Positions 1 through 64,000 of a DNA stretch of 64,000 nt are shown here, one piece after another. Source of the stretch: an uncultured Solibacteraceae bacterium. Lineage in GTDB: Bacteria; Acidobacteriota; Vicinamibacteria; Vicinamibacterales; SCN-69-37. Numbering within the stretch: the first letter of the stretch is position 1; each line of letters begins with the position of its first letter. The notes beneath the pieces were generated by a model that worked only from the letters and a program-made list of their open reading frames with translations, had not been told where the DNA came from and made no database searches. The translations under genes were made by a program, and so were the position numbers. The stretch lies in NCBI GenBank assembly GCA_964471115.1, contig CAYYFE010000008.1:34597-98596 (forward strand), written 5' to 3'.

Positions 1-663
1 CAGAGCCGTCTCGAGGTTGAGCAGATAGCGGCTCATCAGCGGCGTGACGTAGGCGTTGACGACGGTGGTGCTCCAGCGCTCGTATTCGCGGTACTCGGGC
101 AGGACCTCGTGCGAGGCGCACACGGTGAGTCCGGACTGCCGGAGCAGCGTGGCCACGTGCCGTTCGTGCGCGGGATTGACGTAGGCGTGCAGCAGGCAGA
201 CCGCCACCACCTCCACCCGCCGGTCGTGCAGCACGCGGGCCAGTCGATCCACCTCATCCTCGTTGACCGGCTCCAGCACGGCACCGGTGGCGTCAAGCCG
301 TTCGTGCAGACCGAAGGTCAACGCGGCGTCTACCAGCGGGGGCCGGGGCGCAACGAACACGTTGTACAACTCGGGCCGGGTCTGGCGGCCAATCTTGAGC
401 ACGTCTTCGAACCCGTGCGTCGCAACCAGCGCGACCCGCGCCCCCTTTCGTTCGAGCACGGCATTGGTCGCCACCGTTGACCCGTGCACGACGTCCGGAT
501 CCTGACGTCCCCCGGCGCCGGAGGCCCGCAAGTCCCCGAGGCCGTCAAGGATGGCCCGGGATGGGTCGTCAGGGGTGGACCGCTGCTTGTGCACCACGAG
601 GCCCGTTGGGGTGAGCTGGACGAAGTCGGTGAAGGTGCCACCCGTGTCTATGCCGACGCGCAT
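1..663 (-). CDS. hydantoinase/oxoprolinase family protein (N-terminal 221 codons; 3' end lies beyond the left window edge)
   Basis: Absent from the ORF track because it has no stop in the window. Manual reverse-strand translation from ATG at 663 gives MRVGIDTGGTFTDFVQLTPTGLVVHKQRSTPDDPSRAILDG, the GIDTGGTFTD N-terminal signature of HyuA/oxoprolinase-type enzymes. Confidence 0.75.
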   Translation of the reverse strand, partial: MRVGIDTGGTFTDFVQLTPTGLVVHKQRSTPDDPSRAILDGLGDLRASGAGGRQDPDVVHGSTVATNAVLERKGARVALVATHGFEDVLKIGRQTRPELYNVFVAPRPPLVDAALTFGLHERLDATGAVLEPVNEDEVDRLARVLHDRRVEVVAVCLLHAYVNPAHERHVATLLRQSGLTVCASHEVLPEYREYERWSTTVVNAYVTPLMSRYLLNLETAL

Positions 664-684
664 CGGGACAGATTCTAGTGCCAG

Positions 685-729
685 GGTCCACAAGGTCCAC
701 AGGGTCCACAGGGGCCACAAGGACAAATG
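685..729. repeat. tandem 9-nt array (GGTCCACAR, about 4-5 units)
   Basis: Read directly: ggtccacaa ggtccacag ggtccacag gggccacaa ggacaaatg. Intergenic, just upstream of the hydantoinase start. Confidence 0.8.
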
Positions 730-904
730 CGTAAGGCCAGCGACAGAATCCGCGGCGGTGGAAGGGTGCGGATGTCGCGCCGAGTCGGCCCAAGGACATC
801 AGAAGGTCTCTGAAGCGGGACGGCACGAAGCTTGCTACTTAGGAGCGCGAATCACTTGATTCCGCGGCAAGCGCCGCGGAGAGCTGGGGAGCCTGGTGGT
901 TCAC

Positions 905-932
905 AAGGCCCGCGCAAGCGGGCCTTTTTTTT
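905..932 (+). terminator. Rho-independent terminator (7-bp GC stem, GCAA tetraloop, T8)
   Basis: aaGGCCCGC-GCAA-GCGGGCCtttttttt. Perfect stem followed by eight T, the only such T-run-plus-hairpin I found in this GC-rich window. It lies 47 nt upstream of the ATG at 979. Confidence 0.8.
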
Positions 933-978
933 CGTCCCAACCCGCAACATCCCAGGCGGTTCTTCCGTCGGACGGCTC

Positions 979-3321
979 ATGCCACATCTGCTGCGCGGGC
1001 TCCGTTCGGGCGTCGTCCTGTTTCGCACATCCCCGCTGGCCACTGCCGCGGCCGTCGTCGCCCTGGCGCTGGGCCTGGGCTTCAGCACCACGATCTACAG
1101 CATCGTGCACGGCGCGACACGAAGCCTGCCCGTTCACGAGCCTGAACAGGTCGTGGCGGTGCAGCTGCGGCCCACCGGATCACCGGCCGGCAATCCGGGT
1201 GCGCGCGGGCTGGAACTGGCGCAGTGGCGCGAGGCCGCCGGCGGCCGCGCGGCGCTCGAGGCTTTCGAGACTCTGTCGGTGAACGTGAGCGATGCGGGCG
1301 ACCACAGCCCCATCCCGGAGCGCGTGGCGGCGGCTCGGATCACGTGGTCGACGTTTGAAGTGCTCGGCGTGCCACCACAAGCAGGCCGAGGCTTCGCGGC
1401 CACGGACGGCGACCCGGGCGCGCCACGGGCTGTGGTCATCTCCTCCGCGCTCTGGGATCGCCGCTACGGGCGGGATGACGTCATCGGCAAAGTCATCAGG
1501 CTCGACGGTGTGCCCCACACGGTCGCCGGCATCATGCCGGAGCGCTTCGGCTTTCCAATTCGCACGGACGTCTGGGTGCCCATGGCCGAGCGCACCGCCA
1601 ATCCGGCGATCGTACAGGTGTGGGGCCGGTTGGACGCCGGCACGAGCCGCGAGGCGCTGGCGTCGCTGCTGCAGGGATCGACCGATCGGACTCTGGCAGT
1701 GGACGTGATCCCGTTCACCAACCTCGAGACCCCCCGAGAAGTCGTGGCGGCGCTGTACGTGCTGCTGCTGGCCGTCAGCGGCGTGTTGCTCATCGCGTGC
1801 GTCAACGTCGCCAATCTCTTTCTCGCCAGGGCAGCGGCCCGGGCGCGCGATACGGCCGTGCGCCTGGCACTTGGCGCCTCACGCCGTGTCCTGCTGCTCG
1901 AACAGACGGGCGAAGCGCTGCTCCTGACCCTGCTCGCCCTGGGCGCCGGGGTCTGGCTCGCCGTGGCGGGAACGCAGCTGTTTGCCGGCGGCACGTCGCA
2001 CATCATCGAAGCCTACTGGGTGGAGTTTCGCGTCGATGGGGTCGTGCTGGCCTGGGCGTCGGCGCTGGCGCTGCTGGCGGCGGTGCTGGCCGCCGTCTTG
2101 CCGGCGGTCAGGGCGGCGCGGACCGATGTCATTCACACCCTGCGCGACGGCGCGGGCGCGACGCGCCGATCGGCAGGCCGCACCAGCCGTGTGCTCATGT
2201 CCGCGCAGGTGGCCCTGGCGTGCGCGTTGCTGGCCCTGACGCTGCTGCTCGGCCGCACCGCGCTTGCGGTGCAGGACACGGCGTGGCCGTTTGACGCCGA
2301 CGCGGTCTGGTCCACCAACCTCTCGATTCCCCAGACCACGCTCGAGAACCCGGAGTCGCGCACACGGCTGCTGGATCGTCTGGACGATGAACTCCGATCG
2401 ATGCCGGGCGCCCGAGGGGCGCTGGCGTCCGCGCTGCCGGGGCGCGGTTCGGGCCAGTGGACCTTCGGGCTCGACACCCCGCCGGACAGCAAGGAAACGA
2501 CCGGCCTGACCTCACTCACGCTGGTGTCGCCCGACTACTTCGCCGTGTTGGGCGCCCGCGCCCTGCGCGGCCGGCTGCTGGACCACAGTGACCGCGCCGG
2601 CAGTCCGCTGGTGGTGGTCGTGAATGAGAGCTTCGTCCGCAGGCACTCGCCGAACCAGGACCCCATCGGCCGGCGCGTGGTGCTGGGTCAGCGCAGCCTC
2701 ACGATCGTGGGTGTCGTGCCCGACCTGGTGCCCAACGACCTGCAGGACCTTCATCAGGACGGCATCTACGGCGCCATCAGTCAGGGACGGCCGTTCGCGG
2801 TGCGAGTGGTGGCCGCGGGTGCGGTCTCTCCCCGTTCGCTGCAGGACCTGGTCACGCGCGTCGATCCCGACATTCCCCTGTACGAGACCTTCACGGTGCG
2901 CGAGGCGGCGCTGCGCGACAAGCAGATCCTGACGGTGTTGTCAGGTCTGTTCGCCCTGTTCGGCACCGGCGCCCTCACGATGACGGCCATTGGGCTGTAC
3001 AGCGTGATGACGCTGCTGGTGGCCTTGCGGCGCCGTGAGTTTGGTGTGCGGCTGGCGCTGGGCGCGACGCGGCGCGACCTGCTGCTGATGGTCGCCCGTC
3101 AGGGCGGGCGTCAGGTGGCTGCCGGCCTCACGCTCGGGGTGCTGCTCGGTCTGGGAATGGCTACGGTCTTCTCGAGCGTCGTCGAGGCGGTGGCGGTGGA
3201 CGCCACCGGGCTGGTCGCGGGCATCATCGCCGCGATGGCCATGACGTCAGCCATTGCGCTCGCGGTTCCCACCTGGACCGCCAGCCGGGTGGATCCAATC
3301 ACGGCGCTTCGCGCCGACTGA
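979..3321 (+). CDS. ADOP family duplicated permease (MacB/FtsX-like), no PadR partner
   Basis: In-frame ATG at 979 within ORF 832..3321. N-terminal TM segment (TSPLATAAAVVALALGLGFSTTIYSIVHG), two large periplasmic domains and two FtsX-type 3-TM bundles, ending DPITALRAD as in MacB/FtsX permeases. Confidence 0.85.
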   Translation: MPHLLRGLRSGVVLFRTSPLATAAAVVALALGLGFSTTIYSIVHGATRSLPVHEPEQVVAVQLRPTGSPAGNPGARGLELAQWREAAGGRAALEAFETLSVNVSDAGDHSPIPERVAAARITWSTFEVLGVPPQAGRGFAATDGDPGAPRAVVISSALWDRRYGRDDVIGKVIRLDGVPHTVAGIMPERFGFPIRTDVWVPMAERTANPAIVQVWGRLDAGTSREALASLLQGSTDRTLAVDVIPFTNLETPREVVAALYVLLLAVSGVLLIACVNVANLFLARAAARARDTAVRLALGASRRVLLLEQTGEALLLTLLALGAGVWLAVAGTQLFAGGTSHIIEAYWVEFRVDGVVLAWASALALLAAVLAAVLPAVRAARTDVIHTLRDGAGATRRSAGRTSRVLMSAQVALACALLALTLLLGRTALAVQDTAWPFDADAVWSTNLSIPQTTLENPESRTRLLDRLDDELRSMPGARGALASALPGRGSGQWTFGLDTPPDSKETTGLTSLTLVSPDYFAVLGARALRGRLLDHSDRAGSPLVVVVNESFVRRHSPNQDPIGRRVVLGQRSLTIVGVVPDLVPNDLQDLHQDGIYGAISQGRPFAVRVVAAGAVSPRSLQDLVTRVDPDIPLYETFTVREAALRDKQILTVLSGLFALFGTGALTMTAIGLYSVMTLLVALRRREFGVRLALGATRRDLLLMVARQGGRQVAAGLTLGVLLGLGMATVFSSVVEAVAVDATGLVAGIIAAMAMTSAIALAVPTWTASRVDPITALRAD

Positions 3322-3331
3322 TCGGACCCTG

Positions 3332-4462
3332 CTACCCGATCGCCCCTTCGGGGTACTGCAGGGCGAGGCGCAGTTCCTTGGCGAGCTGGTCGACGGTCGA
3401 GCCTGACCGCTTCCAGGCGCCGTCGGTTTCAAAGCGCAGGTCGCCGATGCGGCGGCCCCACGGCGCAATGATGCGGCCGATGGCGCGGAAGTCGGCGCGG
3501 TCGGCGCGCTGCTGGTCGAGGTGTTTGACGATGTCCGGGGCCACGCGAATGAAGGCGCGCAGGGCCGGCGCGGTGCGGATCGAGTACTTGCGGCCGTTCC
3601 AGGCCGCGGTGAACACCACGGCGACCTGCTTGAAGTAGTTGACGAAGAACCGCGTGGCTTCGTCGCGGAAGTCTTCGGCCTTGCGGCCCGTGCCGAACGC
3701 CTCGGACGCAAACAGCTTCTTCAGCTCCTGGGCCAGCGGCGCCTGGGCCACGCGGCCGTGTCCGACGCCCAGCAGTTTGATGTCGCCGTGCAGCGGCGAG
3801 TCTTCGCGCTCGCTGAGCGCGCGCACCACGTCGTGCGCCACGGCCAGATTTTCGTCGCGGTAGAGCTGGCGGCCCGAGAGCGACACCAGGTGCGACGCGT
3901 TCAACCGCGTGTGTTTGGCGTTGATCGTGACGAACATCTGGACGACGTGATCTTCGGGCAGGCGGTCGAAGATGACCGCGGGCACGGTGAACGGCTCGTC
4001 GCCGAACTGGTCGATGCCGGCGTGCAGCGCCAGCAGGCGGTGCTGGCCGTCGATGGCGCGCAGGATGCCTTCGCGTTCAGGCACCTTGAGGATGCCGAGC
4101 GACGGTTCGCCCGCCATGGCCTCGAACTTGAGCGGCTCGTCGCAGGAAATGATGACCGCACCGGCAATCGACGGCAGGTCGCGCGCCTGGCGGCACTGCT
4201 CGTAATACCCGACCAGTTCATCGATCTTCTTGCGGATGATCTGACGCTGGTAGGCCTTGTCAGTGGCCGCGATGCGCCGTTCGAGCAGGTCCCACCGGAC
4301 TTTGCTCTGACGGGCGGCGCCGCGGACGCCGGTCTGGGGTCCGTGGTTCTCGTAGTCCAGAACCTCGAAACGGACGAGTTTGTCGATGTCCTTGGCGGTC
4401 AGGCTGGCCTGGTAGAACGTCACGCCAAACTGCTGCATCCGGAGGGCGGCAACACTGATCAT
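3332..4462 (-). CDS. DGQHR domain-containing protein (DndB-like, ParB/Srx nuclease superfamily)
   Basis: ATG at 4462 (MISVAALRMQQFGVTFYQ) within ORF 3332..4651. Literal DGQHR motif in ILRAIDGQHRLLALHAG and FVTINAKHTRL downstream, as in DndB-type proteins. Confidence 0.75.
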   Translation of the reverse strand: MISVAALRMQQFGVTFYQASLTAKDIDKLVRFEVLDYENHGPQTGVRGAARQSKVRWDLLERRIAATDKAYQRQIIRKKIDELVGYYEQCRQARDLPSIAGAVIISCDEPLKFEAMAGEPSLGILKVPEREGILRAIDGQHRLLALHAGIDQFGDEPFTVPAVIFDRLPEDHVVQMFVTINAKHTRLNASHLVSLSGRQLYRDENLAVAHDVVRALSEREDSPLHGDIKLLGVGHGRVAQAPLAQELKKLFASEAFGTGRKAEDFRDEATRFFVNYFKQVAVVFTAAWNGRKYSIRTAPALRAFIRVAPDIVKHLDQQRADRADFRAIGRIIAPWGRRIGDLRFETDGAWKRSGSTVDQLAKELRLALQYPEGAIG

Positions 4463-4538
4463 GGAACCCGGATTGTATCGTGGTAGTCTTTCGGCGCAAA
4501 CCGCTGTTTTTCCGCCAGTTTTCAAGGAGTCGAGAGCA

Positions 4539-7500
4539 ATGAGCGTCGCTGGAACGTCCCGCTGGACCCGCAGGGTCCTGGGAGCCTGCGTCCTTGGCCT
4601 GGCCGTCGCCATCCTGACGGTCGAGCCGCTGCCCGCCCAGCAATGGGTCACAGATACCCGGGACCCGAAGCAGGCCCAGGACGAAGAATTCGCGAAACTC
4701 TACCGCGAGTGGACCGGCGACCCCATGTACGGGTCCCCCCTCGTGGACCACCTGCCCAAGGTGCCGGGCATCCCGACGCCCAAGGACGTGCTGGGGTACC
4801 ACATCGGCGCCCCGGAGAAGCTGACCTACTACGCCGACATCCTGAAGTACTACCGGGCGCTGGCCGCGGCCACGCCGCGGGTCCGGGTGGAGACCATTGG
4901 CAAGTCGGACGAGGGGCGCGAGCTGGTGGTGGTGTGGGTGTCGTCGGACGCCAACATGAAAAACCTCCAGCAGAACCGCGACAACCTGAAGCGGATTGCC
5001 GACCCGCGCGGGCTGTCCGACGCCGATGTGCGGCGCCTGATTGCCACGACCAAGCCGCATTACCACCTGATGGGCGGCCTGCACTCGGGCGAGCTGGGCC
5101 CACCTGAGATGTTGATGGAACTGGTCTACCGCCTGGCGGTGGAGACCTCTCCGCTCATCACGCAGATTCGCAACAACGTGATCGTGTCGGTGACGCCGGT
5201 GGCTGATGCGGACGGCCGCGATCGCAACCTCGACTGGACGTTCCAGACGCGAGACCTGCAGGCGGCGGCCGCCGGGCCGGGCGCGGCGGGCGCCGGGGCG
5301 GGTGCGGGCCGTGGCGGCGGCGCGCCGATTCCTTACTGGGGCAAGTACGTCTATCACGACAACAACCGCGACATTAACCTCTCGCAGATGCAGATGCGCG
5401 CGCTGGGTGACTGGTACTTCACCGCGTACCCACCCATCATGCACGACCTGCACGAGTCACTGACGCTGCTCTACACCTACAGCGGCGGCCCGCCCCAGAA
5501 CCCGAACCTCGATCCGATCCTGTTCGCGGACCTGCGGCTCTGGGCCGACTTTGAACTGTCGCAGATGACGAAATACGGCATGCCGGGCGTGTATACCCAC
5601 GCGTTCATGGATGGCTGGTCGCCGGGCTACCTCGGCTCGATCGCCTACAACCACAACGGCATGATGAAGATGTACGAAACGCAGTCGGGTAACGACTCGA
5701 GGGCGTTGCGAGTGGCGGCAAGTGGCGGCGGAGTGGCGGCAAGTGGCGGCACCGCAAGTGGCGGCGGAGTGGCGGCAAGTGGCGGCCAGGCGGCAAGTGG
5801 CGGCCAGGCGGCGGGGGCCGGCCCGGGCCGTGGCGGCCGGGGCGCTGGCGCGCCCGCCGGTGGCGGACGAGGTGAAGGCGCGGGCCAGGCCGCGGGCCGG
5901 GGGGCCCAGCCGCCCGCCGCAGCCGGCCGCCAGGGCGGCGGTCGCGCGGGAGGCATTCCCACCGGCGCCGGCGGCGGACAGCCGCGTGAATGGTATCGGG
6001 GCTTGCCGGTACCGCCCGACGCGGTGGCGAACTTCTCCCGCCGCAACAACACGAACTACATGCAGACGGGCGTGCTCTCGGCGCTGCAGTTCACCTCGAT
6101 GGTGCCCAACATGGTCATCGAGAACTTCTACGTGAAGACCCGCAACTCGATGCAGCGCGGCCTCAATGAAGCGCCGCACGCCTACGTGATTCCGGTGCAG
6201 CGCGACATGACGCGTGTGGCCGAGATGCTGCGGATCTTCGCCATCCAGGGAATCGAAGTCAGCCAGGCCAAGGCGGCCTTCAAGGTCGGCGACGAATCCT
6301 TCCCGGCCGGCTCGTACCTGGTCAAGGCCGGCCAGCCGTACTGGAGCCTTGCCAAGAACCTGCTCGAAAAGCAGGACTACCCGGATGAACGGCTGTCGAC
6401 CTACGACGACTCGGGCTGGACGATGGGGCCGGCCATGGGTGTGGACGTGCGCGAGATTCGCGACAAGCAGGTGCTGGAGGTGCCCGCGACCATCGTGAAG
6501 CAGTCGACGCACGGCGCCAGCATCGGCGGCACCGGCACGGCCGCGCTCGCCGTGGCGCACTTCGGCTCGAACAACATGATCTCGTTCCGCTTCGCGATGA
6601 AGGACACGCCGATGAAGGTGGCGCGCAAGGCCTTCACGGCCGGCGGCATCGAGTTCCCCGCCGGCTCGTTCATCGTGACGTCGAACATCCCGGCCGCGCG
6701 CGCGGCGGTCGAGAAGTTCGGCCTCACCGCGGCCGCGCTGGCCTCGGCGCCCACCGTCGAGACCCACGAGGCCGACGTGCCGCGTGTGGCGATCTACTCG
6801 CAGTGGAGCGGCACGCAGGAACTCGGCTGGTACCGTCATGCCTTCGACCAGTTCGGCATCCCCTTCGACCTCATCTACAAGGAGCGGGTGGTCAAGGGCA
6901 ACCTGAAGGCCGACTACGACGTGATCGTCATGGCCTACCAGGGCATCAACCGGCAGTCGGTGATGCAGCAGCCGGCCGCGCGGCCGGTGCCGTACAAGAA
7001 GACGGACAAGTTCCAGTTCCTCGGGATGTACGGCGAAACCGATGACGTCACCGGCGGGTTCGGGCAGGCCGGCGTCGACGCGTTCGCCGCGTTCCTCGAG
7101 GCGGGCGGCACGCTCATCGCCGCGCACAACGCCACGCGGTTCCCGATCGAGTTCGGGTTCACGCGCACGGTCGACACCGAGCAGGTGTCAGGCGTCACCG
7201 CGCAGCGGCCGCTCGTGCAGGCCGAGATCTCGAAGCCGGAGCATCCGGTGTTCTACGGCTACGGCAAACCCGAGTTCGCGGTGAAATACGTGAACGGCCC
7301 CTTCCTGCGCACGGGCATGGCCGAACAGGGCAACGTCCTGGCGCGGTACAAGGGCGGAGACGACGCGATCATTTCCGGCCTGATGGTGGGCGCCGACACG
7401 CTCGCGGGCCGGCCGATCGCGATTGACGTGCCCAACGCCTACAACGGCAAGGGACGCGTGATCCTGTTCGCCAACAACCCGATCTATCGCTGGCAGAACC

Positions 7501-7553
7501 ACGGCGAGTTCAACATGGTGTTCAACTCGATCGTGAACTGGAACGATAAATAG
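4539..7553 (+). CDS. M14 family zinc carboxypeptidase-like protein with long Gly/Ala-rich inserts
   Basis: ATG at 4539 followed by a signal peptide (VLGACVLGLAVAILTVEPLPAQQ). HxxE zinc motif in GGLHSGELGPPE. Low-complexity inserts are encoded at about 5259-5325 and 5700-5985. Confidence 0.7.
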   Translation: MSVAGTSRWTRRVLGACVLGLAVAILTVEPLPAQQWVTDTRDPKQAQDEEFAKLYREWTGDPMYGSPLVDHLPKVPGIPTPKDVLGYHIGAPEKLTYYADILKYYRALAAATPRVRVETIGKSDEGRELVVVWVSSDANMKNLQQNRDNLKRIADPRGLSDADVRRLIATTKPHYHLMGGLHSGELGPPEMLMELVYRLAVETSPLITQIRNNVIVSVTPVADADGRDRNLDWTFQTRDLQAAAAGPGAAGAGAGAGRGGGAPIPYWGKYVYHDNNRDINLSQMQMRALGDWYFTAYPPIMHDLHESLTLLYTYSGGPPQNPNLDPILFADLRLWADFELSQMTKYGMPGVYTHAFMDGWSPGYLGSIAYNHNGMMKMYETQSGNDSRALRVAASGGGVAASGGTASGGGVAASGGQAASGGQAAGAGPGRGGRGAGAPAGGGRGEGAGQAAGRGAQPPAAAGRQGGGRAGGIPTGAGGGQPREWYRGLPVPPDAVANFSRRNNTNYMQTGVLSALQFTSMVPNMVIENFYVKTRNSMQRGLNEAPHAYVIPVQRDMTRVAEMLRIFAIQGIEVSQAKAAFKVGDESFPAGSYLVKAGQPYWSLAKNLLEKQDYPDERLSTYDDSGWTMGPAMGVDVREIRDKQVLEVPATIVKQSTHGASIGGTGTAALAVAHFGSNNMISFRFAMKDTPMKVARKAFTAGGIEFPAGSFIVTSNIPAARAAVEKFGLTAAALASAPTVETHEADVPRVAIYSQWSGTQELGWYRHAFDQFGIPFDLIYKERVVKGNLKADYDVIVMAYQGINRQSVMQQPAARPVPYKKTDKFQFLGMYGETDDVTGGFGQAGVDAFAAFLEAGGTLIAAHNATRFPIEFGFTRTVDTEQVSGVTAQRPLVQAEISKPEHPVFYGYGKPEFAVKYVNGPFLRTGMAEQGNVLARYKGGDDAIISGLMVGADTLAGRPIAIDVPNAYNGKGRVILFANNPIYRWQNHGEFNMVFNSIVNWNDK

Positions 7554-7564
7554 GCCACAGGCTG

Positions 7565-7598
7565 CAGGGATCAGGGCTCAGGGATCAGGGCCCTGATC
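7565..7598. repeat. heptamer array CAGGGMY x4 containing the 16-bp perfect palindrome GATCAGGGCCCTGATC
   Basis: cagggat cagggct cagggat cagggcc at 7565-7592; palindrome at 7583-7598. Sits at the junction of convergent genes and overlaps the last codons (RALIPEP) of the minus-strand gene. Confidence 0.7.
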
Positions 7599-8242
7599 TC
7601 CTTGATCTCGAAGCGGAATGTGCCATCGGCGCTGGCGCCCCAACGCCAGTGCCGAAGGCCGCCGGGCGAGGTGGTGAGCGGGCCGAAGGTGGTGCCCGTC
7701 TCGTTGTCCCACGTGCCGAACAGGATCGGTTCGCCCAGCGAGTTGAGGACGAGCCAGTTGAGCCGCCGCCCGTCGGCGCGGTAGATATCGATCCGGTTGG
7801 CGCCTGAGGCGCGGACCGTCAGGTCGGGATCGCGCCGAGCCAGGCGATGCAGCGTGCGGTACACGTTGGATTCCCACCACGCGTATTCCGAAGCCACCTG
7901 TTCGGGCGTCAGCGGGTTTGTCTCGCCGCCAACCCTCCTCGAGCCCGCGGCGCCGTCAAGTTCGCGTTCACGCGTCTGGCCGCCGATGTGCGCCTCGATC
8001 CGCACCTTCGGCGCGGTGAAGTCGTTCCAGATCTGATTGCGGAACGGCGCGCCGATGGTCGCGTCCCAATGGGTCGCATCCACGTGCACGGCGGACGTGC
8101 GCGCCCACAGGGCGCGACCGCCCATGGCCTCGAGCAGCGCGTCAACCCGCGCCTCGGCTGAGGCCGGCTGAGCGGTCCACGCGGTGGTCGTCACCATCAT
8201 CGCCACGGCAGCCATCCACATCGTCCTTCGCAGGGTGTGCAT
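7571..8242 (-). CDS. hypothetical secreted protein
   Basis: ORF with a signal-peptide-like N-terminus (MWMAAVAMMVTTTAWTAQPASA) and non-biased composition. No family recognised. Confidence 0.5.
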   Translation of the reverse strand: MHTLRRTMWMAAVAMMVTTTAWTAQPASAEARVDALLEAMGGRALWARTSAVHVDATHWDATIGAPFRNQIWNDFTAPKVRIEAHIGGQTRERELDGAAGSRRVGGETNPLTPEQVASEYAWWESNVYRTLHRLARRDPDLTVRASGANRIDIYRADGRRLNWLVLNSLGEPILFGTWDNETGTTFGPLTTSPGGLRHWRWGASADGTFRFEIKEIRALIPEP

Positions 8243-8314
8243 CCGGCTACGTTAGCGGTCCGGGTTCGCCGGATCGGCGAGGTTGTGACGACCGCCGCTC
8301 AACCGGGTGTGGAA

Positions 8315-8790
8315 TCAGCGCAGCGATACGCGGCCGGGCGCCTCGAGCCGAAGGACGCGCCCGTCGGCCAGGGTCAGCGGGTAGGCGCCCTGCGGGAGCA
8401 GCAGCGTGTGCTCGGTGGTCGCGCCGCGACGGGCCAGCGTGACCGGCAGATGTTCGTACGGCACGGCGCAGTCACTGCCGGGAACCCCTTCCAGCAGCGC
8501 ACCCGCCAGAAGGGGCGACGGCACGATCTGGCGCCGCTGCGGCAGACCCGTCGTCGGCACCGTCGGCGTGACAATGACCGACTCGTCGGTGGCGTCCGGC
8601 ACGACGACGGTCTGCGCCTCAGCGGGCGTGACGGTGCCGCGTCGGCGCCTACGCAACGACGGCCAATCGATACACACTGCGCGGTAGGTTGTTCACTTCA
8701 ACAGGAAGGGTGAAATCATGAACGGATTCTTCGCGAATGCCCCCGCGCACGTCGTAGTAGATCGTGCCCAGCACCGCCGACACGCTGGGG
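8315..8790 (-). pseudogene. decayed, 5'-truncated paralog of the secreted protein gene at 12989..13840
   Basis: 8333-8640 matches 13013-13320 with about a dozen mismatches. 8650-8775 matches 13590-13730, so about 270 nt are missing between the two blocks. In-frame TAG at 8649-8651 in the homologous frame (LGTIYYDVRGGIREESVHDF...LAVVA*). The signal-peptide end is absent. Confidence 0.65.
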
Positions 8791-8811
8791 CCTTGAGTAA
8801 CGCGTGGCGAC

Positions 8812-11800
8812 TCACACGGCTCGCACGTCCTTGACGAAAGTCATGATCGATACGGGGAAGCTGAAACCGATGTCCTTCCCGCCCAAGCGCTGTAACGCTG
8901 AATGAACTGAAGCGAGGTCGATTTCGTCTTCCTCCGCGCCCGCAAAGCGGCCGAAGGGTGTCGGCTGATTGCCGTTCCAGAGGTGGTATCTGGTGAAGTC
9001 TTCCAGGAGGCGCCACCGCTCATCAGGCGTCCACCGATCTTTCACAACGGCAGGGTCAGCCGGGAGCCCTGACTCAGCCTGGCCTTCCACGTACTCCAGT
9101 GCTCTCTTCAGGCCAAGCTCATTAAACAGCATCGGGAAGAGTCGGTAGGCATACTCTCGTCGGTCTCCTACCAGTCTCAGATTCGTTCCTTCATCATGGC
9201 AGAGCCAAGCCTCAAGTTCATGCGCACTTGAGAAGTACCTGTGCTCCAGTTCGTGGCGATTATCGTTGACCCAGTCCTTGAGCATCACCCACAGATTACA
9301 GAAGAATCCATGATCAGGCGCCTGAGCCTGGAAGCTCATGTCCTCAAGTAGTCGTCGGCGCAGGCCAGTCAGCACGGCCTCCCGTTCCTGGAGCGTTCCC
9401 CGGTCGAGTACGACACTGGCCTCGACCAATCGGCCACGGACCGCCTCCAGGCTCAGACGTTGCGCTTCCGTCATCTCCGGCGGCGCATCGGCATAGAGAA
9501 TGAACTGACCATTCTGCGGTAGTGTCAATCGGCATTGTTCCAAGAGCTGTCGTTGCTCGTTTCTGCTGAGTTCGTGCAGCGCCTTCTTGGCAACAATGAG
9601 ACGGACAGGAGCCGGTAAGGAGTCCGAGTAAACAGAGTTGAGTGCGCCAACCAGTTCGAAGTCACCGGTAACCTCTCGCTGGAGCGCCATAAAGCGGCGT
9701 CCCTCACCCAGTCGTTCAAAGTCCTGCTTCACGGTGAGCAGCTGCGACGTATTGCGATCGACGGCCAGGACATGAAGACCCGCAGGGCTATGCTTCATGA
9801 CTACTTCACGCGTCTCAGGATTGCCGCCACCTGCCATCAAATCCACAAGCGCCTGCGGACCGGGCTCCCGGGCACTCTCGTCTAGCGCCCGGGCGATCCT
9901 TGCGCAATAGTCCGTGACAGCTGCCGCAGCCCCTGGTCCAGTGAGTACCGCCTGCCGTTCGCTGAAGAGCGTGGCATACGCGCCACGATAGCGCGTTGTA
10001 TAACGAACGGCGCCGAGGCGCACGAGTTCGTCGACCGTCACATTGCCGCATTGTCGCAACTCGGTGCCTTCCAGCAGCAGATTCCTGAACCTCACACCGA
10101 CTTCAAGGCAGGCGTCGATTGAAAACTTGCAGCCACTGAAGTGCGCTCCAGTCGCGTCGGCCCCGGACAGTAGCGCGCCTGAGAGGTCGCACTGCTCCAA
10201 CCTCGCGTTTCTCAAGTTCGCTCTGACCAAATCGGCTCCGACGAGGCTGCACCCCCGAATTGTCACTCCAGCGAGATCGGCACCCGACAGCTTCAACCCA
10301 TCAAGTTGACTCCACCCTTGGTTCCCATCAATCAGGAGGGGCAGCCCGCGAGCACGCATTGATAAGACTGCCAACTGAAGAAGGTTGGTGCCATGAAAGA
10401 CCTCCGGGTTGTCCAGGAACATCAGCCCATCTGAAGGACTTCCCATACGCCTACAGCTGGACAACCTGGTCGCGATCTCGCCAATCGACAGCCCCTCAAG
10501 CAATACCGAGACGTGCTGTACCAAGTTCCAGCTCCACTTGAACGCAAGGCTCTCAGGCAGCCGACCGCCTGCCTGAACCGCGTCTGCGATCGGCTGAGCC
10601 AGAAAGAAGTCAAGCATGTGTGCAGACCCAATCGATCCGGCATTGCCGCCCCGGTCGACGACGAGCTCGTCCGCGAGTCGAACGGCCGACCACACTGGCT
10701 GATCGGCAACCGGGACGTGGAACACGCCGCACCTGGCGGACTGTACCGCCATGCGTTCCAAGAACTTACGTACTGCGGCCGGCGCCACCTTTTCACGGTC
10801 AAGGGCCCGGCTGAGACGGCCCACTGCCAGGTTCGCAAGATGCTCGAGGAGTTGGAGTTCGCCGAGGCCCGGAGTCTCCAGAATCTTTGCAATCTCCTCC
10901 GGTTCAGTCACAGCCAGAACTGCGACTTTTCCCAGGCAGCGAGGGCTTCTCAACCAGGACTCATTGCGATGCTCGTGCAGAAATCGCTCGAACGCTTCTC
11001 GACCAGCTCCGCCATCGGGTACCCGGTCGCGAACATATCGAACAGCCTCGGCCGTCGTCCAGAACGGCGGGAGGCGCACGGCCGACCAGCGAGCGAAGTG
11101 TGCGTCTTCCGCGACCTCCGGCCTTGATGCAATGATCCCGCGGACAGGATAGTCTGCGGCTAACCGCTCCAGCTCCACAGCCAACCGCACCGTGGTGCGA
11201 AGACGCTCGAGCTCGTCATAAGCGTCAACCAGCAGGACCACACCACCTGATCGAAATAGCGCCAGCAACTTCTCGACCGCGCGTTCGCCGCCACCGAGCC
11301 CACGATTGTTCAGCCATATTGCCAGCAAGGTCTCAAGCAGCTCCGCTCCGCTGGCCGCCCGCCGGATTGACGCCGAATCGCGTACGCTCTCAAGGTGTCG
11401 AGGCTCGAGCAAGAGAGGGATCGGCCTATTCGGATCAGCTCGACGGGCTTCTATCAGCTGGAAGTAGAGCCGATGCATCAGGGTCGTCTTCCCCGCCCCA
11501 GCTGGACCGACGATCCATTGCATCACACCGGCCGTCCCCTCTTGACTGATTCTCTGCTCCACAGCGACCCTGGCGGATTGGGCGTCTCCATCTACGTGGA
11601 TATCAACGAATGAACCGAGGGCCTCCCAGTGGGCCTTCGAGAACCCTCCGCCAACTTCGTCAGCAGAGTGAATCTCTGAATCAGCAATGAACTCGAATCG
11701 CCGAACCAGGGGATCTCGCCTGAGCGGTCCGACATTGGCGGCGTACTCACGAGCGCGAGTGAGGTTGTATCGATCGATCCGAATCACAAGGTCGGGCTCT

Positions 11801-12051
11801 GTTCTCGGAGTCCTCCTTCGATCGCGATGGAGAAAGAACACCGCACCACAGGTCAGGACCACGAGCGTCAATGACACTCCAAGCCAGGTGGTCACACTTT
11901 CGTAGAGGCCTCCCAGCAGTGCCCAGCCTGAACCGGTCAGAATCGCGAATGAGGCCGTGCTCGGGTAGCGCTGCCGGAGAGTTCGCAGCCAGCCATCGAG
12001 CGTGGGACCGGACTCCTCATCCGTCTGGCGCTTCTCTTTGTGGGGTTGCAA
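8812..12051 (-). CDS. membrane-anchored NACHT/STAND-like P-loop NTPase with pentapeptide repeats and a class I methyltransferase-like domain (1079 aa)
   Basis: Two N-terminal TM helices (aa 33-50, 56-74). Walker A GPAGAGKT (aa 182-189, nt 11485-11508) and Walker B VVLLVDAYDE (aa 271-280). Pentapeptide repeats LSGAD LAGVT IRGCS LVGAD LVRAN LRNAR LEQCD LSGAL LSGAD (aa 586-645). MTase-like motifs LVDLMAGGG, VLAVDRN, LIVAKKALHEL, NGQFILYAD (aa 735-855). Sample 60-mers are clearly lower in GC than the flanks. Confidence 0.8.
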   Translation of the reverse strand: MQPHKEKRQTDEESGPTLDGWLRTLRQRYPSTASFAILTGSGWALLGGLYESVTTWLGVSLTLVVLTCGAVFFLHRDRRRTPRTEPDLVIRIDRYNLTRAREYAANVGPLRRDPLVRRFEFIADSEIHSADEVGGGFSKAHWEALGSFVDIHVDGDAQSARVAVEQRISQEGTAGVMQWIVGPAGAGKTTLMHRLYFQLIEARRADPNRPIPLLLEPRHLESVRDSASIRRAASGAELLETLLAIWLNNRGLGGGERAVEKLLALFRSGGVVLLVDAYDELERLRTTVRLAVELERLAADYPVRGIIASRPEVAEDAHFARWSAVRLPPFWTTAEAVRYVRDRVPDGGAGREAFERFLHEHRNESWLRSPRCLGKVAVLAVTEPEEIAKILETPGLGELQLLEHLANLAVGRLSRALDREKVAPAAVRKFLERMAVQSARCGVFHVPVADQPVWSAVRLADELVVDRGGNAGSIGSAHMLDFFLAQPIADAVQAGGRLPESLAFKWSWNLVQHVSVLLEGLSIGEIATRLSSCRRMGSPSDGLMFLDNPEVFHGTNLLQLAVLSMRARGLPLLIDGNQGWSQLDGLKLSGADLAGVTIRGCSLVGADLVRANLRNARLEQCDLSGALLSGADATGAHFSGCKFSIDACLEVGVRFRNLLLEGTELRQCGNVTVDELVRLGAVRYTTRYRGAYATLFSERQAVLTGPGAAAAVTDYCARIARALDESAREPGPQALVDLMAGGGNPETREVVMKHSPAGLHVLAVDRNTSQLLTVKQDFERLGEGRRFMALQREVTGDFELVGALNSVYSDSLPAPVRLIVAKKALHELSRNEQRQLLEQCRLTLPQNGQFILYADAPPEMTEAQRLSLEAVRGRLVEASVVLDRGTLQEREAVLTGLRRRLLEDMSFQAQAPDHGFFCNLWVMLKDWVNDNRHELEHRYFSSAHELEAWLCHDEGTNLRLVGDRREYAYRLFPMLFNELGLKRALEYVEGQAESGLPADPAVVKDRWTPDERWRLLEDFTRYHLWNGNQPTPFGRFAGAEEDEIDLASVHSALQRLGGKDIGFSFPVSIMTFVKDVRAV

Positions 12052-12139
12052 CGCGGCGTCTCCTTTCCGACATCTACCTTACCGCCTGCCCCACACTCCG
12101 TCTTCCCGACGAGTGGACGGCTTGCTTGCTGACTCTTGG

Positions 12140-12937
12140 TCACCGTTCCTTGGGGTGGACCATCAGAGTCATATCTTCATCAAACCCCGTTGCCTCCTGC
12201 CCAGAATACCCGCGCTGATTGCAGAGGACGAGGGTTTCACCCAGTGTATAGCGGCAGTTCCAATGTGTATGGCCATGAATCCAGTAGGGGGACCCAGACC
12301 CCGCAACCAGGGCGTCCAGGTGGGAGGCGTACGCCGCTGAAAGTGGATCGGACACGAGAGTGGGCTCCAGAGACCGGTCGCTCGGTGCATGATGAGTAAC
12401 GATCACCGTCGGCAGCGGTGAAGGCTCTGCCAGCGCTGTTTGAAGCCAGCGCACCGCCTCACGGTGCCATGTCATCACTTGCGTCGGTACCAACTTCCTG
12501 TAGGTGGGCCGCACACGAATCTTTCGGAAGTCCGTCATGCCTTCATGGACGGCCGCGATCGCTTCTGGATCGCCGCCGTGCAATTGCAGATCTGACCACA
12601 GCGTCGCTCCAAGGAATCGTACGCCGCACACCGTCCGCGCCTCGTTGTGCAGCACGTGCACTCCCAATGCCGCCCCCCGTTCACGGGCCACCTGAATGAA
12701 GTCTGGCATCACTCGCCCGTAACACTCGTGGTTGCCAAGAACGTACACGACCGGAACGTCAGGAAACGTCCGCGCGGCCCATTCGATCCCTCGTGTCCCC
12801 AAGTGGATGTCACCGGCCAGCACAACACAGTCCGCCCCACCTCCGTGCAACGTGACGTCTCCGAATTCCAGGTGGAGATCACTGAGTACGCGGACCCGAA
12901 CGGGTGCCGAACCGCGTTCGTCGAGATCCTGACCCAT
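12140..12937 (-). CDS. calcineurin-like metallophosphoesterase
   Basis: Complete motif series VLSDLHLE (DxH), LAGDIHLG (GD), VLGNHECY (GNHE), VTHHAP and IHGHTH. Located 88 nt upstream of and co-directional with the NTPase gene. Confidence 0.8.
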   Translation of the reverse strand: MGQDLDERGSAPVRVRVLSDLHLEFGDVTLHGGGADCVVLAGDIHLGTRGIEWAARTFPDVPVVYVLGNHECYGRVMPDFIQVARERGAALGVHVLHNEARTVCGVRFLGATLWSDLQLHGGDPEAIAAVHEGMTDFRKIRVRPTYRKLVPTQVMTWHREAVRWLQTALAEPSPLPTVIVTHHAPSDRSLEPTLVSDPLSAAYASHLDALVAGSGSPYWIHGHTHWNCRYTLGETLVLCNQRGYSGQEATGFDEDMTLMVHPKER

Positions 12938-12988
12938 GCCACCATCATCACACGGGCGGGGCCACTGAGCGTCGCTCCGGAAAGCGAA

Positions 12989-13840
12989 TTAAGGATCCGG
13001 AAGCACAATCTGGCCGGGCGCCTCGAGCCGAAGGACGCGCCCGTCGGCCAGGGTCAGCGTGTAGGCGCCCTGCGGGAGCAGCAGCGTGTGCTCGGTGGTC
13101 GCGCCGCGACGGGCCAGCGTGACCGGCAGATGTTCGTACGGCACGGCGCAGTCACTGCCGGGAATCCCCTCCAGCAGCGCGCCCGCCAGAAGGGGCGACG
13201 GCACGATCTGGCGTCGCTGCGGCAAACCCGCCGTCGGCACCGTCGGCGTGACAATGACCGATTCGTCGGTGGCGTCCGGCACGACGACGGTCTGGGCGTC
13301 GGCTGGCGTGACGGTGTGACAGGTCACGCCCCAGTGCAGCGTGCGCACGGTGAGCCAGGTGCCCGCGGCGATGGTCGCCAGACTGATGCGCCCCTGCTCG
13401 TCGGTGGCGCTGTTGACGGCCGCGGGCCGCGTGTAGAACTGCGCGCCGGCCGCCGCGTGGCCTGCGGCGTCCACCACTCTGACAAACCCGCGCCGCTCGA
13501 CGAGATTCGCACGGAGCGATGTCGTCTCGCCGGCCGTCACGCGCGCATCGAGCACCCGTTCGGCCACCAGCGCCCGGGTCGGTGCCTGCGCGACGACGGC
13601 AAATCGATACACGCCGGGCGGCAGGCTGGTCACTTCAACAGGCCGGCTGAAATCGTGGACGGACTGTTCGCGAATGCCGCCGCGTACGTCGTAGTAGATC
13701 GTGCCCAGCACCGCCGTCGTGCCGAGGCGGCCGTCCTCCGAAAACGCGATCGCGACCGTGCCCGTGGCGGTCTGCGCCTTCGGACTACCCCAGACGCAGG
13801 CGAGGGCCAGCGCGAGCACGGTGGCGACGCGGCCCGTCAC
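12989..13840 (-). CDS. secreted repetitive beta-sandwich protein (carboxypeptidase-regulatory-like fold suspected), paralog family member
   Basis: GTG start at 13840 overlaps the upstream stop. Signal peptide MTGRVATVLALALACVWGSPKAQT. Shares the WG(V/I)TCH motif and the C-terminal LxDGRVLxxxxPG motif with the upstream paralog. Confidence 0.6.
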   Translation of the reverse strand: MTGRVATVLALALACVWGSPKAQTATGTVAIAFSEDGRLGTTAVLGTIYYDVRGGIREQSVHDFSRPVEVTSLPPGVYRFAVVAQAPTRALVAERVLDARVTAGETTSLRANLVERRGFVRVVDAAGHAAAGAQFYTRPAAVNSATDEQGRISLATIAAGTWLTVRTLHWGVTCHTVTPADAQTVVVPDATDESVIVTPTVPTAGLPQRRQIVPSPLLAGALLEGIPGSDCAVPYEHLPVTLARRGATTEHTLLLPQGAYTLTLADGRVLRLEAPGQIVLPDP

Positions 13841-15492
13841 CGAATCTCCAGCCGGCCCGGCGACGTCACCGCCAGCACCCGCCCATCGCGGAGCACAAGC
13901 TGATACTGCCCCGGCGGCAGGTCGATCGACAACTCGAGCCCTTTGGGCAAGCGCGTCTCGGCGACCGAGAAACCCTCAAACGGCACGTCGCAGGTCGCGG
14001 TGCTCACGCCACGCACGACCGCGCCGCCCAGGATTCGCTTGAGATCCGCCGCCGCGAGGGTGCCGAGATTTGGTTTGTCGCCATCATGCGGGTACAAGAT
14101 CGACACCCGCGCGGTGTGATTCACCACCGTGGCCACCTGTATCGCGTCGGTGGTCACGACATGACAGGTGATGCCCCAGTTCCTGGTGCGCACGACCACG
14201 CGACTGCCCGGCGCGATTGTTGAGAGCGAGACCTCGCCGCGATCATCGGTCGACAGACGCGACCCCAGCGGCTGTCCGTAGACACTCGCACCCTCGATGG
14301 GTTGCCCGATGTGATCGACCACGCGCAGCATCGCTGACGTTGGCACCAGATCGATGAGCACGTCGGTGGCCGCGTCCGGGCGCACGGCGACATCCTGCAT
14401 GCGCGACGCCACGAGCGCCAGCGGCGGCCCATCGTCACGTGGCAGCGTCGCGGATGCGGTGACCGTGTACGTGCCAGGCGAGAACACGCGCTGTTCGTAA
14501 CCCGCGACAGGATCAGTCAGGCGCTGAACCGTCGGTGGGTGAGGCAGCAGCTGCGTGGTGACATTGACCAGCATGATGTCGGGTACGATGCCACCTCGGT
14601 ACGACACGAGTACGCGAATCCTCGCGTCGGCCAGCTGCACATCGTGACGGTTGCTGCCCGGTTGAATCACCACGTCTGCGGAGGCCGGAGGCAGGCTGTG
14701 GACGCCCGTGGCGGTGTACTCCGGCACGTACGTGCCTGGCGCCGGCAGCACGGTGACATAGGCCCCGTCACGGCCGGAAGGCACGTTCGAGAACACGATT
14801 GGCGACTCCGGAGTCAGAGCCAGCCCCGGCGTGGACGCCACCGACAAGCCGGTCATCCTCGATCGGAACGATACGCGAACACCGGAGACCGGCTCCCCAC
14901 CCGCCGTGACCTGTCCGCGCACGACGACGGGCGGGTGCGGCAGGCGAACGGACGTCCATTCACCGGCGCGCACCTGGAACTGCAGCATGTACGGCGGAAG
15001 GACCGACGACGGCGGCGTGACCTGGAGTTGGTACCGCCCCGCCTGCAGGCCGCCGACCTCGCGCACGCAGGTCCCAATCGATGGCATCGTCCAGCCGGCA
15101 GGTTCTTTGTCGGTGCCATGCTGCGCAATGACAAGTACGGTGCTGCGAAACGTCCATTGATCGCCTGGCTCACACATGCCCGGATCGGCGTTGAACCGCA
15201 CGCCGCCACGTCGCGACGTGCCCAGCACCACTTCCGCCACACCCGCACGCGTGATCGTGATGTTCTGCGAGAAGTCAGCGACTGAGCCTGCAAACACGGA
15301 CCGGACGCGGTACCCGCCCGGTGTCAACTGCGTCAGCGCCATCCGGAGCGATTCGCCCAGCGGCCACTCTCCGCTGGTCGGACCTTCCAGCCGCACGGCC
15401 ACCGGCCGCACCGCGCTGTCTTCGATGTGGACCACGAGCGAGCCCGTGGACAACCAGCCGGCGGCAATCAGCGTGAAGATGGCCGTGCTCAT
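13837..15492 (-). CDS. secreted repetitive beta-sandwich protein, paralog family member
   Basis: ATG at 15492 (MSTAIFTLIAAGWLSTGSLV) shares one nt with the upstream TGA. C-terminus is LVLRDGRVLAVTSPGRLEIR. The upstream part of track ORF 13837..15639 overlaps the preceding gene and is not counted. Confidence 0.6.
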   Translation of the reverse strand: MSTAIFTLIAAGWLSTGSLVVHIEDSAVRPVAVRLEGPTSGEWPLGESLRMALTQLTPGGYRVRSVFAGSVADFSQNITITRAGVAEVVLGTSRRGGVRFNADPGMCEPGDQWTFRSTVLVIAQHGTDKEPAGWTMPSIGTCVREVGGLQAGRYQLQVTPPSSVLPPYMLQFQVRAGEWTSVRLPHPPVVVRGQVTAGGEPVSGVRVSFRSRMTGLSVASTPGLALTPESPIVFSNVPSGRDGAYVTVLPAPGTYVPEYTATGVHSLPPASADVVIQPGSNRHDVQLADARIRVLVSYRGGIVPDIMLVNVTTQLLPHPPTVQRLTDPVAGYEQRVFSPGTYTVTASATLPRDDGPPLALVASRMQDVAVRPDAATDVLIDLVPTSAMLRVVDHIGQPIEGASVYGQPLGSRLSTDDRGEVSLSTIAPGSRVVVRTRNWGITCHVVTTDAIQVATVVNHTARVSILYPHDGDKPNLGTLAAADLKRILGGAVVRGVSTATCDVPFEGFSVAETRLPKGLELSIDLPPGQYQLVLRDGRVLAVTSPGRLEIR

Positions 15493-17219
15493 CACCGGAT
15501 CTCGAGCGTGCCCGGCGCGGTGGCGCGGTACGTCTGCGACCCGTACTCGTACGTCACGGACACGCCCAGCGGCAGATTGGCGATCGCGAATCCGCCGTCG
15601 ACCCGACGCCAGTCGAATTCCTCGAGGGGCACTGTGCACCGATCGACGTCAGCGAGCCGGATCCGGCCGGGGGGCACACGCAGCCCGGCCGCGCCCGGCA
15701 GAAAGACGGTCAGCGGCGCGAGTGACGATGACAGCGTCACCGTGTTGGGGGCATCGGCCGCAAGCACGACGCAGGCCGGCACGCGGCCGGGCGCGCGAAC
15801 GATGACCTCGGCGCCTGGCGCGAGCCGCCTGACATCAAAGGCGCCATCGGCCAACGCGCGCAGAATGGTGCCGCCCGAGCGCGCCCGCGCACCGGGCGCG
15901 TCCACCACCGCCAGCGTGGCCCGCTGCGGGCGCAGGTTCAGCGTGACCGCGCGAACGCCCGGATTGGCGTCGATCTGGACGGTGGCCGCCGAGGAGACCA
16001 GGTCCGGGTCGGCATGGCCGTACACGACGTACGTGCCGAGCGGCAGCGCCCGCAGCACGATCGGCCGCAGCGGATCGTCGACGATCCCGGAGTAACGAAC
16101 GGGGCCGTCGATCTCGAACCGCACCGGATCCTCGGGCAACGCGCCTTCGACCAGGAACGACAACCGCACATCGGCGCCCGCCAAGTCGAGGTCGATGATC
16201 GTCTCGCCGACGTCGACGGGACGATCGACTTCGGCGACCCCCAGGTCGTCGCCGGTGGCCAGCCGCACCACATACACGTCCGGCGCGGGCACGGTGAGGC
16301 TGTAGCGGCCGCGATCGTCGGTCGTCACCGTCCACACGCGGTCGGTGCGCGTGGCCAGCACCTCCAGCGGTTCACGCGTCATCGGCTCGCCGTTAAGCGT
16401 CACGAGGCCGCTGATGCGGAGCTCTCCGGCCTCCACGGGCAGGCGCGGGGAAAACTCCGTGGTGGCCTCGTGCACCACACTCACCGGGATCGGGCGGCCG
16501 ATGGGCGTATCGGGCGGTCCGAACCGCAGTTCGTAGTCGCCGGCCGGCAAACCCGGCACGGACACGAACGCGGCGCCGTTGATGCCGACGATCCGTTCCT
16601 GCGGGCCGCGCAGCGTGAGCACTGCCTCAGCGCGTTCAGCCGGCCCGAACGCCAGCAGCAGCTCGCCGCCCGGCAGCGCAGGGGGCACGCGCATGGTCAG
16701 GTCCTGGGCCGATTCTGGCGTCACGGCCGGCACGATCAAGGTGACCGGAGACGCCCCGGCGCGATGGACGCGCATCAGGCGCGCCCCGGCGGCGAGCGGC
16801 CACGGGTCCAGCATCGCGGCAGTGACCGTGCGAGCGGCCAGCACGTGCGACACCGAGTCGCCCCACGCACGCCACTCCACGGTGGCGGGCGTGCGCAGCG
16901 TCCAGGTCGGCACGAGGAACCGCACGGCCGGCTGCATCGCGGCTGACGCGCCACGGCACGCCGACGCGATGTCGATGTCGAGCGGCTCGGCGCCGGGAAC
17001 CGAACACTGCACGATCCCGGTTGAGACACACAGCGCCTCGGCAAACGCAGCACCGCCGCTCCCCGGACGCAGCAACGCCGCGCCGGTCGGGGTACGGCAC
17101 GCGTCGAACGCCGAGACGCCGGCGCCCGGCAACATTTCGACCTGGACCGGCCGCCAGCCCCCTTGCGTCGTGACGACGGCCGTGGCCATCAACACGCCGA
17201 GCATCCCCCGCATGGTCAT
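15492..17219 (-). CDS. secreted repetitive beta-sandwich protein, paralog family member
   Basis: ATG at 17219 (MTMRGMLGVLMATAVVTTQG) overlaps the stop of the DUF1624 gene (ATGA). C-terminus ends APGTLEIR like its paralog. The 908-aa track ORF extends upstream in a frame that overlaps the DUF1624 gene, so that part is rejected. Confidence 0.6.
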   Translation of the reverse strand: MTMRGMLGVLMATAVVTTQGGWRPVQVEMLPGAGVSAFDACRTPTGAALLRPGSGGAAFAEALCVSTGIVQCSVPGAEPLDIDIASACRGASAAMQPAVRFLVPTWTLRTPATVEWRAWGDSVSHVLAARTVTAAMLDPWPLAAGARLMRVHRAGASPVTLIVPAVTPESAQDLTMRVPPALPGGELLLAFGPAERAEAVLTLRGPQERIVGINGAAFVSVPGLPAGDYELRFGPPDTPIGRPIPVSVVHEATTEFSPRLPVEAGELRISGLVTLNGEPMTREPLEVLATRTDRVWTVTTDDRGRYSLTVPAPDVYVVRLATGDDLGVAEVDRPVDVGETIIDLDLAGADVRLSFLVEGALPEDPVRFEIDGPVRYSGIVDDPLRPIVLRALPLGTYVVYGHADPDLVSSAATVQIDANPGVRAVTLNLRPQRATLAVVDAPGARARSGGTILRALADGAFDVRRLAPGAEVIVRAPGRVPACVVLAADAPNTVTLSSSLAPLTVFLPGAAGLRVPPGRIRLADVDRCTVPLEEFDWRRVDGGFAIANLPLGVSVTYEYGSQTYRATAPGTLEIR

Positions 17220-18274
17220 GACGATGTGCGCTGGGCGATGAGGTGATCGGGAATCCACGGCGTCACCGTGCGCCGTTTCCACCAAGCGGCGAGCCACAAC
17301 ATGAACAGCGTGAACAGGGCGTAGGCGATCAGGGACTCGGGAATCGTCAGTGATCGTTTGAGGAACGCGCTCAGCAGTCCGTAGGCCAGTTCCACGTGCA
17401 CCCAGTAGACGAAGAGCGAGGTCTGGCCGAAGAGCACCAGCGGGCTCCAGCGGGACGCGGTGGATCGCTGGTACCAAAGCCACGCTCCGGCCACCATCAG
17501 GATCATCCAGCCGGTGCGCGCGGACAGAAACGACCAGGCCGTCACGCCGGCGGTGGGCAGCGCCGCGGGCAGCAGGGCGCCGATCCAACCGGCGGCGACG
17601 GCGGCCGCGCCCACAGCCGCCAGACGCAAGTGGAACGCGCGTTCCTGTTCGGCGGCACGCCCGCGCGCGATCCACAGTCCCACCAGCGCACCGGCCACCA
17701 TGAACACGAGCCAGGGGAACAACGGGAACTGCCCGAAGCCGCCGTTGGGCCGGATGTAGGCCTCGAGCCTGGGATGCAACTGCGTCGGCCACTCCCACAG
17801 CCGCGAGTACGGCGTCACGACGAGAACGACCAGCAGCGCGGCGGAGAGGACACCCACACGGGCGCGCAGGTCGCGACCGCGTCCCCAGAGCCACGCCACC
17901 AGCACCATGCCCAGCCCGAGGATGTTGAGGATGTCGGGTTTGAAGATCGAGTGCCAGACGCCGTACGGATTGAGCAGGTACGACTGCACCCGGAAGACGT
18001 GCGCGAAGAAGAAGATCTGCCAGCCGCGGCGCTGCAGCGCGCGCGACGCGTCCGCGTCGCTGCGGCCCTTGCGCACCTGCGCGTCGGCGGCCATCGGGAT
18101 GGCAAGCCCGGCCAGGAACAGGAAGAGCGGCGCGGCCCACCCGCCCAGAATGGCCAACCACAGAAACTCGCGGCTGCCGCGTTCGGTGTCGGCCGTCCAG
18201 GCATCCACCGCGTGCCACTCGATCATGATGAGCACGGCCACGCCGCGCAGCCAGTCGATGTACGTGCGGCGCAC
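17216..18274 (-). CDS. DUF1624 / heparan-alpha-glucosaminide N-acetyltransferase-like membrane acyltransferase
   Basis: Polytopic membrane protein starting MRRTYIDWLRGVAVLIMIEWHAVDAW, the family N-terminal signature (DxxRG...M...H). About 9-10 hydrophobic segments. Confidence 0.6.
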   Translation of the reverse strand: MRRTYIDWLRGVAVLIMIEWHAVDAWTADTERGSREFLWLAILGGWAAPLFLFLAGLAIPMAADAQVRKGRSDADASRALQRRGWQIFFFAHVFRVQSYLLNPYGVWHSIFKPDILNILGLGMVLVAWLWGRGRDLRARVGVLSAALLVVLVVTPYSRLWEWPTQLHPRLEAYIRPNGGFGQFPLFPWLVFMVAGALVGLWIARGRAAEQERAFHLRLAAVGAAAVAAGWIGALLPAALPTAGVTAWSFLSARTGWMILMVAGAWLWYQRSTASRWSPLVLFGQTSLFVYWVHVELAYGLLSAFLKRSLTIPESLIAYALFTLFMLWLAAWWKRRTVTPWIPDHLIAQRTSS

Positions 18275-18329
18275 GCGTCAGATTCTAGCCGGGATTATTC
18301 ACGTGGAGCACTGAAGGGCTGGGCGCCGA

Positions 18330-18731
18330 TCAGGGATTGATCGTGTAACTGGTCGTGAAGTCGATGTCGGGCCGCAGTGAGTTGGAGACCGAGCAGTACG
18401 TCTTGTGCGACAGCTCGATGGCCCGCGCCACGGCCTCCTCGGGCACGTTCCCCTTCACGTCAAACCGCACGGCAATGCGGACGTACCGCTTCGGGTGCGT
18501 CTCGGCGCGGTCGCCCTCGAAGTGCACGGTCAGCCCCTGGAGATCGTGCCGTCCCTTGATGAGGATCAGCGCCACGTCCATCGCCATGCAGCCCATCAAG
18601 CCGTAGGCCAGCGCCTGCATCGGCGACGGCACGTCAGGATTGCTGCTGTCGAGCTGAATCGGAGGAAAACCGGCAGGACTGGAGAACTTGAAGTCACCAT
18701 GCCACTCGAGCGCGAGAGGAGGAACGGGCAT
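18330..18731 (-). CDS. OsmC/Ohr family peroxiredoxin-like protein
   Basis: 133 aa with two conserved Cys contexts (LMGCMAMD and KTYCSVSNS) typical of the OsmC family. Confidence 0.7.
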   Translation of the reverse strand: MPVPPLALEWHGDFKFSSPAGFPPIQLDSSNPDVPSPMQALAYGLMGCMAMDVALILIKGRHDLQGLTVHFEGDRAETHPKRYVRIAVRFDVKGNVPEEAVARAIELSHKTYCSVSNSLRPDIDFTTSYTINP

Positions 18732-18742
18732 AGGACCATCAT

Positions 18743-18792
18743 AACGGGTCCAACGGGTCCAACGGGTCCAACGGGTCCAACGGGTCCAACGG
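18743..18792. repeat. perfect tandem 9-nt array (AACGGGTCC x5.5)
   Basis: Read directly. Fills the spacer between the ADOP permease stop (18795) and the OsmC start (18731). Confidence 0.9.
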
Positions 18793-18794
18793 AT

Positions 18795-21422
18795 TTATTG
18801 ATCGCGGAGGGCGATGGTGGGATCGACCGCTGACGCGCGGCGGGCGGGGATCCAGGTGGCGAGGATGGCCAGGGTCAACATGGCGGCCGGCGCCAGGGCG
18901 GCCCACATCAGGCCGCCGTCCTCGAGGCGCAACATGGATTGGCCCAACGGACTGACGAGCACCGGCGTGACGAGCAGACTGCCGATCACGAGTCCCCACG
19001 CCACCGGGCGCAGTCCGTCACGCAGCACCATCCGTCTGACCGTCGATCGCTCGGCGCCCAGCGCCATCCGGACGCCAATCTCCCGGCGCCGGCGCGCGAC
19101 GACGAACGACAACACGCCGTAGAGACCCACCAGCGCCAGCAGCAACGCAAACCCACCCAGCACCCCGGCGGTGCCGCCCACGACACGCAGCAGCATGGTC
19201 ACACCGTCAAGCACCGAGGCGCCGGTGGCGACCTGGCTCAACGCCAGGTGCTGGTCCACTTCAGACACGACAGTCCGAAGACGCGCGGCTGTGGCGTCGG
19301 GAGTGGCCGTCCGCGCGATGAGCGTCAGCCGCCGGTTCGGCGTATCCGGCCCCAACGCCAGCACCGCAATGCCCTCATCCGTGCCCCGTCGTCCTGGATC
19401 GCTCACGTCTGCCGCGACACCCACGACCGTGGACGTCGCGTCGATGGGCTCCGGCTCGCCGACAGACGCCTGCCGGCGGTACGTCAGGGTGCGGCCGACC
19501 ACGTCGGTGGCGCCGAACACGCGCTGCGCCGCCCTCGCGCTGATCACGATGGCGGCACCACCCCGGTCCTCCGCCGTGATGTCGCGGCCGTGCAGAAGCG
19601 GCCAGCCGGTCGCGCTGAGATACCCGGCGCCCGCTTCGACCGCGCGCACCCAGGTGCCCCGATCCGGTTGATCGGGTGGTCGCACCGCCAGGTTTGCGGA
19701 TCCGGTCCCGATGGGCAGCGCCGTCGCCAGCGTCACGGCTGAAACGCCGGGCACCTGGCGCGCGCGCTCTGCCGCGCGGTCGAGCCGCGCCAGCGTGTCG
19801 GCGGTTGACGCCTTCGACGCGCTGGGGTCCACGGCCACCAGGGCGAGTTCGTCGAACGCAATCCCGGTGGCTGCCTGCGACAGCCGCCAGGCATTGCCGG
19901 CACTCACGGCGGTCAGCGCGAGCAATGCCACCGACACCGCCACTTGCGCACCAATCAGGAGACGCCGGCCTCTCCAGCGGGGAATCGTTCCTCCGCCATC
20001 CACAGCCAGCGCCGCTCTGACGTCACCGCCGCTGGCGTGCCACGCCGGCACCAGTCCGAACACCGCCATCGCCAGCGCCGTGGCCCCCGAGGCCACCAGC
20101 AACGCCCCGGCGTTCAACTCGGGACGAACGCTGATGACGATGGCGCTGTCGCCCACGCTGAAATCCGTCGACAGCGCAATGAGCAGCCAGCGGGCCACGA
20201 GTATGCCGGCGCCACCACCGGCCACCGCCAGCAGCGCGCACTCCACCAGTTGTTCGCGAATCACCCGGGCCCGAGAGGCGCCCAGCGCGCGCCGCACTGA
20301 CAGCTCATGCCGGCGCGTCGCCCCGCGCGCCAGCAGCAGGTTGGCCAGGTTCGTGCACGCCACCAGCAGCACCAGGCCGACTGCGGTGAACACCGTCGTG
20401 ATCACGGGCGTCGCCACGCGGTCCATGCTCTCGTGAATGCGCACGTCCGTCAGCGGGCGGGCCAACCAGGCGCGGCTGTTGCGATTTCCAAGCGGCACCG
20501 CCGTATCGAGGGCCGCGCCGATTTCACGGAGCTCCGTTCCGGCGCGGTCCAGCGCCTGGCCGTCGCGCAGCCGCGCAATCACGCGTACCCACCGGTGGTT
20601 GCGGTCGTGTTCGCTGTCGAAAGCGAGGTAGCCGGGCCGGGCCACGCGCATCCGCTGGCGGATCGGAATCCAGGCCGCCGCCGGCATCATCGTGGGCATG
20701 TCGACCCCGCGGACATCAGGACGGGCCACGCCCGCCACGACAAACGGCTCGCCGCCAATCAACACCGTGGAGCCGACCACGGCCGGGTCGCTGCCGAACG
20801 CTGACGTCCAGAACTCCGCGCCCAGCACCACGACCGGCGGCGCCGCCGGGTCATCGTCTGCCGGCTGCAGCAGGCGACCGTGCAGCGGGGTGGCGCGCAG
20901 GGTGGCGAAGTAGTCCCCATCCACCATTTCGCCAACGACCGGTCTTGAGCCCAGGGGGGTGGCCATGGCGCTCGTGAAGCGCGACCACGCGGCGAGGTGG
21001 CTGAACGACTGTTGGCGCGCTTTCAGATCGAGGAAATCGGGCCACGAGAAACCGGAGACCGATGCCGATCCACCAGGCGCGTGGTACAGCTTGACGACCT
21101 GCTCGACCTGGTCGACGGCGGGGGCCTTGAAGGCGATCGCGTGGACGGTCGAGTAGACGGCGGTCGTCGCGCCGATGCTCAGCGCCAGCGTGATGACGGC
21201 GAACAGGGTGAAGAGTGGTGCGGCCGTGAGGCGCCGGGCGGCATACGCCACGTCGCGTCCGAGGTCCCGAAACGGCCGCATCCCTTCAGGCCAGAGCGCC
21301 AGCAGGGCTCGCAGGAGCGCCAAGGCCCCGCCCGCCAGCACCGCGCACCGGCCCAGCGCACCGGCCGCGCGCCACTCGTGCACGAGATCGGCCCAGATCT
21401 CACGCCAGACGCTCATCGCCAC
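18795..21422 (-). CDS. ADOP family duplicated permease with N-terminal prefix region
   Basis: GTG at 21422 or ATG at 21416 (MSVWREIWADLVHEW). FtsX-type TM bundles. C-terminus is DPTIALRDQ. Downstream of PadR on the same strand. Confidence 0.85.
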   Translation of the reverse strand: MAMSVWREIWADLVHEWRAAGALGRCAVLAGGALALLRALLALWPEGMRPFRDLGRDVAYAARRLTAAPLFTLFAVITLALSIGATTAVYSTVHAIAFKAPAVDQVEQVVKLYHAPGGSASVSGFSWPDFLDLKARQQSFSHLAAWSRFTSAMATPLGSRPVVGEMVDGDYFATLRATPLHGRLLQPADDDPAAPPVVVLGAEFWTSAFGSDPAVVGSTVLIGGEPFVVAGVARPDVRGVDMPTMMPAAAWIPIRQRMRVARPGYLAFDSEHDRNHRWVRVIARLRDGQALDRAGTELREIGAALDTAVPLGNRNSRAWLARPLTDVRIHESMDRVATPVITTVFTAVGLVLLVACTNLANLLLARGATRRHELSVRRALGASRARVIREQLVECALLAVAGGGAGILVARWLLIALSTDFSVGDSAIVISVRPELNAGALLVASGATALAMAVFGLVPAWHASGGDVRAALAVDGGGTIPRWRGRRLLIGAQVAVSVALLALTAVSAGNAWRLSQAATGIAFDELALVAVDPSASKASTADTLARLDRAAERARQVPGVSAVTLATALPIGTGSANLAVRPPDQPDRGTWVRAVEAGAGYLSATGWPLLHGRDITAEDRGGAAIVISARAAQRVFGATDVVGRTLTYRRQASVGEPEPIDATSTVVGVAADVSDPGRRGTDEGIAVLALGPDTPNRRLTLIARTATPDATAARLRTVVSEVDQHLALSQVATGASVLDGVTMLLRVVGGTAGVLGGFALLLALVGLYGVLSFVVARRRREIGVRMALGAERSTVRRMVLRDGLRPVAWGLVIGSLLVTPVLVSPLGQSMLRLEDGGLMWAALAPAAMLTLAILATWIPARRASAVDPTIALRDQ

Positions 21423-21511
21423 CTCGCCACCTCGTCATCTCGCCATCTCGCCACCTCGGCCACCTCGCCATCTCGCCATCTCGCCATCTCGCCACCTCGC
21501 CACCTCGTCAT
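21423..21511. repeat. tandem 8-nt array (CTCGCCAY-like, 11 units)
   Basis: ctcgccac ctcgtcat ctcgccat ctcgccac ctcggccac ctcgccat x3 ctcgccac x2 ctcgtcat. Occupies the whole PadR-ADOP spacer, and the last unit contains the PadR stop. Confidence 0.9.
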
Positions 21512-21792
21512 TTGAGGTGAGCGCCCATAGGCAGGTCGCCATAGATGATTCGCGAGGCCACGAGCGCCCTCAGGCCTGCGGCCGTGGGTTCGTAGAGCCG
21601 GCGCGGCGGTCCTTCGCCAGGCCGTTCGTCCAGATAGGACACGACGTAGCCCTTCTGCTCCATGCGTTGCAGGGTCACGTACACACTGCCGCGTTTGAGA
21701 CGTCCCTCCGAGGCCGCCACCAGGTCGAGGCCGTAGGTCGGGGCTTTCGCGGACAACAGATCAAGCACGAGGGCTTCAAGGTCGGAAATCAT
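21508..21792 (-). CDS. PadR family transcriptional regulator
   Basis: 94 aa winged-helix protein: LEALVLDLLSAKAPTYGLDLV...GSVYVTLQRMEQKGYV...RRLYEPTAAG. Confidence 0.85.
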   Translation of the reverse strand: MISDLEALVLDLLSAKAPTYGLDLVAASEGRLKRGSVYVTLQRMEQKGYVVSYLDERPGEGPPRRLYEPTAAGLRALVASRIIYGDLPMGAHLK

Positions 21793-21834
21793 AGGCAGTC
21801 TTACATTACGTCACACTAAACCGAAAGTTCAAAC

Positions 21835-21911
21835 AGTGCGGAGTGCGGGGTGCACAGTGCGGAGTGCGCAGTGCGCAGTGCGGAGTGCGCAGTGCGCAGT
21901 GCGGAGTGCGC
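21835..21911. repeat. tandem heptamer array (AGTGCGS, 11 units)
   Basis: Read directly. Followed by a local hairpin GCCGGGC-aggcccc-GCCCGGC. Lies in the divergent PadR/PadR spacer. Confidence 0.9.
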
Positions 21912-21985
21912 CGGGCAGGCCCCGCCCGGCACTTTGTTCGCGGCCCACAGAGCGTGCCGCGCTACATACGGTCTGCACCCACCCT

Positions 21986-22027
21986 CCGCACCCCGCACCC
22001 CGCACTCCGCACCTCGCACTCCGCACT
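21986..22027. repeat. tandem heptamer array (YCGCACY, 6 units), reverse complement of the 21835-21911 array
   Basis: ccgcacc ccgcacc ccgcact ccgcacc tcgcact ccgcact. Can pair with the upstream AGTGCGS array. Confidence 0.85.
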
Positions 22028-22073
22028 GCTTTGTTCGGAACTCTGGCGCCAGCGCCCTCGTATTTTGCCTACA

Positions 22074-22433
22074 ATGACGGCTATGTCGAAGTCCGTGCCC
22101 CCGATCGGCGAATTCGAACACCTGCTCCTGCTCGCCATCCTGCAGCTGCGCCAGGAGGAAGTGGACCCGTATACGGTGCCGATCCGCCAGTTGCTCGAGC
22201 GCCGGACCGGCCGCACCGTGGCCCGGGGCGCGGTGCACACCTCGCTCGACCGCCTGGAAGCCAAAGGCCTGCTGACCTCCACCATGGGCGAGCCGCTGGC
22301 CATCCGCGGCGGCCGCGCGCGCCGGTATTACGAAGTCACACCGCTTGGGCTCAAGGCCGTGCGCCAGGCCCAGTCCGCCGTACTCACGATGGCCGCCGGC
22401 CTCGACCCTCTGCTGACGCCTCGGAGGTCCTGA
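22074..22433 (+). CDS. PadR family transcriptional regulator
   Basis: ATG at 22074 (alternative ATG at 22083). FEHLLLLAILQLRQEEVDPYTV...GAVHTSLDRLEAKGLL...RRYYEVTPLG. Confidence 0.85.
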   Translation: MTAMSKSVPPIGEFEHLLLLAILQLRQEEVDPYTVPIRQLLERRTGRTVARGAVHTSLDRLEAKGLLTSTMGEPLAIRGGRARRYYEVTPLGLKAVRQAQSAVLTMAAGLDPLLTPRRS

Positions 22434-22434
22434 A

Positions 22435-22527
22435 ATGCACCTCAGCACTTCCGCACTGCGCACTCCGTACTCCGCACTCCGCACTGCGCACTCCGCACTC
22501 CGCACAGCGCACTGCGCACTTCGCACT
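22435..22527. repeat. tandem heptamer array (SCGCACT-like, about 13 units)
   Basis: Read directly. Fills the spacer between the PadR stop (22433) and the ADOP ATG (22533). Same orientation as the 21986 array. Confidence 0.9.
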
Positions 22528-22532
22528 GATCC

Positions 22533-25175
22533 ATGCCCCCCCGCCTTGCCACCGCGCTGATTCGCCTGGCCCTCCGCCGCGAGCCGTGGGCTGACACCAC
22601 GCTGGGCGATCTGCGGGAGGAATTCGCCGATCTCACCCGCCGACGCGGGCGATGGCCGGCCGCGCGCTGGTACTGGCGCGAAGCGCTCCGCCTCTGTCTG
22701 CCCACGGGTTCGTCGCTGCCCGGCGAACCGCCTCGCCCAAAGGACTCGATCATGCGCACCCTGCTTCACGAAACCCGGCTGGCCGCGCGCGCCCTCGTGC
22801 GCCAGCCCACGGTCAGTCTCGCCATCGTCTTCACCCTGGCGATTGGCCTCGGCCTCAACGCCGCGACGTTCGGCATGGCCGACGCCCTGCTCCTGCGCCC
22901 GTTCACCATTCCCACGGTGGATCGCCTCGTCGTGTTGTCGGAACTGTCGGCAAACGATCCGTACCTGCAGGAATCGGTCGCGCCCGGCAACTACCTCGAC
23001 CTGCGGCAACACCTTGGCGGCGCCATCACGCGCATGGGCACCGTGGGCTGGGGCGACGTCAACATGTCGGGCGGCGATCAGCCGGAGCGCGTGGCGGGCT
23101 CCTTCGTGGGGACCGACTACTTCACCATGCTCGGGCAGGTGCCGGCCGATGGGCGCTTCTTCCTGTCCGGTGAGGACGCCGAGGCCGCGCCGCGCACGGT
23201 GGTCATCAGCGACGCGTTATGGCATCGGCGCTTCGGCGCCGCGCCCGACATCATCGGCCGGACGATGCTGCTGGATGGCCAGCCGCACACGATTATCGGC
23301 CGCACGTCGCCGGGTTTCGACTACCCGAACGGATCGGATCTCTGGATGCCCCAGGTGCTGGAGGCCGAAGACCGGGAGGCGCGCGCCGCGAAGTACCTCA
23401 CCGTCATCGGTGAGCTCGCGCCCGGAGCCACGGTGGCTCAGGCACAGGCGGAAATGACGGCCGCGTACGAACGCCTCAAGCGCGAGTTTCCGGAGGCCAA
23501 TCAGCGGTACACGTTGACCGTCAACCCGTTCGCGAAGGCCATGATCGACTTCGGATTGCCCACGGTCCTCGGGCTGTGGCAAGTGGCGGCGTTGTTGCTG
23601 ATGCTCATCGCCGGCACAAACGTCGCCAATCTGTTCCTGGCCCGAGGCGCCGAACGTGAACGTGAAATCGCCGTCCGTCTGGCGATTGGCGCATCCCGCT
23701 GGCGGCTGATTCGCCAGCTGTTGGTCGAGAGCCTGCTGCTCGCGCTCGTGGCGGTGCCGCTGGCGCTCCTCGTCTCGGCCGCCGCGATCGCCATCATCCG
23801 CAATCTGATGCCGGCCGAGCTGCTGCGCTTCATCCCTGGGTGGACGGCGATGGGCGTCAACCTGCGCGTGGCTGTCGCCACCGGCCTGTTTGCGACGGTC
23901 TGCGCGATTCTGTTCGGGCTGCTGCCGGCGCTTCGCGCGTCGAGACCCAACCTGACGGTGTCGCTCAAGGATGGCGGACGCTCCGGCGCGGGCGCCGTCG
24001 GTCGCAGCCGGCTGCGCCGGGGACTGGTGGTGGCGGAGATCACCCTCGCGCTGCCGCTGCTGATCTGTGCCGGACTGGCCGCCATCGGCGCGCAGCGCCT
24101 GGCATCCGGCCCGCAGGGGTATGACCCGGAGGGTCTGTCCCGCGTCCGCATGAGCCTGCCGGTCGCCGCCTACGACGATGCTGCCGACCGGCGGACGGTG
24201 ACGCAGCGGCTCCTCGACCGGGCGGCCGGCCTGCCGGCCATCACCGAAGTCGCCACGACCTCAGCCGCCCCCGCCACGCCGGGTGGTCAGCGACGTCAGG
24301 TCGTCGTGGATGGCCGCGCGCCGGATCCCGATGGCGTGGCCTGGATCAACTACCGCGCGGTCTCGGATCGCTTCCATCATGTCCTCCGGATTCCCCTGCG
24401 CGAAGGTCGCGCGTTCTCCCCGCAGGATCGTGACGGCACCGAACCGGTGGCCATCGTCAGCGAGTCGCTGGCGCGCTTGTACTGGCCGGACGGATCAGCC
24501 GTCGGCCGCCGCGTCAAGCTCAGCCCGACGGCGACGGAGTGGATCACGGTCGTCGGGGTGTCAGGCAACACCATTGACGATTGGTTCAGCGCGCGCAATG
24601 CGCCCACCATCTACGTCCCCGTCGACCAGTGGCCGAGCACCGAGATTCACCTGTTTGCGCGCGGCCGCGCGACCGACGCCGCGCACGTGGACGCCCTGCG
24701 CGCGGCCGTGCGGGACGTCGACCCGACATTGCCGGTCTTTGATGTAGGCACGATGCTCGAGGCGATTCACACCCGCACCACCGGGCTGCGCTTCATCGCG
24801 CAGTTCATGGCGGCCTTCGGGATGATCTCGCTCGTGCTGGCCAGCGCCGGCATCTACAGCGTCATGGCGCATTACGTCGCACAACGGCGCCACGAAATCG
24901 GCCTGCGCCTGGCGCTGGGCGCCACCGCTCAGGGCGTCCTTCGCCTCACGCTCGGACAAGGCCTGCGCATGGCCGCGCTGGGCATCGCGCTGGGCACGGC
25001 GGCGGGCCTCGCCCTGGCGCGCCTGATGGAAAGCGCGCTGTTTGGCGCCGTGGCCTTCGAGCCCATGCTGTTCGTCGCGGGCCCGGTCGTGTTGGCGCTC
25101 GTGGCCGCGCTGGCCACGCTGCTGCCGGCACAGGCGGCGATGCGGGTCGATCCGGCGCGGGTCCTGCGGGAGTGA
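22533..25175 (+). CDS. ADOP family duplicated permease with N-terminal prefix domain
   Basis: 880 aa with an N-terminal extension (REPWADTTLGDLREEFADL) then FtsX-type architecture. C-terminus is DPARVLRE. Confidence 0.85.
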   Translation: MPPRLATALIRLALRREPWADTTLGDLREEFADLTRRRGRWPAARWYWREALRLCLPTGSSLPGEPPRPKDSIMRTLLHETRLAARALVRQPTVSLAIVFTLAIGLGLNAATFGMADALLLRPFTIPTVDRLVVLSELSANDPYLQESVAPGNYLDLRQHLGGAITRMGTVGWGDVNMSGGDQPERVAGSFVGTDYFTMLGQVPADGRFFLSGEDAEAAPRTVVISDALWHRRFGAAPDIIGRTMLLDGQPHTIIGRTSPGFDYPNGSDLWMPQVLEAEDREARAAKYLTVIGELAPGATVAQAQAEMTAAYERLKREFPEANQRYTLTVNPFAKAMIDFGLPTVLGLWQVAALLLMLIAGTNVANLFLARGAEREREIAVRLAIGASRWRLIRQLLVESLLLALVAVPLALLVSAAAIAIIRNLMPAELLRFIPGWTAMGVNLRVAVATGLFATVCAILFGLLPALRASRPNLTVSLKDGGRSGAGAVGRSRLRRGLVVAEITLALPLLICAGLAAIGAQRLASGPQGYDPEGLSRVRMSLPVAAYDDAADRRTVTQRLLDRAAGLPAITEVATTSAAPATPGGQRRQVVVDGRAPDPDGVAWINYRAVSDRFHHVLRIPLREGRAFSPQDRDGTEPVAIVSESLARLYWPDGSAVGRRVKLSPTATEWITVVGVSGNTIDDWFSARNAPTIYVPVDQWPSTEIHLFARGRATDAAHVDALRAAVRDVDPTLPVFDVGTMLEAIHTRTTGLRFIAQFMAAFGMISLVLASAGIYSVMAHYVAQRRHEIGLRLALGATAQGVLRLTLGQGLRMAALGIALGTAAGLALARLMESALFGAVAFEPMLFVAGPVVLALVAALATLLPAQAAMRVDPARVLRE

Positions 25176-25221
25176 TGTAACCGCGTCGCCCCCACACCGG
25201 TCTTACGGTGCGGGGGTCCAC

Positions 25222-26193
25222 ATGAAGCGCCTGTTCAGCCGCCTCGTGGCACTCGTGTCGCTGACACTGGCCGTCGCGTGCAGCGAAGGCCCGACGTCGC
25301 CGGGCACCAGCCACACCGCAACCGGCTCATCCAGTCCGGTGTACGTCGTGCTCTTCACGCATATCGAGGACAACACCCCGGTGGGCAGCCTTGGGTCGTC
25401 CGAATCGCGTGTGTCCTATCTGAACTGGCGGAGCGACATCATCGCGATGGCGGAGCTCGCCCGGCAGCAGGGTGTGCCGTGGAGCTTCCAGCCCGACTGG
25501 AAGTTCCTCGAGGCGGCGCGCCTGTTCGAGGACAGCGCCACGATGGCCTCCACCGGCGGCGTCAACGTCCTGCGGTACCTGCGCGACACGCTGGGGGTGA
25601 CGATCGATCCCCACTCCCACGAGATGTCCGGCTACAACTACACCGACGTGGCGTACCTGCTGGATCGGCTCGGCGTGGGCGGCAGCACGGTGATCGGCGG
25701 CCACGTGTGGGATCCGTCCCTCCCCGAGTTTGCCGAGTGGGACCGCTATCGCACCTCCGTGCGCGGCGAGCGGTACCCGCAGGCCCTGTGGCGCGGGGAC
25801 ATCCTCATGGGCGCCGGCACGCCCGGTCACCGCAACGATCCGGTCGTGTCGGGGGTGTGGCGTCCGCGGGACCGCCACAACTACTTCACCGACGATCCGA
25901 CGGGCAACATGTACGCGATTGGCGGCTGGAGCCAGGCCGTGAGCGCCGCGGACAGCCTCTACGAGCTGGGCCGGACGGGCGCCGTGCCGTCAGGCTGCAT
26001 GCTGACACTCACCCACCACATCAGACCGGCCGACATCGCCACCGCGTCGGCGCTGGCGGCGGTCGACAGGGACGTACTGACACCGGCCCTGTCGCTGCGT
26101 GCGCAGGGCAAGGTGGTGCTGACGGACTTCACGTCGCTGGTCAACACCTGGCGCAGCGAGTACGGATCGAAGGGGTGCGCCCACCGGCAGTAG
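25222..26193 (+). CDS. hypothetical lipoprotein
   Basis: ATG at 25222. Lipobox LTLAVAC in MKRLFSRLVALVSLTLAVACSEG. No family recognised. Confidence 0.55.
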   Translation: MKRLFSRLVALVSLTLAVACSEGPTSPGTSHTATGSSSPVYVVLFTHIEDNTPVGSLGSSESRVSYLNWRSDIIAMAELARQQGVPWSFQPDWKFLEAARLFEDSATMASTGGVNVLRYLRDTLGVTIDPHSHEMSGYNYTDVAYLLDRLGVGGSTVIGGHVWDPSLPEFAEWDRYRTSVRGERYPQALWRGDILMGAGTPGHRNDPVVSGVWRPRDRHNYFTDDPTGNMYAIGGWSQAVSAADSLYELGRTGAVPSGCMLTLTHHIRPADIATASALAAVDRDVLTPALSLRAQGKVVLTDFTSLVNTWRSEYGSKGCAHRQ

Positions 26194-26194
26194 C

Positions 26195-26728
26195 TCAGCG
26201 GCAGCGCGAACCCACCGTGCAGGTCAGCGTGCGGCGGTCGTTGCCCGTGCCCACCACGATCGTCAGGCGATCGCCGTTGCGCGTCACCGCCGAGACCCGG
26301 CCGTCTGCGACGGCCAGCACCTCGATCGCCCGCGTGACCACGATCGAGTCGATGCGTTTGTCGGGATACACGGTCTCCACGGCGAGGTAGTCGCCCACCG
26401 GACGCAGGGCCTCGAGCCGGCCGAGGCCGGCGGCCTCAATCCAGCCCCACTGCCAGGAGATGTCGCCCGGCATGCGCCAGCCGGCGAGGATGTCGCCGTC
26501 CGGATCGTTGGCAAATCGCACCGAGACACCGACCCCTTCGCGATCGCCGATGTGCAAGGCGTACGTCGTGATGCGTTCGCCCAGCAGGTCGTCGGGCATG
26601 CCTTCGGGGTTGGTGCCCACCGCGTCGACCATGTCGCCCAGCGACAGCGGCCGGTACCAGCGCTCCTGCTGCGCCGTCAGCGGTACCGCCACGGCCAACG
26701 CGAGCGCGATCACCAAGCCGCGGCCCAC
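26195..26728 (-). CDS. hypothetical secreted protein (start uncertain)
   Basis: Start placed at GTG 26728 (VGRGLVIALALAVAVPLTAQQ). Longer starts would run through the octamer array and overlap the dipeptidase start. Confidence 0.4.
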   Translation of the reverse strand: MGRGLVIALALAVAVPLTAQQERWYRPLSLGDMVDAVGTNPEGMPDDLLGERITTYALHIGDREGVGVSVRFANDPDGDILAGWRMPGDISWQWGWIEAAGLGRLEALRPVGDYLAVETVYPDKRIDSIVVTRAIEVLAVADGRVSAVTRNGDRLTIVVGTGNDRRTLTCTVGSRCR

Positions 26729-26749
26729 AGAACGGGCCGCGCTACGAGG

Positions 26750-26787
26750 CAGCACCCCAGCACCCCAGCACCTCAGCACCCCAGCAC
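26750..26787. repeat. tandem 8-nt array (CAGCACCC x4.75)
   Basis: Read directly. Lies in the divergent spacer 13 nt upstream of the dipeptidase ATG. Confidence 0.85.
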
Positions 26788-26799
26788 TATACTTGTGCC

Positions 26800-27927
26800 A
26801 TGCGCTCCACGTGGTTGATTTGTGCGGCATTGACTGTGGCAACCGTGGCGGCTCAACCTCCGGATCCCATGGTCGAACGCGCGAGACGGCTTCTACGAGA
26901 GGTGCCCGTATTTGACGGGCACAACGATTACCCCTGGCAGATTCGCGAACTCGCCAAGGGCGATCTGATGCAGTTTCCACTGACCGAGCCGCAGCCGAAG
27001 CTGCACACCGACTTTGCGCGGCTGGCGCGCGGCGGCGTCGGCGCGCAGTTCTGGTCGGTCTACGTGCCGTCCACGATGCAAGGGCAGACCGCGGTCACCG
27101 CCACGCTCGAACAAATCGACGTCGTGCACCGGATGATCGCCGCCTGGCCGCAGCGGCTCGAGCTGGCGCTGACGGCCGACGATGTGGTGCGGATTCAGAA
27201 GGCGGGCAAGATCGCGTCGCTCATCGGCATCGAGGGCGGGCATTCCATCGACCTGTCACTCGGCACGCTGCGCATGATGTACCGCCTCGGCGCGCGCTAC
27301 ATGACGCTGACGCACAGTCTCAATACGCCGTGGGCCGACTCGGCGACGGACCAGCCGGAGCACGGCGGGCTGTCGGGGTTCGGCGAAGCGGTGGTTCGCG
27401 AAATGAACCGGCTCGGCATGCTCGTGGACCTGAGCCACGTCTCGCCAGAGACGATGGCGGACGCGTTGCGGGTGTCGACGGCGCCGGTCATCTTTTCGCA
27501 CTCGTCGGCGAAGGCCATTGCGAACGTGCCCCGCAACGTCCCCGATGACATCCTCGCGCAGATGAAGACCAATGGCGGGGTCGTCATGGTCACGTTCGTG
27601 CCGGGGTTCATCTCGCAGGACGTGGCCGACTTCAACGCGCTGCCGGCCGAGCAGCGCGCCGGCAAGGAGCCGCCGCGCGCCACGCTGATTCAGGTGGCCG
27701 ATCACATCGACCACATCCGGCAGGTGGCGGGCATCGATCACATCGGCCTGGGCGGCGACTTCGACGGCATCACCCAGGTGGTGATGGGCCTCGAAGACGT
27801 GTCGACCTATCCCGACCTGATTGCCGAACTGCTGCGGCGCGGCTACTCGGACGACGACATCCGGAAGATCGCCGGCCGCAACATCCTGCGGGTGCTGCGC
27901 GCGGCGGAGGGCATCGCGCGCAAGTAG
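26800..27927 (+). CDS. membrane dipeptidase (peptidase M19, renal dipeptidase family)
   Basis: Signal peptide, then the VPVFDGHNDYPWQIR signature (DGHND) and GGDFDG near the C-terminus. Confidence 0.85.
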   Translation: MRSTWLICAALTVATVAAQPPDPMVERARRLLREVPVFDGHNDYPWQIRELAKGDLMQFPLTEPQPKLHTDFARLARGGVGAQFWSVYVPSTMQGQTAVTATLEQIDVVHRMIAAWPQRLELALTADDVVRIQKAGKIASLIGIEGGHSIDLSLGTLRMMYRLGARYMTLTHSLNTPWADSATDQPEHGGLSGFGEAVVREMNRLGMLVDLSHVSPETMADALRVSTAPVIFSHSSAKAIANVPRNVPDDILAQMKTNGGVVMVTFVPGFISQDVADFNALPAEQRAGKEPPRATLIQVADHIDHIRQVAGIDHIGLGGDFDGITQVVMGLEDVSTYPDLIAELLRRGYSDDDIRKIAGRNILRVLRAAEGIARK

Positions 27928-27930
27928 TTC

Positions 27931-28158
27931 AGCTCACCATGAAGCACATGAAGGGCCATGGAGGGTGCAGGTCTGTGGGTTGGGCGCCCGGCAACGCCGG
28001 GCGTCGCGGGTGAAGAACACACCGGAAGCAAGAGACCCTGTGGCGCCAGTGCCGTCTCTTGCTCCCGGTGTGTTCTTCGCCCGCGCGTGCCGCCTTCAGC
28101 GGCACCCAACCCTCAGGCATTCCTCCATGGAACTCCATGCCCTCCATGGTGGTCAGCT
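27931..28158 (-). repeat. palindromic four-way-junction element, diverged copy A
   Basis: Outer arms caccatgaagcacatgaagggccatggagg / cctccatggaactccatgccctccatggtgg. Inner GGGTTGGG/CCCAACCC pairing, two local hairpins and a central hairpin (gaagaacacaccggaagcaagagac / gtctcttgctcccggtgtgttcttc). Minus orientation is inferred from the asymmetry of the local hairpins. Confidence 0.75.
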
Positions 28159-28163
28159 CTTGA

Positions 28164-30473
28164 TCAGAAGAACTTGACGCTGTAGGTCACCTTCACGCCG
28201 CGGCCCATCTCGGTCGCCAGGTCCTTGATGAACGACGTGTGCAGCCGCCAGGTCTCGTTCGTCAGGTTGTAGGCCTTGAGCGCCACGGTGTGCGTCGCGT
28301 GGCCGCGCGCGATCAGGTACGACGCGTTGAGGTTCACCACCGTCGATCCGCTGGTCGTCGTCTCGTCACGGAACACGCGGTTCTGCGCGGCGTTGAAGAC
28401 CAGTTCGGGACCGAACTTGAAGTGCCCCACCGGCACGTCGAACTCCAGGCGGGCGGAGAACGGCGGAATGCGCGGCAGCGCCTCGTCGGTGTCGGTCAAC
28501 GACGCCCGCACGTAGCTGGCGCCGGCATGCAGGTGCAGGCGCGGGTGCAGGTCGAAGCTGCCTGACGCCTCGACGCCGATGAAGCGCGCATCGCCCTGGA
28601 CGAACTCCGCCTCGCGCAGCCCGTCGATTTCCTCGTCGTGCAGGTCGAGGAACACGAAGTTGCTGATGTTGTAGGCGAACAGGTTCACCTCGCCCTGCGC
28701 CTTCGCGGCGCGGCTGCGCAGGCTGACGTCGAGGCCGAGCGTGCGCTCGACCTTCAGATCGGGATTGCCAATCTCGAACGCCAGATTGCCGACGTGGGGC
28801 CCGAAGTTGTAGAGCTCTTCGAGCGCCGGCGCGCGCGAGGCGCCGCTCAGATTGACCACGAAGGCGCCATTGGCGCCGATGTTGGTGTGCAGGCCAAACG
28901 AGCCTGAGAGCGCCGTGAAGGACCGGTCGCGAACGGCGGGCGCCTCATGGTCGTCCTCGCCCTCGCCGTGGTCCTCATCCTCCGCTTCCGGACGCGCCGA
29001 CACGTCGTACCGCGTGTGTTCGACCCGTCCGCCGAACTGCAGGCGGAACTTGTCGAACCCCATCTCCTCATAGACGAAACCCGCCAGCGTGTGCTGCAGC
29101 GTCGGCGGCGCCAGCGCCTCGCCGCCCACGGCTTCGAAATCGCGGCGGAACCACTCGGCGCCCATGCGGCCCGTCAGCCGGCCGCGGCGCTTCTGCTCGA
29201 GTTCGGCGCGCAGGGTGGCGGTCTTGTTGGAGAACTGTGTGCCGATCGACTCGATGCCTTCCTCGATCTCGAGTTCGTCGTGCGCGTAGTCGGTGTACGC
29301 AAACGTCAGCTTCGCGGTGTCAAGGAACGCCGACGACAGGTTCCGCAGGCCGATGTCCGCCCGGAAGTCCTTCCGCACCGATGTGATGTCGACCTGCGCC
29401 TCATGCTCTTCTTCACCCTCTTCGTCCTCCTCGTCACCATGACCGTGATGGAAGAGTCCGGCGAACGGAATCCCGAAACGGCCGTCTTCGATGGTGCCGC
29501 CGGCGCTGAAGAACACGCGGCTGCCCACATAGCCGAATCCCGCGCGGCCGTTCTGCAGCCGGCTGGCCGAGTTCTCGATGGTCGTGTCCGGCGTCTTGTA
29601 GTCGCCGCTGCGCCGCGCGCCGCCGCCGGCCCAGATCGTCCAGCCGCCGCTGCCGTACTGGATGCTGCCGTTGGCGCCCACCGACTCGTCCGCGCTGCCG
29701 GCATCAAACGTCAGGCCGCCAAGTGACCCGACAAACGGCGACACGCGGAACGCGTCCTGCGGGCTGATGGCATTCACCACGCCGCCGATGGCGTTGCTGC
29801 CGTACAGCAGCGTCGCGGGCCCCTTGACGACCTCGAGCCGATCGAGGCTGGCGGCATCCACCGACACGCCATGGTCGCCCGACTGGCTGGACAGATCGCC
29901 CGTCCGGATGCCGTCCTTCATGACCAGCACACGGTCGCCGTCAAAACCGCGGATGATCGGCCGGCCGCTGCCGGGCCCGAACGACCGCTTCGAGACGCCG
30001 GGCGCCGTGGCGAGCGCGTCGGCCAGCGACGTGCCGAGGTTCTTCGCAATCTCGACGCCATCAAGACTGGTGATGGCGTTAAACGACTCGAACGTGGTGG
30101 TGGTGCCCGACGCGTTGGCCGTGACGGTCAGATTCTCGTGCACCGTCTCGAGCGACAACACGAAGTCGATCGTGGCGGTCTGACCGGCCGCCACGGTCAC
30201 GGACTTGCGCGCGGCGGAAAAGTGTTCGCGCTGAGCGACCACTTCATAGGTCCCCGGCGGGACGTTCAAGAGTTCAAACGCACCGGTCTCGCCCGTCGTC
30301 GTCGTGCGGCGGGCGCCAATCACGATGACCGTCGCGCCGTGCACGGGCGCGCCGGTCGCTTCAAAGGTCACCTTGCCGGCAATCGTGCCCCCGGCAGTCT
30401 GGGCAAATGCCGCGCTGGTCCAGACAGCCAGCACGGCCGCCGCCAACGCAGCGAAACGAACATACATACGCAT
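28164..30473 (-). CDS. TonB-dependent receptor with N-terminal carboxypeptidase-regulatory-like domain
   Basis: Signal peptide. CarboxypepD_reg-like segment (GTIAGKVTFEATGAPVHGATV...PPGTYEVVAQ). Plug motifs (RGFDGDRVLVMKDG). Beta-barrel ending in terminal F (TYSVKFF). Two His/Asp/Glu-rich loops. Confidence 0.85.
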   Translation of the reverse strand: MRMYVRFAALAAAVLAVWTSAAFAQTAGGTIAGKVTFEATGAPVHGATVIVIGARRTTTTGETGAFELLNVPPGTYEVVAQREHFSAARKSVTVAAGQTATIDFVLSLETVHENLTVTANASGTTTTFESFNAITSLDGVEIAKNLGTSLADALATAPGVSKRSFGPGSGRPIIRGFDGDRVLVMKDGIRTGDLSSQSGDHGVSVDAASLDRLEVVKGPATLLYGSNAIGGVVNAISPQDAFRVSPFVGSLGGLTFDAGSADESVGANGSIQYGSGGWTIWAGGGARRSGDYKTPDTTIENSASRLQNGRAGFGYVGSRVFFSAGGTIEDGRFGIPFAGLFHHGHGDEEDEEGEEEHEAQVDITSVRKDFRADIGLRNLSSAFLDTAKLTFAYTDYAHDELEIEEGIESIGTQFSNKTATLRAELEQKRRGRLTGRMGAEWFRRDFEAVGGEALAPPTLQHTLAGFVYEEMGFDKFRLQFGGRVEHTRYDVSARPEAEDEDHGEGEDDHEAPAVRDRSFTALSGSFGLHTNIGANGAFVVNLSGASRAPALEELYNFGPHVGNLAFEIGNPDLKVERTLGLDVSLRSRAAKAQGEVNLFAYNISNFVFLDLHDEEIDGLREAEFVQGDARFIGVEASGSFDLHPRLHLHAGASYVRASLTDTDEALPRIPPFSARLEFDVPVGHFKFGPELVFNAAQNRVFRDETTTSGSTVVNLNASYLIARGHATHTVALKAYNLTNETWRLHTSFIKDLATEMGRGVKVTYSVKFF

Positions 30474-30601
30474 TGATCAACTCCAAAGGCGGGGCACGCG
30501 CCCGCGCCGAAACAAGACCTGCCGCCGGGGACCGAGGTCCCGGCGCTCCACACCGTACGTCGCGCGGCCGGAACGGCCCGGCCGCGACCGCGATCAGGGA
30601 A

Positions 30602-30949
30602 TCAGAGGGACGAGGGAGGCGCGCGGGCGGCGCCGGGTCGCTGCGTGGCGACGGCGAGTGAGGCGGAGACGTCGACGAGCTGGACGACCGGCGGCGCGTC
30701 CGGGCCGCTGATCGCCGTGACGACGCGGTCGGCCGACCGCATGGTGCGAAGCCAGTGACAGACCTCGCAGTGCGTCTCGTCGCCGGCGTCACCGTCGCTC
30801 ACCACCGGCAACGTGCAGTCGTCAGCGCGAAGCGCAATGGCCCAGTGGGGGTCGTCGTTGAACTGGTGCGCATCACCCAGCCACGGCAGGGCCAGACTGC
30901 CGACCAGGGCAGCCAGGACGGCCAGCGCGGTGATGCGGCGAACCAGCAT
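30602..30949 (-). CDS. hypothetical small membrane-anchored protein
   Basis: ATG at 30949 (MLVRRITALAVLAALVGSLALP). Contains HCEVCHW. Upstream of and co-directional with the TonB-dependent receptor. Confidence 0.35.
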   Translation of the reverse strand: MLVRRITALAVLAALVGSLALPWLGDAHQFNDDPHWAIALRADDCTLPVVSDGDAGDETHCEVCHWLRTMRSADRVVTAISGPDAPPVVQLVDVSASLAVATQRPGAARAPPSSL

Positions 30950-30979
30950 GGTGTCGATTGTAATACGCCGCCGCAACGC

Positions 30980-32836
30980 CTACCGCTGCTGCGCGCGCGC
31001 CAGCAGCTCGACGGCGGCCGGGTCGCCGCCGGTCAGCTGAACCGCGGCTCGGGCGTGTTCGATGGCGGCTGCGGGCTGCCCCGTGTCAATCAACGCGCGC
31101 GCCAGGTTCATGCGATACCCGGCATGACTGGGCGCCACGGCGACCGCCTGCCGGAAGGCATTCACCCCGTCCGCGCCCCGGCCCATCGACATGAGCGCAA
31201 TGCCCAATCCCGTCCACCCCGCACCATCGTCGCGCTGCACACGCAGGTAGGCTTCGAAGTGAGGCACGGCTTCGCCGAACCGGCCCTGCGCGGCGTAGGC
31301 TTCGGCCATCAGCGCGTGCGCCGCATGGTCGGCAGGGGTCACGGTCAACACCTGCCGGGCCATCGAGAGCGAATCCTCGAGACGCCCCGCCTCCGCATAC
31401 CCGCGCGCCAGCAGCAACCGGGCGTCGCGTGCCGTGATCAGGTTCGGCTCGGCGCGCAGGAACGCCTCGAGTTCCGCCATCCCCTCGGCGCGCTGGCCGC
31501 TCGTGAACAACGCGGACCCCAGGTTGAACCGCGCCGGCGGAATCGCCGCCGCAGCCTGTCGCAGGTGGGGAATCGCCTCCACCGCCCGGCCGGCCGTCAC
31601 CAGTTCGGTGCCCACCATGTAATGCGCCGACGGCGTGGGCCAGCGCTCCAGCACCGTCTGCGCCATGCCCAGCGGGGTGGCGTACTCCTTCGTGCGCTGC
31701 ACCGTCACCCACCCGAGTACGGCGATGACCACCGCCGCCGCCACCGCGCCGCCGGCGATGCGACGACGCTCCAGCAGGCGCGCCAGGCCGACCACCGCCA
31801 GCGGCACCAGACCCGCCATCGGCAGATACATCCGGCGTTCGGCGCCCACCTCCGACCCGATCGGCACCAGACTGCTCGTCGGCGCCAGTGTCAGGAACAC
31901 CCACAGCGCGAGGAACCCTGCCTTGGGCCACTTGATCAGCGCCACGACGGTGGTGCCGAGCAGCCCCCCCACCACCAGCGCGTACGGCCACACGCTTGCC
32001 AGCGTGGCCGGCGTGGCCCAGCCGTAATACAGCACCAACGCGTCGGGCCACACGGCCAGGCGCAGGTACCGCACGATCATCTCGGTCTGGTTCAACAGGT
32101 ACGTCCACGTCGAGACATGCGTCGTGGCGAACCCGGCCGACGATGTGCGCGGCACGGTGACCATGAGCAGGAGCAACACGCCCCACGTCGCCACCAGGCC
32201 GAGGTAGAGCTGGCGTCGCTGCGCCCAGGCGCCGGCGAACGATCCGTATCGGAAGACGCGGTCCAGCAGCACCACCGCCACCGGCGCGGTGACCATCGAC
32301 TCCTTGCACGCCATGCCGGCCGCGCACGCCATGACGGCCGTCACGGTCCACGCGGTGCGTCCCGGGGCGTCCCACGCGCGCACCGAGGCGTACAGCGTCA
32401 GCAGGTAACACGCGGCCATCATCAATTCCGTGCGCTGCGTCAGGTAATTGACCGCTTCGGAGTTGAGCGGATGAACGGCCCAGATGCCTGCCACGACGGC
32501 CGCCAACCCGGTGGCGGAGGGTCCCGTCAGGATCCGGCGGGTCAGGCCAAACAGCAGCAGCGCGTTGAACGCATGCAGCAGGACGTTGCCGGCGCGGTAT
32601 CCCCACGGGTCGAGGCCGCCCAGCGCGTAGTTGATCGCAAACGACAGGTTGACCAGGGGGCGTCCGCCCACCGGCGTCTCCGGCGGCGGCACCAGCGCCA
32701 CGTCGGGCGCCAGCGAGCGGATCTGCGGGTTGAACGCCACCGCGCCCACGTCATCGAACATGAACGGGTGGCGCAACCCGCCCGCATACACCGCCGCGAC
32801 CGCGACGACGATCGCCAGCGCCCAGGTCCGGACCAT
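30980..32836 (-). CDS. polytopic membrane protein with C-terminal TPR repeats (PMT/ArnT-like glycosyltransferase architecture)
   Basis: About 10 N-terminal TM segments beginning FMFDD, then TPR-like repeats (AHYMVGTELVTAGRAVEAIPHLRQA... AEAYAAQGRFGEAVPHFEAYL). Confidence 0.6.
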   Translation of the reverse strand: MVRTWALAIVVAVAAVYAGGLRHPFMFDDVGAVAFNPQIRSLAPDVALVPPPETPVGGRPLVNLSFAINYALGGLDPWGYRAGNVLLHAFNALLLFGLTRRILTGPSATGLAAVVAGIWAVHPLNSEAVNYLTQRTELMMAACYLLTLYASVRAWDAPGRTAWTVTAVMACAAGMACKESMVTAPVAVVLLDRVFRYGSFAGAWAQRRQLYLGLVATWGVLLLLMVTVPRTSSAGFATTHVSTWTYLLNQTEMIVRYLRLAVWPDALVLYYGWATPATLASVWPYALVVGGLLGTTVVALIKWPKAGFLALWVFLTLAPTSSLVPIGSEVGAERRMYLPMAGLVPLAVVGLARLLERRRIAGGAVAAAVVIAVLGWVTVQRTKEYATPLGMAQTVLERWPTPSAHYMVGTELVTAGRAVEAIPHLRQAAAAIPPARFNLGSALFTSGQRAEGMAELEAFLRAEPNLITARDARLLLARGYAEAGRLEDSLSMARQVLTVTPADHAAHALMAEAYAAQGRFGEAVPHFEAYLRVQRDDGAGWTGLGIALMSMGRGADGVNAFRQAVAVAPSHAGYRMNLARALIDTGQPAAAIEHARAAVQLTGGDPAAVELLARAQQR

Positions 32837-33343
32837 CTAGCCTTCGGCGTCCGCCGACGACCCGTAGATCGACGGCACCTTCGACCCGAGCGCGCGGAGG
32901 TACGCCGCCAACTGGCCGCGATGATGCACGCTGTGGGTGAGCGTCAGCATCAGGTACTGCACTGCGGGCATCTTCATCTGGCCGAAGAAGTCGACTTCAC
33001 GCGTCAGCACGTCGGGCGGCGCGGCGGCGGCCTGGTCGAGCACCGCGCCGAACTGCCGATTGTAGAAGTCCACGACGCTCTGGACGCTGGTGAACTGCGC
33101 CGCCGCCTTCTTGTTGGCTTCCTCGTCCCACACAAACGTGCCGTTGAGCGCGCTGGTCACGAACCAGACATCGCCCGTGGCGATGTGCGTCGCCAGGTCC
33201 CACGCGGTCCGCGACTTCGCGTCGGGCCGGTAGTCCCGGCCGGCTTCCGTCACGGCGCCGATTACCTTCGCCGTCGTGCCCATTTCCCTGCGCAGCGCGC
33301 CGATCAGCTGCCCCGCCAAGAACGTCGCCTGGTCACCGGTCAT
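32837..33343 (-). CDS. DinB family protein
   Basis: ATG at 33343 preceded by GGAGGA. Four-helix DinB pattern with the HSVHHRGQLAAYLR motif. Confidence 0.7.
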   Translation of the reverse strand: MTGDQATFLAGQLIGALRREMGTTAKVIGAVTEAGRDYRPDAKSRTAWDLATHIATGDVWFVTSALNGTFVWDEEANKKAAAQFTSVQSVVDFYNRQFGAVLDQAAAAPPDVLTREVDFFGQMKMPAVQYLMLTLTHSVHHRGQLAAYLRALGSKVPSIYGSSADAEG

Positions 33344-33399
33344 CGTGGCTTCCTCCCAAAAAACGTCATGGTACCTCAGGCGCTGGTAGACTCGCGCGC

Positions 33400-35805
33400 A
33401 TGCGATCCGCACTGTCGGCGCTGCGGGCCCGGCCGGGACTGACCGCCACGGTCACGCTCTCGCTGGCCATCGGTCTCGCGGCCAACGCCATCCTCTTTGC
33501 CGTCGTCGACGGCGCCATCCTGCGGCCGTTTGCATTCCCCGAACCCGACCGGCTCGTCGGCATCGGCGCGGCCTATCCAAAGATCAATCGCCCGCTGAGT
33601 TTCTTCGAGTCACTCTCAGGGCCGGAATACCTCGACCTCCAGACGGCCGAGTCGCTCGACGACGTGGTGGCCTTCGACCTGGGCAACGAACCGGTGCTGA
33701 TCGGCGACCAGCCCGAGCGTGTCTTCACCGCCTTCGTCTGGGCCGATCCCCTCCGCACCCTTCGACTCCCCGCCTTCGCCGGCCGCGGCTTTACTGACGA
33801 AGAACTGCGCGCCGCGATGCCGGTGGCGATGGTCAGCCACGCCTTCTGGACCACTCAACTCGGAAGCGACCAGACGGCCGTCGGTCGCACGATTCGCGTG
33901 GCCGGCCGGGCACACGTCATCGTCGGCATCATGCCCGAACGCACACGGCTGTGGGACACCGACCTGTGGGTGCCGATGCCGGACCCGGCGGGCAGCATCC
34001 CGCGCAGCCGCCGGCAGTTCAACGTGCTCGCGCGCCTCGCGCCGGATGTGACGCTGGAACAGGCCGGTCAGGATCTGGCCCGCCTCGCATCGTCGCTCGA
34101 TACGCAGCATCGCGCGTCGACGCCCGAGTACGAGGGATTCACGCTGGCGGCGCGGCCCTGGACGCAGATTCAGGTGTGGGGATTCAGCAACGTCACGCGC
34201 ATCGTATTCGGTGCCGCGGCCTTGCTCCTGCTGCTGGTGGCCACCAACCTGGCCAGCCTGCTCGCCGCGCGAGCCGCGACCAGACGCGGCGAGATGGCGA
34301 TTCGCACCGCCCTGGGCGCCGGCCGACGCACACTCGTCGCGCAGCTGAGCCTGGAGACCGCACTGCAGACGACGGCGGGGCTGGTGCTGGGCGTGTTTCT
34401 GGGCTGGCTGGGTATCGAAGCGCTGCCGTCGCTGCTGCCGCCCGGGCTGTTGCCGGCCGACGCGGACATTCGTCTGAGCGCCCGGCTCCTCGGCTACATG
34501 ACCGTGCTGGCCGTCCTCGCCGGCGTCATCGTCAGCCTCGCGCCCACCGTGCAGCTGACGCGCACTGCGCCAGCTGACGTGCTGACCGCGGAAGGCGGCC
34601 GCGGCGGCGCGAGCCGGTCCACGCGGCGGCTGCACCAGGCCGTCGTGGCCTTCCAAGTGGCCACGGCGGTCATCGTCGCCGGCAGCGCCACGATGTTGAC
34701 CGTCAAGACGCTGCGCCTGCTTCAGGTGGAGCGCGGGTTCGACGATGCGAACCTGCTGACGGCACGGTTCACGCTGCCGCTCACCAAATACGATGGGACC
34801 ACCGCGCTGCAATTCTTCGACACGCTGCTGGAGCGCACCCGCGCGCTGCCGGCCGTCTCAGGCGCCACGTTGTCCAATCAGCCGCCGCCCGGTGTGTTCT
34901 CGCGCAGCCAGTTCGAGATTGTCGGCTCGGCGCAGGCGGCCGACGGCCGCACGCCGTCGATGTTCTACTCCACGGTCGGCTCTGACTATCCGGCGACGAT
35001 GGATGTGCGCCTGTTGGCGGGCCGCTGGCTCAACGACGCGGCCGAGGCATCGGCGCCGCGGGAGGTCGTGATCAACCAGACGCTCGCGCAGCGGTACTTC
35101 CCCGGGGAGGATCCGGTCGGCCGGCGCATCCGTGTGCTGGGCGCGGCCAACGACGGCATGCCGGCGGACATCGTCGGCGTGGTGGCTGACGTGCGGAACG
35201 CGGGACTGGTGGGACAGGTGCAGCCCGAGATGTTTGCGAGTGTCCGGCAGATTCCCGATCGGCGCCGGACGCAGGTCTACCTCGTGGTGCGCACGCGGGG
35301 GGAGGCCACGGCCATCCTGCCCGACGTTCGGGCCATCGTCCGGTCGATCGACCCGGGTCAGCCGATGTATGCGATCGGCACCGTGGCCGAGCAGTACGCG
35401 GCCGGCGTCGGCACACGCCGCGCGGCGGCCGGTGTGCTGATGGTGTTCAGCGCGCTCGCGCTTGGTCTGGCCGCGCTGGGAATCTTCGGCGTGTTGTCGC
35501 ACGCGGTGAACGCACGGACGCGCGAGATTGGTCTGCGCGTGGCGCTGGGCGCGGATCGCGCGTCAGTCACGCGGCTCATGCTCGGTCAGGCGTTGCGGCC
35601 GGTGGCGGCTGGACTGATCGCCGGAGTGGCGGTGGTGTTCGGCGCGCAGCAGGCGCTGGCCGCCTGGCTCTACGGCACCACGCCGGAAGCACTGCCGCTG
35701 GCCGGTGTCGCCGGCGTGGTGCTGGCCGTCAGCCTGGCGGCCAGCGCATGGCCGATCCGCCGCGCGGCGCGGCTCAGTCCGCTGGTGGCGCTCACGCGTA
35801 CGTAG
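33400..35805 (+). CDS. ADOP family duplicated permease, no PadR partner
   Basis: 801 aa. MRSALSALRARPGLTATVTLSLAIGLAANAILFAVVDG. FtsX-type bundles. C-terminus is LSPLVALTRT. Confidence 0.85.
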   Translation: MRSALSALRARPGLTATVTLSLAIGLAANAILFAVVDGAILRPFAFPEPDRLVGIGAAYPKINRPLSFFESLSGPEYLDLQTAESLDDVVAFDLGNEPVLIGDQPERVFTAFVWADPLRTLRLPAFAGRGFTDEELRAAMPVAMVSHAFWTTQLGSDQTAVGRTIRVAGRAHVIVGIMPERTRLWDTDLWVPMPDPAGSIPRSRRQFNVLARLAPDVTLEQAGQDLARLASSLDTQHRASTPEYEGFTLAARPWTQIQVWGFSNVTRIVFGAAALLLLLVATNLASLLAARAATRRGEMAIRTALGAGRRTLVAQLSLETALQTTAGLVLGVFLGWLGIEALPSLLPPGLLPADADIRLSARLLGYMTVLAVLAGVIVSLAPTVQLTRTAPADVLTAEGGRGGASRSTRRLHQAVVAFQVATAVIVAGSATMLTVKTLRLLQVERGFDDANLLTARFTLPLTKYDGTTALQFFDTLLERTRALPAVSGATLSNQPPPGVFSRSQFEIVGSAQAADGRTPSMFYSTVGSDYPATMDVRLLAGRWLNDAAEASAPREVVINQTLAQRYFPGEDPVGRRIRVLGAANDGMPADIVGVVADVRNAGLVGQVQPEMFASVRQIPDRRRTQVYLVVRTRGEATAILPDVRAIVRSIDPGQPMYAIGTVAEQYAAGVGTRRAAAGVLMVFSALALGLAALGIFGVLSHAVNARTREIGLRVALGADRASVTRLMLGQALRPVAAGLIAGVAVVFGAQQALAAWLYGTTPEALPLAGVAGVVLAVSLAASAWPIRRAARLSPLVALTRT

Positions 35806-35815
35806 CGCGCGCAGT

Positions 35816-35838
35816 CGCGGCCCGCCGATCGGGCCGCG
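35816..35838. terminator. GC hairpin between convergent genes (possible bidirectional terminator, no U-tract)
   Basis: cGCGGCCC-gccgatc-GGGCCGCg lies between the ADOP stop (35805) and the SOD stop (35839). Confidence 0.3.
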
Positions 35839-36561
35839 CTACGACGCGCTCAATCGCCGGTTGACCTCGGTCCAGTTGACCACGTTCCAGAACGCGCTGA
35901 CGTAGTCGCCGCGACGGTTCTGGTACTTCAGGTAGTACGCGTGTTCCCAGACATCGAGGCCGAAGATCGGTTTGCGGCCCTCGGCCAGCGGTGTGTCCTG
36001 GTTGGCCGTGCTGTGGATGATGAGCTTGCCGCCCTCGTCACTGAGCCACGCCCACCCGCTGCCAAACCGTGACGCGGCCGTCTGGCCGAACAGGTCGCGG
36101 AATTTCTCGAAGCTGCCGAACGTGCCGGTAATGGCCGCCGCGATCGCGCCGGTGGGCGGTCCCCCGGCACTGGGCGCCATCAGGGTCCAGAACTGCACGT
36201 GGTTGTAGTGACCACCACCGTGGTTCTGGATGGCCGTGCGAATGTCGGCCGGCACGGAGTTCAGATTCCGCAGCAGGTCTTCCAGCGGCCGCTTCGCCTG
36301 GTCCGGGTGTTTCGCCAGCGCGGTGTTGGCGCCGGTGACGTAGGCCTGATGGTGGCGCTGATGATGAATCGTCATCGTCTGCGCGTCGATGTGGGGCTCG
36401 AGCGCGGCCACCGCGTACGGCAGCGCCGGCAACGTGAAGGGACCACTTGGCGGCTGGGCCGCCTGCAGGGTCGGGGTATCGGCCAGGGCCGGACGAGGCG
36501 TCGCAACCGCCGCCAGGGCTGCGCCTCCGGCCAGACTGAAGAGTTCTCGGCGTGTCAGCAT
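35839..36561 (-). CDS. Fe/Mn superoxide dismutase with Tat-type signal peptide
   Basis: [18 protein letters not shown] (twin-arginine leader), [10 protein letters not shown] and the [15 protein letters not shown] signature. Confidence 0.9.
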
Positions 36562-36624
36562 GCCCTAATGTAGCACCGCAGCCGCCGGGCCGGCTCGCGC
36601 TACACTGGTCGCACCTCGACACCG

Positions 36625-37737
36625 ATGGCCGACACCCACTTTCGTAAAGCGTTCCTGCTGTTCATGGTGGGCGCGCTCACCATCGGGCTGCTGATCGTGC
36701 TGCGCGGCTTCCTGATGACCATTGTCGTCGCCGCGGTCATGGCGGGCCTGCTGCACCCGGTGCACGCGCGGCTGCGCCAGTGGCTCGGCGGGCGGCAGGC
36801 GCCGGCGGCGGGCCTGACCCTGTTCATCACCTTTCTGCTGATCGTGGGTCCGCTGCTGGGCATCGTCAGCCTCGTCGTGCAGCAGGCGGCCGTGATTAAC
36901 GAAAACGTCCGCCCCGTCGTGGAACGCGTCGTGGAGGAGCCGACCTACCTCGACCGGCTGCTGCGCGGGCTGCCCGGGTACGAACTCATCGCGCCGTATC
37001 GAAGTCAGATTCTCACCACTGCCGGCGACGTCGTGAAGTCGATCGGCGGTTTCCTGATGACGTCGCTGCAGAACACCACGCGCGGCACGGTGTCGTTCGT
37101 GTTTCATTTCTTCATCGCGCTGTACACGATGTTCTTCCTGCTCATCGACGGCGCGGGCATGTTGCGCGCCGTGCTGGATCACCTCCCGCTGCACGCCGAT
37201 GAAAAGGACCTGCTGACCCAACGGTTCATGTCGGTCACGCGCGCGACCATCAAGGGCACCATCGTCATCGGCGTCATTCAGGGATCGCTGGCCGGCCTGG
37301 CGTTCTGGGCCGTCGGCATCCCCAATGCCGCGTTCTGGACGGTCGTGATGGTGGTGATGTCGATTCTGCCGGTGATCGGCGGCGCCATCGTCTGGGTGCC
37401 GGCCGTCATCATCCTGTTCGCCACGGGCGCCGTCGGCAAGGCCATCGGCCTGGCGATCTTCTGCGGCCTGGTCGTGGGTTCGATCGACAACCTGCTGCGG
37501 CCCCGGCTGGTCGGCCGCGACACCAAGATGCACGACCTGGTGATCCTCTTCTCGACGCTGGGCGGCCTGGCCGTGTTCGGACCACTCGGCTTCATCATCG
37601 GCCCCGTGCTCGCGGGCCTGTTCGTCACCGGCTGGCAGATCTTCGCGCTGGCCTACCGCGACGAACTCATCGACGGCACCCCGCGCATCCTCACCGCCGA
37701 CGGCAAGGATGCGGAAGGGATGATCGAGGAGGAGTAG
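36625..37737 (+). CDS. AI-2E family transporter (PerM/UPF0118)
   Basis: 370 aa polytopic protein with typical family organisation and motifs (IPNAAFWTVVMVVMSILPVIGGAIVWVP). Confidence 0.7.
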   Translation: MADTHFRKAFLLFMVGALTIGLLIVLRGFLMTIVVAAVMAGLLHPVHARLRQWLGGRQAPAAGLTLFITFLLIVGPLLGIVSLVVQQAAVINENVRPVVERVVEEPTYLDRLLRGLPGYELIAPYRSQILTTAGDVVKSIGGFLMTSLQNTTRGTVSFVFHFFIALYTMFFLLIDGAGMLRAVLDHLPLHADEKDLLTQRFMSVTRATIKGTIVIGVIQGSLAGLAFWAVGIPNAAFWTVVMVVMSILPVIGGAIVWVPAVIILFATGAVGKAIGLAIFCGLVVGSIDNLLRPRLVGRDTKMHDLVILFSTLGGLAVFGPLGFIIGPVLAGLFVTGWQIFALAYRDELIDGTPRILTADGKDAEGMIEEE

Positions 37738-37795
37738 GGTCCGAGGTCCGAGGGTCCAGGGTCCAGGGTCCGAGGGTCCAGGGTCCAGGGTTCGG
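37738..37795. repeat. tandem 7/8-nt array (GGTCCGAG GGTCCAG GGTCCAG, 22-nt super-unit, about 2.5x)
   Basis: The GGTCC core recurs at spacings 7,8,7,7,8,7,7. Starts directly after the AI-2E stop codon. Confidence 0.9.
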
Positions 37796-37884
37796 ACATA
37801 CCTACCCGATGTGGCAGAAACTGCCATGCGTGCCTGGCTGGACGGTGCATGGTGTCGGCACGGCCCTTGGATCATCTGGGCCGC

Positions 37885-38301
37885 ATGGGAATCGGCAGAC
37901 TCGAGGACCTGCAGGCATTCCAGCTCGCCGTACAGCTGAAGCTGGAAATCTACCGGTTGGTGCGCACACACTCGGAGGCAGGCCAGGATTGGCGATATCG
38001 CGACCAGCTGTTTGATGCCGCGCTTGGAGGCGAATCGAACATCGCAGAAGGGTGGAGACGACACAAGGCCGGCGAGATGTGCCAGTTTCTGCGTTTCGCG
38101 TTGGCGTCACTCGAGGAAACCGGCCGCCGACTGCGTGACGGGGTCGATCGCGGCTACTGGTCGAGCGAAAGCACGCAGGTCGCGCTCACACTGTGCGACC
38201 GCTCAATCGGCGCCACGACCAACCTGTGGAAAAGCCTGCAGCCGTTCATTCGGAGAAACAAAAGGGGCCGGCGAAGCGAAGGCTCCACCGACCCCTCATG
38301 A
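37885..38301 (+). CDS. four-helix bundle protein (23S rRNA intervening-sequence protein / Avd family)
   Basis: ATG at 37885. LEDLQAFQLAVQLKLEIYRL...RDQLFDAALGGESNIAEGWRRH...FLRFALASLEETGRRLRD matches the family pattern (AxxSIxxNIAEG, AxGSxxE). Confidence 0.8.
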   Translation: MGIGRLEDLQAFQLAVQLKLEIYRLVRTHSEAGQDWRYRDQLFDAALGGESNIAEGWRRHKAGEMCQFLRFALASLEETGRRLRDGVDRGYWSSESTQVALTLCDRSIGATTNLWKSLQPFIRRNKRGRRSEGSTDPS

Positions 38302-38304
38302 ACA

Positions 38305-38380
38305 CTGGACCCTGGACCCTCGGACCCTGGACCCTGGACCCTCGGACCCTGGACCCTGGACCCTCGGGACCCCGGACCCC
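38305..38380. repeat. tandem 7/8-nt array (CTGGACC CTGGACC CTCGGACC), exact reverse complement of the 37738 array
   Basis: The GGACC core recurs at spacings 7,8,7,7,8,7,7,9,7. The 22-mer ctggaccctggaccctcggacc is the reverse complement of ggtccgagggtccagggtccag. Confidence 0.9.
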
Positions 38381-39090
38381 TACTTCGTCAGCGCAAACCC
38401 CGTGATCTTGACGTCGAGGTTGTGGCCGATGCGCAGACCGACGATGCCGTCGGTGGTCTTGAGTTTGCCTTCGCCGATGGCTTCGGCCACGGGATAGGTG
38501 GCCACGACCTGGCCGTTGACGGCGCACTCGATGTTGCCGGCCTTGACGCTGAGCGCCACGTCCTGCGTGACGGTGCCGTCAGCGCCCGCCTTGCGAATGG
38601 CGGCGTGTGACCCGGCGCGGCGCGACGTGCCGAGCGTAAACAGGCCGTTGGGCGAACTCGGCGAGAAGCCGCGGACGATGAAGTTGCCGTTGCCGTAGAC
38701 CGAGCAGTAGACCAGACCGGGCTTGGGCGTGTTCAGATCCACGCCGCCGATGAACAGGCCGTACGGGTGCGGGTGATTGCTGTGCTTGAGATGGTTGGAC
38801 TCGGCAAAGGTCGCCTTCACGGTGAAGTCGCCCGTGCCGACGTGCGCGGGATTCCAGTAGATGTTGTTCGGGCCGGCGTTGATCTCGATCGTGTCGCCCG
38901 AGGCGACGAACTTCGAGTCGTTGATGCTGCGGCCCTGCTTGAGGGAGTTGGCATCGATCACGTTGCCCTGCCAGCCCGCGCCGGTGATGCCTCCGCCGGG
39001 CACCACACGATCGAGATCCTGCTGGGCGACCACACTCGAGGCCAACACGGTGACGGCAACGGCAAACGTAGCGGCGTACACAACTCGCAT
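38380..39090 (-). CDS. secreted protein, LamG/DUF1080-like beta-sandwich suspected
   Basis: Signal peptide MRVVYAATFAVAVTVLASSVVAQQ. AGGAG Shine-Dalgarno sequence upstream. Family assignment is tentative and from general pattern only. Confidence 0.5.
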   Translation of the reverse strand: MRVVYAATFAVAVTVLASSVVAQQDLDRVVPGGGITGAGWQGNVIDANSLKQGRSINDSKFVASGDTIEINAGPNNIYWNPAHVGTGDFTVKATFAESNHLKHSNHPHPYGLFIGGVDLNTPKPGLVYCSVYGNGNFIVRGFSPSSPNGLFTLGTSRRAGSHAAIRKAGADGTVTQDVALSVKAGNIECAVNGQVVATYPVAEAIGEGKLKTTDGIVGLRIGHNLDVKITGFALTK

Positions 39091-39141
39091 GAGAGGCTCC
39101 TGCTCTGAAAGAAAGGGAAAATCCGGAGGTTCAGGATACCG

Positions 39142-39915
39142 CTACTTGACCGCGACCTGATAGACCCTGGGCCATTTCTTGCCGGTCACGAAAATCCGCT
39201 TGCCGGCCGGGTCGTACGCGATGCCGTTGAAGACGTCGGCCGAGGGCGTCCGCCGGTAGGGCGGCCACAGGGTGGAGAAATCCACCCAGGCGTTGACGAC
39301 CCCGGTCGACGGATTGATGCGCGCGACGCGATCGGTCATCCAGACATTGGCCCAGATCTCGCCCTCGATCCACTCCAGTTCGTTCAGCTGCGACACCGGC
39401 TGTCCGGCATCAGTCACCCGCAGGCTGCGCAGCACCTTCCTGGTCTTCGGGTCGAGCCAGAAGAGCGTGTCGCTGCCGTCGCTCATGACCAGGCCGCCCT
39501 TGGCGTCATAGGCGATGCCCCAGCCTTCGGTGGCGTAGGAAAACGTGCCCTTCGGGGTGAAGGTCTTGCGGTCGTACACGAAGCCGACGTTGTGCTGCCA
39601 GGTCAGCTGCAGCAGCTCGTCGCCCACCAGCGCGAGGCCTTCGCCGAAGTACTTCGCGTCGATGGCGCGCCGCTGCAGCACCCTGCCGGTGGCGATCTCC
39701 ACGCGGCGGATCGTCGACTCGCCGTGCAGCCCGGTGCTTTCGTAGAACTCGCCATCCACGTAGACGAGGCCCTGCGTGAACGCCTCGGGATCGTGCGGAA
39801 AGGACTGCACGACCGTGAAACTCTGGACCGGCGCGCCGCGCCGCTGCGCGGCCGTCTGTGGCGCAGCGACCAGGCACACGACGAGGGCGAGCAGGACCAG
39901 TGTCAGTCGTGTCAT
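39142..39915 (-). CDS. glutaminyl-peptide cyclotransferase (plant/bacterial beta-propeller type)
   Basis: FPHDPEAFTQGLVY...FYESTGLHGESTIRRVE...GEGLAL...LTWQ...GWG are family hallmarks. Confidence 0.8.
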   Translation of the reverse strand: MTRLTLVLLALVVCLVAAPQTAAQRRGAPVQSFTVVQSFPHDPEAFTQGLVYVDGEFYESTGLHGESTIRRVEIATGRVLQRRAIDAKYFGEGLALVGDELLQLTWQHNVGFVYDRKTFTPKGTFSYATEGWGIAYDAKGGLVMSDGSDTLFWLDPKTRKVLRSLRVTDAGQPVSQLNELEWIEGEIWANVWMTDRVARINPSTGVVNAWVDFSTLWPPYRRTPSADVFNGIAYDPAGKRIFVTGKKWPRVYQVAVK

Positions 39916-39960
39916 GGTGTCCCCAGCCTACCGTACGCGACGGCCGTTCCCGAAGCGGCG

Positions 39961-40701
39961 CTACCGCGCCTGCCAGCTGCCGTACATCGGATTGGGCAGC
40001 ACGAAGTACTTCGCGCCGAACGCCGCGAACGCGGCGTCGGGCTGCTGCCGCAGCGCCTGCGACAACGCCGGGAAATCCAGGATGTTGTCGCCCAGCACGG
40101 CCACCACCTCCACCGGCGCGGACGCGCCAAACGCGCGGCCGGCCGCGACGCTGGCAAACCGCGGATTCTTGTCGGAGGGCTGGCCGTCGGGCCGGCACAA
40201 CATCACATCAAACGGCAGGCCGTGCGCGCGGAACACCTCGCGGGTGTCCTCACACTCCGACTCGAGGCGATTGGTCACGATCGCGATGCGCCCGCCCAGC
40301 GCGGCCACCTGGCGAAGAAACGCCGCGCTGCCTGGGATGGGCACGGCCTCGCGGCGCCGCACCCACGCGTTCCACGACTCCGGCGTGAAGACGAGGCCCT
40401 GTCGTTCGCGCTCGACCTGATACAGCGAGTTGTCGAGCACGGTCTCGTCCGCGTCCAGGATGACCGCCCACGTGCCGGTCTGCCGGTCCCGCACGGCTGC
40501 GGCCACGTGGGTCAGCGCCTGCTGGTAGATCTGCCGCGTCAACGCGGCGTATTCCGCGGACTGACGCACCCACGTCGTTCCGTTGGTGACCGCATGCGCC
40601 GACGGAGCGGCGCCCGGCGCGGTCGCGGCAGGCGGCGTCCGCGCGGCGCACGCGGCGAGGACCGGCACGGCCAGCACACTGACGAACAGTCGTCGAACCA
40701 T
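39961..40701 (-). CDS. HAD superfamily acid phosphatase, class B/C (e(P4)-like lipoprotein)
   Basis: Lipobox VLAAC. DDDD-family motif ILDADETVLDN. C-terminal GDNILDF. Confidence 0.75.
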   Translation of the reverse strand: MVRRLFVSVLAVPVLAACAARTPPAATAPGAAPSAHAVTNGTTWVRQSAEYAALTRQIYQQALTHVAAAVRDRQTGTWAVILDADETVLDNSLYQVERERQGLVFTPESWNAWVRRREAVPIPGSAAFLRQVAALGGRIAIVTNRLESECEDTREVFRAHGLPFDVMLCRPDGQPSDKNPRFASVAAGRAFGASAPVEVVAVLGDNILDFPALSQALRQQPDAAFAAFGAKYFVLPNPMYGSWQAR

Positions 40702-40725
40702 GGCGTCAGCCTACCCTGTTGCCGG

Positions 40726-41136
40726 TCAGCGGTCCACGAGCAGCCCGTCGGCCGACGGCGACTGTGTCACTTCCCAGCGATTGCCGTCCGGATCGGTCAG
40801 CAGGAAGCTGCGCTCGCCCCACGGATGGTCCTTCGGCGGCCCGCTCAGTTCGAACGAATACCGGTCCCGCATCGCGAGCAGACGCGCGTGCGCCGCATCG
40901 ACGTCGGCGACGGTCAGGCCTGTCGATACGCCACGCCGAGAGGCGGCCGCATCGAATGTCGCGGCTGACGCGCCGACCGGCACGAAGAAGGCAATGCGGA
41001 ACTTCGACGGCAGGACGAACTCCGCGAACATGTCGTTCTCGAACGCCGGCGATTGTTCGAACGCCTCCGCGAAGAACCGTGTGATGGACGTGACGTCGGC
41101 CGTCGCGATGACCAGGTGTGAGACCGCCCGCAACAT
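40726..41136 (-). CDS. VOC/glyoxalase family protein
   Basis: ATG at 41136 (MLRAVSHLVIATADV). C-terminal WGERSFLLTDPDGNRWEV is typical of glyoxalase/bleomycin-resistance folds. Confidence 0.7.
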   Translation of the reverse strand: MLRAVSHLVIATADVTSITRFFAEAFEQSPAFENDMFAEFVLPSKFRIAFFVPVGASAATFDAAASRRGVSTGLTVADVDAAHARLLAMRDRYSFELSGPPKDHPWGERSFLLTDPDGNRWEVTQSPSADGLLVDR

Positions 41137-41156
41137 CCGCGCAGTATACTGGCGGC

Positions 41157-41681
41157 ATGTCGCGCGCCGCGTCGGCACTCGGGTGGCTGCTCGCGCTGAT
41201 GCCGGCGATGCTGCTTGCCGCGCAGGACGTCGTGGTGCCGGCCGACCAGATCAACGCGCTCAAGCGCGAGTACACCTTCATCCGGTTTTCGCAGTTGACC
41301 CACCTTGACGCGCCGCTGCCCCCGCGCCACGACCTGGGCAGCGCCTCGCGTCCGGCGCCGTCGGCGTCGCTCATTCCCTCAGGGGCGCGCGCGTTCCATC
41401 AGCGCAAGGTTTCGATTCGCGGCTACGTCGTGCCGGTGGACGTGGACCGCCGCGGGATCCGCGAGTTCATCCTGTCGTCGAACATCGACTCGTGCCACTT
41501 CGGCGTCATCGGCGGCCCCGACGAATGGATCTACGTCACCATGGCCGGCGACCGCCGGATTCCCGCGCCAGGCACACAACCCGTCACCGTGTTCGGCGTC
41601 ATCGACGTCGGCGAACAGGTCAGCGACGGGGTCGTCGACAGCCTGTATCGCATGCGCGGCGAGCGCGTGGCCCTGCACTGA
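41157..41681 (+). CDS. DUF3299-like secreted protein
   Basis: ATG at 41157 with a signal peptide. KVSIRGYVVPVD...EFILSSNIDSCHFG resembles the DUF3299 pattern. Confidence 0.5.
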   Translation: MSRAASALGWLLALMPAMLLAAQDVVVPADQINALKREYTFIRFSQLTHLDAPLPPRHDLGSASRPAPSASLIPSGARAFHQRKVSIRGYVVPVDVDRRGIREFILSSNIDSCHFGVIGGPDEWIYVTMAGDRRIPAPGTQPVTVFGVIDVGEQVSDGVVDSLYRMRGERVALH

Positions 41682-41695
41682 CGCTTGTCACGGTT

Positions 41696-41886
41696 CAACC
41701 ATGGAGTACATGAAGATCCATGGAGAAATACGTGTCCGGGGTTGGGCGCCGCCGGAGGCGGCGGCAGCGAGGCGTGGGGGACGGCTTTCTCGTGTGACGT
41801 CCCCCTCGCCTCGCACGGCCCGGCACAGCCGGGCCCCCAACCCCGGTCCGCATTTTCTTCATGGCCCTTCGTGGCCTCCATGGTGA
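41696..41886 (+). repeat. palindromic four-way-junction element, copy B
   Basis: Runs from caaccatggagtacatgaagatccatggag to cttcgtggcctccatggtga. CCGGGGTTGGG/CCCAACCCCGG pairing, hairpins GCCGCCggaGGCGGC and GGCCCGGCacaGCCGGGCC, and a short central hairpin. Confidence 0.85.
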
Positions 41887-41892
41887 GCTGGT

Positions 41893-42570
41893 TTATCGCC
41901 AGCGGCCACGAGACGGCCCGAAGTCGACGTACTCCGACAACATCGCCATGATGTCTTCCGGCTGCAGGCCGTAGGGCACGCGGTCGCGGAAGCGCAGGTT
42001 GAAACGTGACCCGCCATGCAGGCGCCGGAACGCGACCCGATCTTCCTTCAGCATCGACAGCTGCGCCCGCTCGATGGCGATGCGGTGGTTCTCACGCTCA
42101 CGCCACGCCCGCAGGCCGTCCAGTTCGCGCTCCAGACGACGACGCCGCTCGCGGTTGGGCTCGTTGCGAATCTCGCGTTCGAGTGACCGCTCGCGGTCGG
42201 ACTTCTCGATGAACGGGATGTGCGCGGACGTGTCGGTGTCGTCGAAGAAGGTGCCGTAGCCGCCGCCGTCGAGCTGGACTTCAATGAGGTCCTTCTTCAC
42301 CTTGACGAGGGTCACGACCGCGGTCTCTCCCGCGGGAATCGCGACGCCAAACTGCCGTAGGTGACGCCGATAGTCGTCGGCGTCGAGCGACCGGCGCGAG
42401 TCGGGATGCAGGTTCACCCCTTCGTGGGTGCCGGGCATGTCAATACGCACCGTGACCCGCCGCCCTTCGAGCCAATCCTTCAACCGCGCCTCGCTGGTCG
42501 CCCCAAGCGGAACGACGGCCACCCCCACGAACGCGATCACCACTGCTGCTGAATACCGAAGTCGTGCCAT
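41893..42570 (-). CDS. hypothetical protein with signal anchor and Arg/Glu-rich coiled-coil segment
   Basis: ATG at 42570 (MARLRYSAAVVIAFVGVAVVPLG). No family recognised. Confidence 0.45.
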   Translation of the reverse strand: MARLRYSAAVVIAFVGVAVVPLGATSEARLKDWLEGRRVTVRIDMPGTHEGVNLHPDSRRSLDADDYRRHLRQFGVAIPAGETAVVTLVKVKKDLIEVQLDGGGYGTFFDDTDTSAHIPFIEKSDRERSLEREIRNEPNRERRRRLERELDGLRAWRERENHRIAIERAQLSMLKEDRVAFRRLHGGSRFNLRFRDRVPYGLQPEDIMAMLSEYVDFGPSRGRWR

Positions 42571-42679
42571 ACAAAACGTTCTCCGCCCGCCTGCATTGCA
42601 ACGGCAATGCCAACAGGGCGTCAGAGGGGAAGGTCCGAGCGACCGGCTGACGTTGTCCTCTGGTGAGGGCAAGAGCCAT

Positions 42680-42906
42680 CAACCATGGAGCACATGAAGA
42701 TCCATGGAGGAATACGTACCCGGGGTTGGGCGCCGCCGGAGGCGGCGGCAGCGGGGCGAGGCGCGAGCCAAACGAAAGAAGCTTGGGAGCCGTCAAGGAT
42801 GGCTTCTTTCGTATTGGCTCGTGCCTCGCCCCGGCTCGGCCCGGCACAGCCGGGCCCCCAACCCCGGTACGCATTTCTTCATGGCCCTTCATGGCCTCCA
42901 TGGTGA
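42680..42906 (+). repeat. palindromic four-way-junction element, copy C
   Basis: Same termini and hairpins as copies B and D. Central hairpin is ggggcgaggcgcgagccaaacgaaagaagc / ggcttctttcgtattggctcgtgcctcgcccc. Confidence 0.9.
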
Positions 42907-42941
42907 AAGAGCTCTGGCACCGCGATTGCTACAACGAACGC

Positions 42942-43334
42942 ATGTCAGACGTCCGCCGAAGCCCCGTCTCGGCCGCCATCATCGGCGCCGCCATCGAAGT
43001 TCACCGGGAGCTCGGCCCCGGCCTCCTCGAAAGCGCCTACAAGACCTGCCTGGTTCATGAACTGCGATCCAGAGGCGTGCTCGTTGAGCGCGAGGTGCCG
43101 ATTCCGGTGGTGTTCAAGGGTCAACACATGGACTGCGGTTTTCGGGCAGATCTGCTCGTGGCGAACGAGGTCCTGTGCGAGGTCAAGAGCGTCGACCGCC
43201 TGCTTCCGGTTCACACCGCGCAAGTGTTGACCTACCTGCGGCTGAGTCAGGCCTCGCAGGCGCTTCTGATCAACTTCAACAGCGCAACGCTGCTGGCGGG
43301 CCTGAAGAGCTACCTCAGACCCGGGACGATGTGA
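42942..43334 (+). CDS. GxxExxY protein (PD-(D/E)XK-like small protein family)
   Basis: ATG at 42942. IIGAAIEVHRELGPGLLESAYKTCLVHEL contains the G-x-x-E-x-x-Y signature (GLLESAY). CGFRADLLV...EVKSV is PD-(D/E)XK-like. Confidence 0.8.
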   Translation: MSDVRRSPVSAAIIGAAIEVHRELGPGLLESAYKTCLVHELRSRGVLVEREVPIPVVFKGQHMDCGFRADLLVANEVLCEVKSVDRLLPVHTAQVLTYLRLSQASQALLINFNSATLLAGLKSYLRPGTM

Positions 43335-43370
43335 CCCGTCCACCATGGAGATGGGAAATCGATGACCCAT

Positions 43371-43594
43371 CAACCATGGAGCACCTGACGATCCATGGAG
43401 GAATACGTATCCGGGGTTGGGCGCCGCCGGAGGCGGCGGCAGCGGGGCGAGGCACGGGCCGGGCGAAAGAAGCTGCCGAGCGATCAAGATAGCTTCTTTC
43501 GTCCGGCCCGTGCCTCACCCCGCTCGGCCCGGCATAGCCGGGCCCCCAACCCCGGTCCGCATTTCTTCATGGCCCTTCATGGCCTCCATGGTGA
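43371..43594 (+). repeat. palindromic four-way-junction element, copy D
   Basis: Same termini and hairpins as copy C. The central hairpin differs from copy C by compensated changes (gggccggg / tccggccc versus gagccaaa / tattggctc). Confidence 0.9.
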
Positions 43595-43616
43595 AAAAGG
43601 TCCTATACTCCGCCGC

Positions 43617-44462
43617 ATGCGTAAAGCCGCCATCCTCACCGCCATGGTTGCGGCGTGTCTGACGCCCTCCATCGCTTCTGCCACCTGGTCCATCGTCGCC
43701 GTCGACCTGGCCACCAAGCGGGTCGTGATCGCGTCGGCCACCTGCGTCAACCGGGACGACCAGTTCCTGATGGGGGTGCAGGCCGTCATCGTCCCCGGTG
43801 TGGGCGTGGCCGCGTGTCAGGCGTCGGTCGACGGCACCAAGCAGAACCAGATGCTGGTGTTCCGTGAACTGCAGAAGGGCACCGACCCGAAGGCGATCAT
43901 CGAACTGCTCAGCGCCGACCCCGCGTTCCAGTCGCGCCAGTTCGGCATCGTGGACCTGCAGGGCCGGTTCGCCGGCCACTCGGGCCTGACCAACGGTTAT
44001 GTGTCACAGGACGTGCAGGGCCGCGTGCCGGGCACGGACATCTACTACTCGATTCAGGGCAACATCCTCCGGCCGGGTCTGGTGGTGCCCAATGCGGAGG
44101 CCGCGTTCCTCAAGAGCGGCGGCGCGTTGACCGATCGCGTGATGGCGGCGATGGAGGCCGCCGATGGATCCGGCGGCGACGGCCGCTGTTCGTGTCCGCC
44201 GTGGCCGACCGACGGCAGCCGCCCGGCCATTGCATGCGACGGCAAGACGGCCGACGTGGCGTACATCCTCATGGCAGAGGCCACCGACACCAACGGCGAC
44301 TCGCACAACAACGGCAAGTACGCGATGTATCTGACGGTGTCGCAACCCGGAGAGAACCGCGGCGCAGGCGCGATCAAGCCCGGCGAAAACCTCAATCCCG
44401 TGAAGACGCTGCGCATGCGTTACGACGCGTGGCGCAAGACGCAGCCGGCCTCCTTCCGCTGA
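43617..44462 (+). CDS. DUF1028 family (Ntn-hydrolase-like) protein
   Basis: ATG at 43617. The signal peptide ends in SATWSIVAVD, matching the T(F/W)SIVA N-terminal nucleophile signature of DUF1028. Confidence 0.6.
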   Translation: MRKAAILTAMVAACLTPSIASATWSIVAVDLATKRVVIASATCVNRDDQFLMGVQAVIVPGVGVAACQASVDGTKQNQMLVFRELQKGTDPKAIIELLSADPAFQSRQFGIVDLQGRFAGHSGLTNGYVSQDVQGRVPGTDIYYSIQGNILRPGLVVPNAEAAFLKSGGALTDRVMAAMEAADGSGGDGRCSCPPWPTDGSRPAIACDGKTADVAYILMAEATDTNGDSHNNGKYAMYLTVSQPGENRGAGAIKPGENLNPVKTLRMRYDAWRKTQPASFR

Positions 44463-44472
44463 GGTGACCACC

Positions 44473-45147
44473 ATGCGCGCACTCGCCCCCCTCCTCTTCG
44501 TCGGCGTCGTGATCGCGGGATCGGGCACCACGTCATCGCTGGCGGCGCTGCCCGCGTCTGTCGCCAATGCCCAGGCCACCGCGCAGCAGCCTCAGCGCGG
44601 CGCCCCGCCACCGCAGGCGCCGCAGGGTCGAGGCCGCGGGCGCGGCGGCATCCAGATCATGACGCTCACCGCGCCGTGGGCGCCGGGCGCGGAGATTCCT
44701 GTGAAGTACACGCAGGCGGGCGGCGAGGTGTCACCGGCGCTGTCGTGGTCCGATCCGCCGGAAGGCACCGGCAGCTTCGTGCTGGTCGTGCACGACGTCT
44801 CGGCCCCCGTCGCGCCAGGGACGGACGATGTGCTGCATTGGCTGGTGTGGAACATCCCGGCCGAAGCGCGGTCGCTCGCCGAAGGCGTGCCCCAGGGGCC
44901 GCAGTTGGCGGACGGCACCCGTCAGATCAGTGTGACAGGCCCGCAGTACCGGGGACCCGGCGCCGCGGCCGATGGACCGGCGCACGTCTACCTGTTCGAG
45001 TTGTACGCCGTCGAGGGCACCGTGAACGTGCCGGCCCTTGGACCGGCCGGCGCCTCGGTGCCGCAGATTCGCGCCGCGGTCCTGTCGGCCATCGCCGGCC
45101 GCGTGCGCGGCAAGGCGGTGACGACCGGCGTGTTCAAGCGCCGGTAG
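44473..45147 (+). CDS. YbhB/YbcL family Raf-kinase-inhibitor-like (PEBP) protein
   Basis: ATG at 44473 (alternative GTG at 44464). SFVLVVHDVSAP...HWLVWNIP...YRGPG...HVYLFELYA is the bacterial PEBP pattern. Confidence 0.75.
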   Translation: MRALAPLLFVGVVIAGSGTTSSLAALPASVANAQATAQQPQRGAPPPQAPQGRGRGRGGIQIMTLTAPWAPGAEIPVKYTQAGGEVSPALSWSDPPEGTGSFVLVVHDVSAPVAPGTDDVLHWLVWNIPAEARSLAEGVPQGPQLADGTRQISVTGPQYRGPGAAADGPAHVYLFELYAVEGTVNVPALGPAGASVPQIRAAVLSAIAGRVRGKAVTTGVFKRR

Positions 45148-45988
45148 CCCTCGACAATCGGGCGCTCTCGTCCCACAGCCGCTGTGCCAACGCCCGGTCC
45201 CGCGCTAGCGGCGAGGGATCACGCGGATCGAACCGATCGAAATACTGTCCACTGACGGCCGCGAGGTCGGACCGGGTGGCCAAAGCGACGAGCGGCGCCG
45301 CGCCGTCTTCAATGGAGATGAAGGTCCGGCTGAGCCAGAACCGGATGATCGGCTTCGCCCACGAGGGCGCGCCCGACCAGATGTTGGTGGCCACGCGGCC
45401 CGGGTGGACGCTGTTCGACGTCACGCCGCTGCCGTCGAGCCGCCGCGCCAGCTCGGACGCAAACAACACGTTGGCCAGCTTCGAACGCGCGTACGCGCGC
45501 AGAATCTGATACCCGCGCTCGAACCCCAGGTCGTCGAAGTCAAGCGTGCCCTTGAAATGCCGGCCGGACGCCACCGTGATGACCCTCGCGGGGGCGCTGG
45601 CCGTCAACAACGGTCGCAGCTGCTCGGTGAGCAGGAAGTGCGACAGGTGATTGACGGCCAGTGTCGCCTCATGACCGTCCACGGTGAGGGTGCGCTTCGC
45701 GTACACGGCGCCGGCGTTGTTGATGAGCACATGGAGCGCCGGCAGATCGCGTGTGAGCCGATCGGCCAACGCCGCCACGGACGCGAGCGACGCGAAGTCG
45801 GCGATGTACGTCGCTGCTGTGTGTCCGGTGCGCTGCTCGACCCTTCGGGCGGCCTCGGCCAGTCGCGCCTCGTGGCGGCCGACCAGGACGACACGGGCGC
45901 CCTGACCGGCCAGCACGGCGGCCGCCTCAAGCCCGATGCCGCTTGTGGCCCCGGTCACCACGACGGTCCTGCCGGTCATCGTCCACAT
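45134..45988 (-). CDS. SDR family oxidoreductase
   Basis: TGATSGIG cofactor motif and the NNAG and YxxxK (YARSK) motifs. Alternative ATG at 45979. Confidence 0.85.
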   Translation of the reverse strand: MWTMTGRTVVVTGATSGIGLEAAAVLAGQGARVVLVGRHEARLAEAARRVEQRTGHTAATYIADFASLASVAALADRLTRDLPALHVLINNAGAVYAKRTLTVDGHEATLAVNHLSHFLLTEQLRPLLTASAPARVITVASGRHFKGTLDFDDLGFERGYQILRAYARSKLANVLFASELARRLDGSGVTSNSVHPGRVATNIWSGAPSWAKPIIRFWLSRTFISIEDGAAPLVALATRSDLAAVSGQYFDRFDPRDPSPLARDRALAQRLWDESARLSRATGA

Positions 45989-46038
45989 GCGCCCCTCATG
46001 CTACGGCAGCCGAGCGTGGGTTGGTCTATCCTCTTCCG

Positions 46039-46632
46039 GTGACCAGATCGCTGTCGCTCCTCCTGATTCTTGCCCTTTCCGCGTGCGCCGCCGAACCGGG
46101 CAATCCGAAAGTACCGGCCGGCGCCAAGAGTTCAGGCGGCCTGCACGGCGTGATTGAGACGGAGCTCGGAGAAATCGTGATCGAGTTCCTGCCCGGCGAC
46201 GCGCCGACGGCCGTCGAGAACTTCCGGCTCCTGGCAGAGCATGGTTATTACGACGGCCTCACCTTCCACCGCATCGTCAAGGGCTTCATGATCCAGGGCG
46301 GCGACCCGGAAGGGAACGGCACCGGGGGCCAGAGCGCGTGGGGCCCGCCGTTCAAGGACGAGATCAACCCGAACTCGCCGCTGTATCAGGGCGGGTATCA
46401 GCGCGGATTGGTGGCGATGGCCAACTCGGGGCCGAACACCAACGGCAGCCAGTTCTTCATCATGCATGCCGACTACCCGCTGCGGCCCGACTACGTGATC
46501 TTCGCGCGCGTCACGGCGGGCATGGCCACGGTGGACGCGCTCGCCAACCTGCCGGTGGTCCCGGCGCCTGGTGGCGAACCCAGCCAGCCGGCGTCTCCCC
46601 CGGTCATCCGCAAAGTCACCATCAGACCCTGA
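46039..46632 (+). CDS. cyclophilin-type peptidyl-prolyl cis-trans isomerase, lipoprotein
   Basis: GTG at 46039. Lipobox LALSAC. FHRIVKGFMIQGGDP and NTNGSQFFI signatures. Confidence 0.85.
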   Translation: MTRSLSLLLILALSACAAEPGNPKVPAGAKSSGGLHGVIETELGEIVIEFLPGDAPTAVENFRLLAEHGYYDGLTFHRIVKGFMIQGGDPEGNGTGGQSAWGPPFKDEINPNSPLYQGGYQRGLVAMANSGPNTNGSQFFIMHADYPLRPDYVIFARVTAGMATVDALANLPVVPAPGGEPSQPASPPVIRKVTIRP

Positions 46633-46652
46633 CCGCTTCATCGAGGACGAAG

Positions 46653-48191
46653 ATGCGCAGACACATCGCCACGATTGCCGCCGTTACGACGCTGTTCACG
46701 TTGATCGTCGCGCTGCCGCGCGCGCAGGCGCCGGCCGGCGCCCCGCCGGCACCGGCGCAGACTGCCGGGGAGGAGTGGTCGACGACGCAGCACACGATGA
46801 AGCTGGGGAACCAGACGATTCCCTACACGGCCATGGCGGGCACCACGGCCATCAAGAACGACGCGGGTGACGTGCTGGGCCTGATGTACTCGGCGTCGTA
46901 CGTGCGCAGCGACGTGACCGACAAGAGCACGCGGCCGGTAACGTTCCTCTTCAACGGCGGTCCGGGGTCGGCGTCGATGTGGCTGCACATGGGGTCGGTC
47001 GGGCCCAAGCGGGTGGTGACCCCCAGCGACAACCGATTCGCCCCGCCCGCGCCGTACGCGATCGTCGACAACCAGGAGACCCTGCTCCACCGCAGCGACC
47101 TGGTGTTCATCGATGCGATGGGCACGGGGTTCAGCCGCATCACCGGGCGCGGCACCGAACGCGATTTCTACGGCGTCGATGAAGACGCCAACGCCTTTGC
47201 CCAGTTCATCACCACGTGGCTCAGCCGCAACGGGCGCTGGAACTCGCCGAAGTACATCATCGGCGAGAGTTACGGCACGTTCCGCGGCGCGGTGGTCGCC
47301 AACCTCCTGCACCAGCGCGGCGTCCATCTCAATGGACTCAACCTGTTGTCGATGGTGCTCGACCTGTCGACGATCACGTTCGCGCCGGGTGACGACCGTC
47401 CCTACATCTACTACCTGCCCAGTTACGCCGCGGTGGCGTGGTATCACGGCGTGCTGCAGAACAAGCCGGCGTCGCTCACGCAGTTGCTGGAGGACGCCCG
47501 GCGATATGCGGTCTCGGATTACGCCGCGGCGCTGATGAAGGGATCGGCGCTGACCGAGGCCGAGATGAACACTGTGGCAGCGCGGCTGTCGTCGTTCACC
47601 GGCCTGTCGGCCGACTATCTCAAGCGCGCCAACCTGCGGCCGACGCTCGCTCAGTTCAACGCGGAACTCATGCGCTCCCGCCGGCAGACGGCCGGCCGGA
47701 TCGATGCCAGGTTCGCGGGCGAGATGTTTAATCAGCTGACGGAGAATTCCGAGAACGATCCGTTCAACTTCGCGGTGAGCGGCGCGTACACGGCCGCCGT
47801 GAATCACTACTCGCGCGAGGTTCTGAAGTTCGGCGCTGACCGGCCGTATCTCAACACCAACGGCGCCGGCGGCCGCTGGAACTGGGTGCGGCAGACGGGC
47901 GGACGGGGGTTCTTCCCGTCCGCGCCCAACGTGCAGAACGACCTCGTGCAGGCGATGGTCGCCAATCCCCACATGGTCGTGCAGGTGGAAAACGGCTACT
48001 ACGACATGGCCACGCCGTTTTTTCCGGCGGAGTTCACCATGTCCCACCTGGGAATCTCCGAGCGCCTGCGCCGCAACATCACGCTGAAGTACTACGAGTC
48101 GGGCCACATGATGTACCTGCGCGACGAGGACCGCGTGGCTCTGCGCAACAGCCTCGCGGAGTTCATCGACAACGGGATGAAGAGCCGGTAA
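46653..48191 (+). CDS. serine carboxypeptidase-like peptidase (S10 family)
   Basis: ATG at 46653 with a signal peptide. FNGGPGSASMWLHMG and the catalytic GESYG motif. Confidence 0.75.
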   Translation: MRRHIATIAAVTTLFTLIVALPRAQAPAGAPPAPAQTAGEEWSTTQHTMKLGNQTIPYTAMAGTTAIKNDAGDVLGLMYSASYVRSDVTDKSTRPVTFLFNGGPGSASMWLHMGSVGPKRVVTPSDNRFAPPAPYAIVDNQETLLHRSDLVFIDAMGTGFSRITGRGTERDFYGVDEDANAFAQFITTWLSRNGRWNSPKYIIGESYGTFRGAVVANLLHQRGVHLNGLNLLSMVLDLSTITFAPGDDRPYIYYLPSYAAVAWYHGVLQNKPASLTQLLEDARRYAVSDYAAALMKGSALTEAEMNTVAARLSSFTGLSADYLKRANLRPTLAQFNAELMRSRRQTAGRIDARFAGEMFNQLTENSENDPFNFAVSGAYTAAVNHYSREVLKFGADRPYLNTNGAGGRWNWVRQTGGRGFFPSAPNVQNDLVQAMVANPHMVVQVENGYYDMATPFFPAEFTMSHLGISERLRRNITLKYYESGHMMYLRDEDRVALRNSLAEFIDNGMKSR

Positions 48192-48727
48192 TGGACCGCA
48201 CCGTCCAGACCATCGAGTCCGTCACGCGCGATGCGCAGGCGGCCTTCGGCGGACTGTCAGCCGACGCGCTCAACTGGGCCCCGGCGCCCGGCAAGTGGTC
48301 GATCGCGCAGTGCCTGGATCACCTGATCACGATCAATCGCCTGTACTTCCCCACCTTCACGGCGATGGCCGACGGGCGGTACGAGCCCTCGTGGTGGGCC
48401 CGCGTGTCTCCGCTCAGCGGCTTCTTTGGCCGGTTCCTGGTGAACGCGCTCCGGCCGGACAACCCGAAACCCGTGAAGACGACATCGCGGGCGCAGCCGT
48501 CTTCGTCGCGCATCTCCGCTGACATCGTCGATCGGTTCGCCGCGCACCAGGGGGAACTGGTCCGGCACCTCCGGGCCCTCCCGGCGTCACTGGATCCCGC
48601 GAAGACGCGGATGGCGTCACCCCTGCTGGGGTTCGTGACGTACTCGTTGGCCGACTGCCTGACGATGCTGGCGGTGCACGAAGAGCGGCACCTCAATCAG
48701 GCGAAGCGGGTGCTGGCCGCGCGGTGA
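48191..48727 (+). CDS. DinB-like (DinB_2) family protein
   Basis: KWSIAQCLDHL and HEERHLNQA His motifs of the DinB superfamily. Start overlaps the upstream stop. Confidence 0.65.
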   Translation: MDRTVQTIESVTRDAQAAFGGLSADALNWAPAPGKWSIAQCLDHLITINRLYFPTFTAMADGRYEPSWWARVSPLSGFFGRFLVNALRPDNPKPVKTTSRAQPSSSRISADIVDRFAAHQGELVRHLRALPASLDPAKTRMASPLLGFVTYSLADCLTMLAVHEERHLNQAKRVLAAR

Positions 48728-48779
48728 GGGGTCGGGAAGCCCGCGCTCGTCTCGCGGCGCGGCGACGGAGGCGCGCCCC

Positions 48780-49751
48780 ATGACCATGCGAGCGGCGGTG
48801 GTGGACCGATACGGTCCACCCGAGGTCGTGCGCATCGCCGAGGTGCCAAGACCTGTCCCGCGTGCACAGGAGGTACTGGTGCAGGTCACGGCCGCCGCCG
48901 TGACCTCGGGCGACGCACGCATTCGAGCCGGGCGGTTCCCGCCGGGATTCGGCCTTCTCGCGCGAATCGCGTTCGGGCTGACGGGGCCACGACGTCCGGT
49001 GCTCGGCAGCGCCTTTGCGGGCGTCGTCGCGGCTGTCGGCGCTCGTGCCGGGGCCCTGGCGCCCGGGGACCGCGTGTGCGGCATGATGGGCATGGCCCTG
49101 GGCGCCCATGCGGAGTTTCTGACGATTGACGCCGCCAGGGTCGCTGGCATTCCGCCCGGCGTCAGCGACGACGCCGCCGCGGGAGTGCTCTTCGGCGGCA
49201 CGGCGGCGCTGCACTTCCTGCACGACAAGGCGCACGTCGGCCTGGGCGCGACGGTGCTGATCAACGGCGCCTCTGGTGCGGTCGGCACGAACGCGGTCCA
49301 GCTCGCGAAGCACTTCGGCGCGACGGTCACGGCGGTCACCAGCGCCAGACACTCGTGGCTCGTCACGCAGCTGGGGGCCGATCGGGTCGTCGACTACACG
49401 ACGACCCCTGTCGACACGCTGGCGGAGCGTTTCAACGTCGTGCTCGACGCCGTGGGTAACCTGACACCCGAGTCGGGAAAGCGGCTGCTGACCGATCAGG
49501 GCGTACTGGTGCTCGCCGTGGCGAGTCTCGGAAACACCGTTCTCGCACGGCGACAGGTCGTCGCCGGATCGGCACCCGAACGCGTCGCCGACTACAACAC
49601 CCTGCTCCGACTGATCGCTGACGGCGCGCTCACCGTCGTCATCGACCGGACCGTCGACCTCGACCACATCGTTGACGCCTACCGCCTCGTCGATGGCGGG
49701 CACAAGCGAGGGAACGTCCTTGTGCGCCCTTCGGCCGGTGCCGCGCGGTGA
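48780..49751 (+). CDS. zinc-independent medium-chain dehydrogenase/quinone oxidoreductase family protein
   Basis: MRAAVVDRYGPPEVVRIAEVPRPVP...VLVQV and the INGASGAVG nucleotide-binding motif. Confidence 0.75.
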   Translation: MTMRAAVVDRYGPPEVVRIAEVPRPVPRAQEVLVQVTAAAVTSGDARIRAGRFPPGFGLLARIAFGLTGPRRPVLGSAFAGVVAAVGARAGALAPGDRVCGMMGMALGAHAEFLTIDAARVAGIPPGVSDDAAAGVLFGGTAALHFLHDKAHVGLGATVLINGASGAVGTNAVQLAKHFGATVTAVTSARHSWLVTQLGADRVVDYTTTPVDTLAERFNVVLDAVGNLTPESGKRLLTDQGVLVLAVASLGNTVLARRQVVAGSAPERVADYNTLLRLIADGALTVVIDRTVDLDHIVDAYRLVDGGHKRGNVLVRPSAGAAR

Positions 49752-49767
49752 CGTATGCTATCGCGTT

Positions 49768-51138
49768 ATGCGCACCATCACGCTGCTTGTCACGGCGGCC
49801 CTGCTTGCCGGCTGCGCGCCGGCCGGTCCGCCTCCCCCACCTGACAGTCCGGCCGCGCCGGCAGACGGCCTGACGCCCGCGGCCGAGCGCGCCCGCACCG
49901 AACGCGAGTGGACGCTCAAGGCCGACAAGATGCGCCGGCATCTGATTCCCACGATGCGCAAACACGGCGTCGACCTCTGGGTGGTGATGAGCCGCGAGAA
50001 CGCGCCCGACCCGGTGGTGGAGCTGTTCGGCGGCAGCGGCATCACGGGGTGGTACGGGCATCGCAACGCGTACCTGTTCTTCGATCGCGGCGGTGACGCC
50101 GCCACCGCGCTCGAGACGACGGTCTACGGCACCCACCTGTCCGGCCACCTCTCGCGGTTCTACAACACGGTGCAGAGCTACGGCGAGCCCGGCTTGAAGC
50201 CGCTGCTGCAGAAGTACGTCGCCGACCGCGATCCAAAACGCATTGCCATCAACCAGTCGCGCACGATCAGCATGGCCGACGGTCTGACGGCCGAACTGAA
50301 GGACTACCTGGTCGACGCCATTGGTCCGGCCTACGCGGCACGGACGACGTCCTCGGAGCCGTTGCTGGTCGACTACGTCTCGGTGCACACCCCCGAGGAA
50401 GACGCGGTACAGATCGAAGCCGCCAAGGCCACCTACGACATCCTTCGCCGCGCGTTCTCGAACGAAGTCATTACACCCGGCAGGACGACGCTGATGGACG
50501 TGCACTACTGGATCACCGCCGAGCGCAAGCGGCAGGGATTCGAGTTCAACTTCAACGCCAGCCTCGACCTGCAGCGCTTCCGCGACGGCAAGGTCGTGTC
50601 GATCGATGATTCCGAAGACCCGGTCATCGAGCGCGGCGATGTGCTGCACGTCGACTTCGGTGTCCGGCTGTCGGGCCTGGTGACCGACCAGCAGAAGATG
50701 GCCTACGTGCTGCGGGACGGCGAAAGCGCGCCGCCGGCCGGCATCCTGAAGGCGTTTGCCGATTCGCAGCGGGCGGCCGACCTGCACGCCGCCGAACTGG
50801 TGCCCGGGCGCACCGGCATCGACATCAAGACCCGGTCCGAGGCCGCCGCCAGGGCTGAGGGGATCGATCTCCTCGTCTACTCCCACGTGCAGGGCTACTG
50901 GGTTCACGACGCGGGGACGTGGACGGTGTTCGACTGGCCCGAACGCTACGGCGCGCATCCCCGCACGCCCCTACATCCCGGCGTCTGGTTCTCGCTGGAG
51001 TTCCGCACGCGCACGGCCGTGCCCGAATGGGGCGGCCAGCTCGTGTCGATGCAACGCGAGGAAGACATGATCGTTCCCGCGTCCGGCCCCGCCCGCTACA
51101 CGGCGGGTCCGCAGACCGAGTTGTGGGTCATTCGGTAA
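49768..51138 (+). CDS. M24 family metallopeptidase (Xaa-Pro aminopeptidase-like), lipoprotein
   Basis: ATG at 49768. Lipobox LLAGC. Creatinase-like N-domain then a pita-bread region (GDVLHVDFGV...). Confidence 0.6.
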   Translation: MRTITLLVTAALLAGCAPAGPPPPPDSPAAPADGLTPAAERARTEREWTLKADKMRRHLIPTMRKHGVDLWVVMSRENAPDPVVELFGGSGITGWYGHRNAYLFFDRGGDAATALETTVYGTHLSGHLSRFYNTVQSYGEPGLKPLLQKYVADRDPKRIAINQSRTISMADGLTAELKDYLVDAIGPAYAARTTSSEPLLVDYVSVHTPEEDAVQIEAAKATYDILRRAFSNEVITPGRTTLMDVHYWITAERKRQGFEFNFNASLDLQRFRDGKVVSIDDSEDPVIERGDVLHVDFGVRLSGLVTDQQKMAYVLRDGESAPPAGILKAFADSQRAADLHAAELVPGRTGIDIKTRSEAAARAEGIDLLVYSHVQGYWVHDAGTWTVFDWPERYGAHPRTPLHPGVWFSLEFRTRTAVPEWGGQLVSMQREEDMIVPASGPARYTAGPQTELWVIR

Positions 51139-51165
51139 AGACACGACAGTTCTTCGAGGTAGCCG

Positions 51166-53781
51166 ATGCGTATTCTCACCACCCTGTGCGTTCTCCTCAT
51201 CGTCACGCTCGTCGACATCAGCGGCGCTCCGCAGTCGACCTCGCAGACTGCCCCGGTGCCGATCGGCCTGACGTGGCGCAACGTGGGGCCCGGCGGGACG
51301 GGCACCCGGATCGTGGACTTCGCCGTCGTCGAGACGCGTCCGCACATCGTGTACGCCGCGACGGCATCCAGCGGCGTGTGGAAGACGATGAACGGCGGCA
51401 CCACGTGGACGCCGCTGTTCCAGCACGAAGCGTCCATCTCGATCGGCGGGATTGCCGTGGCGGCGACCAACCCCGACATCGTCTGGGTGGCGACCGGTGA
51501 ACCCAACATGCGCAATCTGCGCAGCACCTCGTGGGGATCGGGCATCTACAAGAGCGTGGACGGCGGCCGCACCTGGCGGCAGATGGGGCTCGCGGATTCG
51601 CGGCACATGGGACGCGTGGTGATTCACCCGTCCAATCCGGACGTCGTGTTCGCCACGGTGATGGGTTCGATGTGGCAGAACGATCCGCAGAAGAGCGCCG
51701 TGCGCGGGCTCTACAAGACCACGGACGGCGGGGCGACCTGGCGCAAGACGCTGTCGGCCGGAGCGAACGCGGGCGTCGTCGACGTGGCGATGGATCCCAC
51801 CAATCCCGATGTGCTGTACGCGGCTGCCTGGCATCGCGAGCGGCGTGACTGGAGCTACATCAACGCAGGCGACCAGAGCGGGCTGTTCAAGTCCACCGAT
51901 GGCGGCGAAACCTGGACGCGGCTGACCACCGGGATGCCGACGACGCCCACCGGACGGCCGGGCGTGACCGTGTGCCGGTCGCGCCCGGCAACGCTGTACG
52001 CCGTCGTTGAAGGGACCGACGGTGGCATGTATCGATCGACGGACGGCGGAGCCACGTGGACGCGCCGCAACACGATGTCGGCGTCGTCGATGTACTACGG
52101 GCAGGTGCGCTGCGATCCGAACGATCCGGAACGCGTGTACGTGCTGCAGACCCAGATGGCCATCTCGACCGACGGCGGCGCGACGTTCACACAGGACATT
52201 CCCGGCCGCAGCGTGCATGTGGATCATCACGCGCTGTGGATCAATCCCGCGGACTCGGACCATCAATGGCTCGGCAATGACGGCGGCATCTATCAGACCC
52301 ACGACCGCGGCGCCACATGGCGCTTCCACGGGCAGCTGGCGGCCACGCAGTTTTACGCCGTGGCGGTCGACATGCGTGAGCCGTTTTATTACGTCTGCGG
52401 CGGCACCCAGGACAACAACTCGCTGTGTGGACCGTCCGCGACGCGGAACGCCGACGGCATCGTCAACACCGATTGGTATGTGACGACCGGCGGCGACGGA
52501 TTCGCGCTCCAGATCGACCCCACCGACCCGTCCATCGTGTACACCGAAGCGCAGTACGGCGCGCTGGTGCGGTTCAATCCATTCACCGGCGAACGGCGGC
52601 GCATCCAGCCGCAGGCGCCGCAGGGCCAGCGCTACCGCTGGAACTGGAACGCCCCGATGCGGATCTCGCCGCACGATCCGAAGACCTTCTATTACGGTGC
52701 GCAGTTCCTGTTCCGCACGCGTGACGGCGGCGCCACCTGGGACACGGTGAGTCCCGATCTCACACGGCAGGTGCCAATCGACGAGCGGTACCGCATTTCC
52801 GACTACGGCACGTTGTTGTGGATCGACGAATCGCCGCGGCGCGCGGGCTGGCTCGCCGTGGGCACGGACGACGGCCTGATTCAGCTCAGTGAGGATGGTG
52901 GCACGACGTGGCGGCAGGCCGCGCCGATTCCCGGGGTTCCCGAGCGCGCGCAGATCCGGCGCGTGTTCCACTCCTCGCACGACGAACGGACGCTCTACGC
53001 GGCGGCCTCCGCGCATGAAGACGATGACTACCGGCCGTTCCTCGCGCGCAGCACCGACCACGGCCGGACCTGGACACGCATTGACGGATCGCTGCCGCCG
53101 GGTGCGCCCGTGATGTCGCTGGTCGAGGACCCCGTCAATCCTCGGCTGCTCTTCACCGGCACGATCTACGGCATCCACGCCACCATTGATGGCGGGGACC
53201 GTTGGTTCTCGCTCGCGTTGAATCTGCCGACGACGGCGGTGCACGACCTGGTGATTCATCCGCGCGAGGGCGACCTGGTCCTTGGCACCCACGGGCGTGG
53301 CATCTGGATTCTCGATTCGCTGGCCGGCCTGCGGGGCCTGACGGCAGAGGCGCTGGCCCGTCCGGGCGCGCTCGTTGGCACACGGCCCGGCATGCTCCTG
53401 ACCCGCTTCGACCGTGGCCGCACCTGGTACGGCGACGACTTCTTCACCGCTCCCAACCCGGTCGACGGCGTGTATCTCGATGTGTACCTGAATTCGTCAT
53501 CCAGCGCCTCGGCCACGCTGGAAATCGCGGATGGTGCCGGTCAGGTCATCCGTCGGCTCGACGCTCCCGCCGGACGCGGCCTGCAGCGGGTCGTGTGGGA
53601 CATGCGGCGTGACGCACCGGGCGGCGCGGCCGCGGCCCCAGGCGCCGCGGGGCAAGGCGGCCGTGGACGCGGCGGCGCACAGCGGCCGCTGGTCGAGCCG
53701 GGCACGTACGAGGCGCGGCTGACCGTGGACGGGGTCACGACCCGGATGCCGGTCGTGGTGCGGCCGGATCCGGGGCGCTAG
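51166..53781 (+). CDS. sortilin/VPS10-like BNR (Asp-box) repeat protein
   Basis: At least ten Asp-boxes SxDxGxTW (SVDGGRTW, TTDGGATW, STDGGETW, STDGGATW, THDRGATW, TRDGGATW, SEDGGTTW, STDHGRTW and others), plus a signal peptide. Confidence 0.8.
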   Translation: MRILTTLCVLLIVTLVDISGAPQSTSQTAPVPIGLTWRNVGPGGTGTRIVDFAVVETRPHIVYAATASSGVWKTMNGGTTWTPLFQHEASISIGGIAVAATNPDIVWVATGEPNMRNLRSTSWGSGIYKSVDGGRTWRQMGLADSRHMGRVVIHPSNPDVVFATVMGSMWQNDPQKSAVRGLYKTTDGGATWRKTLSAGANAGVVDVAMDPTNPDVLYAAAWHRERRDWSYINAGDQSGLFKSTDGGETWTRLTTGMPTTPTGRPGVTVCRSRPATLYAVVEGTDGGMYRSTDGGATWTRRNTMSASSMYYGQVRCDPNDPERVYVLQTQMAISTDGGATFTQDIPGRSVHVDHHALWINPADSDHQWLGNDGGIYQTHDRGATWRFHGQLAATQFYAVAVDMREPFYYVCGGTQDNNSLCGPSATRNADGIVNTDWYVTTGGDGFALQIDPTDPSIVYTEAQYGALVRFNPFTGERRRIQPQAPQGQRYRWNWNAPMRISPHDPKTFYYGAQFLFRTRDGGATWDTVSPDLTRQVPIDERYRISDYGTLLWIDESPRRAGWLAVGTDDGLIQLSEDGGTTWRQAAPIPGVPERAQIRRVFHSSHDERTLYAAASAHEDDDYRPFLARSTDHGRTWTRIDGSLPPGAPVMSLVEDPVNPRLLFTGTIYGIHATIDGGDRWFSLALNLPTTAVHDLVIHPREGDLVLGTHGRGIWILDSLAGLRGLTAEALARPGALVGTRPGMLLTRFDRGRTWYGDDFFTAPNPVDGVYLDVYLNSSSSASATLEIADGAGQVIRRLDAPAGRGLQRVVWDMRRDAPGGAAAAPGAAGQGGRGRGGAQRPLVEPGTYEARLTVDGVTTRMPVVVRPDPGR

Positions 53782-53796
53782 CGGCGAGACACGGGA

Positions 53797-54948
53797 TCAC
53801 AGCGGCAGCTCGAGCAAATCGGACACGCCTCGCTGCCCAAGGTAGTTGCCGGCGACGTGCAACCACGGCGGCAGCCGCGCACGGACATAGGCCAGGCGGG
53901 CGACCGCCTCGTCGTAAATCGGAAAGGCCTCAGGCCACCAGGCGATGTGATGACCGACGGGCGCCACTGTCCGCCCAGTCAGAACGCGGCGGTCGACAGC
54001 GACGTGATCGAGCAGCGCCTCCTGGGGCGGCAACGCTGACCCGTCAGGCCCCCCGTAGATCCACGTCTCGGAGCGCCTGGATCCGCGGCCGGGGAAAACA
54101 TCGGTGTTGAACAACACTCCCAGGGCGGTCACGCCTGAATCGCGCGGGAACAACACGCCGAAGCCTCGAAGGTCTGTGGGCTCCGGATCGTAAAACGTCG
54201 TCACGCTCGCCAGCGCGGCGAGCTGGACAGCACCGATGGCCGCACCGGCGTCGGGCGCGTGCGGCGTGATGAGCCGTGCGGCGACCGGCGCACTGGTGCA
54301 CACCCAGGTGGGCGCCTGGTCGTCGAGTGCGGTGATCGGCCGGCTGAAATGAAACGTCACGCCGCGCCGATCGAGCGCGGCGTGCAGCCTGCGGACAAAC
54401 TCCCCCATGCCGCCTGCCGGTGCGGCCATCACGACCCGGCGTGAGCGCCGATGACCGAAGACCGCGGTGGCCGACAGCGCCTCCGGCGGCGCGGCGTAGA
54501 TGCCCTGCAGCGCCGGCCCCAGCAGGTGCGTGGTCGCGGCTCGCCCCAGCACGCGGTGGCTCCACGCCGCCACGGTTTCGCCGGATCGGGGTTGGGTCCG
54601 CCCTCGCAGCTTTGCCGACGCGAACCGAACGATGGTGCCGAACGTTTCGGTGGGCGTGAGCGGCCAACGCCGCGGACGCCCGTTCCGGTAGACGTACCGG
54701 CGTCGACTGGTGTCGAGCGCGACGACGGGCTCGATCGACAATCGCGCAAACCAGTCGCGCACGCGATCGTTCAACACGAAGGCGTTCGCCGCGTGTTCGG
54801 CCGGCCCCCATGGCGTCTGCGTCGTGCCAATCAGTCCGCCAGGTGCGGTCCCGGCTTCGAACACCTCAACGCGGTCGCCGCGTTCCGCCAGCCGCCACGC
54901 GATCGCCAACCCGGTCAGGCCGGCGCCAATGACTCGCGCCGTTCTCAT
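53797..54948 (-). CDS. FAD-dependent proto/coproporphyrinogen oxidase-like oxidoreductase
   Basis: N-terminal VIGAGLTGLAIAWRLAERGDRVEVFE dinucleotide fold. Last gene of the heme operon, with a 4-nt overlap with hemN. Short (383 aa) for a HemY-type enzyme. Confidence 0.6.
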   Translation of the reverse strand: MRTARVIGAGLTGLAIAWRLAERGDRVEVFEAGTAPGGLIGTTQTPWGPAEHAANAFVLNDRVRDWFARLSIEPVVALDTSRRRYVYRNGRPRRWPLTPTETFGTIVRFASAKLRGRTQPRSGETVAAWSHRVLGRAATTHLLGPALQGIYAAPPEALSATAVFGHRRSRRVVMAAPAGGMGEFVRRLHAALDRRGVTFHFSRPITALDDQAPTWVCTSAPVAARLITPHAPDAGAAIGAVQLAALASVTTFYDPEPTDLRGFGVLFPRDSGVTALGVLFNTDVFPGRGSRRSETWIYGGPDGSALPPQEALLDHVAVDRRVLTGRTVAPVGHHIAWWPEAFPIYDEAVARLAYVRARLPPWLHVAGNYLGQRGVSDLLELPL

Positions 54949-56288
54949 GCCGACGTCGAGTATCTCGGCGTCCCGGAGGTGTCGAGCCCACGGTCGAACA
55001 CCGAGGCGACGTTACGCAGGAAGGGGCGACCGCGATCGGTGATGACCAGTCGGTCGTCCTGCCAGTGCACGAGACCATCGGCCTCGAGTTCCCGCAGCGC
55101 CGCAGGCGCCGCGATGTCAGTTCGCGTGTCGGGCACCACCGCGAACCCCTCGTTGAGCAGATGCATGATGAGCGTCCGCGTGTGCTGCTCTTCCGCAGTG
55201 AGATGATGACCGCGCAGCGTCGGCAGTTCACCGGCCCCAAGCCGCCGTTCGTAGACCGTCAGCACCTTCTCGTTCTGGTGGTAACAGTCCGGCGTCTCGG
55301 AAATCGCGCTGACACCCAATCCGATCAGCACATCGGTCTTCACCTCGGTGTACCCCATGAAGTTGCGGTGCATCCGGCCCTCACGCGCCGCGACGGCCAG
55401 CGGATCGCCGGGCCGGGCGAAGTGGTCCAGCCCCAGTTCGACATACCCCGCAGCGAGCAAGGGCCCCCGCACGACTTCATACAGCCGGCGTTTGTCCGCA
55501 CCGGCCGGAATCTGCTCGTCAGTGAACTTGCGCTGCGCCGGTTTGATCCACGGAACCCGCGCGAAGCTGTAGACCGCAAGGCGATCAGGGCCCACCTTCA
55601 CGATCGCATCGGCCAGTCGTTGCGCGGACTCGGGAGTCTGGCCCGGCAGCCCGTACACCAGGTCCACATTCACCGACTCAAAGCCCATCGTCCTCGCGCC
55701 GTCCACCAGCGCAGTCGTGATCGCCAGAGGCTGATGCCGATTGATGAGGCGCTGGACTTCCTCATCGATGTCCTGGACCCCGAGCGACACGCGGGTGACG
55801 CCGCGGTCGCGCATGGTCTCGAAGTGCGCCAGCGTGGTCACGCGCGGGTCCACTTCGACCGAACCTTCGAACCGGTCGTCGAGTGACAGCCGGTCTGCGA
55901 TGCCGTCCAGCAGCAGGCCCAGTTCGTCCGGCGAGAGAAACGTCGGCGTGCCGCCGCCCAGGTGAAGTTGCCGCACCGGGTGCGACGCCAGGCCCGGCAC
56001 GTGCCTGACATACCAGTCGAGTTCGGTGAACAGCCGATCGATGTACTCACGACCCTTGTCGTGATTGCGGGTGATCACCGTGTTGCACCCGCAGTAGGTG
56101 CACAGCGACTCGCAGAACGGGATATGGACGTACAGCGCGATCGACGCTTCGGGCCGGGCGATGCCACGTGTGAGCGAGGCCACCCAGCTGTCCGCTGTCG
56201 GCTGACGGCACCACGCCGGCACGGTCGGATAACTCGTGTATCGGGGCACCGGCACGTCGTACTTGGCAAACAGTTCCGAGGAGGTCAT
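54945..56288 (-). CDS. hemN: oxygen-independent coproporphyrinogen III oxidase (radical SAM)
   Basis: ATG at 56288. YDVPVPRYTSYPT N-terminus and the CxxxCxxC cluster (HIPFCESLCTYCGC). Confidence 0.9.
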   Translation of the reverse strand: MTSSELFAKYDVPVPRYTSYPTVPAWCRQPTADSWVASLTRGIARPEASIALYVHIPFCESLCTYCGCNTVITRNHDKGREYIDRLFTELDWYVRHVPGLASHPVRQLHLGGGTPTFLSPDELGLLLDGIADRLSLDDRFEGSVEVDPRVTTLAHFETMRDRGVTRVSLGVQDIDEEVQRLINRHQPLAITTALVDGARTMGFESVNVDLVYGLPGQTPESAQRLADAIVKVGPDRLAVYSFARVPWIKPAQRKFTDEQIPAGADKRRLYEVVRGPLLAAGYVELGLDHFARPGDPLAVAAREGRMHRNFMGYTEVKTDVLIGLGVSAISETPDCYHQNEKVLTVYERRLGAGELPTLRGHHLTAEEQHTRTLIMHLLNEGFAVVPDTRTDIAAPAALRELEADGLVHWQDDRLVITDRGRPFLRNVASVFDRGLDTSGTPRYSTSA

Positions 56289-57304
56289 GCCAGCGTCTTC
56301 CTGATGAATCGCACGAACGTCCTGACGCTTTCTTCCGGAGTGCCCGGCAGGACGCCGTGCCCCAATCCACAGATCCATCCGCGCCGCTGCCTCGGCGACA
56401 ACGCGCGGACGGGTTCAACGAACCGATCGAGCGCACGCCGCAGTTCTCTGCCCGTCAGGTGCAACAACGCCGGATCGAAGTTCCCCTGCACGAACCCCGG
56501 CCACGCGCGGCGGCGCAGGGTGGACGCCAGGTCCCAGCGACCATCAATCCCCACGCCGGCCCACGGAGCCTCCACGAACGTTGGCGACGACAACTGCGCG
56601 GGATGTGATCCCTTGGCGTAGTAGCCCAGCCGTCCCGGGAACCGCCGCGCCAGCCTGGCCAGGTCCGGCGCGACACACGTGTCGAATTCGCTGCTGGCCA
56701 CATCACCGGCCGCCGTGTCGAGCACCATGACGACATCCGCGCCCGCGTCGAGCTGCATGCGGATGTTGCGGATGAGCAGCGGCACCATGTGGCGCGCGAA
56801 CGCCCGATACAGCTGCGGCGAGGACTTCGCGCCCACCAGCGCCCCCTGATGGGATCCCTCGACGGCATACACGAACAGCGTCCACGGCCCGCCGACAAAT
56901 CCCAGCAGCGCCTTGTCGCGCGGCAGCAACGCTCGGGTCGCGGCGACGGCCTCGCCCTGGAATCCGAGACGCTCCAACGCCTTGTCCGTCTCACGGAATT
57001 GCGCCACCCGCGCAGCCGTCAGAGGGCCATCCAGCCGAGGCGGTCCGTCGGCATACGACAGACCGAGACCAAGCGCCTCGAGCGGAAACAACAAATCGCT
57101 GAACACGATGGCCGCGTCGAAATCGAAATCGCGAATCGGCCCCAGCGCCGCTTCGGCCGCGACCTCGGGCCGCCGGCAGATGTCCTCGAAGGAGTACCTC
57201 TTCCGCAGGTGCTGATAGTGCCGGTGATACCGGCCCGCTTGACGCATCAGCCAGATCGGCGGCACGGCCTGCGGCACCCCCCGCACCGCGCGCTCGAAGC
57301 GCAT
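56285..57304 (-). CDS. hemE: uroporphyrinogen decarboxylase
   Basis: ATG at 57304 shares one nt with the response-regulator stop. PIWLMRQAGRY signature. Confidence 0.85.
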   Translation of the reverse strand: MRFERAVRGVPQAVPPIWLMRQAGRYHRHYQHLRKRYSFEDICRRPEVAAEAALGPIRDFDFDAAIVFSDLLFPLEALGLGLSYADGPPRLDGPLTAARVAQFRETDKALERLGFQGEAVAATRALLPRDKALLGFVGGPWTLFVYAVEGSHQGALVGAKSSPQLYRAFARHMVPLLIRNIRMQLDAGADVVMVLDTAAGDVASSEFDTCVAPDLARLARRFPGRLGYYAKGSHPAQLSSPTFVEAPWAGVGIDGRWDLASTLRRRAWPGFVQGNFDPALLHLTGRELRRALDRFVEPVRALSPRQRRGWICGLGHGVLPGTPEESVRTFVRFIRKTLA

Positions 57305-57972
57305 CACTCCTGTGTCCACTGGTATCCCGTCCCTCTGATCGATCGAATCCGCGCGCCGGCGCGCTCGCCCAGCGCGGCCCTGAGTCTGACGATGGCGTTG
57401 TCGACGGCGCGGGGAGTCGGAAACCGATCCTCGCCCCACGCCCGGTCGAGCAATTCCGATCGACTGACGACATTCGGCGCCCGCTCGACCAGCAGACGAA
57501 GCACGCGCGCGTCTCTCACCTGCAGATGCAGGGTCCGGCCCGCCGCACTGACCGTCAGCGCGTCGAAGTCGATCACGGTGCCGTCGCAGGCCACCTGCCT
57601 GGGCGCCGCCTGCCGGCTTGCCAGCACATGCCGCACACGCAACGTGAATTCCTTGAGGTGAAACGGTTTCGGCAGGTACTCTTCGGCGCCGATCTCGAAG
57701 CCTTCCAGCCGGCTCTCCGCCGTATTGAGCGCCGTCATGAACATGATGGGCACGTCCAGACGCTTGCGCATTTCGCGCGCGAGCCCAAACCCCGAACCGT
57801 CGCCCAGCTTCACGTCGACAATCACCAGGTCCCATGCCTGTCGGTCGAGCTGCACGCGCGCCTCACCGATTGATGCCGCCCAGGCCACGTCATGTCCCTC
57901 CCGGGCCAATCGCTCCTGCAGAGTGCGGCCAAGGGACCGATCGTCCTCGACGATGAGGACCCGCGCGGTCAT
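57304..57972 (-). CDS. OmpR-family response regulator
   Basis: Receiver domain (VLIVEDD...DLVIVDVKLGDGSG...KPF) plus winged-helix output (VDNAIVRLR...IRGTGY). Confidence 0.9.
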   Translation of the reverse strand: MTARVLIVEDDRSLGRTLQERLAREGHDVAWAASIGEARVQLDRQAWDLVIVDVKLGDGSGFGLAREMRKRLDVPIMFMTALNTAESRLEGFEIGAEEYLPKPFHLKEFTLRVRHVLASRQAAPRQVACDGTVIDFDALTVSAAGRTLHLQVRDARVLRLLVERAPNVVSRSELLDRAWGEDRFPTPRAVDNAIVRLRAALGERAGARIRSIRGTGYQWTQE

Positions 57973-58850
57973 GCGGCCTCCGGCAGACTCAGCACGACGC
58001 GAACGCCCCCGGCGTCACCGTGGGACACCTGCAGCGAGCCCTGCATCCGCGCCACCAGGCGCCGGCTGATGAGCAGACCCAGACCGGTCCCACTGGTGGC
58101 GGCTGGACGCCAGTCGGAGGCGGCCAGGGCCCGCAGCACTTTCGCGCTGGCGCCAAGCCCGTTGTCGTCGAAGCTGATCGTGACCGCCGGACCGAGCCGC
58201 CCGACGACAACCTCCACGCGCGACGCGCCTCCATGCACCGACGCGTTCTGCAACACGTTGCGGACGATGCCCTCAACGGCACGGCGGTCGGCCATGACCT
58301 GGGCGTCGCCCTGCACCGCGACGGCCAGATCCGGCCAGTCCACCGCGAGTCGGGTCACCAGGCCGCGCACGTCCACGGGCTCCACGAACAACACCGCGTC
58401 GGGCTGAGCGTAGTACAGCGAATTCTCGAGCTGCAGCCGGAGCCGGAGCGCGTCACGCATCAACCGGCGCAACGACTCGCCACCGGCGTCGGGGCCGAGG
58501 TCTTCCTGAAGACTCTCGGCCTGCAGCTGAAGGCTGGCGAGCGCCGTCTTCAGATCGTGTGTGAACAACGAAAAGAAGTCCTGAAGCTGCTGTCGCCGGC
58601 GCGCCTCGCGGCGAATCGCCACCATCAGCGCCACGCCGCCTCCCAGCAGCAGCGCCAGCAACACCGTGCCTTCCCACACGAGCATGCGCTGGACCTGCCC
58701 CAGACGGTGTCCCGCCTCGCCGCCCAGTTCCTGAATGCGTTCGGCCTGCGAGAGACCGAAAAACAGCCACCAGCCGGCCAGCGAAACGGTGGTCGCCAGC
58801 CAGAGCAACGCCAGCATGTAGGACACGGTCCACCGCGGTTCCCGTGTCAT
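57969..58850 (-). CDS. sensor histidine kinase (two TM helices, minimal extracytoplasmic loop)
   Basis: H-box FSLFTHDLKTALASL, N-box VRNVLQNASVHG and G-box GTGLGLLISRRLV. Two TM helices separated by about 25 aa. Confidence 0.85.
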   Translation of the reverse strand: MTREPRWTVSYMLALLWLATTVSLAGWWLFFGLSQAERIQELGGEAGHRLGQVQRMLVWEGTVLLALLLGGGVALMVAIRREARRRQQLQDFFSLFTHDLKTALASLQLQAESLQEDLGPDAGGESLRRLMRDALRLRLQLENSLYYAQPDAVLFVEPVDVRGLVTRLAVDWPDLAVAVQGDAQVMADRRAVEGIVRNVLQNASVHGGASRVEVVVGRLGPAVTISFDDNGLGASAKVLRALAASDWRPAATSGTGLGLLISRRLVARMQGSLQVSHGDAGGVRVVLSLPEAA

Positions 58851-60130
58851 GAGGGGTCAGCCTCCCGCGCCGCCGCGCGCAGCACGGCCACGGCCTGGTC
58901 GAGCACGTCGTCTGTGTGGGCCAGCGACAGAAACAGGACCTCGTAGGGCGAGGGCGGCAGGTACACGCCGCGCGCAAGCGCCGCGTGGAAGAAGCGGCTG
59001 AACCACTCGGCATTGCCAGGTGGAATGCCGGCCGGTGTACGGATCGGATTCCCGTCGTCGAGATGGATCCACAACAGGCCGGGCTCATCGACGACACGAA
59101 GCGGCCGTCGCAAACCGGTAAAAGCGTCGCGCAGGCGGGCCGCCAAGGCCGTCGTCTGGCGGCCCAGCCGGTTCCATCCGTCGCGGGATTCCATCGCGCG
59201 CACCGTGGCCAGACCGGCCCGCATCCCCACCGGGTTGGCGGACAAGGTGCCGGCCTGATACACCGGCCCCTCCGGAGCGACCAGCGAAAGCAGGTCGGCG
59301 CGGCCGCCGTACGCGCCGACGGGGAACCCGCCGCCAATCACCTTGCCGTAGCAGACCAGGTCGGGCGTCACGCCCAGGCGTTCGGCCATGCCGCCTCGGC
59401 CGACACGGAACCCGCTGATGACCTCATCAAACAGCAGCAGCGTGCCGCTGCGCGCGCAGTGGGTCACGAGGCGGTCAATCCACTCGCGCCGTTGCGGCAG
59501 CAGGCCGTAGTTGGCGGGCAATGGCTCGAGCGTGACGGCGGCCAGCGTGTCGCCATGAGCCGCAAACACGGCATCAAGGGCCTCCGTGTCATCAAGCGGC
59601 GCGACCAGGGTGGACGCCGCGGCGGCACCGACACCGGCACTGGACGCGGCACTGGCGCCGGCCAGACCGCTGCCGGCCTGCACGAGCAGCGCGTCGGCGT
59701 GGCCGTGATAACACCCCTCGAACTTGAGGATGTGCGGGCGCCCGGTGGCGGCGCGCGCCACGCGCAGGGCCGACATCGTGGCCTCGGTGCCCGACGAGAC
59801 GAAGCGCAGCCTGGACACGTGCGGCACACGAGACACGATCCACTCGGCCAATTCCAGGGAGTAGGGCTCCGCCGCGCCGTACGTCCAGCCATCGTCGATG
59901 GCCGCGCGTGCGGCGCCGGCCACGCCCGGGTCCCGGTGTCCAAGCACCAGGGGACCAAAACTCATGCAGAAGTCGATATACGCGTGTCCATCCACGTCGG
60001 TCAGGCGTGCCCCGTCCGCCCTGGCCATGAACCGCGGAGTGCCGCCGACGTGTGAGAACGCGCGCACGGGGCTGTGGACGCCGCCGGGCGCCACGGCCCG
60101 CGCACGTTCGAACAGGGCGCGCGAACTCAT
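58847..60130 (-). CDS. hemL: glutamate-1-semialdehyde 2,1-aminomutase
   Basis: ATG at 60130. APGGVHSPVRAF signature and aminotransferase class III body. Confidence 0.9.
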   Translation of the reverse strand: MSSRALFERARAVAPGGVHSPVRAFSHVGGTPRFMARADGARLTDVDGHAYIDFCMSFGPLVLGHRDPGVAGAARAAIDDGWTYGAAEPYSLELAEWIVSRVPHVSRLRFVSSGTEATMSALRVARAATGRPHILKFEGCYHGHADALLVQAGSGLAGASAASSAGVGAAAASTLVAPLDDTEALDAVFAAHGDTLAAVTLEPLPANYGLLPQRREWIDRLVTHCARSGTLLLFDEVISGFRVGRGGMAERLGVTPDLVCYGKVIGGGFPVGAYGGRADLLSLVAPEGPVYQAGTLSANPVGMRAGLATVRAMESRDGWNRLGRQTTALAARLRDAFTGLRRPLRVVDEPGLLWIHLDDGNPIRTPAGIPPGNAEWFSRFFHAALARGVYLPPSPYEVLFLSLAHTDDVLDQAVAVLRAAAREADPS

Positions 60131-61095
60131 GCGGGGATCCCCAGCGCCCGGGCCCGGCGCGCTCCATACGTGATGATGAATCCCGCGCCGGCCCGGCGAA
60201 ACACGCGCCACGTCTCGAGCAACATCTCGTCGAATCGTCCCAGACCTCGGTCTTCAAGCGCGACAAGACTGGCGTACTCGCCGCTGACCTGGTAGGCGCC
60301 CACCAGTTTGCCTGTCTCACGGGCAATCGGCGCGATGAGGTCGAGCGAGGTCAGGCCGGGTTTGACCATCAGCAGGTCCGCGCCTTCGGCGGCGCACCGC
60401 ACACTCGACGCCAGGGCATCGGCGCGCGCGCGGACGTCGATCTGATAGTGCCTGCGGTCGCCCTCACCAGGGGCCGAACCGGCGGCGTCACGGAACGGAC
60501 CGTAGAAGGCGCTGGCGAATTTCGTCGAATAACTCATGATGGGCACTCGATCGTGGCGCGCCTCGTCGAGCGCGCTCCGGATCGCCGCGACTCGATGGTC
60601 CATCATGTCACTGGGCGCCACGCCATCGGCGCCCGCGTCGGAGACGGCCACGGCCATCCGGCCCAGGGCATCGATGGTCGCCGGCACGTCCAGACGGCGC
60701 CCCTCGTCGAGCACGGCGCAGTGGCCATGCGACGTCCACGCGCACAAACAAAGGTCGATCCAGAGGTGCAGTCGTGTCCCGTGTGCCTGCTTGATGGCGC
60801 GCACGGCGTCCGCCAGGAAACCAAAGTCATCAGGATACGAGGCCTTCGCGCCCGGCACCGGGAACAGCAGGAAATGTCTCACGCCGGCATCGAGATCGCG
60901 CCCGACCTGATCAACCGCCTCGTCCACGTTCAACCGGGCGTTGTCACCCAGGCCGTCCACCGGCCGGCGCGCCTCGGCCTGTTCGCCGACGAAGATCGGC
61001 TGAACGAGATGCGCCGTCGTAAACCCGACTTCGTCGGTCAGGTCGCGCAGGTGCGCGGTCTGCCGAAGCCGAAGCCGGGACCAGGGAGCACTCAT
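60127..61095 (-). CDS. hemB: porphobilinogen synthase (Zn-type)
   Basis: ATG at 61095. Cys-rich metal site DLCLCAWTSHGHC and active-site ADLLMVKPG. Confidence 0.9.
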   Translation of the reverse strand: MSAPWSRLRLRQTAHLRDLTDEVGFTTAHLVQPIFVGEQAEARRPVDGLGDNARLNVDEAVDQVGRDLDAGVRHFLLFPVPGAKASYPDDFGFLADAVRAIKQAHGTRLHLWIDLCLCAWTSHGHCAVLDEGRRLDVPATIDALGRMAVAVSDAGADGVAPSDMMDHRVAAIRSALDEARHDRVPIMSYSTKFASAFYGPFRDAAGSAPGEGDRRHYQIDVRARADALASSVRCAAEGADLLMVKPGLTSLDLIAPIARETGKLVGAYQVSGEYASLVALEDRGLGRFDEMLLETWRVFRRAGAGFIITYGARRARALGIPA

Positions 61096-62567
61096 AGAGA
61101 CACCTCGGACAGCCAGTGGTCGTAGTCGAGCCACACGCCGGCGCGGTCACTCTCGCCCAGCACGGCCTTGATCGCGCGAGCGGTCGCGCCGGGACCGCTG
61201 CCATGCCAGCGGTCCGCCAGCCACGCTTTGGTCTGGAGGGCCCGGGTGAACTCGACTCCGCTGGTCCAGAAGAAGTGTGTACAGGACTCCAGATTCTGCG
61301 GCAGCCGGCGACGGACCAGATATGTCGCCAGCGTCTCGGCCGACGGCGCCGCGTCGGTGTGCGTCAGGCGCAGCCATCGGACCGGTCGGCCGGCCAGCAG
61401 GTCCACCTCCGCCCGTTCCTCGTCGCCCAGGCCCTCGGCACTGCCGTTGACCCACACGCCCCGCCCCGCCAGACGACGCCAGGTGCGCGCGCCTGCCACC
61501 CACACCAGCGTCTCCGGTCCGGCGACCCAGTCAGCCGGCCAGGCGTCCGCGCGCGACACCCAGTACCCGTCGGCCTGCGGCTGCGGTGGCCGCAACGTCA
61601 GCCGCGAGGCGGACCAGGGCTGATGAGGCGGCGGCCACAGCCGGTCGGCAGGCGCACGCGGGACCGCGGGCCTGTCGCGGTCCAGCTTCCACGTCTGAAC
61701 ATCACGATCCCCCTCGCTGCCCCTGGTGCTCAGCACCGTTCCATACGACCGGATGCGCGCCGTCGCGCCGAACGCGTCGTGGCAGCCGCCACCCCGCTCG
61801 GCCAGCAACGCGCGCTCGCGCACGACCTCGATCCATGTGTCCGCGTCCTGAACGGCCGTCAACCGGTCACGCAACGCGTGATTGGCGCGCGCGACCTCGA
61901 TGGCCAGCGCCCCCTGGGCCGGCGCCGTCGGAAACTCCCGCAACGGCAGCACCATCCACCGCGTCTGCTTCAGCAGCGTCCGAATCTCGACGGTGCTGTC
62001 CGGATCGAGCGCATCAGGCGCCAGCAGGCGATCGAGCGCGGCCTTGGCCACAACGAGCGCATCCGCGTCGCCATGGACGAGCTTGCGCAGGCGCGTCGTG
62101 ATGTTGCCCCGGACGTCACGCGTCACGACGGCATCCACCGTCCACGGAAGCAACGGCGGCAGCGACCGGGTGAGCGTCCAGGCCCGGCGAGGCGACGACG
62201 TGAGCACGGAGAGGATCGCGGGGGACCGCCGCAGCACTTCTGGGCGCACCAGCAGCACGTCGCGGGGATCCGCGCGCCGCAGCGTCGCTCCGACCACGGT
62301 GTCGATGCCGCTTTCGATCGGCAGATCTTTCCACGAGTGCACGACCAGGTCGGCCTCGCCGGTGAGGAGTTGCCGCGAGAGATCGGACGTGAAGGCGCCC
62401 TTGTCGGCGAACCGGGCGAGCGGCGTCACCGTGTCGCGGTCCCCGGCCGCGCTGCGGGCCTGCAGCGTGATGTCCAGGTCCGGATGGGCCTCCGCCAGCG
62501 CCGCCGCCACCTGACGGGCCTGGCGCTGAGCGAGCGCGCTCGCGCGACTGAGGATGCTTACGCGCAC
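61092..62567 (-). CDS. hemC: fused hydroxymethylbilane synthase / uroporphyrinogen-III synthase
   Basis: GTG at 62567 overlaps the hemA stop. The N-terminal half has HSWKDLP and RGNITTRL HemC motifs. The C-terminal roughly 170 aa is HemD-like. Confidence 0.75.
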   Translation of the reverse strand: MRVSILSRASALAQRQARQVAAALAEAHPDLDITLQARSAAGDRDTVTPLARFADKGAFTSDLSRQLLTGEADLVVHSWKDLPIESGIDTVVGATLRRADPRDVLLVRPEVLRRSPAILSVLTSSPRRAWTLTRSLPPLLPWTVDAVVTRDVRGNITTRLRKLVHGDADALVVAKAALDRLLAPDALDPDSTVEIRTLLKQTRWMVLPLREFPTAPAQGALAIEVARANHALRDRLTAVQDADTWIEVVRERALLAERGGGCHDAFGATARIRSYGTVLSTRGSEGDRDVQTWKLDRDRPAVPRAPADRLWPPPHQPWSASRLTLRPPQPQADGYWVSRADAWPADWVAGPETLVWVAGARTWRRLAGRGVWVNGSAEGLGDEERAEVDLLAGRPVRWLRLTHTDAAPSAETLATYLVRRRLPQNLESCTHFFWTSGVEFTRALQTKAWLADRWHGSGPGATARAIKAVLGESDRAGVWLDYDHWLSEVSL

Positions 62568-63355
62568 AGGTCTTCCCAGCCGAACGGGTGCAGCTCTTCG
62601 CGGGCGTCGAACCTCCGCCCGCACCGGGCTGCCGCGGCGCGCGCCTCACACAGACGCGCATCGGTCCCGTCGGCCTGATGGGCGGAGAACAGATCAGCGA
62701 GCGCCAGCACCGGCACATCGGCGATCGGCGTCCGTTCATCATCCGCTCGCAGGTCGAGCACGCGCCTGACGTCGGGATACGCCGACCGCACGCGAGCGAT
62801 CGCGTCGGCGCCGATCGGGGCGGCGATGACCACGGCGGTGCCCGCGCCGGCCGCGGTCCGCGCCGCCGGCCGGGCGGGGTGGTCGAGCGTGGCGCGGGTC
62901 CACACATCGACGACGTGGGCCGCGTCGATGTAGTCGTGGATCTCCCGCGCCAACACTCCGGCGCCAATGAGCGCCACACGGGTGAGGTCGCGGACATGGC
63001 GCCGGACCGCGCTGCCGTATGTGCGCGATCCCAGATCGCGCAGGTGCGCCTCGCGAATCACCCGCGCATCGGCGAGCACCTGTTGTCCCAGGCGCTTCAG
63101 CCAGGCGTGGGTACGCCCGTCCAGCCCGTCCAGGAACGCCTTGAACTGTCCTTGAATCTGCGTCTCACCCGCCATCGGCGACTGCAGACCGCACACGACC
63201 TCGACCAGATGCGCATACGCCGCGCCGTCCTCCAGGTCCGCCCGGCGCGCGCCGTCGTCGATGAAGGTGATCGCGCGCAGGCAGGTGCGGAAGGTGGCGA
63301 GGCCGTCGGTGTGGCCCTCGCTCCCGCGTCTCCTGTCCGTCAGCCGCAGTCGCAC
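62558..63355 (-). CDS. hemA: glutamyl-tRNA reductase-like protein, unusually short (265 aa)
   Basis: GTG at 63355 with an in-frame TAG four codons upstream. TCLR (catalytic Cys context), GLQSPMAGETQIQGQFK signature, IGAGVLAREI NADPH motif. No C-terminal dimerisation domain. Confidence 0.65.
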   Translation of the reverse strand: MRLRLTDRRRGSEGHTDGLATFRTCLRAITFIDDGARRADLEDGAAYAHLVEVVCGLQSPMAGETQIQGQFKAFLDGLDGRTHAWLKRLGQQVLADARVIREAHLRDLGSRTYGSAVRRHVRDLTRVALIGAGVLAREIHDYIDAAHVVDVWTRATLDHPARPAARTAAGAGTAVVIAAPIGADAIARVRSAYPDVRRVLDLRADDERTPIADVPVLALADLFSAHQADGTDARLCEARAAAARCGRRFDAREELHPFGWEDLCA

Positions 63356-63445
63356 GGGTTCAGTCTAGTGAGAGCGCGATCGCGAAGTGTCACGGAATTG
63401 TCCCGACGCGGGCACTGGAGCGAGTGACAGGGCTATCGTGCTCAC

Positions 63446-64000
63446 GTGGCATCGATCGGAGTGTTGCTGCTCCAGCTGGGCACGCCTGAGGCACCGACGC
63501 GGCCGGCGCTGCGCCGCTATCTGGCGGAGTTTCTTTCAGACCATCGCGTCATCGACCTTCCGCGCTGGCAGTGGCTGCCGATTCTTCACGGCATCGTCCT
63601 CAATACCCGACCGCAGAAGTCCGCCATGGAGTACGCGAAGGTCTGGACACCAGAGGGGTCTCCGCTGCTGGTGACCTCACGTCGGCAGGCCGCCCTGCTG
63701 GAGGCCGCGCTCAGGTCCAGAGGCATCGACGCGGTTGTGCGTGTGGCAATGCGGTACGGGCGGCCCTCGACGGAGGATGCGGTGGCCGAGCTCGAGGCTG
63801 CTGGGGTCTCGCGCATCGTGGCGCTGCCGATGTACCCGCAGTACGCCAGCGCGACGACCGGATCAAGCGTCGAGGAGCTCTATCGCGTCGCGTCCCGCCG
63901 GCGAATCATTCCTCCGATTGCGGTGGTGCCTCCGTACTTCGAGCATCCCGGTTACATTCGAGCGCTCGCTGAAGTCGCACGGGCCGCGCTGGCCGGTTGG
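63446..64000 (+). CDS. hemH: ferrochelatase (N-terminal 185 codons; continues past the right window edge)
   Basis: Absent from the ORF track because it has no stop. Manual translation from GTG 63446 gives VASIGVLLLQLGTPEAPTRPALRRYLAEFLSDHRVIDLPRWQWLPILHGIVLNTRPQKSAMEYAKVWTPEGSPLL, the ferrochelatase N-terminal pattern. Alternative GTG at 63461. Confidence 0.85.
   Translation, partial: MASIGVLLLQLGTPEAPTRPALRRYLAEFLSDHRVIDLPRWQWLPILHGIVLNTRPQKSAMEYAKVWTPEGSPLLVTSRRQAALLEAALRSRGIDAVVRVAMRYGRPSTEDAVAELEAAGVSRIVALPMYPQYASATTGSSVEELYRVASRRRIIPPIAVVPPYFEHPGYIRALAEVARAALAGW

Follow-up and report, generated by a model that had tools for sequence, protein, structure and literature searches.

A compositionally foreign block of about 4.2 kb interrupts a tandem array of host paralogs, and we think it probable that it is a horizontally acquired insertion carrying two functionally independent accessory genes. 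The larger gene encodes, judging from its sequence, a protein of a known kind, a bacterial NACHT-type STAND NTPase, whose tail carries a methyltransferase-like domain. The product of the smaller gene is identified by its motifs and predicted structure as a calcineurin-like metallophosphoesterase with intact catalytic motifs. The first-pass annotation had read the two as a sensor NTPase and its effector, and this was half right: the NACHT protein, the phosphoesterase and the foreign block stood, and the two-gene system found no support. The features discussed below lie in a window of 64 kb, which is the whole stretch of DNA that was analysed.

8315..8796, minus strand: decayed copy of the flanking gene, 5'-truncated and internally deleted (sequence match to 12989..13840)
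8797..12988, no strand: low-GC insertion of about 4.2 kb with two genes (GC and the homology ends of the flanking-gene copies)
8812..12051 including the stop codon, minus strand: NACHT-clade STAND NTPase P0001, 1079 aa (ORF, Pfam, family alignment)
8815..9321, minus strand: conserved C-terminal extension of P0001, residues ~911-1079, ~170 aa (conserved columns)
9442..9861, minus strand: divergent class-I SAM-methyltransferase-like domain, residues ~731-870 (invariant columns, Pfam in relatives)
10042..10326, minus strand: pentapeptide-repeat beta-helix, residues ~576-670 (Pfam PF00805)
11092..11556, minus strand: P-loop NTPase core, residues 166-320, with GPAGAGKT and LLVDAYDE (invariant residues)
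11830..11955, minus strand: N-terminal hydrophobic segments, residues 33-50 (weak) and 56-74 (strong) (Kyte-Doolittle)
12140..12937, minus strand: metallophosphoesterase P0003, 265 aa (Pfam PF00149, motifs, AF2 model)
12989..13840, minus strand: intact flanking gene, 283 aa, without Pfam match, first of a tandem paralog set

The large gene starts with TTG, preceded by AAGGAG at a spacing of 8 nt. Its product is recognised as a NACHT-type STAND NTPase by its signature motifs. The Walker A motif (residues 182-189) fits GxxxxGK[ST], and in the Walker B motif the residues DAYDE (276-280) fit the NACHT-specific D[GAS]hDE, as defined in the preprint of Kibby et al. (10.1101/2022.07.19.500537). G187, K188, D276 and D279 are invariant across 28 family members, and the D[GAS]hDE signature is found in 27 of them. 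The Pfam NACHT check (PF05729) gave a divided answer, with P0001 itself under the cut-off (23.3 vs 26.7 bits) and 14 of the 28 full-length relatives matching at E<=1e-3 (best 1.9e-11). Pfam nSTAND_NTPase5 was matched by 11 of the 28 family members. Hydrophobicity of P0001 peaks near the N-terminus, where the Kyte-Doolittle 19-residue mean reaches 2.2 in windows starting at residues 52-59, against 1.4 or less elsewhere, and these segments form a predicted membrane anchor and a possible effector. Together, the two Walker motifs and the hydrophobic segments bear out the earlier description of a membrane-anchored NACHT-like NTPase.

Downstream of the core, residues 321-575 are conserved and alignable throughout the family, and they are followed by the pentapeptide repeats. 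The proposed Pfam check for these was clearly positive (PF00805, 54.5 bits vs a cut-off of 20.2, residues ~580-670), and pentapeptide proteins in the PDB match the repeats down to E 8.5e-19. P0001 shares the right-handed quadrilateral beta-helix with Qnr, MfpA and AlbG but differs from them in having just ~95 repeat residues within a multidomain protein of 1079 aa. The NCBIfam Qnr-type models all score far under their cut-offs, and the repeats do not imply that P0001 mimics DNA or protects gyrase.

The family is rare. An exhaustive profile search recovered full-length relatives (P0123-P0148 and P0160), and the family amounts to about 30 cluster representatives and 28 metagenome loci. In databases of 5.8 billion and 1.84 billion proteins the closest relatives of P0001 are 34-35% identical. 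Conservation is lowest in the N-terminal region (mean pairwise identity 0.19), which is swapped among members; these carry TIR, alpha/beta-hydrolase, EAD11 or transmembrane segments there: TIR_2 was matched at 7e-15, Abhydrolase_1 in three members and EAD11 in one, while Abhydrolase_6 and Hydrolase_4 were also matched by the N-termini of different members. Judged from these domain arrangements, the family is built like the NLR-like conflict proteins that are encoded by a single gene. No members were found in the viral contigs or plasmids searched, nor in PADLOC-DB 2.0. Neither island protein had a convincing match to a PADLOC model, which agrees with the earlier statement that no named system could be recognised; the best PADLOC matches of the large protein cover the P-loop only (E 0.009-0.05). 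The neighbourhoods of family members consist mostly of housekeeping genes and not of defence islands.

The closest described parallels are the bacterial NACHT proteins. Like these, the family combines Walker A and D[GAS]hDE with a single-gene, tripartite organisation of variable N-terminal effector (TIR, hydrolase, TM), central NACHT and C-terminal presumed sensor, and the domains listed for them include pentapeptide repeats and TM segments (10.1101/2022.07.19.500537). Unlike them, it has beyond the repeats a SAM-methyltransferase-like domain and an extension of ~170 aa, both strongly conserved; the word 'methyltransferase' is absent from the main text of that preprint. Avs and the other STANDs of PADLOC-DB resemble the family in a STAND NTPase whose N-terminal effector can be exchanged and whose recognition region is C-terminal; the family differs from them in matching no PADLOC model and in having no TPR-like sensor region. 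In characterised Avs proteins a TPR-like sensor recognises phage terminase or portal. Related bacterial conflict proteins join variable N-terminal effectors or EADs to STAND NTPases and pentapeptide, TPR or HEAT repeats (PMC8195603). The systems described there by Kaur, Burroughs, Iyer and Aravind resemble ours through EAD11 in one relative and nSTAND_NTPase5-like signatures in others. However, the combination of pentapeptide repeats with a methyltransferase-like tail is undescribed in that paper, where methyltransferases are mentioned only for eukaryotic histone methyltransferase complexes.

No region of the family is better conserved than the methyltransferase-like domain. Pairwise identity is 0.39 in this domain and 0.36 in the C-terminal extension, against 0.31 in the NTPase core, and most of the invariant residues sit in these two regions. 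The invariant columns of the domain (alignments A5 and A8) include DLMAGG, D765, KKALHE and D855-x-P857. DLMAGG corresponds to motif I, canonically E/DxGxGxG, with its first glycine replaced by methionine; catalytic competence is therefore uncertain. In the family, Pfam Methyltransf_12, Methyltransf_25 and Methyltransf_11 match 9, 8 and 6 of 22 members (1e-6 to 1e-7), but P0001 itself stays sub-threshold, its single methyltransferase match being to Methyltransf_2 on a C-terminal fragment (17.4 bits, below the 22.3 cut-off). The top PDB profile matches of the region are nearly all class-I methyltransferases, though weak (E 0.04-0.9). The extension is marked by N-x-W-x3-KDW-x-N-x-N-x2-E, RYFSS and FNE, has 21 columns at least 90% conserved, and showed no Pfam or PDB sequence match and no described family. 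The AF2 model of the C-terminal module is too low in confidence to be used (pLDDT 44.6), although its alternation of strands and helices fits a methyltransferase fold. The same tail module was found on a second, nSTAND5-like NTPase lineage without pentapeptide repeats.

By analogy with bacterial NACHT and Avs proteins, the large gene would encode a self-contained, single-polypeptide NLR-related protein. Its C-terminal module of pentapeptide beta-helix, methyltransferase-like domain and extension would bind a trigger or ligand, binding would free the NACHT NTPase for oligomerisation, and the output would come from the N-terminal module, here through one or two membrane helices and in relatives through TIR, alpha/beta-hydrolase or EAD11. 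This direction of signalling and a role in defence are what we would infer from the architecture. In the bNACHT01 clade the region C-terminal to NACHT, the SNaCT domain, diversifies rapidly (10.1101/2022.07.19.500537), whereas the tail described here is more conserved than the NTPase core. Many phage-sensing STANDs have sensors that evolve fast; that the tail should instead be the best-conserved part of the protein weakens the immune reading.

The same conservation speaks for an unlikely alternative, in which the large protein would be a regulated enzyme or signalling ATPase rather than an immune sensor. The methyltransferase-like module would then be the catalytic output, binding SAM and methylating a small molecule, protein or nucleic acid, with the NACHT domain and the variable N-terminus controlling its activity or location. 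The presence of the module on the nSTAND5-like lineage, the housekeeping neighbourhoods and the lack of members in the viral contigs and plasmids searched are in its favour. However, swapped TIR, alpha/beta-hydrolase and EAD11 N-termini are a hallmark of conflict systems (PMC8195603), the distribution is rare and patchy with the gene lying in a compositionally foreign island, and the altered motif I leaves catalytic competence uncertain.

The small gene was correctly called a calcineurin-like phosphoesterase, as borne out by its PF00149 match (36.9 bits vs a cut-off of 21.5) and a full set of catalytic motifs that show little or no variation in alignment A2: DxH (D20/H22), GD (G42/D43), GNHE (G68-N69-H70-E71), HH (H182/H183) and GHxH (G222-H223-x-H225). 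The AF2 model (pLDDT 92.5) confirmed the calcineurin-like metallophosphoesterase fold. Translation may in fact begin ~12-19 codons further downstream, at the point where the homologs start. The closest relative in the same two databases is 57% identical, and the family, of ~248 aa, is very widespread; the sample examined comprised 80 genomes from many phyla. The best PDB fold match is PptH (Rv2795c, a phosphopantetheinyl hydrolase; 6unc), with a TM-score of 0.71 over ~286 alignment columns and N-terminal metal-binding motifs in common. At 18% identity and a profile E of 0.002, PptH is too remote to infer a substrate; the P0003 family also has a far wider distribution, and no gene accompanies it consistently.

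The pairing of the two genes was not supported by their homologs elsewhere. A profile of the phosphoesterase family (E<=1e-3) found no match at any of 29 other NTPase-family loci (28 metagenome loci and L001), whose flanks were covered up to 10 kb and less on short contigs. The closest NTPase homolog, P0002, has no phosphoesterase neighbour, and the 28 metagenome loci and L001 share no conserved neighbour of any kind. Around the phosphoesterase family, none of 80 genome loci has such an NTPase within 8 kb, contexts are varied, and there is no conserved neighbour. Unlinked homologs were the outcome that the first-pass annotation had itself named as telling against its proposal.

We regard it as rather improbable that the two genes nonetheless form a defence system, in which the membrane-anchored NACHT protein would sense infection and activate the phosphoesterase in trans to degrade nucleic acid or nucleotides. 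Its rationale is that P0001 has no enzymatic N-terminal domain, so that an effector could be recruited locally. The genes are indeed adjacent, co-oriented and alike in their atypical composition, and the phosphoesterase weakly matches the PADLOC candidate PDC-S10 (E 1.2e-4). Calcineurin-like phosphoesterases also figure in a list of enzymatic or effector domains that occur as fusions to conflict-system proteins of bacteria (PMC8195603), an observation that, like the housekeeping neighbourhoods of the NTPase family, runs against our preferred explanation. Against a two-gene system stand the missing co-occurrence and the build of P0003, one compact domain that lacks adaptor or EAD-like extensions and matches its solitary homologs in length and shape. 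In addition, PptH, its closest fold, is a small-molecule or prosthetic-group hydrolase, and the Mre11 and SbcD nucleases are far more distant (TM 0.42-0.50). Under the explanation that we prefer, the small gene would be an ordinary solitary PptH-like metallophosphoesterase with an intact active site that happens to lie next to the NTPase gene. The two genes probably arrived together and may be co-transcribed. Because their GC3 is nearly identical (0.656 and 0.662) and they are co-directional and 88 nt apart, a functional link specific to this locus may exist. Adjacent, composition-matched genes here resembled a system and yet proved unlinked elsewhere, which suggests that co-occurrence should be checked before defence systems are named.

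Should the large protein be an immune NLR-like one, a strongly conserved, enzyme-like module of the methyltransferase-like kind would unusually take the place of a rapidly evolving array of repeats at its sensor end. Bacterial NLRs might then sense metabolites or act as 'guards', for which few examples exist. A further proposal, which we see as a long shot, is that the tail is a portable and previously unrecognised sensor module, common to the NACHT and nSTAND5-like lineages, that keeps watch on a conserved small molecule or a methylation substrate; it might, for example, guard the cell's S-adenosylmethionine pool against SAM-degrading enzymes of phages. The sensor end would then be more conserved than the NTPase because its target is conserved and is not a variable phage protein.

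The foreign character of the block is evident from its composition, and the GC and GC3 checks upheld the earlier report of a lower-GC block. Positions 8797-12988 have a GC of 0.603 vs 0.685 for the rest, which is below all 516 other non-overlapping 4.2-kb windows (minimum 0.659, mean 0.684, sd 0.011) and ~7 sd under their mean. The 500-nt profile runs at 0.58-0.63 over 8750-13000 vs 0.66-0.73 in the flanks, and the GC3 of the two island genes compares with 0.78-0.89 in neighbouring genes. The block holds only two ORFs, both intact and on the minus strand, as first described. That they are instead old resident genes, with low GC from gene-specific constraints and a repeat left by tandem duplication and decay, is scarcely credible: integrase, tRNA and att site are indeed absent and the flanking genes are a tandem paralog family, but GC3 falls by 12-23 points in both genes and recovers precisely where the homology ends (junctions at ~8797 and 12989-13011), the closest relatives of both proteins are distant, and the adjoining paralog copy is truncated exactly at the junction.

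As already noted in the first-pass annotation, there is no tRNA (none in the whole 64 kb) and no integrase, transposase or att site in the block; 7500-14000 also gave no Rfam match. The 8-mer TCACACGG, seen near both edges and suspected then to be chance, occurs three times in the 64 kb and once as reverse complement, vs a chance expectation of ~2. Its copies lie inside or adjoining genes, away from the homology junctions, and both count and position mark it as a chance repeat. The block thus has the atypical composition of an integrative island or mobile element without an integrase or transposase, a tRNA or att target, or insertion-made terminal repeats. The long repeats that flank it are copies of a host gene, and its position between an intact gene and a decayed copy lacking the 5' end was confirmed. 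Positions 8332-8631 match 13012-13311 at 96% and 8637-8791 match 13574-13728 at 84%, which identifies the left copy as a remnant of the gene at 12989..13840. It has lost the 5' ~110 nt of that gene and carries three in-frame stops, as well as a further internal deletion of ~258 nt that the earlier annotation did not mention.

The island is most plausibly explained by horizontal acquisition, as an insertion with two accessory genes that are independent of each other. The first-pass annotation had placed two co-directional minus-strand genes here, and both ORFs were found, separated by 88 nt.

Features of the island and its borders
8315-8796, minus strand: decayed copy of the flanking gene, by homology to 12989..13840
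8812..12051, minus strand: NACHT NTPase ORF, 1079 aa, TTG start (ORF call)
12140..12937, minus strand: metallophosphoesterase ORF, 265 aa (ORF call)
12989..13840, minus strand: intact flanking gene bordering the island; the remnant on the other side is a copy of it

An AAGGAG motif read from the sequence lies upstream of the TTG start of the NTPase gene, with 8-nt spacing. The atypical composition ascribed to the block was borne out by computation. Sliding GC content drops from 0.66-0.73 outside to 0.58-0.63 across approximately 8750-13000, and GC content is 0.603 in 8797-12988 versus 0.685 in the remaining window, which places the island below all of 516 other 4.2-kb windows (lowest 0.659, mean 0.684, sd 0.011). 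Likewise, the two island genes have GC3 values of 0.656 and 0.662, versus 0.78-0.89 in neighbouring genes. Comparison of the flanks revealed 96% identity between 8332-8631 and 13012-13311, and 84% identity between 8637-8791 and 13574-13728. The remnant is missing its 5′ end, as had been noted, over approximately 110 nt, and in addition it displays an internal deletion of approximately 258 nt and in-frame stops. The island sits within an array of tandem paralogs (12989-18218, minus strand, plus the remnant at 8315-8796), one of which is truncated. The array genes of 283, 600, and approximately 908 aa have overlapping stop/start positions, two of them have CarboxypepD_reg-like domains, and visual inspection suggests similar C-terminal ends.

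No tRNA was detected across the 64-kb window, in agreement with the initial reading of the island, no Rfam family matched within 7500-14000, and a promoter/terminator scan returned nothing informative. The 8-nt direct repeat TCACACGG, flagged earlier as possibly fortuitous, occurs four times in the window (both strands counted) and at none of the homology junctions; hence, it was taken as chance and ruled out as an att site. An empty site was sought by looking for exact copies of the two host genes that flank the island, and no matches were obtained. Four short Logan contigs (L003, of 4292 nt, L004, L119, and L120), which are independent assemblies of read sets ERR34949xx, recover the island only. 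Once placed on the window through the position of the phosphoesterase gene, L003 ends approximately 30-47 nt inside the flanking repeats, which is what assembly breaks at a duplicated host gene would produce and does not point to a circular form.

The large gene encodes P0001, which by itself matched the pentapeptide family strongly (residues ~580-670), scored 23.3 bits with Pfam NACHT, below the cut-off of 26.7, and gave faint methyltransferase matches. PADLOC and NCBIfam assigned no meaningful family to either P0001 or P0003, the product of the small gene, consistent with the earlier failure to recognise a named system. A word-indexed homolog search retrieved a single relative of P0001, namely P0002 (34% identity over the full length), and the same search repeated with a 28-sequence profile retrieved pentapeptide proteins only. 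The family was instead defined by searching 1.84 billion cluster representatives exhaustively with a profile, which yielded approximately 30 representatives of 976-1421 aa that align from the NTPase to the C-terminus, shorter proteins with the pentapeptide and C-terminal part only, and a second set of approximately 900-1180 aa that has in common only the C-terminal ~390 residues. No family members were found by scanning viral contigs or by tblastn against plasmids.

In the 28-sequence alignment, Walker A residues G187 and K188 and Walker B residues D276 and D279 are invariant. The D[GAS]hDE form of Walker B, which a preprint (10.1101/2022.07.19.500537) defines as specific to NACHT, is present in 27 of the 28 members, P0001 reading DAYDE. 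Pfam NACHT matched 14 of the 28 (best 1.9e-11) and nSTAND_NTPase5 matched 11. N-termini vary among members and include TIR_2 (7e-15), alpha/beta-hydrolase (3-4 members), EAD11, long unassigned regions, and hydrophobic segments. P0001 belongs with the latter, having a strong hydrophobic segment at 56-74 and a weaker one at 33-50, in keeping with the membrane anchor originally proposed.

Mean pairwise identity by region of the NTPase family
N-terminus: 0.19
NTPase core: 0.31
Helical region: 0.22
Pentapeptide repeats: 0.31
Methyltransferase-like domain: 0.39
C-terminal extension: 0.36

These values identify the tail as the most conserved part of the protein. Its invariant residues include DxMAGG (737-742), D765, K823, A824, H826, E827, D855, and P857, followed by a group clustered within the final 170 positions (N919, W921, K925, D926, E934, R938, F940, N977, and E978). 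Methyltransf_12, Methyltransf_25, and Methyltransf_11 matched 9, 8, and 6 of 22 C-terminal modules, respectively, at 1e-6 to 1e-7. A PDB profile search with the tail module returned almost only class-I SAM methyltransferases, with weak scores (E 0.04-0.9) and an alignment covering the beta4 'LHH'-type motif and beta5; the full-length profile returned pentapeptide proteins only. Motif I reads DLMAGG, with methionine in place of the first glycine; the acidic residue that follows beta2 does not vary. An AF2 model of the C-terminal 520 residues from a two-sequence alignment was too poor for a fold search (pLDDT 44.6), and at this low confidence its alternation of strands and helices is compatible with a Rossmann-like core. 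The last ~170 residues of P0001 matched no described family.

The tail module also occurs in a second lineage, behind a weak nSTAND_NTPase5-like NTPase without pentapeptide repeats. Since the module stands behind a different P-loop NTPase, it appears to be mobile between NTPase families. The proteins of this lineage (P0172, P0174, P0175, P0192, P0194, P0204, and P0207) have the Walker A GxEGAGKSRLA and carry the methyltransferase-like domain together with the C-terminal extension. Four further proteins of approximately 440-510 aa (P0156, P0159, P0161, and P0185) consist of all or part of the pentapeptide region and the methyltransferase-like module only; they could exist as independent proteins or reflect gene calls cut short on small metagenome contigs.

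The small gene was correctly annotated as a calcineurin-like phosphoesterase. P0003 matches PF00149 with 36.9 bits (cut-off 21.5), and conservation of the DxH, GD, GNHE, HH, and GHxH motifs is complete or almost complete across 26 aligned relatives. The confident AF2 model (pLDDT 92.5) is a single compact domain without an additional adaptor region, and its best match among solved structures is the Mycobacterium tuberculosis phosphopantetheinyl hydrolase PptH (6unc; TM 0.71, 18% identity). Cyclic-nucleotide and glycerophosphodiesterases match less closely, and the nucleases Mre11 and SbcD only remotely. With more than 7,400 relatives of approximately 248 aa, the closest at 57% identity, P0003 is a typical representative of a family that is widespread and uncharacterised. 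Its ATG start (window 12880-12937) adds approximately 12-19 residues missing from nearly all homologs, and the first ~10 residues of the model are disordered, residues 1-5 falling below pLDDT 50. The real start may be a downstream GTG, around VRVRV.

The two genes had been proposed to form a sensor-plus-effector pair, and no co-occurrence was found from either side. A one-genome-per-species scan provided 80 phosphoesterase loci from many phyla, among whose ORFs a BLAST search with P0001 hit one stray pentapeptide protein only. All-against-all clustering of these loci revealed no true neighbour family, the apparent ones being antisense ORFs of the gene itself or local synteny among related Gammaproteobacteria, and no Pfam or PADLOC family occurred in more than 4-5 of 145 immediate neighbours. 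Three phosphoesterase homologs on long contigs had unrelated genomic contexts. On the NTPase side, a pattern scan of metagenome contigs provided 28 loci, of which some twelve had informative flanks. The phosphoesterase-family profile matched nothing at E<=1e-3 in these loci or in L001, the contig of P0002, whose neighbours are a divergently transcribed gene of 303 aa, unknown, and a coupling protein of the VirD4/TraG type, not a phosphoesterase. Clustering gave no conserved neighbour here either, the candidates being either ORFs that run antisense within the query genes or synteny of close genomes. Most of the 64 NTPase-family neighbours analysed with Pfam and PADLOC were housekeeping genes; kinases and AAA proteins occurred sporadically among the others, as did two TIR proteins. 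Around P0002, the flanks on L001 (7576-9956 and 13448-14005) comprise the coupling protein (T4SS-DNA_transf, 4.8e-58), the 303-aa gene, and a further unknown gene of 185 aa, and GC content, ~0.61 before the TraG-like gene, drops to ~0.57 from there on; this locus is possibly a conjugative-element remnant.

Bacterial NACHT proteins are single-gene sensors with effectors built in. Judged by its sequence, P0001 has their defining features and their tripartite, effector-swapping architecture. If P0001 works as they do, its tail would be the sensor, oligomerisation would be the task of the NACHT module, and the output would come from the N-terminal membrane segment(s). Conservation is higher in the tail than in the NTPase, and the family's neighbourhoods are not defence islands; both points weaken a simple phage-protein receptor reading. 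They leave room for a less probable rival, in which the methyltransferase-like module would be an enzymatic output controlled by the NTPase. The NTPase-phosphoesterase system proposed earlier is an improbable reading, conceivable at this locus only, where the genes are adjacent and matched in composition; co-occurrence is wholly absent in the loci surveyed, so the evidence does not support a new system of two genes.

Pentapeptide repeats, TM segments, and effectors of the TIR or hydrolase type have already been described for NACHT proteins (PMC8195603; 10.1101/2022.07.19.500537). P0001 differs from those by the conserved SAM-methyltransferase-like domain and extension at its C-terminus, and a NACHT protein continued in this way was found neither in the searched literature nor in PADLOC-DB 2.0. 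The NTPase family and its portable tail merit structural and biochemical study.

Elsewhere in the window, three paralogous MacB_PCD/FtsX permease genes of approximately 830-880 aa lie within 25 kb (832-3321, 18795-21422, and 22533-25175). An M14 carboxypeptidase gene (4461-7553) contains a long Gly/Ala-rich low-complexity insert (~5500-6250; GGVAASGG and AGRGG repeats) with a local GC content of 0.73 and positive GC skew. The permease paralogs and the peptidase suggest a high-GC soil-type chromosome.

What the first reader, a model, noticed from the sequence alone, without database searches (positions are those of the whole stretch)
8812..12051. Unusual domain combination in one 1079-aa protein: 2 TM helices, NACHT-like P-loop, pentapeptide repeats and a SAM-methyltransferase-like fold
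Seen in sequence: there are hydrophobic helices at aa 33-50 and 56-74, Walker A GPAGAGKT (182-189) and Walker B VVLLVDAYDE (271-280) followed by a helical region. About 12 pentapeptide units A(D/N)LXX span aa 586-645. Downstream there is a motif series fitting class I methyltransferases: hhDhxxGxG as LVDLMAGGG (735-743), an acidic beta-2 end VLAVDRN (761-767), LIVAKKALHEL (818-828) and LPQNGQFILYAD (844-855). An uncharacterised region of about 220 aa follows at the C-terminus. Established knowledge: pentapeptide-repeat proteins form DNA-mimicking right-handed beta-helices (Qnr, MfpA), and STAND proteins usually carry a C-terminal sensor made of repeats. Inference: the pentapeptide helix and the MTase-like module could be the sensor or bait (a DNA mimic engaging phage DNA-binding proteins) or a second enzymatic output. 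Membrane anchoring of a NACHT protein is also uncommon.
Basis: partly seen in the sequence, partly recalled or inferred. Interest (0 to 1): 0.7.

Follow-up and report, generated by a model that had tools for sequence, protein, structure and literature searches.

The report
Membrane NLR-like ATPase with methyltransferase-type sensor
This gene encodes a membrane-anchored relative of animal NOD-like immune receptors whose usual repeat sensor is replaced by a short pentapeptide helix plus a highly conserved methyltransferase-type domain, a rare combination that I found described in none of the papers I read.

Summary
The ORF lies on the minus strand (8812-12051, 1079 aa, TTG start behind an AGGAG).

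Domain evidence:
- N-terminus: a hydrophobic hairpin.
- NACHT-type NTPase: Walker A and B are invariant in 42 homologues, and the top Foldseek hits are NOD2, NLRP and NLRC4.
- Pentapeptide helix: about 13 units, Pfam E = 8e-15.
- C-terminal 400 aa: one class I SAM-methyltransferase-fold domain (AlphaFold pLDDT 93; all top 50 PDB hits are methyltransferases).

An exhaustive search of 1.84 billion representative proteins found only 95 relatives. Nearly all long ones carry the domain at the C-terminus of 900-1400-aa STAND proteins. The genomic loci are mostly Gemmatimonadota MAGs.

The N-termini vary: membrane helices, TIR, alpha/beta-hydrolase, caspase, EAD11. The methyltransferase module is the best-conserved part, including its cofactor-pocket motifs.

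This is the layout of a single-gene NLR-like conflict system with swappable effectors and a constant sensor. That reading is inferred from architecture only: there is no defence-island context and no PADLOC hit.

Here the gene and a phosphoesterase gene form a low-GC cassette bracketed by long direct repeats.

I rate it a new variant of a known kind, interest about 0.6.

The parts
8812..12051 (-). Whole ORF, 1079 aa plus stop (P0001): an NLR-like STAND protein.
   Evidence: ORF list and translation. The identical protein is in the public collection. Full-length AlphaFold model has pLDDT 85.2 and pTM 0.84.
12060..12064 (-). Shine-Dalgarno-like AGGAG, 8 nt upstream of the TTG start.
   Evidence: Read directly from the sequence.
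11824..11955 (-). N-terminal hydrophobic hairpin (aa 33-76), flanked by Arg-rich stretches. Predicted membrane anchor and effector.
   Evidence: Kyte-Doolittle scan: aa 53-76 peaks at 2.2, aa 33-50 is borderline. Nearest homologues have 2-3 hydrophobic segments. AlphaFold gives helices 42-56 and 62-75 at low confidence.
11062..11541 (-). NACHT-type nucleotide-binding domain (aa 171-330): Walker A 182-189, Walker B 271-280, Arg310.
   Evidence: Pfam NACHT 23.3 bits, below the 26.7 cut-off. G187, K188 and D276 are invariant and R310 is 95% conserved in 42 homologues. Foldseek: NOD2 5irn at E = 8e-9.
10342..11061 (-). Helical and winged-helix part of the NOD module (aa 331-570).
   Evidence: AlphaFold secondary structure. 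Foldseek alignments to NLRs span about 840-970 columns. W331 is invariant.
10015..10341 (-). Pentapeptide-repeat beta-helix (aa 571-679): about 13 A(D/N)LXX units at aa 581-645 plus a partial coil.
   Evidence: Pfam PF00805, 54.5 bits, E = 8e-15. Short strands recur every 20 residues in the model. Pentapeptide is hit in 31 of 42 homologues.
9472..10014 (-). Methyltransferase-fold core (aa 680-860): N-terminal helices with R687/Y688/Y715, motif I D737-L-M-A-G-G, D765 at the end of strand 2, K823-A-x-H826-E827 after strand 4, and G848...D855-x-P857.
   Evidence: AlphaFold pLDDT 93.2. Top 50 Foldseek PDB hits are all class I SAM methyltransferases. Residues are invariant across 42-61 sequences. 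HMM alignment to CysG-type methyltransferases.
9187..9471 (-). Helical 'lid' insertion (aa 861-955) carrying the family signature N919-x-W-x-x-x-K925-D-W-x-N-x-N-x-x-E934-x-x-x-R938-Y-F.
   Evidence: Helices 862-952 lie between strands 5 and 6. Mean pairwise identity is 35% and the residues are invariant. The signature is shared with the stand-alone methyltransferase P0088.
8815..9186 (-). C-terminal part of the same domain (aa 956-1079): the last strands of the sheet plus helices.
   Evidence: The model is a single domain with pTM 0.92. hhalign against the 330-aa stand-alone homologue covers this region (98.9% probability).
12140..12937 (-). Upstream calcineurin-like phosphoesterase gene (265 aa). 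It was co-acquired with the target. A functional link is uncertain because other family loci lack it.
   Evidence: Pfam Metallophos E = 6.7e-9. Same GC3 (0.66) as the target against 0.85-0.89 in the flanks. Same strand, 88-bp gap. Found together with the target on a 4.3-kb contig elsewhere. Weak PADLOC PDC-S10 hit, E = 1.2e-4.
8332..8791 (.). Left copy of the long direct repeat bracketing the cassette. It is a 5'-truncated copy of ORF X carrying a 257-nt deletion.
   Evidence: 8332-8631 matches 13012-13311 at 96% identity, and 8637-8791 matches 13574-13728 at 84%.
13012..13728 (.). Right copy of the direct repeat, inside ORF X (12989-13840, minus strand, 283 aa, no Pfam hit).

Best explanation
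The gene encodes a single-polypeptide, NLR-like (NACHT-clade STAND) switch protein. It belongs to a rare family that I did not find described.

Shown:
- An N-terminal hydrophobic hairpin.
- A NOD module with intact Walker A and B motifs.
- A short pentapeptide beta-helix.
- A 400-aa class I methyltransferase-fold domain with a large helical lid.
- Across the family, the pentapeptide + methyltransferase module is constant and is the best-conserved part. The cofactor-pocket motifs and a polar lid signature are invariant.
- The N-terminus is exchanged between membrane helices, TIR, alpha/beta-hydrolase, caspase and EAD11 domains.

Inferred mechanism, by analogy with Avs and bNACHT proteins:
1. 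In the resting state the C-terminal module holds the NOD closed.
2. A constant ligand or target is recognised at the methyltransferase-type pocket and lid. The pentapeptide helix acts as a rigid spacer or second contact surface.
3. Recognition releases the NOD.
4. ATP-dependent oligomerisation brings the N-terminal domains together.
5. In this member the clustered membrane hairpins would damage the inner membrane, giving an abortive-infection-type outcome.

The gene reached this genome by horizontal transfer, as part of a 4.2-kb two-gene cassette.
For: Architecture:
- Pfam Pentapeptide E = 8e-15.
- Walker A/B residues invariant in 42 homologues.
- Full-length model pTM 0.84, with NOD2, NLRP7, NLRC4 and NLRP3 as best PDB matches.
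- C-terminal model pLDDT 93.2, with only class I methyltransferases in the top 50 PDB and BFVD hits.
- hhalign to a stand-alone Pfam-positive methyltransferase: 98.9% probability, E = 3.8e-17 over core, lid and C-end.

Family:
- 95 representatives at E <= 1e-3 among 1.84 billion. Nearly all long hits carry the domain at the extreme C-terminus of 900-1420-aa proteins.
- N-terminal TIR_2 at E = 5.7e-15 in P0022, Abhydrolase_1/6 in P0011, P0012 and P0023, plus caspase and EAD11 in one member each. Hydrophobic segments are present in many members.

Constant sensor:
- Mean pairwise identity is 37% (core) and 35% (lid), against 25% (NTPase domain), 19% (helical part), 24% (pentapeptide) and 17-18% (N-terminus).
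- In a syntenic pair of genomes the N-terminal/NOD half is 32-58% identical while the methyltransferase module is 82-94% identical.

Single-gene system: no neighbour is shared between distant loci.

Mobility:
- GC3 is 0.66 against 0.85-0.89 in the flanks.
- 300-nt (96%) and 155-nt (84%) direct repeats flank the cassette.
- In one synteny block the family gene is the most diverged of nine shared genes: 68.5% against 80-94%.
Against: - There is no experimental or contextual evidence of defence. PADLOC has no significant hit. Neighbours in eight loci are housekeeping or regulatory genes, not defence islands.
- The sensor is more conserved than the NTPase. That is atypical for receptors that bind phage proteins. 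Together with the invariant catalytic-looking residues (K823, H826, E827) it fits an active enzyme equally well.
- Motif I has an invariant Met where the first glycine normally sits, so SAM binding itself is unproven.
- The TM prediction rests on hydropathy only, and the first helix is borderline.
- The N-terminal 84 residues are modelled at low confidence.
Confidence: 0.6

Rival explanations
1. A STAND-regulated methyltransferase. The C-terminal domain is an active enzyme and is the real output, methylating DNA, RNA, protein or a small molecule. The NOD gates its activity or assembly. The N-terminal domains serve localisation or act as additional outputs.
For: - The methyltransferase module is the most conserved part of the protein.
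- Conserved residues include the motif I Asp, the strand-2 Asp, and a K-A-x-H-E motif after strand 4.
- H826 aligns with the histidines of the 'IHHL' motif in CysG-type methyltransferases. H121A mutant structures of that enzyme are deposited in the PDB.
- Stand-alone homologues with canonical Pfam methyltransferase hits exist.
Against: - TIR, caspase and alpha/beta-hydrolase domains at the N-terminus are typical death or immune effectors, not localisation modules.
- In NLR-type STANDs the C-terminal region is the regulatory or sensor part.
- No partner restriction or reader gene is conserved next to the gene.
- The first glycine of motif I is replaced by an invariant Met.
Confidence: 0.2
2. 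A non-immune, membrane-associated signalling ATPase of Gemmatimonadota, for example envelope or metabolic regulation. It uses a SAM-binding domain to read metabolic state.
For: - Neighbouring genes are housekeeping or regulatory: peptidases, FtsH-like protease, histidine kinases, GGDEF/EAL, amidohydrolase.
- There is no PADLOC match.
- Many STAND clades are non-defence (Lee et al. 2026).
Against: - The distribution is extremely patchy: 7 loci in a scan of 185,579 species genomes, although that scan is pattern-limited.
- There are clear horizontal-transfer signatures here.
- Divergence is faster than in flanking genes.
- N-termini are swapped for TIR, caspase and hydrolase domains.
Confidence: 0.15
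3. An artefactual fusion, a mis-assembly, or a decaying pseudogene that joins unrelated domains.
For: - The gene lies in a cassette bounded by repeats.
- Metagenome assemblers broke contigs at those repeats.
Against: - The same full-length architecture occurs in more than 40 proteins that are only 17-36% identical, drawn from independent samples, and the reading frames are intact.
- The identical 1079-aa protein was assembled in two other runs.
- The model has a high-confidence inter-domain arrangement, pTM 0.84.
Confidence: 0.02

Closest known systems
Bacterial NACHT proteins (bNACHT; Kibby et al., bioRxiv 10.1101/2022.07.19.500537) and animal NLRs (NOD2, NLRP3, NLRC4)
   Same: - A central NACHT-type NOD with Walker A and the D-x-x-D-E Walker B.
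- N-terminal effector, C-terminal sensor logic.
- Pentapeptide repeats and TM segments are both listed among bNACHT accessory domains.
- The best structural matches of the full-length model are NOD2, NLRP and NLRC4.
   Different: - No methyltransferase domain appears in the bNACHT domain catalogue text I could read.
- Here the sensor is a compact enzyme-fold domain with an invariant pocket rather than LRR, TPR, HEAT or FGS repeats.
- No PADLOC bNACHT model matches.
- Pfam NACHT is below its cut-off for this protein.
Avs antiviral STAND families (Gao et al. 2022, from my own knowledge; Lee et al. 2026, PMC13581612)
   Same: - A single-gene STAND.
- The sensor is conserved within the family while N-terminal effectors are swapped.
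- Activation by oligomerisation.
   Different: - Avs sensors are mostly large TPR-like alpha-solenoids that bind phage structural or replication proteins.
- This sensor is a pentapeptide helix plus a Rossmann methyltransferase fold.
- The main text of Lee et al. mentions neither pentapeptide nor methyltransferase.
Small-molecule class I SAM methyltransferases (YcgJ 1xxl, 4VPMT2 8zsa, cyclopropane/mycolic-acid synthases, phosphoethanolamine MTs, CysG 9fcs)
   Same: - Seven-stranded Rossmann fold.
- Motif I Asp, acidic residue at the end of strand 2, His after strand 4, and the 'LxPGG' strand-5 motif.
- Target-normalised TM-score up to 0.63.
   Different: - Only 9-16% identity.
- The first glycine of motif I is an invariant Met.
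- There is a roughly 95-aa helical lid with its own invariant polar signature (NxWxxxKDWxNxNxxExxxRYF) that no Pfam model covers.
- The domain is fused to the C-terminus of a STAND protein.
- Substrate and activity are unknown.
Pentapeptide-repeat proteins Qnr/MfpA (DNA mimics)
   Same: The A(D/N)LXX repeat and a predicted right-handed quadrilateral beta-helix. There are weak NCBIfam hits to MfpA, Qnr and HetL models, far below their cut-offs.
   Different: There are only about 13 units (4-5 coils), embedded between two domains. The known DNA mimics are free-standing dimers of roughly twice that length (my own knowledge). DNA mimicry was not tested here.

Membership tests
NACHT-clade STAND NTPase (NLR-like) | Walker A GxxxxGK[ST] | tested here: met
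   GPAGAGKT at aa 182-189. G187 and K188 are invariant in 42 of 42 homologues.
NACHT-clade STAND NTPase (NLR-like) | Walker B hhhhD[GAS]xDE, followed by a conserved Arg (sensor-1-like) | tested here: met
   VVLLVDAYDE at aa 271-280. D276 is invariant and R310 is 95% conserved.
NACHT-clade STAND NTPase (NLR-like) | Pfam NACHT (PF05729) at or above its gathering score | tested here: not met
   23.3 bits against a cut-off of 26.7 for this protein. Fifteen of 42 homologues hit NACHT (best E = 1.9e-11) and 15 hit nSTAND_NTPase5. The clade assignment within STAND is therefore not settled.
NACHT-clade STAND NTPase (NLR-like) | NOD fold (nucleotide-binding domain plus helical and winged-helix domains) resembling solved NLRs | tested here: met
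   Foldseek on the full-length model: NOD2 5irn at E = 8e-9, plus NLRP7, NAIP/NLRC4 and NLRP3, all at probability 1.00.
NACHT-clade STAND NTPase (NLR-like) | Nucleotide-dependent oligomerisation | not testable with these tools
   Needs biochemistry.
Pentapeptide repeat family (PF00805) | Tandem A(D/N)LXX units above the Pfam cut-off that form a quadrilateral beta-helix | tested here: met
   54.5 bits against a cut-off of 20.2. Strand periodicity is 20 residues in the AlphaFold model.
Qnr/MfpA-type DNA mimics | NCBIfam equivalog score; a free-standing dimeric helix that mimics B-DNA | tested here: not met
   MfpA 23 bits against a cut-off of 360. Qnr 17 bits against 240. Mimicry itself was not tested.
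Class I SAM-dependent methyltransferase | Rossmann-like seven-stranded fold | tested here: met
   Model pLDDT 93.2. The top 50 PDB hits are all class I methyltransferases, 226 at E <= 1e-3, with TM-score up to 0.63. The BFVD hits agree.
Class I SAM-dependent methyltransferase | Motif I (D/E)xGxGxG | tested here: inconclusive
   D737-L-M-A-G-G-G aligns to D-L-G-A-G-T-G of CysG. The Asp and the later glycines are kept, but the first Gly is an invariant Met.
Class I SAM-dependent methyltransferase | Acidic residue at the end of strand 2 (ribose contact) | tested here: met
   D765 is invariant in 61 sequences and aligns to the Asp of 'L(V/Q)DRS' in CysG.
Class I SAM-dependent methyltransferase | Pfam methyltransferase model at or above its gathering score | tested here: not met
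   For this protein, only Methyltransf_2 at 14.5 bits against a cut-off of 22.3. The cut-off is met in homologue P0028 (Methyltransf_11, 24.2 against 21.2). The stand-alone relatives P0085 and P0088 carry precomputed Pfam methyltransferase hits at E <= 1e-5.
Class I SAM-dependent methyltransferase | SAM binding and methyl transfer | not testable with these tools
   Needs ITC or a thermal-shift assay plus an activity assay.
Known anti-phage STAND systems (Avs, bNACHT as catalogued in PADLOC) | Match to a catalogued defence model | tested here: not met
   The best PADLOC hits are P-loop-only matches at E = 0.009-0.05.
Known anti-phage STAND systems (Avs, bNACHT as catalogued in PADLOC) | Location in defence islands | tested here: not met
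   Neighbours in the window and in L001, L003-L007 and L012 are housekeeping or regulatory genes. The sample is small: eight loci.
Known anti-phage STAND systems (Avs, bNACHT as catalogued in PADLOC) | Swappable N-terminal effector domains on a constant NOD + sensor | tested here: met
   TIR_2, Abhydrolase_1/6, Peptidase_C14, EAD11 and TM helices.
Known anti-phage STAND systems (Avs, bNACHT as catalogued in PADLOC) | Protection against phage | not testable with these tools
   Needs plaque assays.

The most novel reading that the evidence does not exclude
The methyltransferase-derived domain is a metabolite sensor rather than a protein-pattern receptor. It reads SAM, SAH or a SAM-derived molecule in its invariant pocket. 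The NLR-like switch then fires when a phage perturbs that pool, for example through a SAM lyase or hydrolase used against restriction and BREX, or when a phage-made SAM-related compound appears.

This would be a cofactor-guarding bacterial NLR, a sensing principle not described for STAND immunity.

It would explain two observations: the 'sensor' is the most conserved part of the protein, and the effector and NOD half turns over instead.
Probability: 0.15. Interest if true: 0.85.

Novelty: new variant of a known kind. Interest (0 to 1): 0.6.

Why it matters
Known bacterial NLR-like receptors (Avs, bNACHT) mostly sense infection with repeat solenoids that bind phage proteins. This is a family whose sensor position is occupied by an enzyme-fold domain with an invariant cofactor pocket.

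If it is an immune receptor, NLR-type switches can be wired to small-molecule or enzymatic recognition. That would open a testable route to metabolite-guard sensing in bacteria.

The family is small and clearly delimited, and its residues give obvious mutational targets: K188, D737, D765, H826 and the lid signature. The window member is a compact one-gene unit suited to heterologous tests.

It also supplies a new Pfam-less domain signature, the lid motif NxWxxxKDWxNxNxxExxxRYF, for annotating Gemmatimonadota and metagenomic proteins that are currently 'hypothetical'.

Tried and rejected
Searching with the C-terminal domain alone added two fragments. The family appeared only with the exhaustive HMMER search.
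- A two-sequence profile of the C-terminus against PDB sequences gave nothing significant. The 13-sequence profile reached only E = 0.0018. Sequence-only evidence for the methyltransferase is therefore weak, and the case rests on structure and hhalign.
- The NACHT profile against PDB sequences gave only P-loop matches.
- I looked for a conserved partner gene. L001 has a divergent 294-aa gene plus a TraG/VirD4-like ATPase, and the window has a phosphoesterase. None is shared, so I rejected a multi-gene system.
- There is no tRNA in the window and no integrase in the cassette. No sigma-70 promoter was detected and no convincing terminator.
- I searched four key STAND and conflict-system papers for a pentapeptide + methyltransferase sensor and found none. 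No supplementary tables of Lee et al. 2026 are held, so I cannot exclude that the family sits unnamed among their 684 sensor clusters.
- A search for relatives of the stand-alone homologue P0088 returned only itself.
I therefore could not inspect pocket geometry or the interface between the methyltransferase domain and the NOD.

Full report
**1. What is there**

The finding's coordinates hold one long ORF on the minus strand (12051 down to 8812; 1079 aa). It starts at a TTG that follows an AGGAG by 8 nt. The identical protein is present in the public protein collection (P0001).

- Walker A GPAGAGKT, 182-189
- Walker B VVLLVDAYDE, 271-280
- about 13 A(D/N)LXX units, 581-645
- LVDLMAGGG, 735-743
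- VLAVDRN, 761-767
- LIVAKKALHEL, 818-828
- LPQNGQFILYAD, 844-855

**2. Are the domain calls real?**

*Pentapeptide.* Yes by Pfam alone: PF00805 scores 54.5 bits against a cut-off of 20.2, E = 8e-15.

*NACHT.* It is sub-threshold for this sequence (23.3 against 26.7 bits), and PDB sequence searches see only the P-loop. Other evidence supports it:
- In an alignment of 42 full-length homologues, G187, K188, D276 and W331 are invariant and R310 is 95% conserved.
- Fifteen members hit NACHT (best E = 1.9e-11) and 15 hit nSTAND_NTPase5.
- The full-length AlphaFold model (pLDDT 85.2, pTM 0.84) has rabbit NOD2 as its best PDB match (5irn, E = 8e-9). NLRP7, oocyte cytoplasmic-lattice and SCMC entries, NAIP/NLRC4 and NLRP3 follow.

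*Methyltransferase.* Pfam gives only Methyltransf_2 at E = 0.023, and NCBIfam gives CpaM at 6e-4. Structure and profile comparison make the case:
- AlphaFold of aa 680-1079 with a 61-sequence alignment gives pLDDT 93.2 and pTM 0.92. The model has five alternating strands and helices, a long helical insertion, and then the closing strands.
- Foldseek returns only class I SAM-dependent methyltransferases among the top 50 PDB hits, with 226 hits at E <= 1e-3. Examples are 4VPMT2, YcgJ, cyclopropane and mycolic-acid synthases, TleD and phosphoethanolamine methyltransferases. The viral library gives the same answer.
- A 13-sequence HMM aligns D737-L-M-A-G-G to D-L-G-A-G-T-G, D765 to the strand-2 Asp, and H826 to the His of 'IHHL' in CysG-type enzymes.
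- Nine of 42 homologues hit Methyltransf_12, and P0028 passes the Methyltransf_11 cut-off.
- Two stand-alone proteins (P0085, 365 aa; P0088, 330 aa) are confident Pfam methyltransferases and match the family profile. hhalign of the family against P0088 gives 98.9% probability and E = 3.8e-17 over 303 columns, including the lid and the C-terminal end.

*Membrane helices.* Hydropathy gives one strong segment (aa 53-76) and one borderline, Gly-rich segment (33-50). Both are flanked by Arg-rich stretches (and direct reading). The closest homologues have two or three clear segments. I could not run a dedicated TM predictor.

**3. The family**

Word-indexed searches found one full-length relative at 34% identity (P0002) and two fragments.

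An exhaustive HMMER search with the C-terminal profile against 1.84 billion representative proteins found 95 proteins at E <= 1e-3, 69 of them at E <= 1e-30. Apart from fragments, nearly all long hits are 900-1420 aa with the domain at the extreme C-terminus. The D-x-M-A-G-G motif is present in every long member.

A pattern-limited scan of one genome per species found seven loci: six in Gemmatimonadota MAGs and one in a Bacteroidota MAG.

Where sources give names, they are 'hypothetical protein' or a composite COG-style label.

**4. Comparative anatomy**

The N-terminus is the variable part:
- TM segments in many members
- TIR_2 in P0022, E = 5.7e-15
- alpha/beta-hydrolase in P0011, P0012 and P0023
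- caspase (Peptidase_C14) in one member and EAD11 in one member

In P0011 and P0012 a TM helix follows the hydrolase domain. P0029 has the same N-terminal layout by eye, but I did not scan it against Pfam.

The C-terminal module is the constant part and the best conserved:

| Region | Mean pairwise identity |
|---|---|
| Methyltransferase core | 37% |
| Lid | 35% |
| NTPase domain | 25% |
| Pentapeptide helix | 24% |
| Helical part of the NOD | 19% |
| N-terminus | 17-18% |

Forty-six of the 58 positions that are at least 85% conserved lie in the last 400 residues.

Two related Gemmatimonadaceae MAGs (L004, L006) carry the gene at the same site. There it is the most diverged of nine shared genes: 68.5% identity against 80-94% for the others. 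The divergence sits in the N-terminal and NOD half (32-58%), whereas the methyltransferase module is 82-94% identical.

No neighbouring gene is shared between distant loci, and the neighbours are housekeeping or regulatory genes.

**5. Local context in the window**

The target and the upstream phosphoesterase gene (12140-12937, same strand, 88-bp gap) share a GC3 of 0.66, against 0.85-0.89 for flanking genes.

Long direct repeats bracket the pair:
- 8332-8631 matches 13012-13311 at 96% identity.
- 8637-8791 matches 13574-13728 at 84% identity.
- The left copy lacks 257 nt.

The right copy lies inside a 283-aa ORF ('X'). The left copy is a 5'-truncated duplicate of X that keeps X's native 3' end. 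This pattern is what a recombinational (Campbell-type) insertion of a 4.2-kb cassette would leave. That reading is my inference, and there is no integrase inside the cassette.

Other metagenome assemblies contain the identical protein on 3.5-kb and 4.3-kb contigs. The 4.3-kb contig, which carries exactly the two cassette genes, has the size expected if assembly broke at the flanking repeats.

The phosphoesterase has a weak PADLOC hit to candidate PDC-S10 (E = 1.2e-4). It is absent from the other family loci, so I treat it as co-transferred and not as an established partner.

**6. Mechanism**

Shown: the domain order, intact NTPase motifs, a constant C-terminal module with an invariant pocket, and swappable N-terminal domains of the kinds used as effectors in conflict systems.

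Inferred, from the established behaviour of Avs, bNACHT and animal NLRs (otherwise my own knowledge):
1. The C-terminal module keeps the NOD closed.
2. Recognition at the methyltransferase-type pocket and lid releases it. The pentapeptide helix serves as a rigid connector or second surface.
3. ATP-driven oligomerisation clusters the N-terminal domains.
4. In this member the clustered membrane hairpins would compromise the inner membrane.

I put this at about 0.6.

The main rival (0.2) is that the methyltransferase is an active, NOD-gated output. The invariant K823/H826/E827 and the lid signature fit catalysis as well as ligand sensing.

A non-immune signalling role (0.15) is kept alive by the lack of defence-island context and of any PADLOC match.

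An assembly or fusion artefact is excluded.

**7. Comparison with what is known, and novelty**

NACHT proteins with pentapeptide sensors and with TM segments are catalogued (Kibby et al.). Membrane anchoring is therefore not unusual in itself.

I found no mention of a methyltransferase-fold sensor in the following:
- Kibby et al.
- the two Kaur et al. eLife papers
- the main text of the 2026 STAND survey
- a full-text search combining NACHT, methyltransferase domain and phage defence

The supplementary tables of the survey were not available. The family could be an unnamed cluster there.

I classify it as a new variant of a known kind: an NLR-like STAND with a new, enzyme-derived sensor module.

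The most novel reading not excluded is a SAM-pool or SAM-derivative sensor, a metabolite guard. I give it about 0.15.

Noticed in passing
window 8332-8791 and 13012-13728: Long direct repeats (300 nt at 96% identity and 155 nt at 84%; the left copy lacks 257 nt) bracket the low-GC two-gene cassette. The right copy lies in a complete 283-aa ORF X. The left copy is a 5'-truncated duplicate that keeps X's native 3' end. This looks like a recombinational insertion scar, and there is no integrase inside.
   Followed up: partly
window 12140-12937 (minus strand): A calcineurin-like phosphoesterase gene has the same atypical GC3 (0.66) as the target and a weak hit to PADLOC candidate PDC-S10 (E = 1.2e-4). 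It is co-assembled with the target on a 4.3-kb contig in another sample, but it is absent from the other family loci.
   Followed up: partly
L004 7880-11197 vs L006 7916-11191 (and L008): In syntenic Gemmatimonadaceae loci next to an FtsH-like AAA+/M41 protease gene, the family gene is the most diverged of nine shared genes (68.5% against 80-94%). The divergence is confined to the N-terminal and NOD half. In L008 the gene fragment at the same site is only about 31% identical, although the flanking gene is 69% identical.
   Followed up: partly
P0011, P0012, P0029 (family members, not in the window): These members begin with a signal-peptide-like or lipoprotein-like segment. In P0011 and P0012 an alpha/beta-hydrolase domain and then a TM helix precede the NACHT module, so the hydrolase 'effector' would lie outside the cytoplasm. 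P0029 looks the same by eye but was not scanned.
   Followed up: no
L013 710-1807 (P0085) and L014 99-1091 (P0088): Rare stand-alone 330-365-aa methyltransferases share the family's lid signature and have a more canonical motif I. They are likely relatives of the ancestor of the fused domain. Both are singletons on very short contigs, so their context is unknown.
   Followed up: partly
L001 7576-9929: In the closest homologue's locus, a 294-aa protein of unknown function and a TraG/VirD4-like coupling ATPase are transcribed divergently from the family gene. The ATPase has a weak PADLOC mad8 hit at E = 2.8e-7. This may be the remnant of a conjugative element.
   Followed up: no
window 832-3321, 18795-21422, 22533-25175; 13837-15639, 15492-18218: The window holds several large paralogous proteins of 829-880 aa that are similar to a protein in a Gemmatimonadaceae MAG, plus two proteins with CarboxypepD_reg domains. 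This fits a Gemmatimonadota-like, high-GC (68-70%) genome, but the organism was not identified.
   Followed up: no

Follow-up and report, generated by a model that had tools for sequence, protein, structure and literature searches.

The ERIC/IRU sequences of enterobacteria, the Correia/NEMIS elements of Neisseria, RUP, and Nezha are short noncoding intergenic MITEs that are often cotranscribed with their neighbors. Among other described repeats, REPs measure 20 to 40 nt and carry a GTAG or CGTC head (PMC3733652), the ORF-bearing intervening sequences (IVS) of 23S rRNA are considered selfish, with an unknown mechanism of mobility (PMC4990558), and the heptamer arrays of Xanthomonas have been treated as G-quadruplex repeats, with no link to enclosed ORFs or to gene-less palindromes (PMC4692102). 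Here, we analyzed four repeats (copies A to D) in a 64,000-nt stretch of acidobacterial DNA (the window) and found that they are true copies of a palindromic, gene-less mobile DNA element of 190-250 bp. These copies are probably best seen as MITE-like, gene-less derivatives of units carrying a GxxExxY gene, in a family of Vicinamibacterales-type Acidobacteriota and their relatives. The link between the repeats and the GxxExxY gene lying between copies C and D was absent from the first-pass annotation of this DNA. As the element ends match the arrays around uncharacterized GxxExxY genes, it offers a possible route to the role of a widespread gene family.

Results

Direct reading of the sequence confirmed the four copies where the first-pass annotation had located them, but not all of their limits, the true extents of A, B, and C being wider than claimed (Table 1). 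The window contains exactly 4 occurrences of each of the junction motifs GGGTTGGGnGCCGCnGnAGGCGGC and GCCCGGCnnnGCCGGGCnCCCAACCC (0.02 and 0.00 expected), and the terminal motif CCATGGAG..TGAnG..CCATGGAG occurs 8 times, once per element end (0.00 expected). Copy A is bounded by the stop codons of a Peptidase_M19 gene (27925-27927) and of a TonB-dependent receptor gene on the minus strand (28164-28166); it is inverted relative to the other copies, as first proposed, its minus label denoting the strand on which the GCCGC hairpin precedes the others. Copy B spans 41696-41886 from one terminal inverted repeat (TIR) to the other. Copy C, located between a 225-aa gene (minus strand, 41893-42570) and the GxxExxY gene, is taken to reach its wider limits because many ends bear an extra CAAGAGC..TTCACC. 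Copies C and D are the closest relatives, with arms 89 to 94% identical, and element size in the family ranges from 190 to 281 nt.

Table 1. Coordinates of the four copies, of the parts of copy C, and of the features around the GxxExxY gene
Feature	Position in the window	Strand	Remarks
Copy A	27928..28163	-	Entire spacer between two stop codons
Copy B	41682..41893	+	Stretch missing from a related strain
Copy C	42670..42917 (approximate)	+	Including terminal CAAGAGC / GCTCTGG extensions
Copy C, left terminal repeat array	42680..42712	+	CCATGGAG, CATGAAG, CCATGGAG; starts 9-10 nt apart
Copy C, junction helix, 5' strand GGGGTTGGG	42722..42730	+	Pairs with 42857-42865 (CCCAACCCC)
Copy C, 5' hairpin GCCGCC-GGAG-GGCGGC	42732..42749	+	Sequence conserved family-wide
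Copy C, long central hairpin	42750..42836	+	Sequence variable between copies, pairing kept
Copy C, 3' hairpin GGCCCGGC-ACA-GCCGGGCC	42838..42856	+	
Copy C, right terminal repeat array	42873..42917	+	CTTCATGG, CTTCATGG, CTCCATGGTGAA, and a AGAGCTCTGG extension
Predicted sigma-54-type promoter motif TGGCAC-N5-TTGCT	42915..42930	+	Ends 11 nt before the GxxExxY ATG
GxxExxY protein gene	42942..43334	+	130 aa; PF13366 PDDEXK_3, TIGR04256; between copies C and D
Solo left-terminal-repeat fragment CCACCATGGAGATGGG	43340..43356	+	Between the GxxExxY stop codon and copy D
Copy D	43371..43594	+	Between the GxxExxY gene and a DUF1028 gene

Each element end carries three CATGRAG heptamers at a spacing of ~10 nt, and the alignment of 46 distinct ends gave the common pattern TTTCACCATGAAG..CATGrAG..CCATGGAG. 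The TIRs are 35 to 50 nt long and start with TTCACCATG, preceded at many ends by CAAGAGC. The heptamer sequence is kept and the spacers between heptamers are unpaired and not complementary, those of the left array of copy C also staying unpaired in the fold; this combination fits protein-binding sites on duplex DNA. We propose that the helically phased heptamers of the TIRs would constitute a first module of the element, bound in a sequence-specific manner.

The four-way-junction fold was borne out, each copy comprising an outer stem, a 5' hairpin, a long central hairpin, and a 3' hairpin, with minimum free energies of -140 to -174 kcal/mol for the four window copies (z of -11.7 to -15.6 versus shuffles). 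The same holds for the compensatory substitutions, with 95.3% of cells paired versus 76.5% in shuffles and 164 double-change cells versus 41 in shuffles (slid controls, ~40%). Across the family, double changes occur at 37 of the 54 pairs of the whole fold and at 29 of the 31 pairs of the central hairpin, where the differences noticed between copies C and D (GAGCCAAA/TATTGGCTC versus GGGCCGGG/TCCGGCCC) are genuine double changes. Compensated variants of the 3' hairpin are found in relatives (CCAAGG/CCTTGG, CCAGGC/GCCTGG, and CCCAGC/GCTGGG), and the conservation of the 5' hairpin partly reflects the search, since most copies were retrieved by a 5'-hairpin pattern. The covariation is almost purely Watson-Crick, without strand bias. 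The junction helix, the GCCGC hairpin, the long variable hairpin, and the GCCCGGC hairpin would form a second module, a core conserved in its pairing, and the equal pairing of both strands would point to a fold at the DNA level, either a cruciform or a folded single strand.

The protein encoded between copies C and D keeps the catalytic triad D70, E80, K82, and its confident model (pLDDT 91) has a PD-(D/E)XK fold, Foldseek matches being weak (TM below 0.5). The sigma-54-type motif ahead of the gene is the single match in the 64-kb window and occurs at the identical position in relatives. All GxxExxY genes examined, in several phyla, adjoin the same type of array, most of them on both sides (e.g., in cultured Bacteroides and Bernardetia); the array is found on one side in Sphingomonas (upstream) and in Gemmatirosa (downstream). 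The inverted repeats flanking these genes score 15 to 36 in 9 of 12 cases, for a control 99th percentile of 12, and the terminal TTCACC is kept while the repeat unit varies between GxxExxY gene lineages.

Two architectures were observed, with the gene either inside arrays or between two whole elements that turn their outer ends toward it. The latter was found at three sites (C/D in the window, L028, and L137), where the two sister elements are directly oriented. The gene lies directly within matching arrays at L138, L140, L141, L142, L143, and L144, occupying at L138 the position of the central hairpin of gene-less copies; at L012, it lies 25 nt from an element. No single simple transposon model explains both architectures. 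In the same window, inverted heptamer arrays also surround a 23S_rRNA_IVP gene and a PadR regulator gene, so that the arrays are not nuclease-specific, with a possible action on RNA.

More than 20 (about 25) further copies were found in soil and sediment metagenome contigs and in one Vicinamibacterales MAG, with unrelated flanks, and loose ends in the source sample revealed more copies with different flanks. An empty site was recovered for copy B in runs X6 and X5. In a 1309-nt contig (depth 42) of a ~92%-identical strain, 41681 is followed by "AC" and then by 41894, and the same joint occurs in a second metagenome. As this is the sole empty site (n = 1) and the relative is ~8% diverged, the joint could also reflect a precise deletion in the relative. 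Neither this empty site nor the sequence flanking the 46 ends showed a recognizable target-site duplication; AGAGC words accompany many ends but look as though they belong to the repeat itself. Nowhere do the repeats enclose a transposase of any known class, and the units with matching ends encode solely GxxExxY, a predicted nuclease. Altogether, the first-pass suggestion of a nonautonomous mobile element at gene ends is supported by the TIRs, the dispersed copies, the empty site, and the ends shared with gene-carrying units. The size under ~600 bp, the lack of a coding frame, and presence/absence at one site are, like the TIRs and the dispersal, features of MITEs.

Discussion

We propose a model in which the gene-less elements would be deletion derivatives or partners of the GxxExxY units, the GxxExxY nuclease acting in trans to recognize the arrays or the junction and to mobilize them. 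The elements come to lie in intergenic DNA, mostly 3 to 17 nt from a stop codon, and can take up an entire spacer between convergent genes. If a transcript ran through it, the long duplex would serve as a processing site of the RNase III type, much as the intervening sequences of 23S rRNA do.

The very stable fold and the strong covariation could also mean that the repeats are a cis-acting structured RNA (3' UTR stabilizer, bidirectional terminator, or RNase III processing site), with the fold under selection, spread by duplication, and the DNA repeat merely encoding the RNA. Their location agrees with this explanation, 8 of ~20 copies lying between convergent genes and most starting 3 to 17 nt past a stop codon, and RNase III excises from RNA the 23S rRNA intervening sequence, which is their nearest analogue known (PMC4990558). 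Moreover, a phage-like contig carries short TIR-only hairpins in its intergenic spacers, with all left-array matches on one strand (6/6) and the two that were read through lying between same-strand genes. Nevertheless, we consider such an RNA unlikely. The orientation of the copies relative to flanking genes is mixed and independent of these genes, and four copies lie between divergent genes. Copies A and B, described earlier as lying downstream of a same-strand gene, are between convergent genes and equally near both stop codons, so that this placement is not a distinguishing property. The G-T oppositions, read at first as G-U pairs in RNA, are no pointer to it either, since they are rare (3 to 4% of pairs, equal to A-C mismatches) and similarly frequent on the forward (65) and reverse (79) strands; folding energy is likewise without strand bias, the better-folding strand being the forward one in 12 and the reverse one in 8 of 20 copies. 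No terminator-like site or U-tract was found at any element end, which A-rich or mixed sequence follows, and Rfam gave zero hits at the gathering score, the subthreshold matches being nearly all to generic long-hairpin miRNA precursor models, well below their own gathering scores. Terminal heptamers conserved in sequence, with unpaired spacers, are the opposite of what selection on pairing would produce, and copy B is wholly absent from the related strain. Without strand bias, fixed orientation, Rfam match, U-tract, or conserved frame, the strand-specific function of stabilizer or terminator suggested at first is not supported. As for a small protein encoded by the repeats, copy C does contain an ATG-to-TGA frame over the element length, open from position 42685 up to the TGA (42904-42906), and the length differences among B, C, and D (36 and 3 nt) are multiples of three. 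We give this reading practically no credence: equivalent ATG and TGA codons exist on both strands because the ends are palindromic, and there is no conserved frame, a coding role being contradicted by the 16 complete copies, which span all three length classes modulo 3, and by variable regions that change via paired substitutions with no codon-like pattern.

Another explanation considers the element as a recombination site, comparable to integron attC or to the IS26 copy of a translocatable unit. The GxxExxY gene and one element would form a circle that crosses into a resident element to give element-gene-element, and the reversal would leave a single element. In the window, at L028, and at L137, the paired whole elements are in direct orientation and mutually closest relatives (3/3), and the promoter starts 5 to 8 nt from the element end. 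Furthermore, the junction helix has GTTGGGY and RYYYAAC-like words, and in the relative of run X6, element ends occur where C and D lie, with a depth of 0 to 7 for GxxExxY versus ~36 for the flanks; yet the linkage is not established there, because the X6 contigs break within the repeats. The word order is the opposite of that of attC, where AAC precedes GTT; the length of 190 to 280 nt and the long repeat arrays are unlike attC sites; and copies A and B are each solitary among housekeeping genes, outside any cassette array. Besides, many GxxExxY genes lie inside a single array pair with no whole element nearby, and no recombinase candidate appeared among the selected window ORFs that were scanned. 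We regard this explanation, including its circle intermediate, as quite improbable, and retain MITE-like derivatives of GxxExxY units as the best reading.

Comparison with known systems

Like REPs and REPINs with their RAYT genes, the elements are palindromic intergenic repeats that flank a small gene of single-domain nuclease type, with many gene-less copies elsewhere. RAYT is an HUH/Y1 protein (IS200-type TnpA), whereas the gene here belongs to PD-(D/E)XK (PF13366/TIGR04256), is usually multicopy, and is inserted at many loci; the elements, at 190 to 281 nt, have heptamer arrays and a TTCACC head. Membership in REP/REPIN-RAYT was rejected on length, head sequence, and gene family. Integron attC sites (e.g., the Vibrio cholerae repeats) are likewise imperfect palindromes by small genes, with a gene set between direct repeats and a fold that is important in the single strand. 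However, attC has R'' RYYYAAC ... R' GTTRRRY over 57 to 141 nt in a cassette array beside intI, whereas the elements read GTTGGG...CCCAAC and are dispersed singly rather than arrayed by an integrase gene; attC membership was rejected on the reversed core order, the length, and the solitary A and B. The Xanthomonas GGGAATC arrays (PMC4692102) are also tandem heptamers in inverted intergenic pairs with no known function.

The hairpin MITEs are close in being short, noncoding, multicopy, and intergenic, with TIRs, a long hairpin on either strand, and presence/absence between strains. The elements described here differ in that no DDE transposase partner and no target-site duplication was found, that the ends are made of three helically phased heptamers with a conserved three-hairpin core between them, and that a 130-aa PD-(D/E)XK protein gene is the only gene found between matching ends. 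In the 23S rRNA IVS of Coxiella, Leptospira, and Xanthomonas (S23p/PF05635), a small ORF sits in a long stem with tandem-heptamer arms. An ORF within inverted arrays is likewise found in the related GxxExxY units and for the PF05635 gene of the window, enclosed by inverted GGGTCCA arrays. Unlike the IVS, the four copies have no ORF and carry the three-hairpin core, the elements are outside rRNA, with copies all between protein-coding genes, and the protein encoded inside is GxxExxY, not the four-helix-bundle one. The GxxExxY-carrying units are similar to these ORF-bearing 23S rRNA sequences.

Results

Reading of the sequence placed the four palindromic elements (copies A to D) where the first-pass annotation had located them, with copy A in the opposite orientation as it had proposed, but the elements are somewhat longer than it had stated. 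Each copy adopts the fold described there, with an outer stem of ~50 bp, a junction, the GCCGCC hairpin, a long central hairpin and the GGCCCGGC hairpin, and the minimum free energies (−140 to −174 kcal/mol) lie 12 to 16 standard deviations under those of shuffles. The two junction motifs have four matches each in the 64-kb window, for expectations of 0.02 and 0.00, and the terminal motif CCATGGAG..TGAnG..CCATGGAG has eight, one per element end, for an expectation of 0.00.

Positions of the features discussed, in the window unless another locus is named
Feature	Location	Remark
Copy A	27928-28163 (minus)	Occupies the whole spacer between two convergent stop codons
Copy B	41682-41893	Stretch absent in the related strain
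Copy C	about 42670-42917	Longer than first annotated
Copy D	43371-43594	
GxxExxY gene	42942-43334 (+)	Between copies C and D
Sigma-54-type motif	42915-42930	Its start overlaps the end of copy C
Inverted GGGTCCA/GGGTCCG arrays	37736-38357	58-nt arms, 95% complementary
PF05635 gene within these arrays	37849-38301	150 aa
PadR array region	21410-22534	
Tandem 8-mer array	21410-21530	Beside the second PadR gene
Second PadR gene	21508-21792 (minus)	
Inverted CAGTGCG/GAGTGCG arrays	21834-21910 and 22452-22528	77-nt arms, 87% complementary
Enclosed PadR-family ORF	in 21843-22433	Upstream of the permease gene
Direct repeats	8332-8791 and 13012-13728	4.7-4.9 kb apart
Tip palindrome	L012 about 7340-7420; L028 about 1790-1830, 2500-2580; L133 about 2200-2260	
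Truncated copy	L080 44-160	
Left-array matches	L209 4987-14964	Six, in one orientation
GxxExxY locus, Bacteroides finegoldii	L213 1423-1902	
GxxExxY locus, Sphingomonas parapaucimobilis	L212 (NZ_CP155749.1) 1467-1932	

The compensatory changes noticed between these copies hold over a larger set. RNAalifold on 18 cores, i.e., the junction helix and its three hairpins (alignment A3), recovered the four-way junction with 54 pairs, 37 of them with double changes. Paired cells amounted to 95.3% versus 76.5% in shuffles, double-change cells to 164 versus 41, and the covariation score to 0.495 versus 0.147. All 500 shuffles stayed below these values, and slid controls were about 40% paired. In some copies the whole junction helix is swapped (GGACCTGA/TCAGGTCC, GGGTCTGG/CCAGACCC, GGGTTGGA/TCCAACCC).

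A structured RNA was one of the two readings proposed in the first-pass annotation, and our analysis does not support it. The core changes are nearly all from one Watson-Crick pair to another, and one-sided G-U states (18 cells) are roughly as frequent as A-C mismatches. A comparison of 20 full copies showed no strand bias of the kind expected of an RNA: the two strands have 65 and 79 G-U pairs, and the better-folding strand is the forward one in 12 copies and the reverse one in 8. The orientation of the elements relative to flanking genes follows no rule: the genes are convergent at 8 copies, divergent at 4 and tandem at ~8, and both orientations occur. No U-tract follows any element end, and Rfam gave no match at gathering score, its E-value scan returning nearly exclusively generic long-hairpin models of miRNA precursors, far under their gathering scores. 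The complementarity of the core therefore belongs to the DNA, or to both strands equally, and the fold of the element is conserved at the DNA level. Two further candidates were rejected: an intrinsic terminator, for want of a U-tract site at any end, and a small ORF, as element lengths fall into all three classes modulo 3.

The terminal arrays obey the opposite rule to the core, in which pairing is kept and sequence is free. Across 46 distinct ends, all sharing the TTTCACCATG terminus, the heptamer sequence is conserved and the spacers vary; the heptamers are paired in every fold, and the 2 to 3 nt separating them form internal loops. Heptamer starts lie 9 to 10 nt apart, about one helical turn, and such conserved phased heptamers are the signature of putative repeated protein-binding sites on duplex DNA.

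Relatives of the window elements were found in one Vicinamibacterales MAG by the genome-collection scan; the other 11 matches were not relatives, since two of them, when read, proved to lack the element and the remaining ones failed the motif scans. The metagenome scan and motif searches of retrieved DNA yielded over 20 additional copies whose flanks are unrelated, and contigs of the source sample, a biofilm metagenome, hold extra copies with other flanks as well. The consensus starts with (CAAGAGC..)TTCACCATGAAG-nn-CATGAAG-nn-CCATGAAG, a spacer and GGGTTGGG. The GCCGCC, long and GCCCGGC hairpins come next, in this order, and then CCCAACCC, a second spacer and three CTTCATGG units ending in CATGGTGAA.

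Several variants depart from this consensus. In four copies on different contigs, the tip of the central hairpin bears a further small palindrome (GACGTCGGGTGTCTTTTT ... AAAAAGACACCCGACGTC), which has the look of a nested insertion, or else of a tip common to one subfamily. A truncated copy retains the left array and the 5' hairpin but only half of the central hairpin, after which it runs directly into unrelated DNA of coding-like appearance. Viral-labelled contigs (L209 from IMG/VR, L148, L163, L173, L175, L176, L192 and L199) bear array-only hairpins of 85 to 100 nt, made of the two terminal arrays and a short loop, and lack the GxxExxY gene; two of the left-array matches of L209 were read through in full and lie in spacers separating phage-like genes.

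Evidence of mobility came from the copy B site. In a ~92%-identical strain (metagenome run X6), a 1,309-nt contig (depth 42) links the DUF3299 gene directly to the convergent 225-aa gene, joining 41681 to 41894 with only "AC" in between, and the same joint occurs in a second metagenome (X5). The stop codons of the two genes are 1 nt apart in these strains, a gap that the element fills in the window. At the copy B site, a minor variant in X6 carries an element whose left flank differs. No target-site duplication was recognized at this empty site or in the flanks of the ends, and the recurrent AGAGC beside the ends appears to belong to the repeat. Because the contigs of the relatives break inside the repeats at the A and C/D sites, the clear presence/absence comparison is that of copy B; X6 data on the C/D locus are suggestive only, and runs X2 to X4, from the study of the source sample, contain the same strain without polymorphism. 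Together with the unrelated flanks, the empty site supports the other suggestion of the first-pass annotation, a non-autonomous mobile element. The repeats are real, well-structured palindromic mobile DNA.

An X6 contig at single-copy depth, matching window positions 27965-28120, carries a core-deleted variant of an A-like element, in which just 29 nt (GCGGCATCCAACCCGCGCCTGACTGGCAT) separate the two terminal arrays.

The gene between copies C and D belongs to the GxxExxY family, and nearly all GxxExxY genes seen are adjoined by phased repeat arrays, most often on both sides. In the retrieved loci, every such gene has window-type elements or their ends alongside. Two sister elements in direct orientation flank it in the window, L028 and L137, and an element lies 25 nt from it in L012, which stops before the far side; L136 and L139 combine a solo end on one flank with a whole or short element on the opposite one, and L134 has just an end fragment after the gene. 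In L138, L140, L141, L142, L143 and L144, the gene lies directly within matching arrays. The order in L138 (end, junction and GGCCCGGC hairpin, promoter, gene, GGCCGCC hairpin, end) places the gene where gene-less copies have their central hairpin. A blind inverted-repeat score between gene flanks reached 15 to 36 for 9 of 12 genes; random positions of the same loci averaged 8.9, with 12 as their 99th percentile.

The reading extended to four plasmid records from cultured bacteria. Arrays stand on both sides of the gene in Bacteroides finegoldii (TTCACCACAGAGG-type) and in Bernardetia, an array was found only upstream in Sphingomonas parapaucimobilis, and Gemmatirosa has an array hairpin downstream. 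The genes are inserted into conserved neighborhoods or operons: the Sphingomonas gene is flanked by fabD and fabG, and the Bacteroides gene separates radA from the gene that follows. The repeat unit varies by lineage (CATGAAG, CATGGAG, CACGGAG, CACAGAG or CGCAAAG) with the TTCACC/TTAACC terminus kept. In the loci examined, no gene other than GxxExxY was seen between TTCACC-type ends, and no retrieved locus has a DDE transposase between matching ends.

The window gene encodes a 130-aa PD-(D/E)XK protein (PF13366, TIGR04256) of a very large family, with 7,987 homologues at E below 1e-10 in one search; D70, E80 and K82 are kept in fifty homologues. Its model is confident (pLDDT 90.9), and Foldseek matches are weak (TM below 0.5), led by the PD-(D/E)XK-type nucleases Cas4, lambda exonuclease, splicing endonucleases and Hjc resolvase. 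The protein had no match in a PDB sequence search or in PHROGs and one marginal match in PADLOC. A PD-(D/E)XK survey lists the function of the family as unknown (PMC3424549), and our literature searches on GxxExxY, PDDEXK_3, Acidobacteria MITEs and nuclease-associated MITEs found neither the element nor the association described. The sole sigma-54 consensus match of the window, TGGCAC-N5-TTGCT, ends 11 nt before the GxxExxY ATG, and the same motif lies 11 to 14 nt before the start codon in L028, L134, L136, L137, L138, L139 and L142. This recurrent position suggests a leaderless, sigma-54-dependent GxxExxY transcript.

The window holds other repeats as well. Inverted GGGTCCA/GGGTCCG arrays, of which the left one begins at the upstream gene's stop codon, enclose a gene for a four-helix-bundle protein (PF05635 23S_rRNA_IVP, TIGR02436). 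Inverted CAGTGCG/GAGTGCG arrays enclose a PadR-family ORF upstream of a gene for an 880-aa MacB/FtsX-type permease, and a separate tandem 8-mer array (GCCACCTC/GCCATCTC) accompanies the second PadR gene. Two stretches of 300 nt (96% identity) and 155 nt (84%), repeated directly, are probably paralogous genes.

Discussion

The repeats of the window are a family of palindromic mobile DNA, the gene-less relatives of units that carry GxxExxY. The adjacency of GxxExxY genes and arrays, together with at least one presence/absence difference between strains in the gene-less relatives, turns a blank of annotation into a concrete and testable system: does the nuclease bind or cut the arrays or the junction, and does it move the elements? 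For genome scanning, the lesson is that very strong "compensatory" covariation can come from palindromic DNA repeats and is by itself no sign of RNA.

Taken jointly, these observations could be read further, in a proposal that we regard as rather doubtful. GxxExxY proteins would be the nucleases of a previously unrecognized class of very small mobile elements, consisting of ~0.5-kb units and their gene-less palindromic derivatives. The units, bounded by inverted phased-heptamer arrays, would be mobilized by a minimal PD-(D/E)XK enzyme recognizing the arrays and the junction-shaped DNA fold; the class would be a counterpart of RAYT/REPIN and probably the same as that of ORF-bearing rRNA intervening sequences. 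The cases in which the gene lies between two elements could possibly be explained by an attC-type recombination site, but the element does not conform to the definition of attC sites.

Among known systems, the window element behaves like bacterial MITEs, except that two features by which these are defined, a demonstrated duplication and a relative encoding a transposase, were not found. It resembles REPIN/RAYT as a repeat family arranged around a small nuclease-type gene and differs from it in enzyme class, repeat size and head sequence. Heptamer arrays of Xanthomonas have been recorded in convergent pairs without explanation (PMC4692102). The closest described architecture is that of rRNA intervening sequences: in Coxiella, a small ORF lies within an RNase III-cut stem containing tandem heptamers; its origin is unsettled, and a mobile-element hypothesis has been put forward (PMC4990558). 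The PF05635 gene of the window and its GGGTCCA arrays have this same architecture, but between protein-coding genes. Our results also concern the long-standing question of the origin of ORF-bearing intervening sequences in rRNA.
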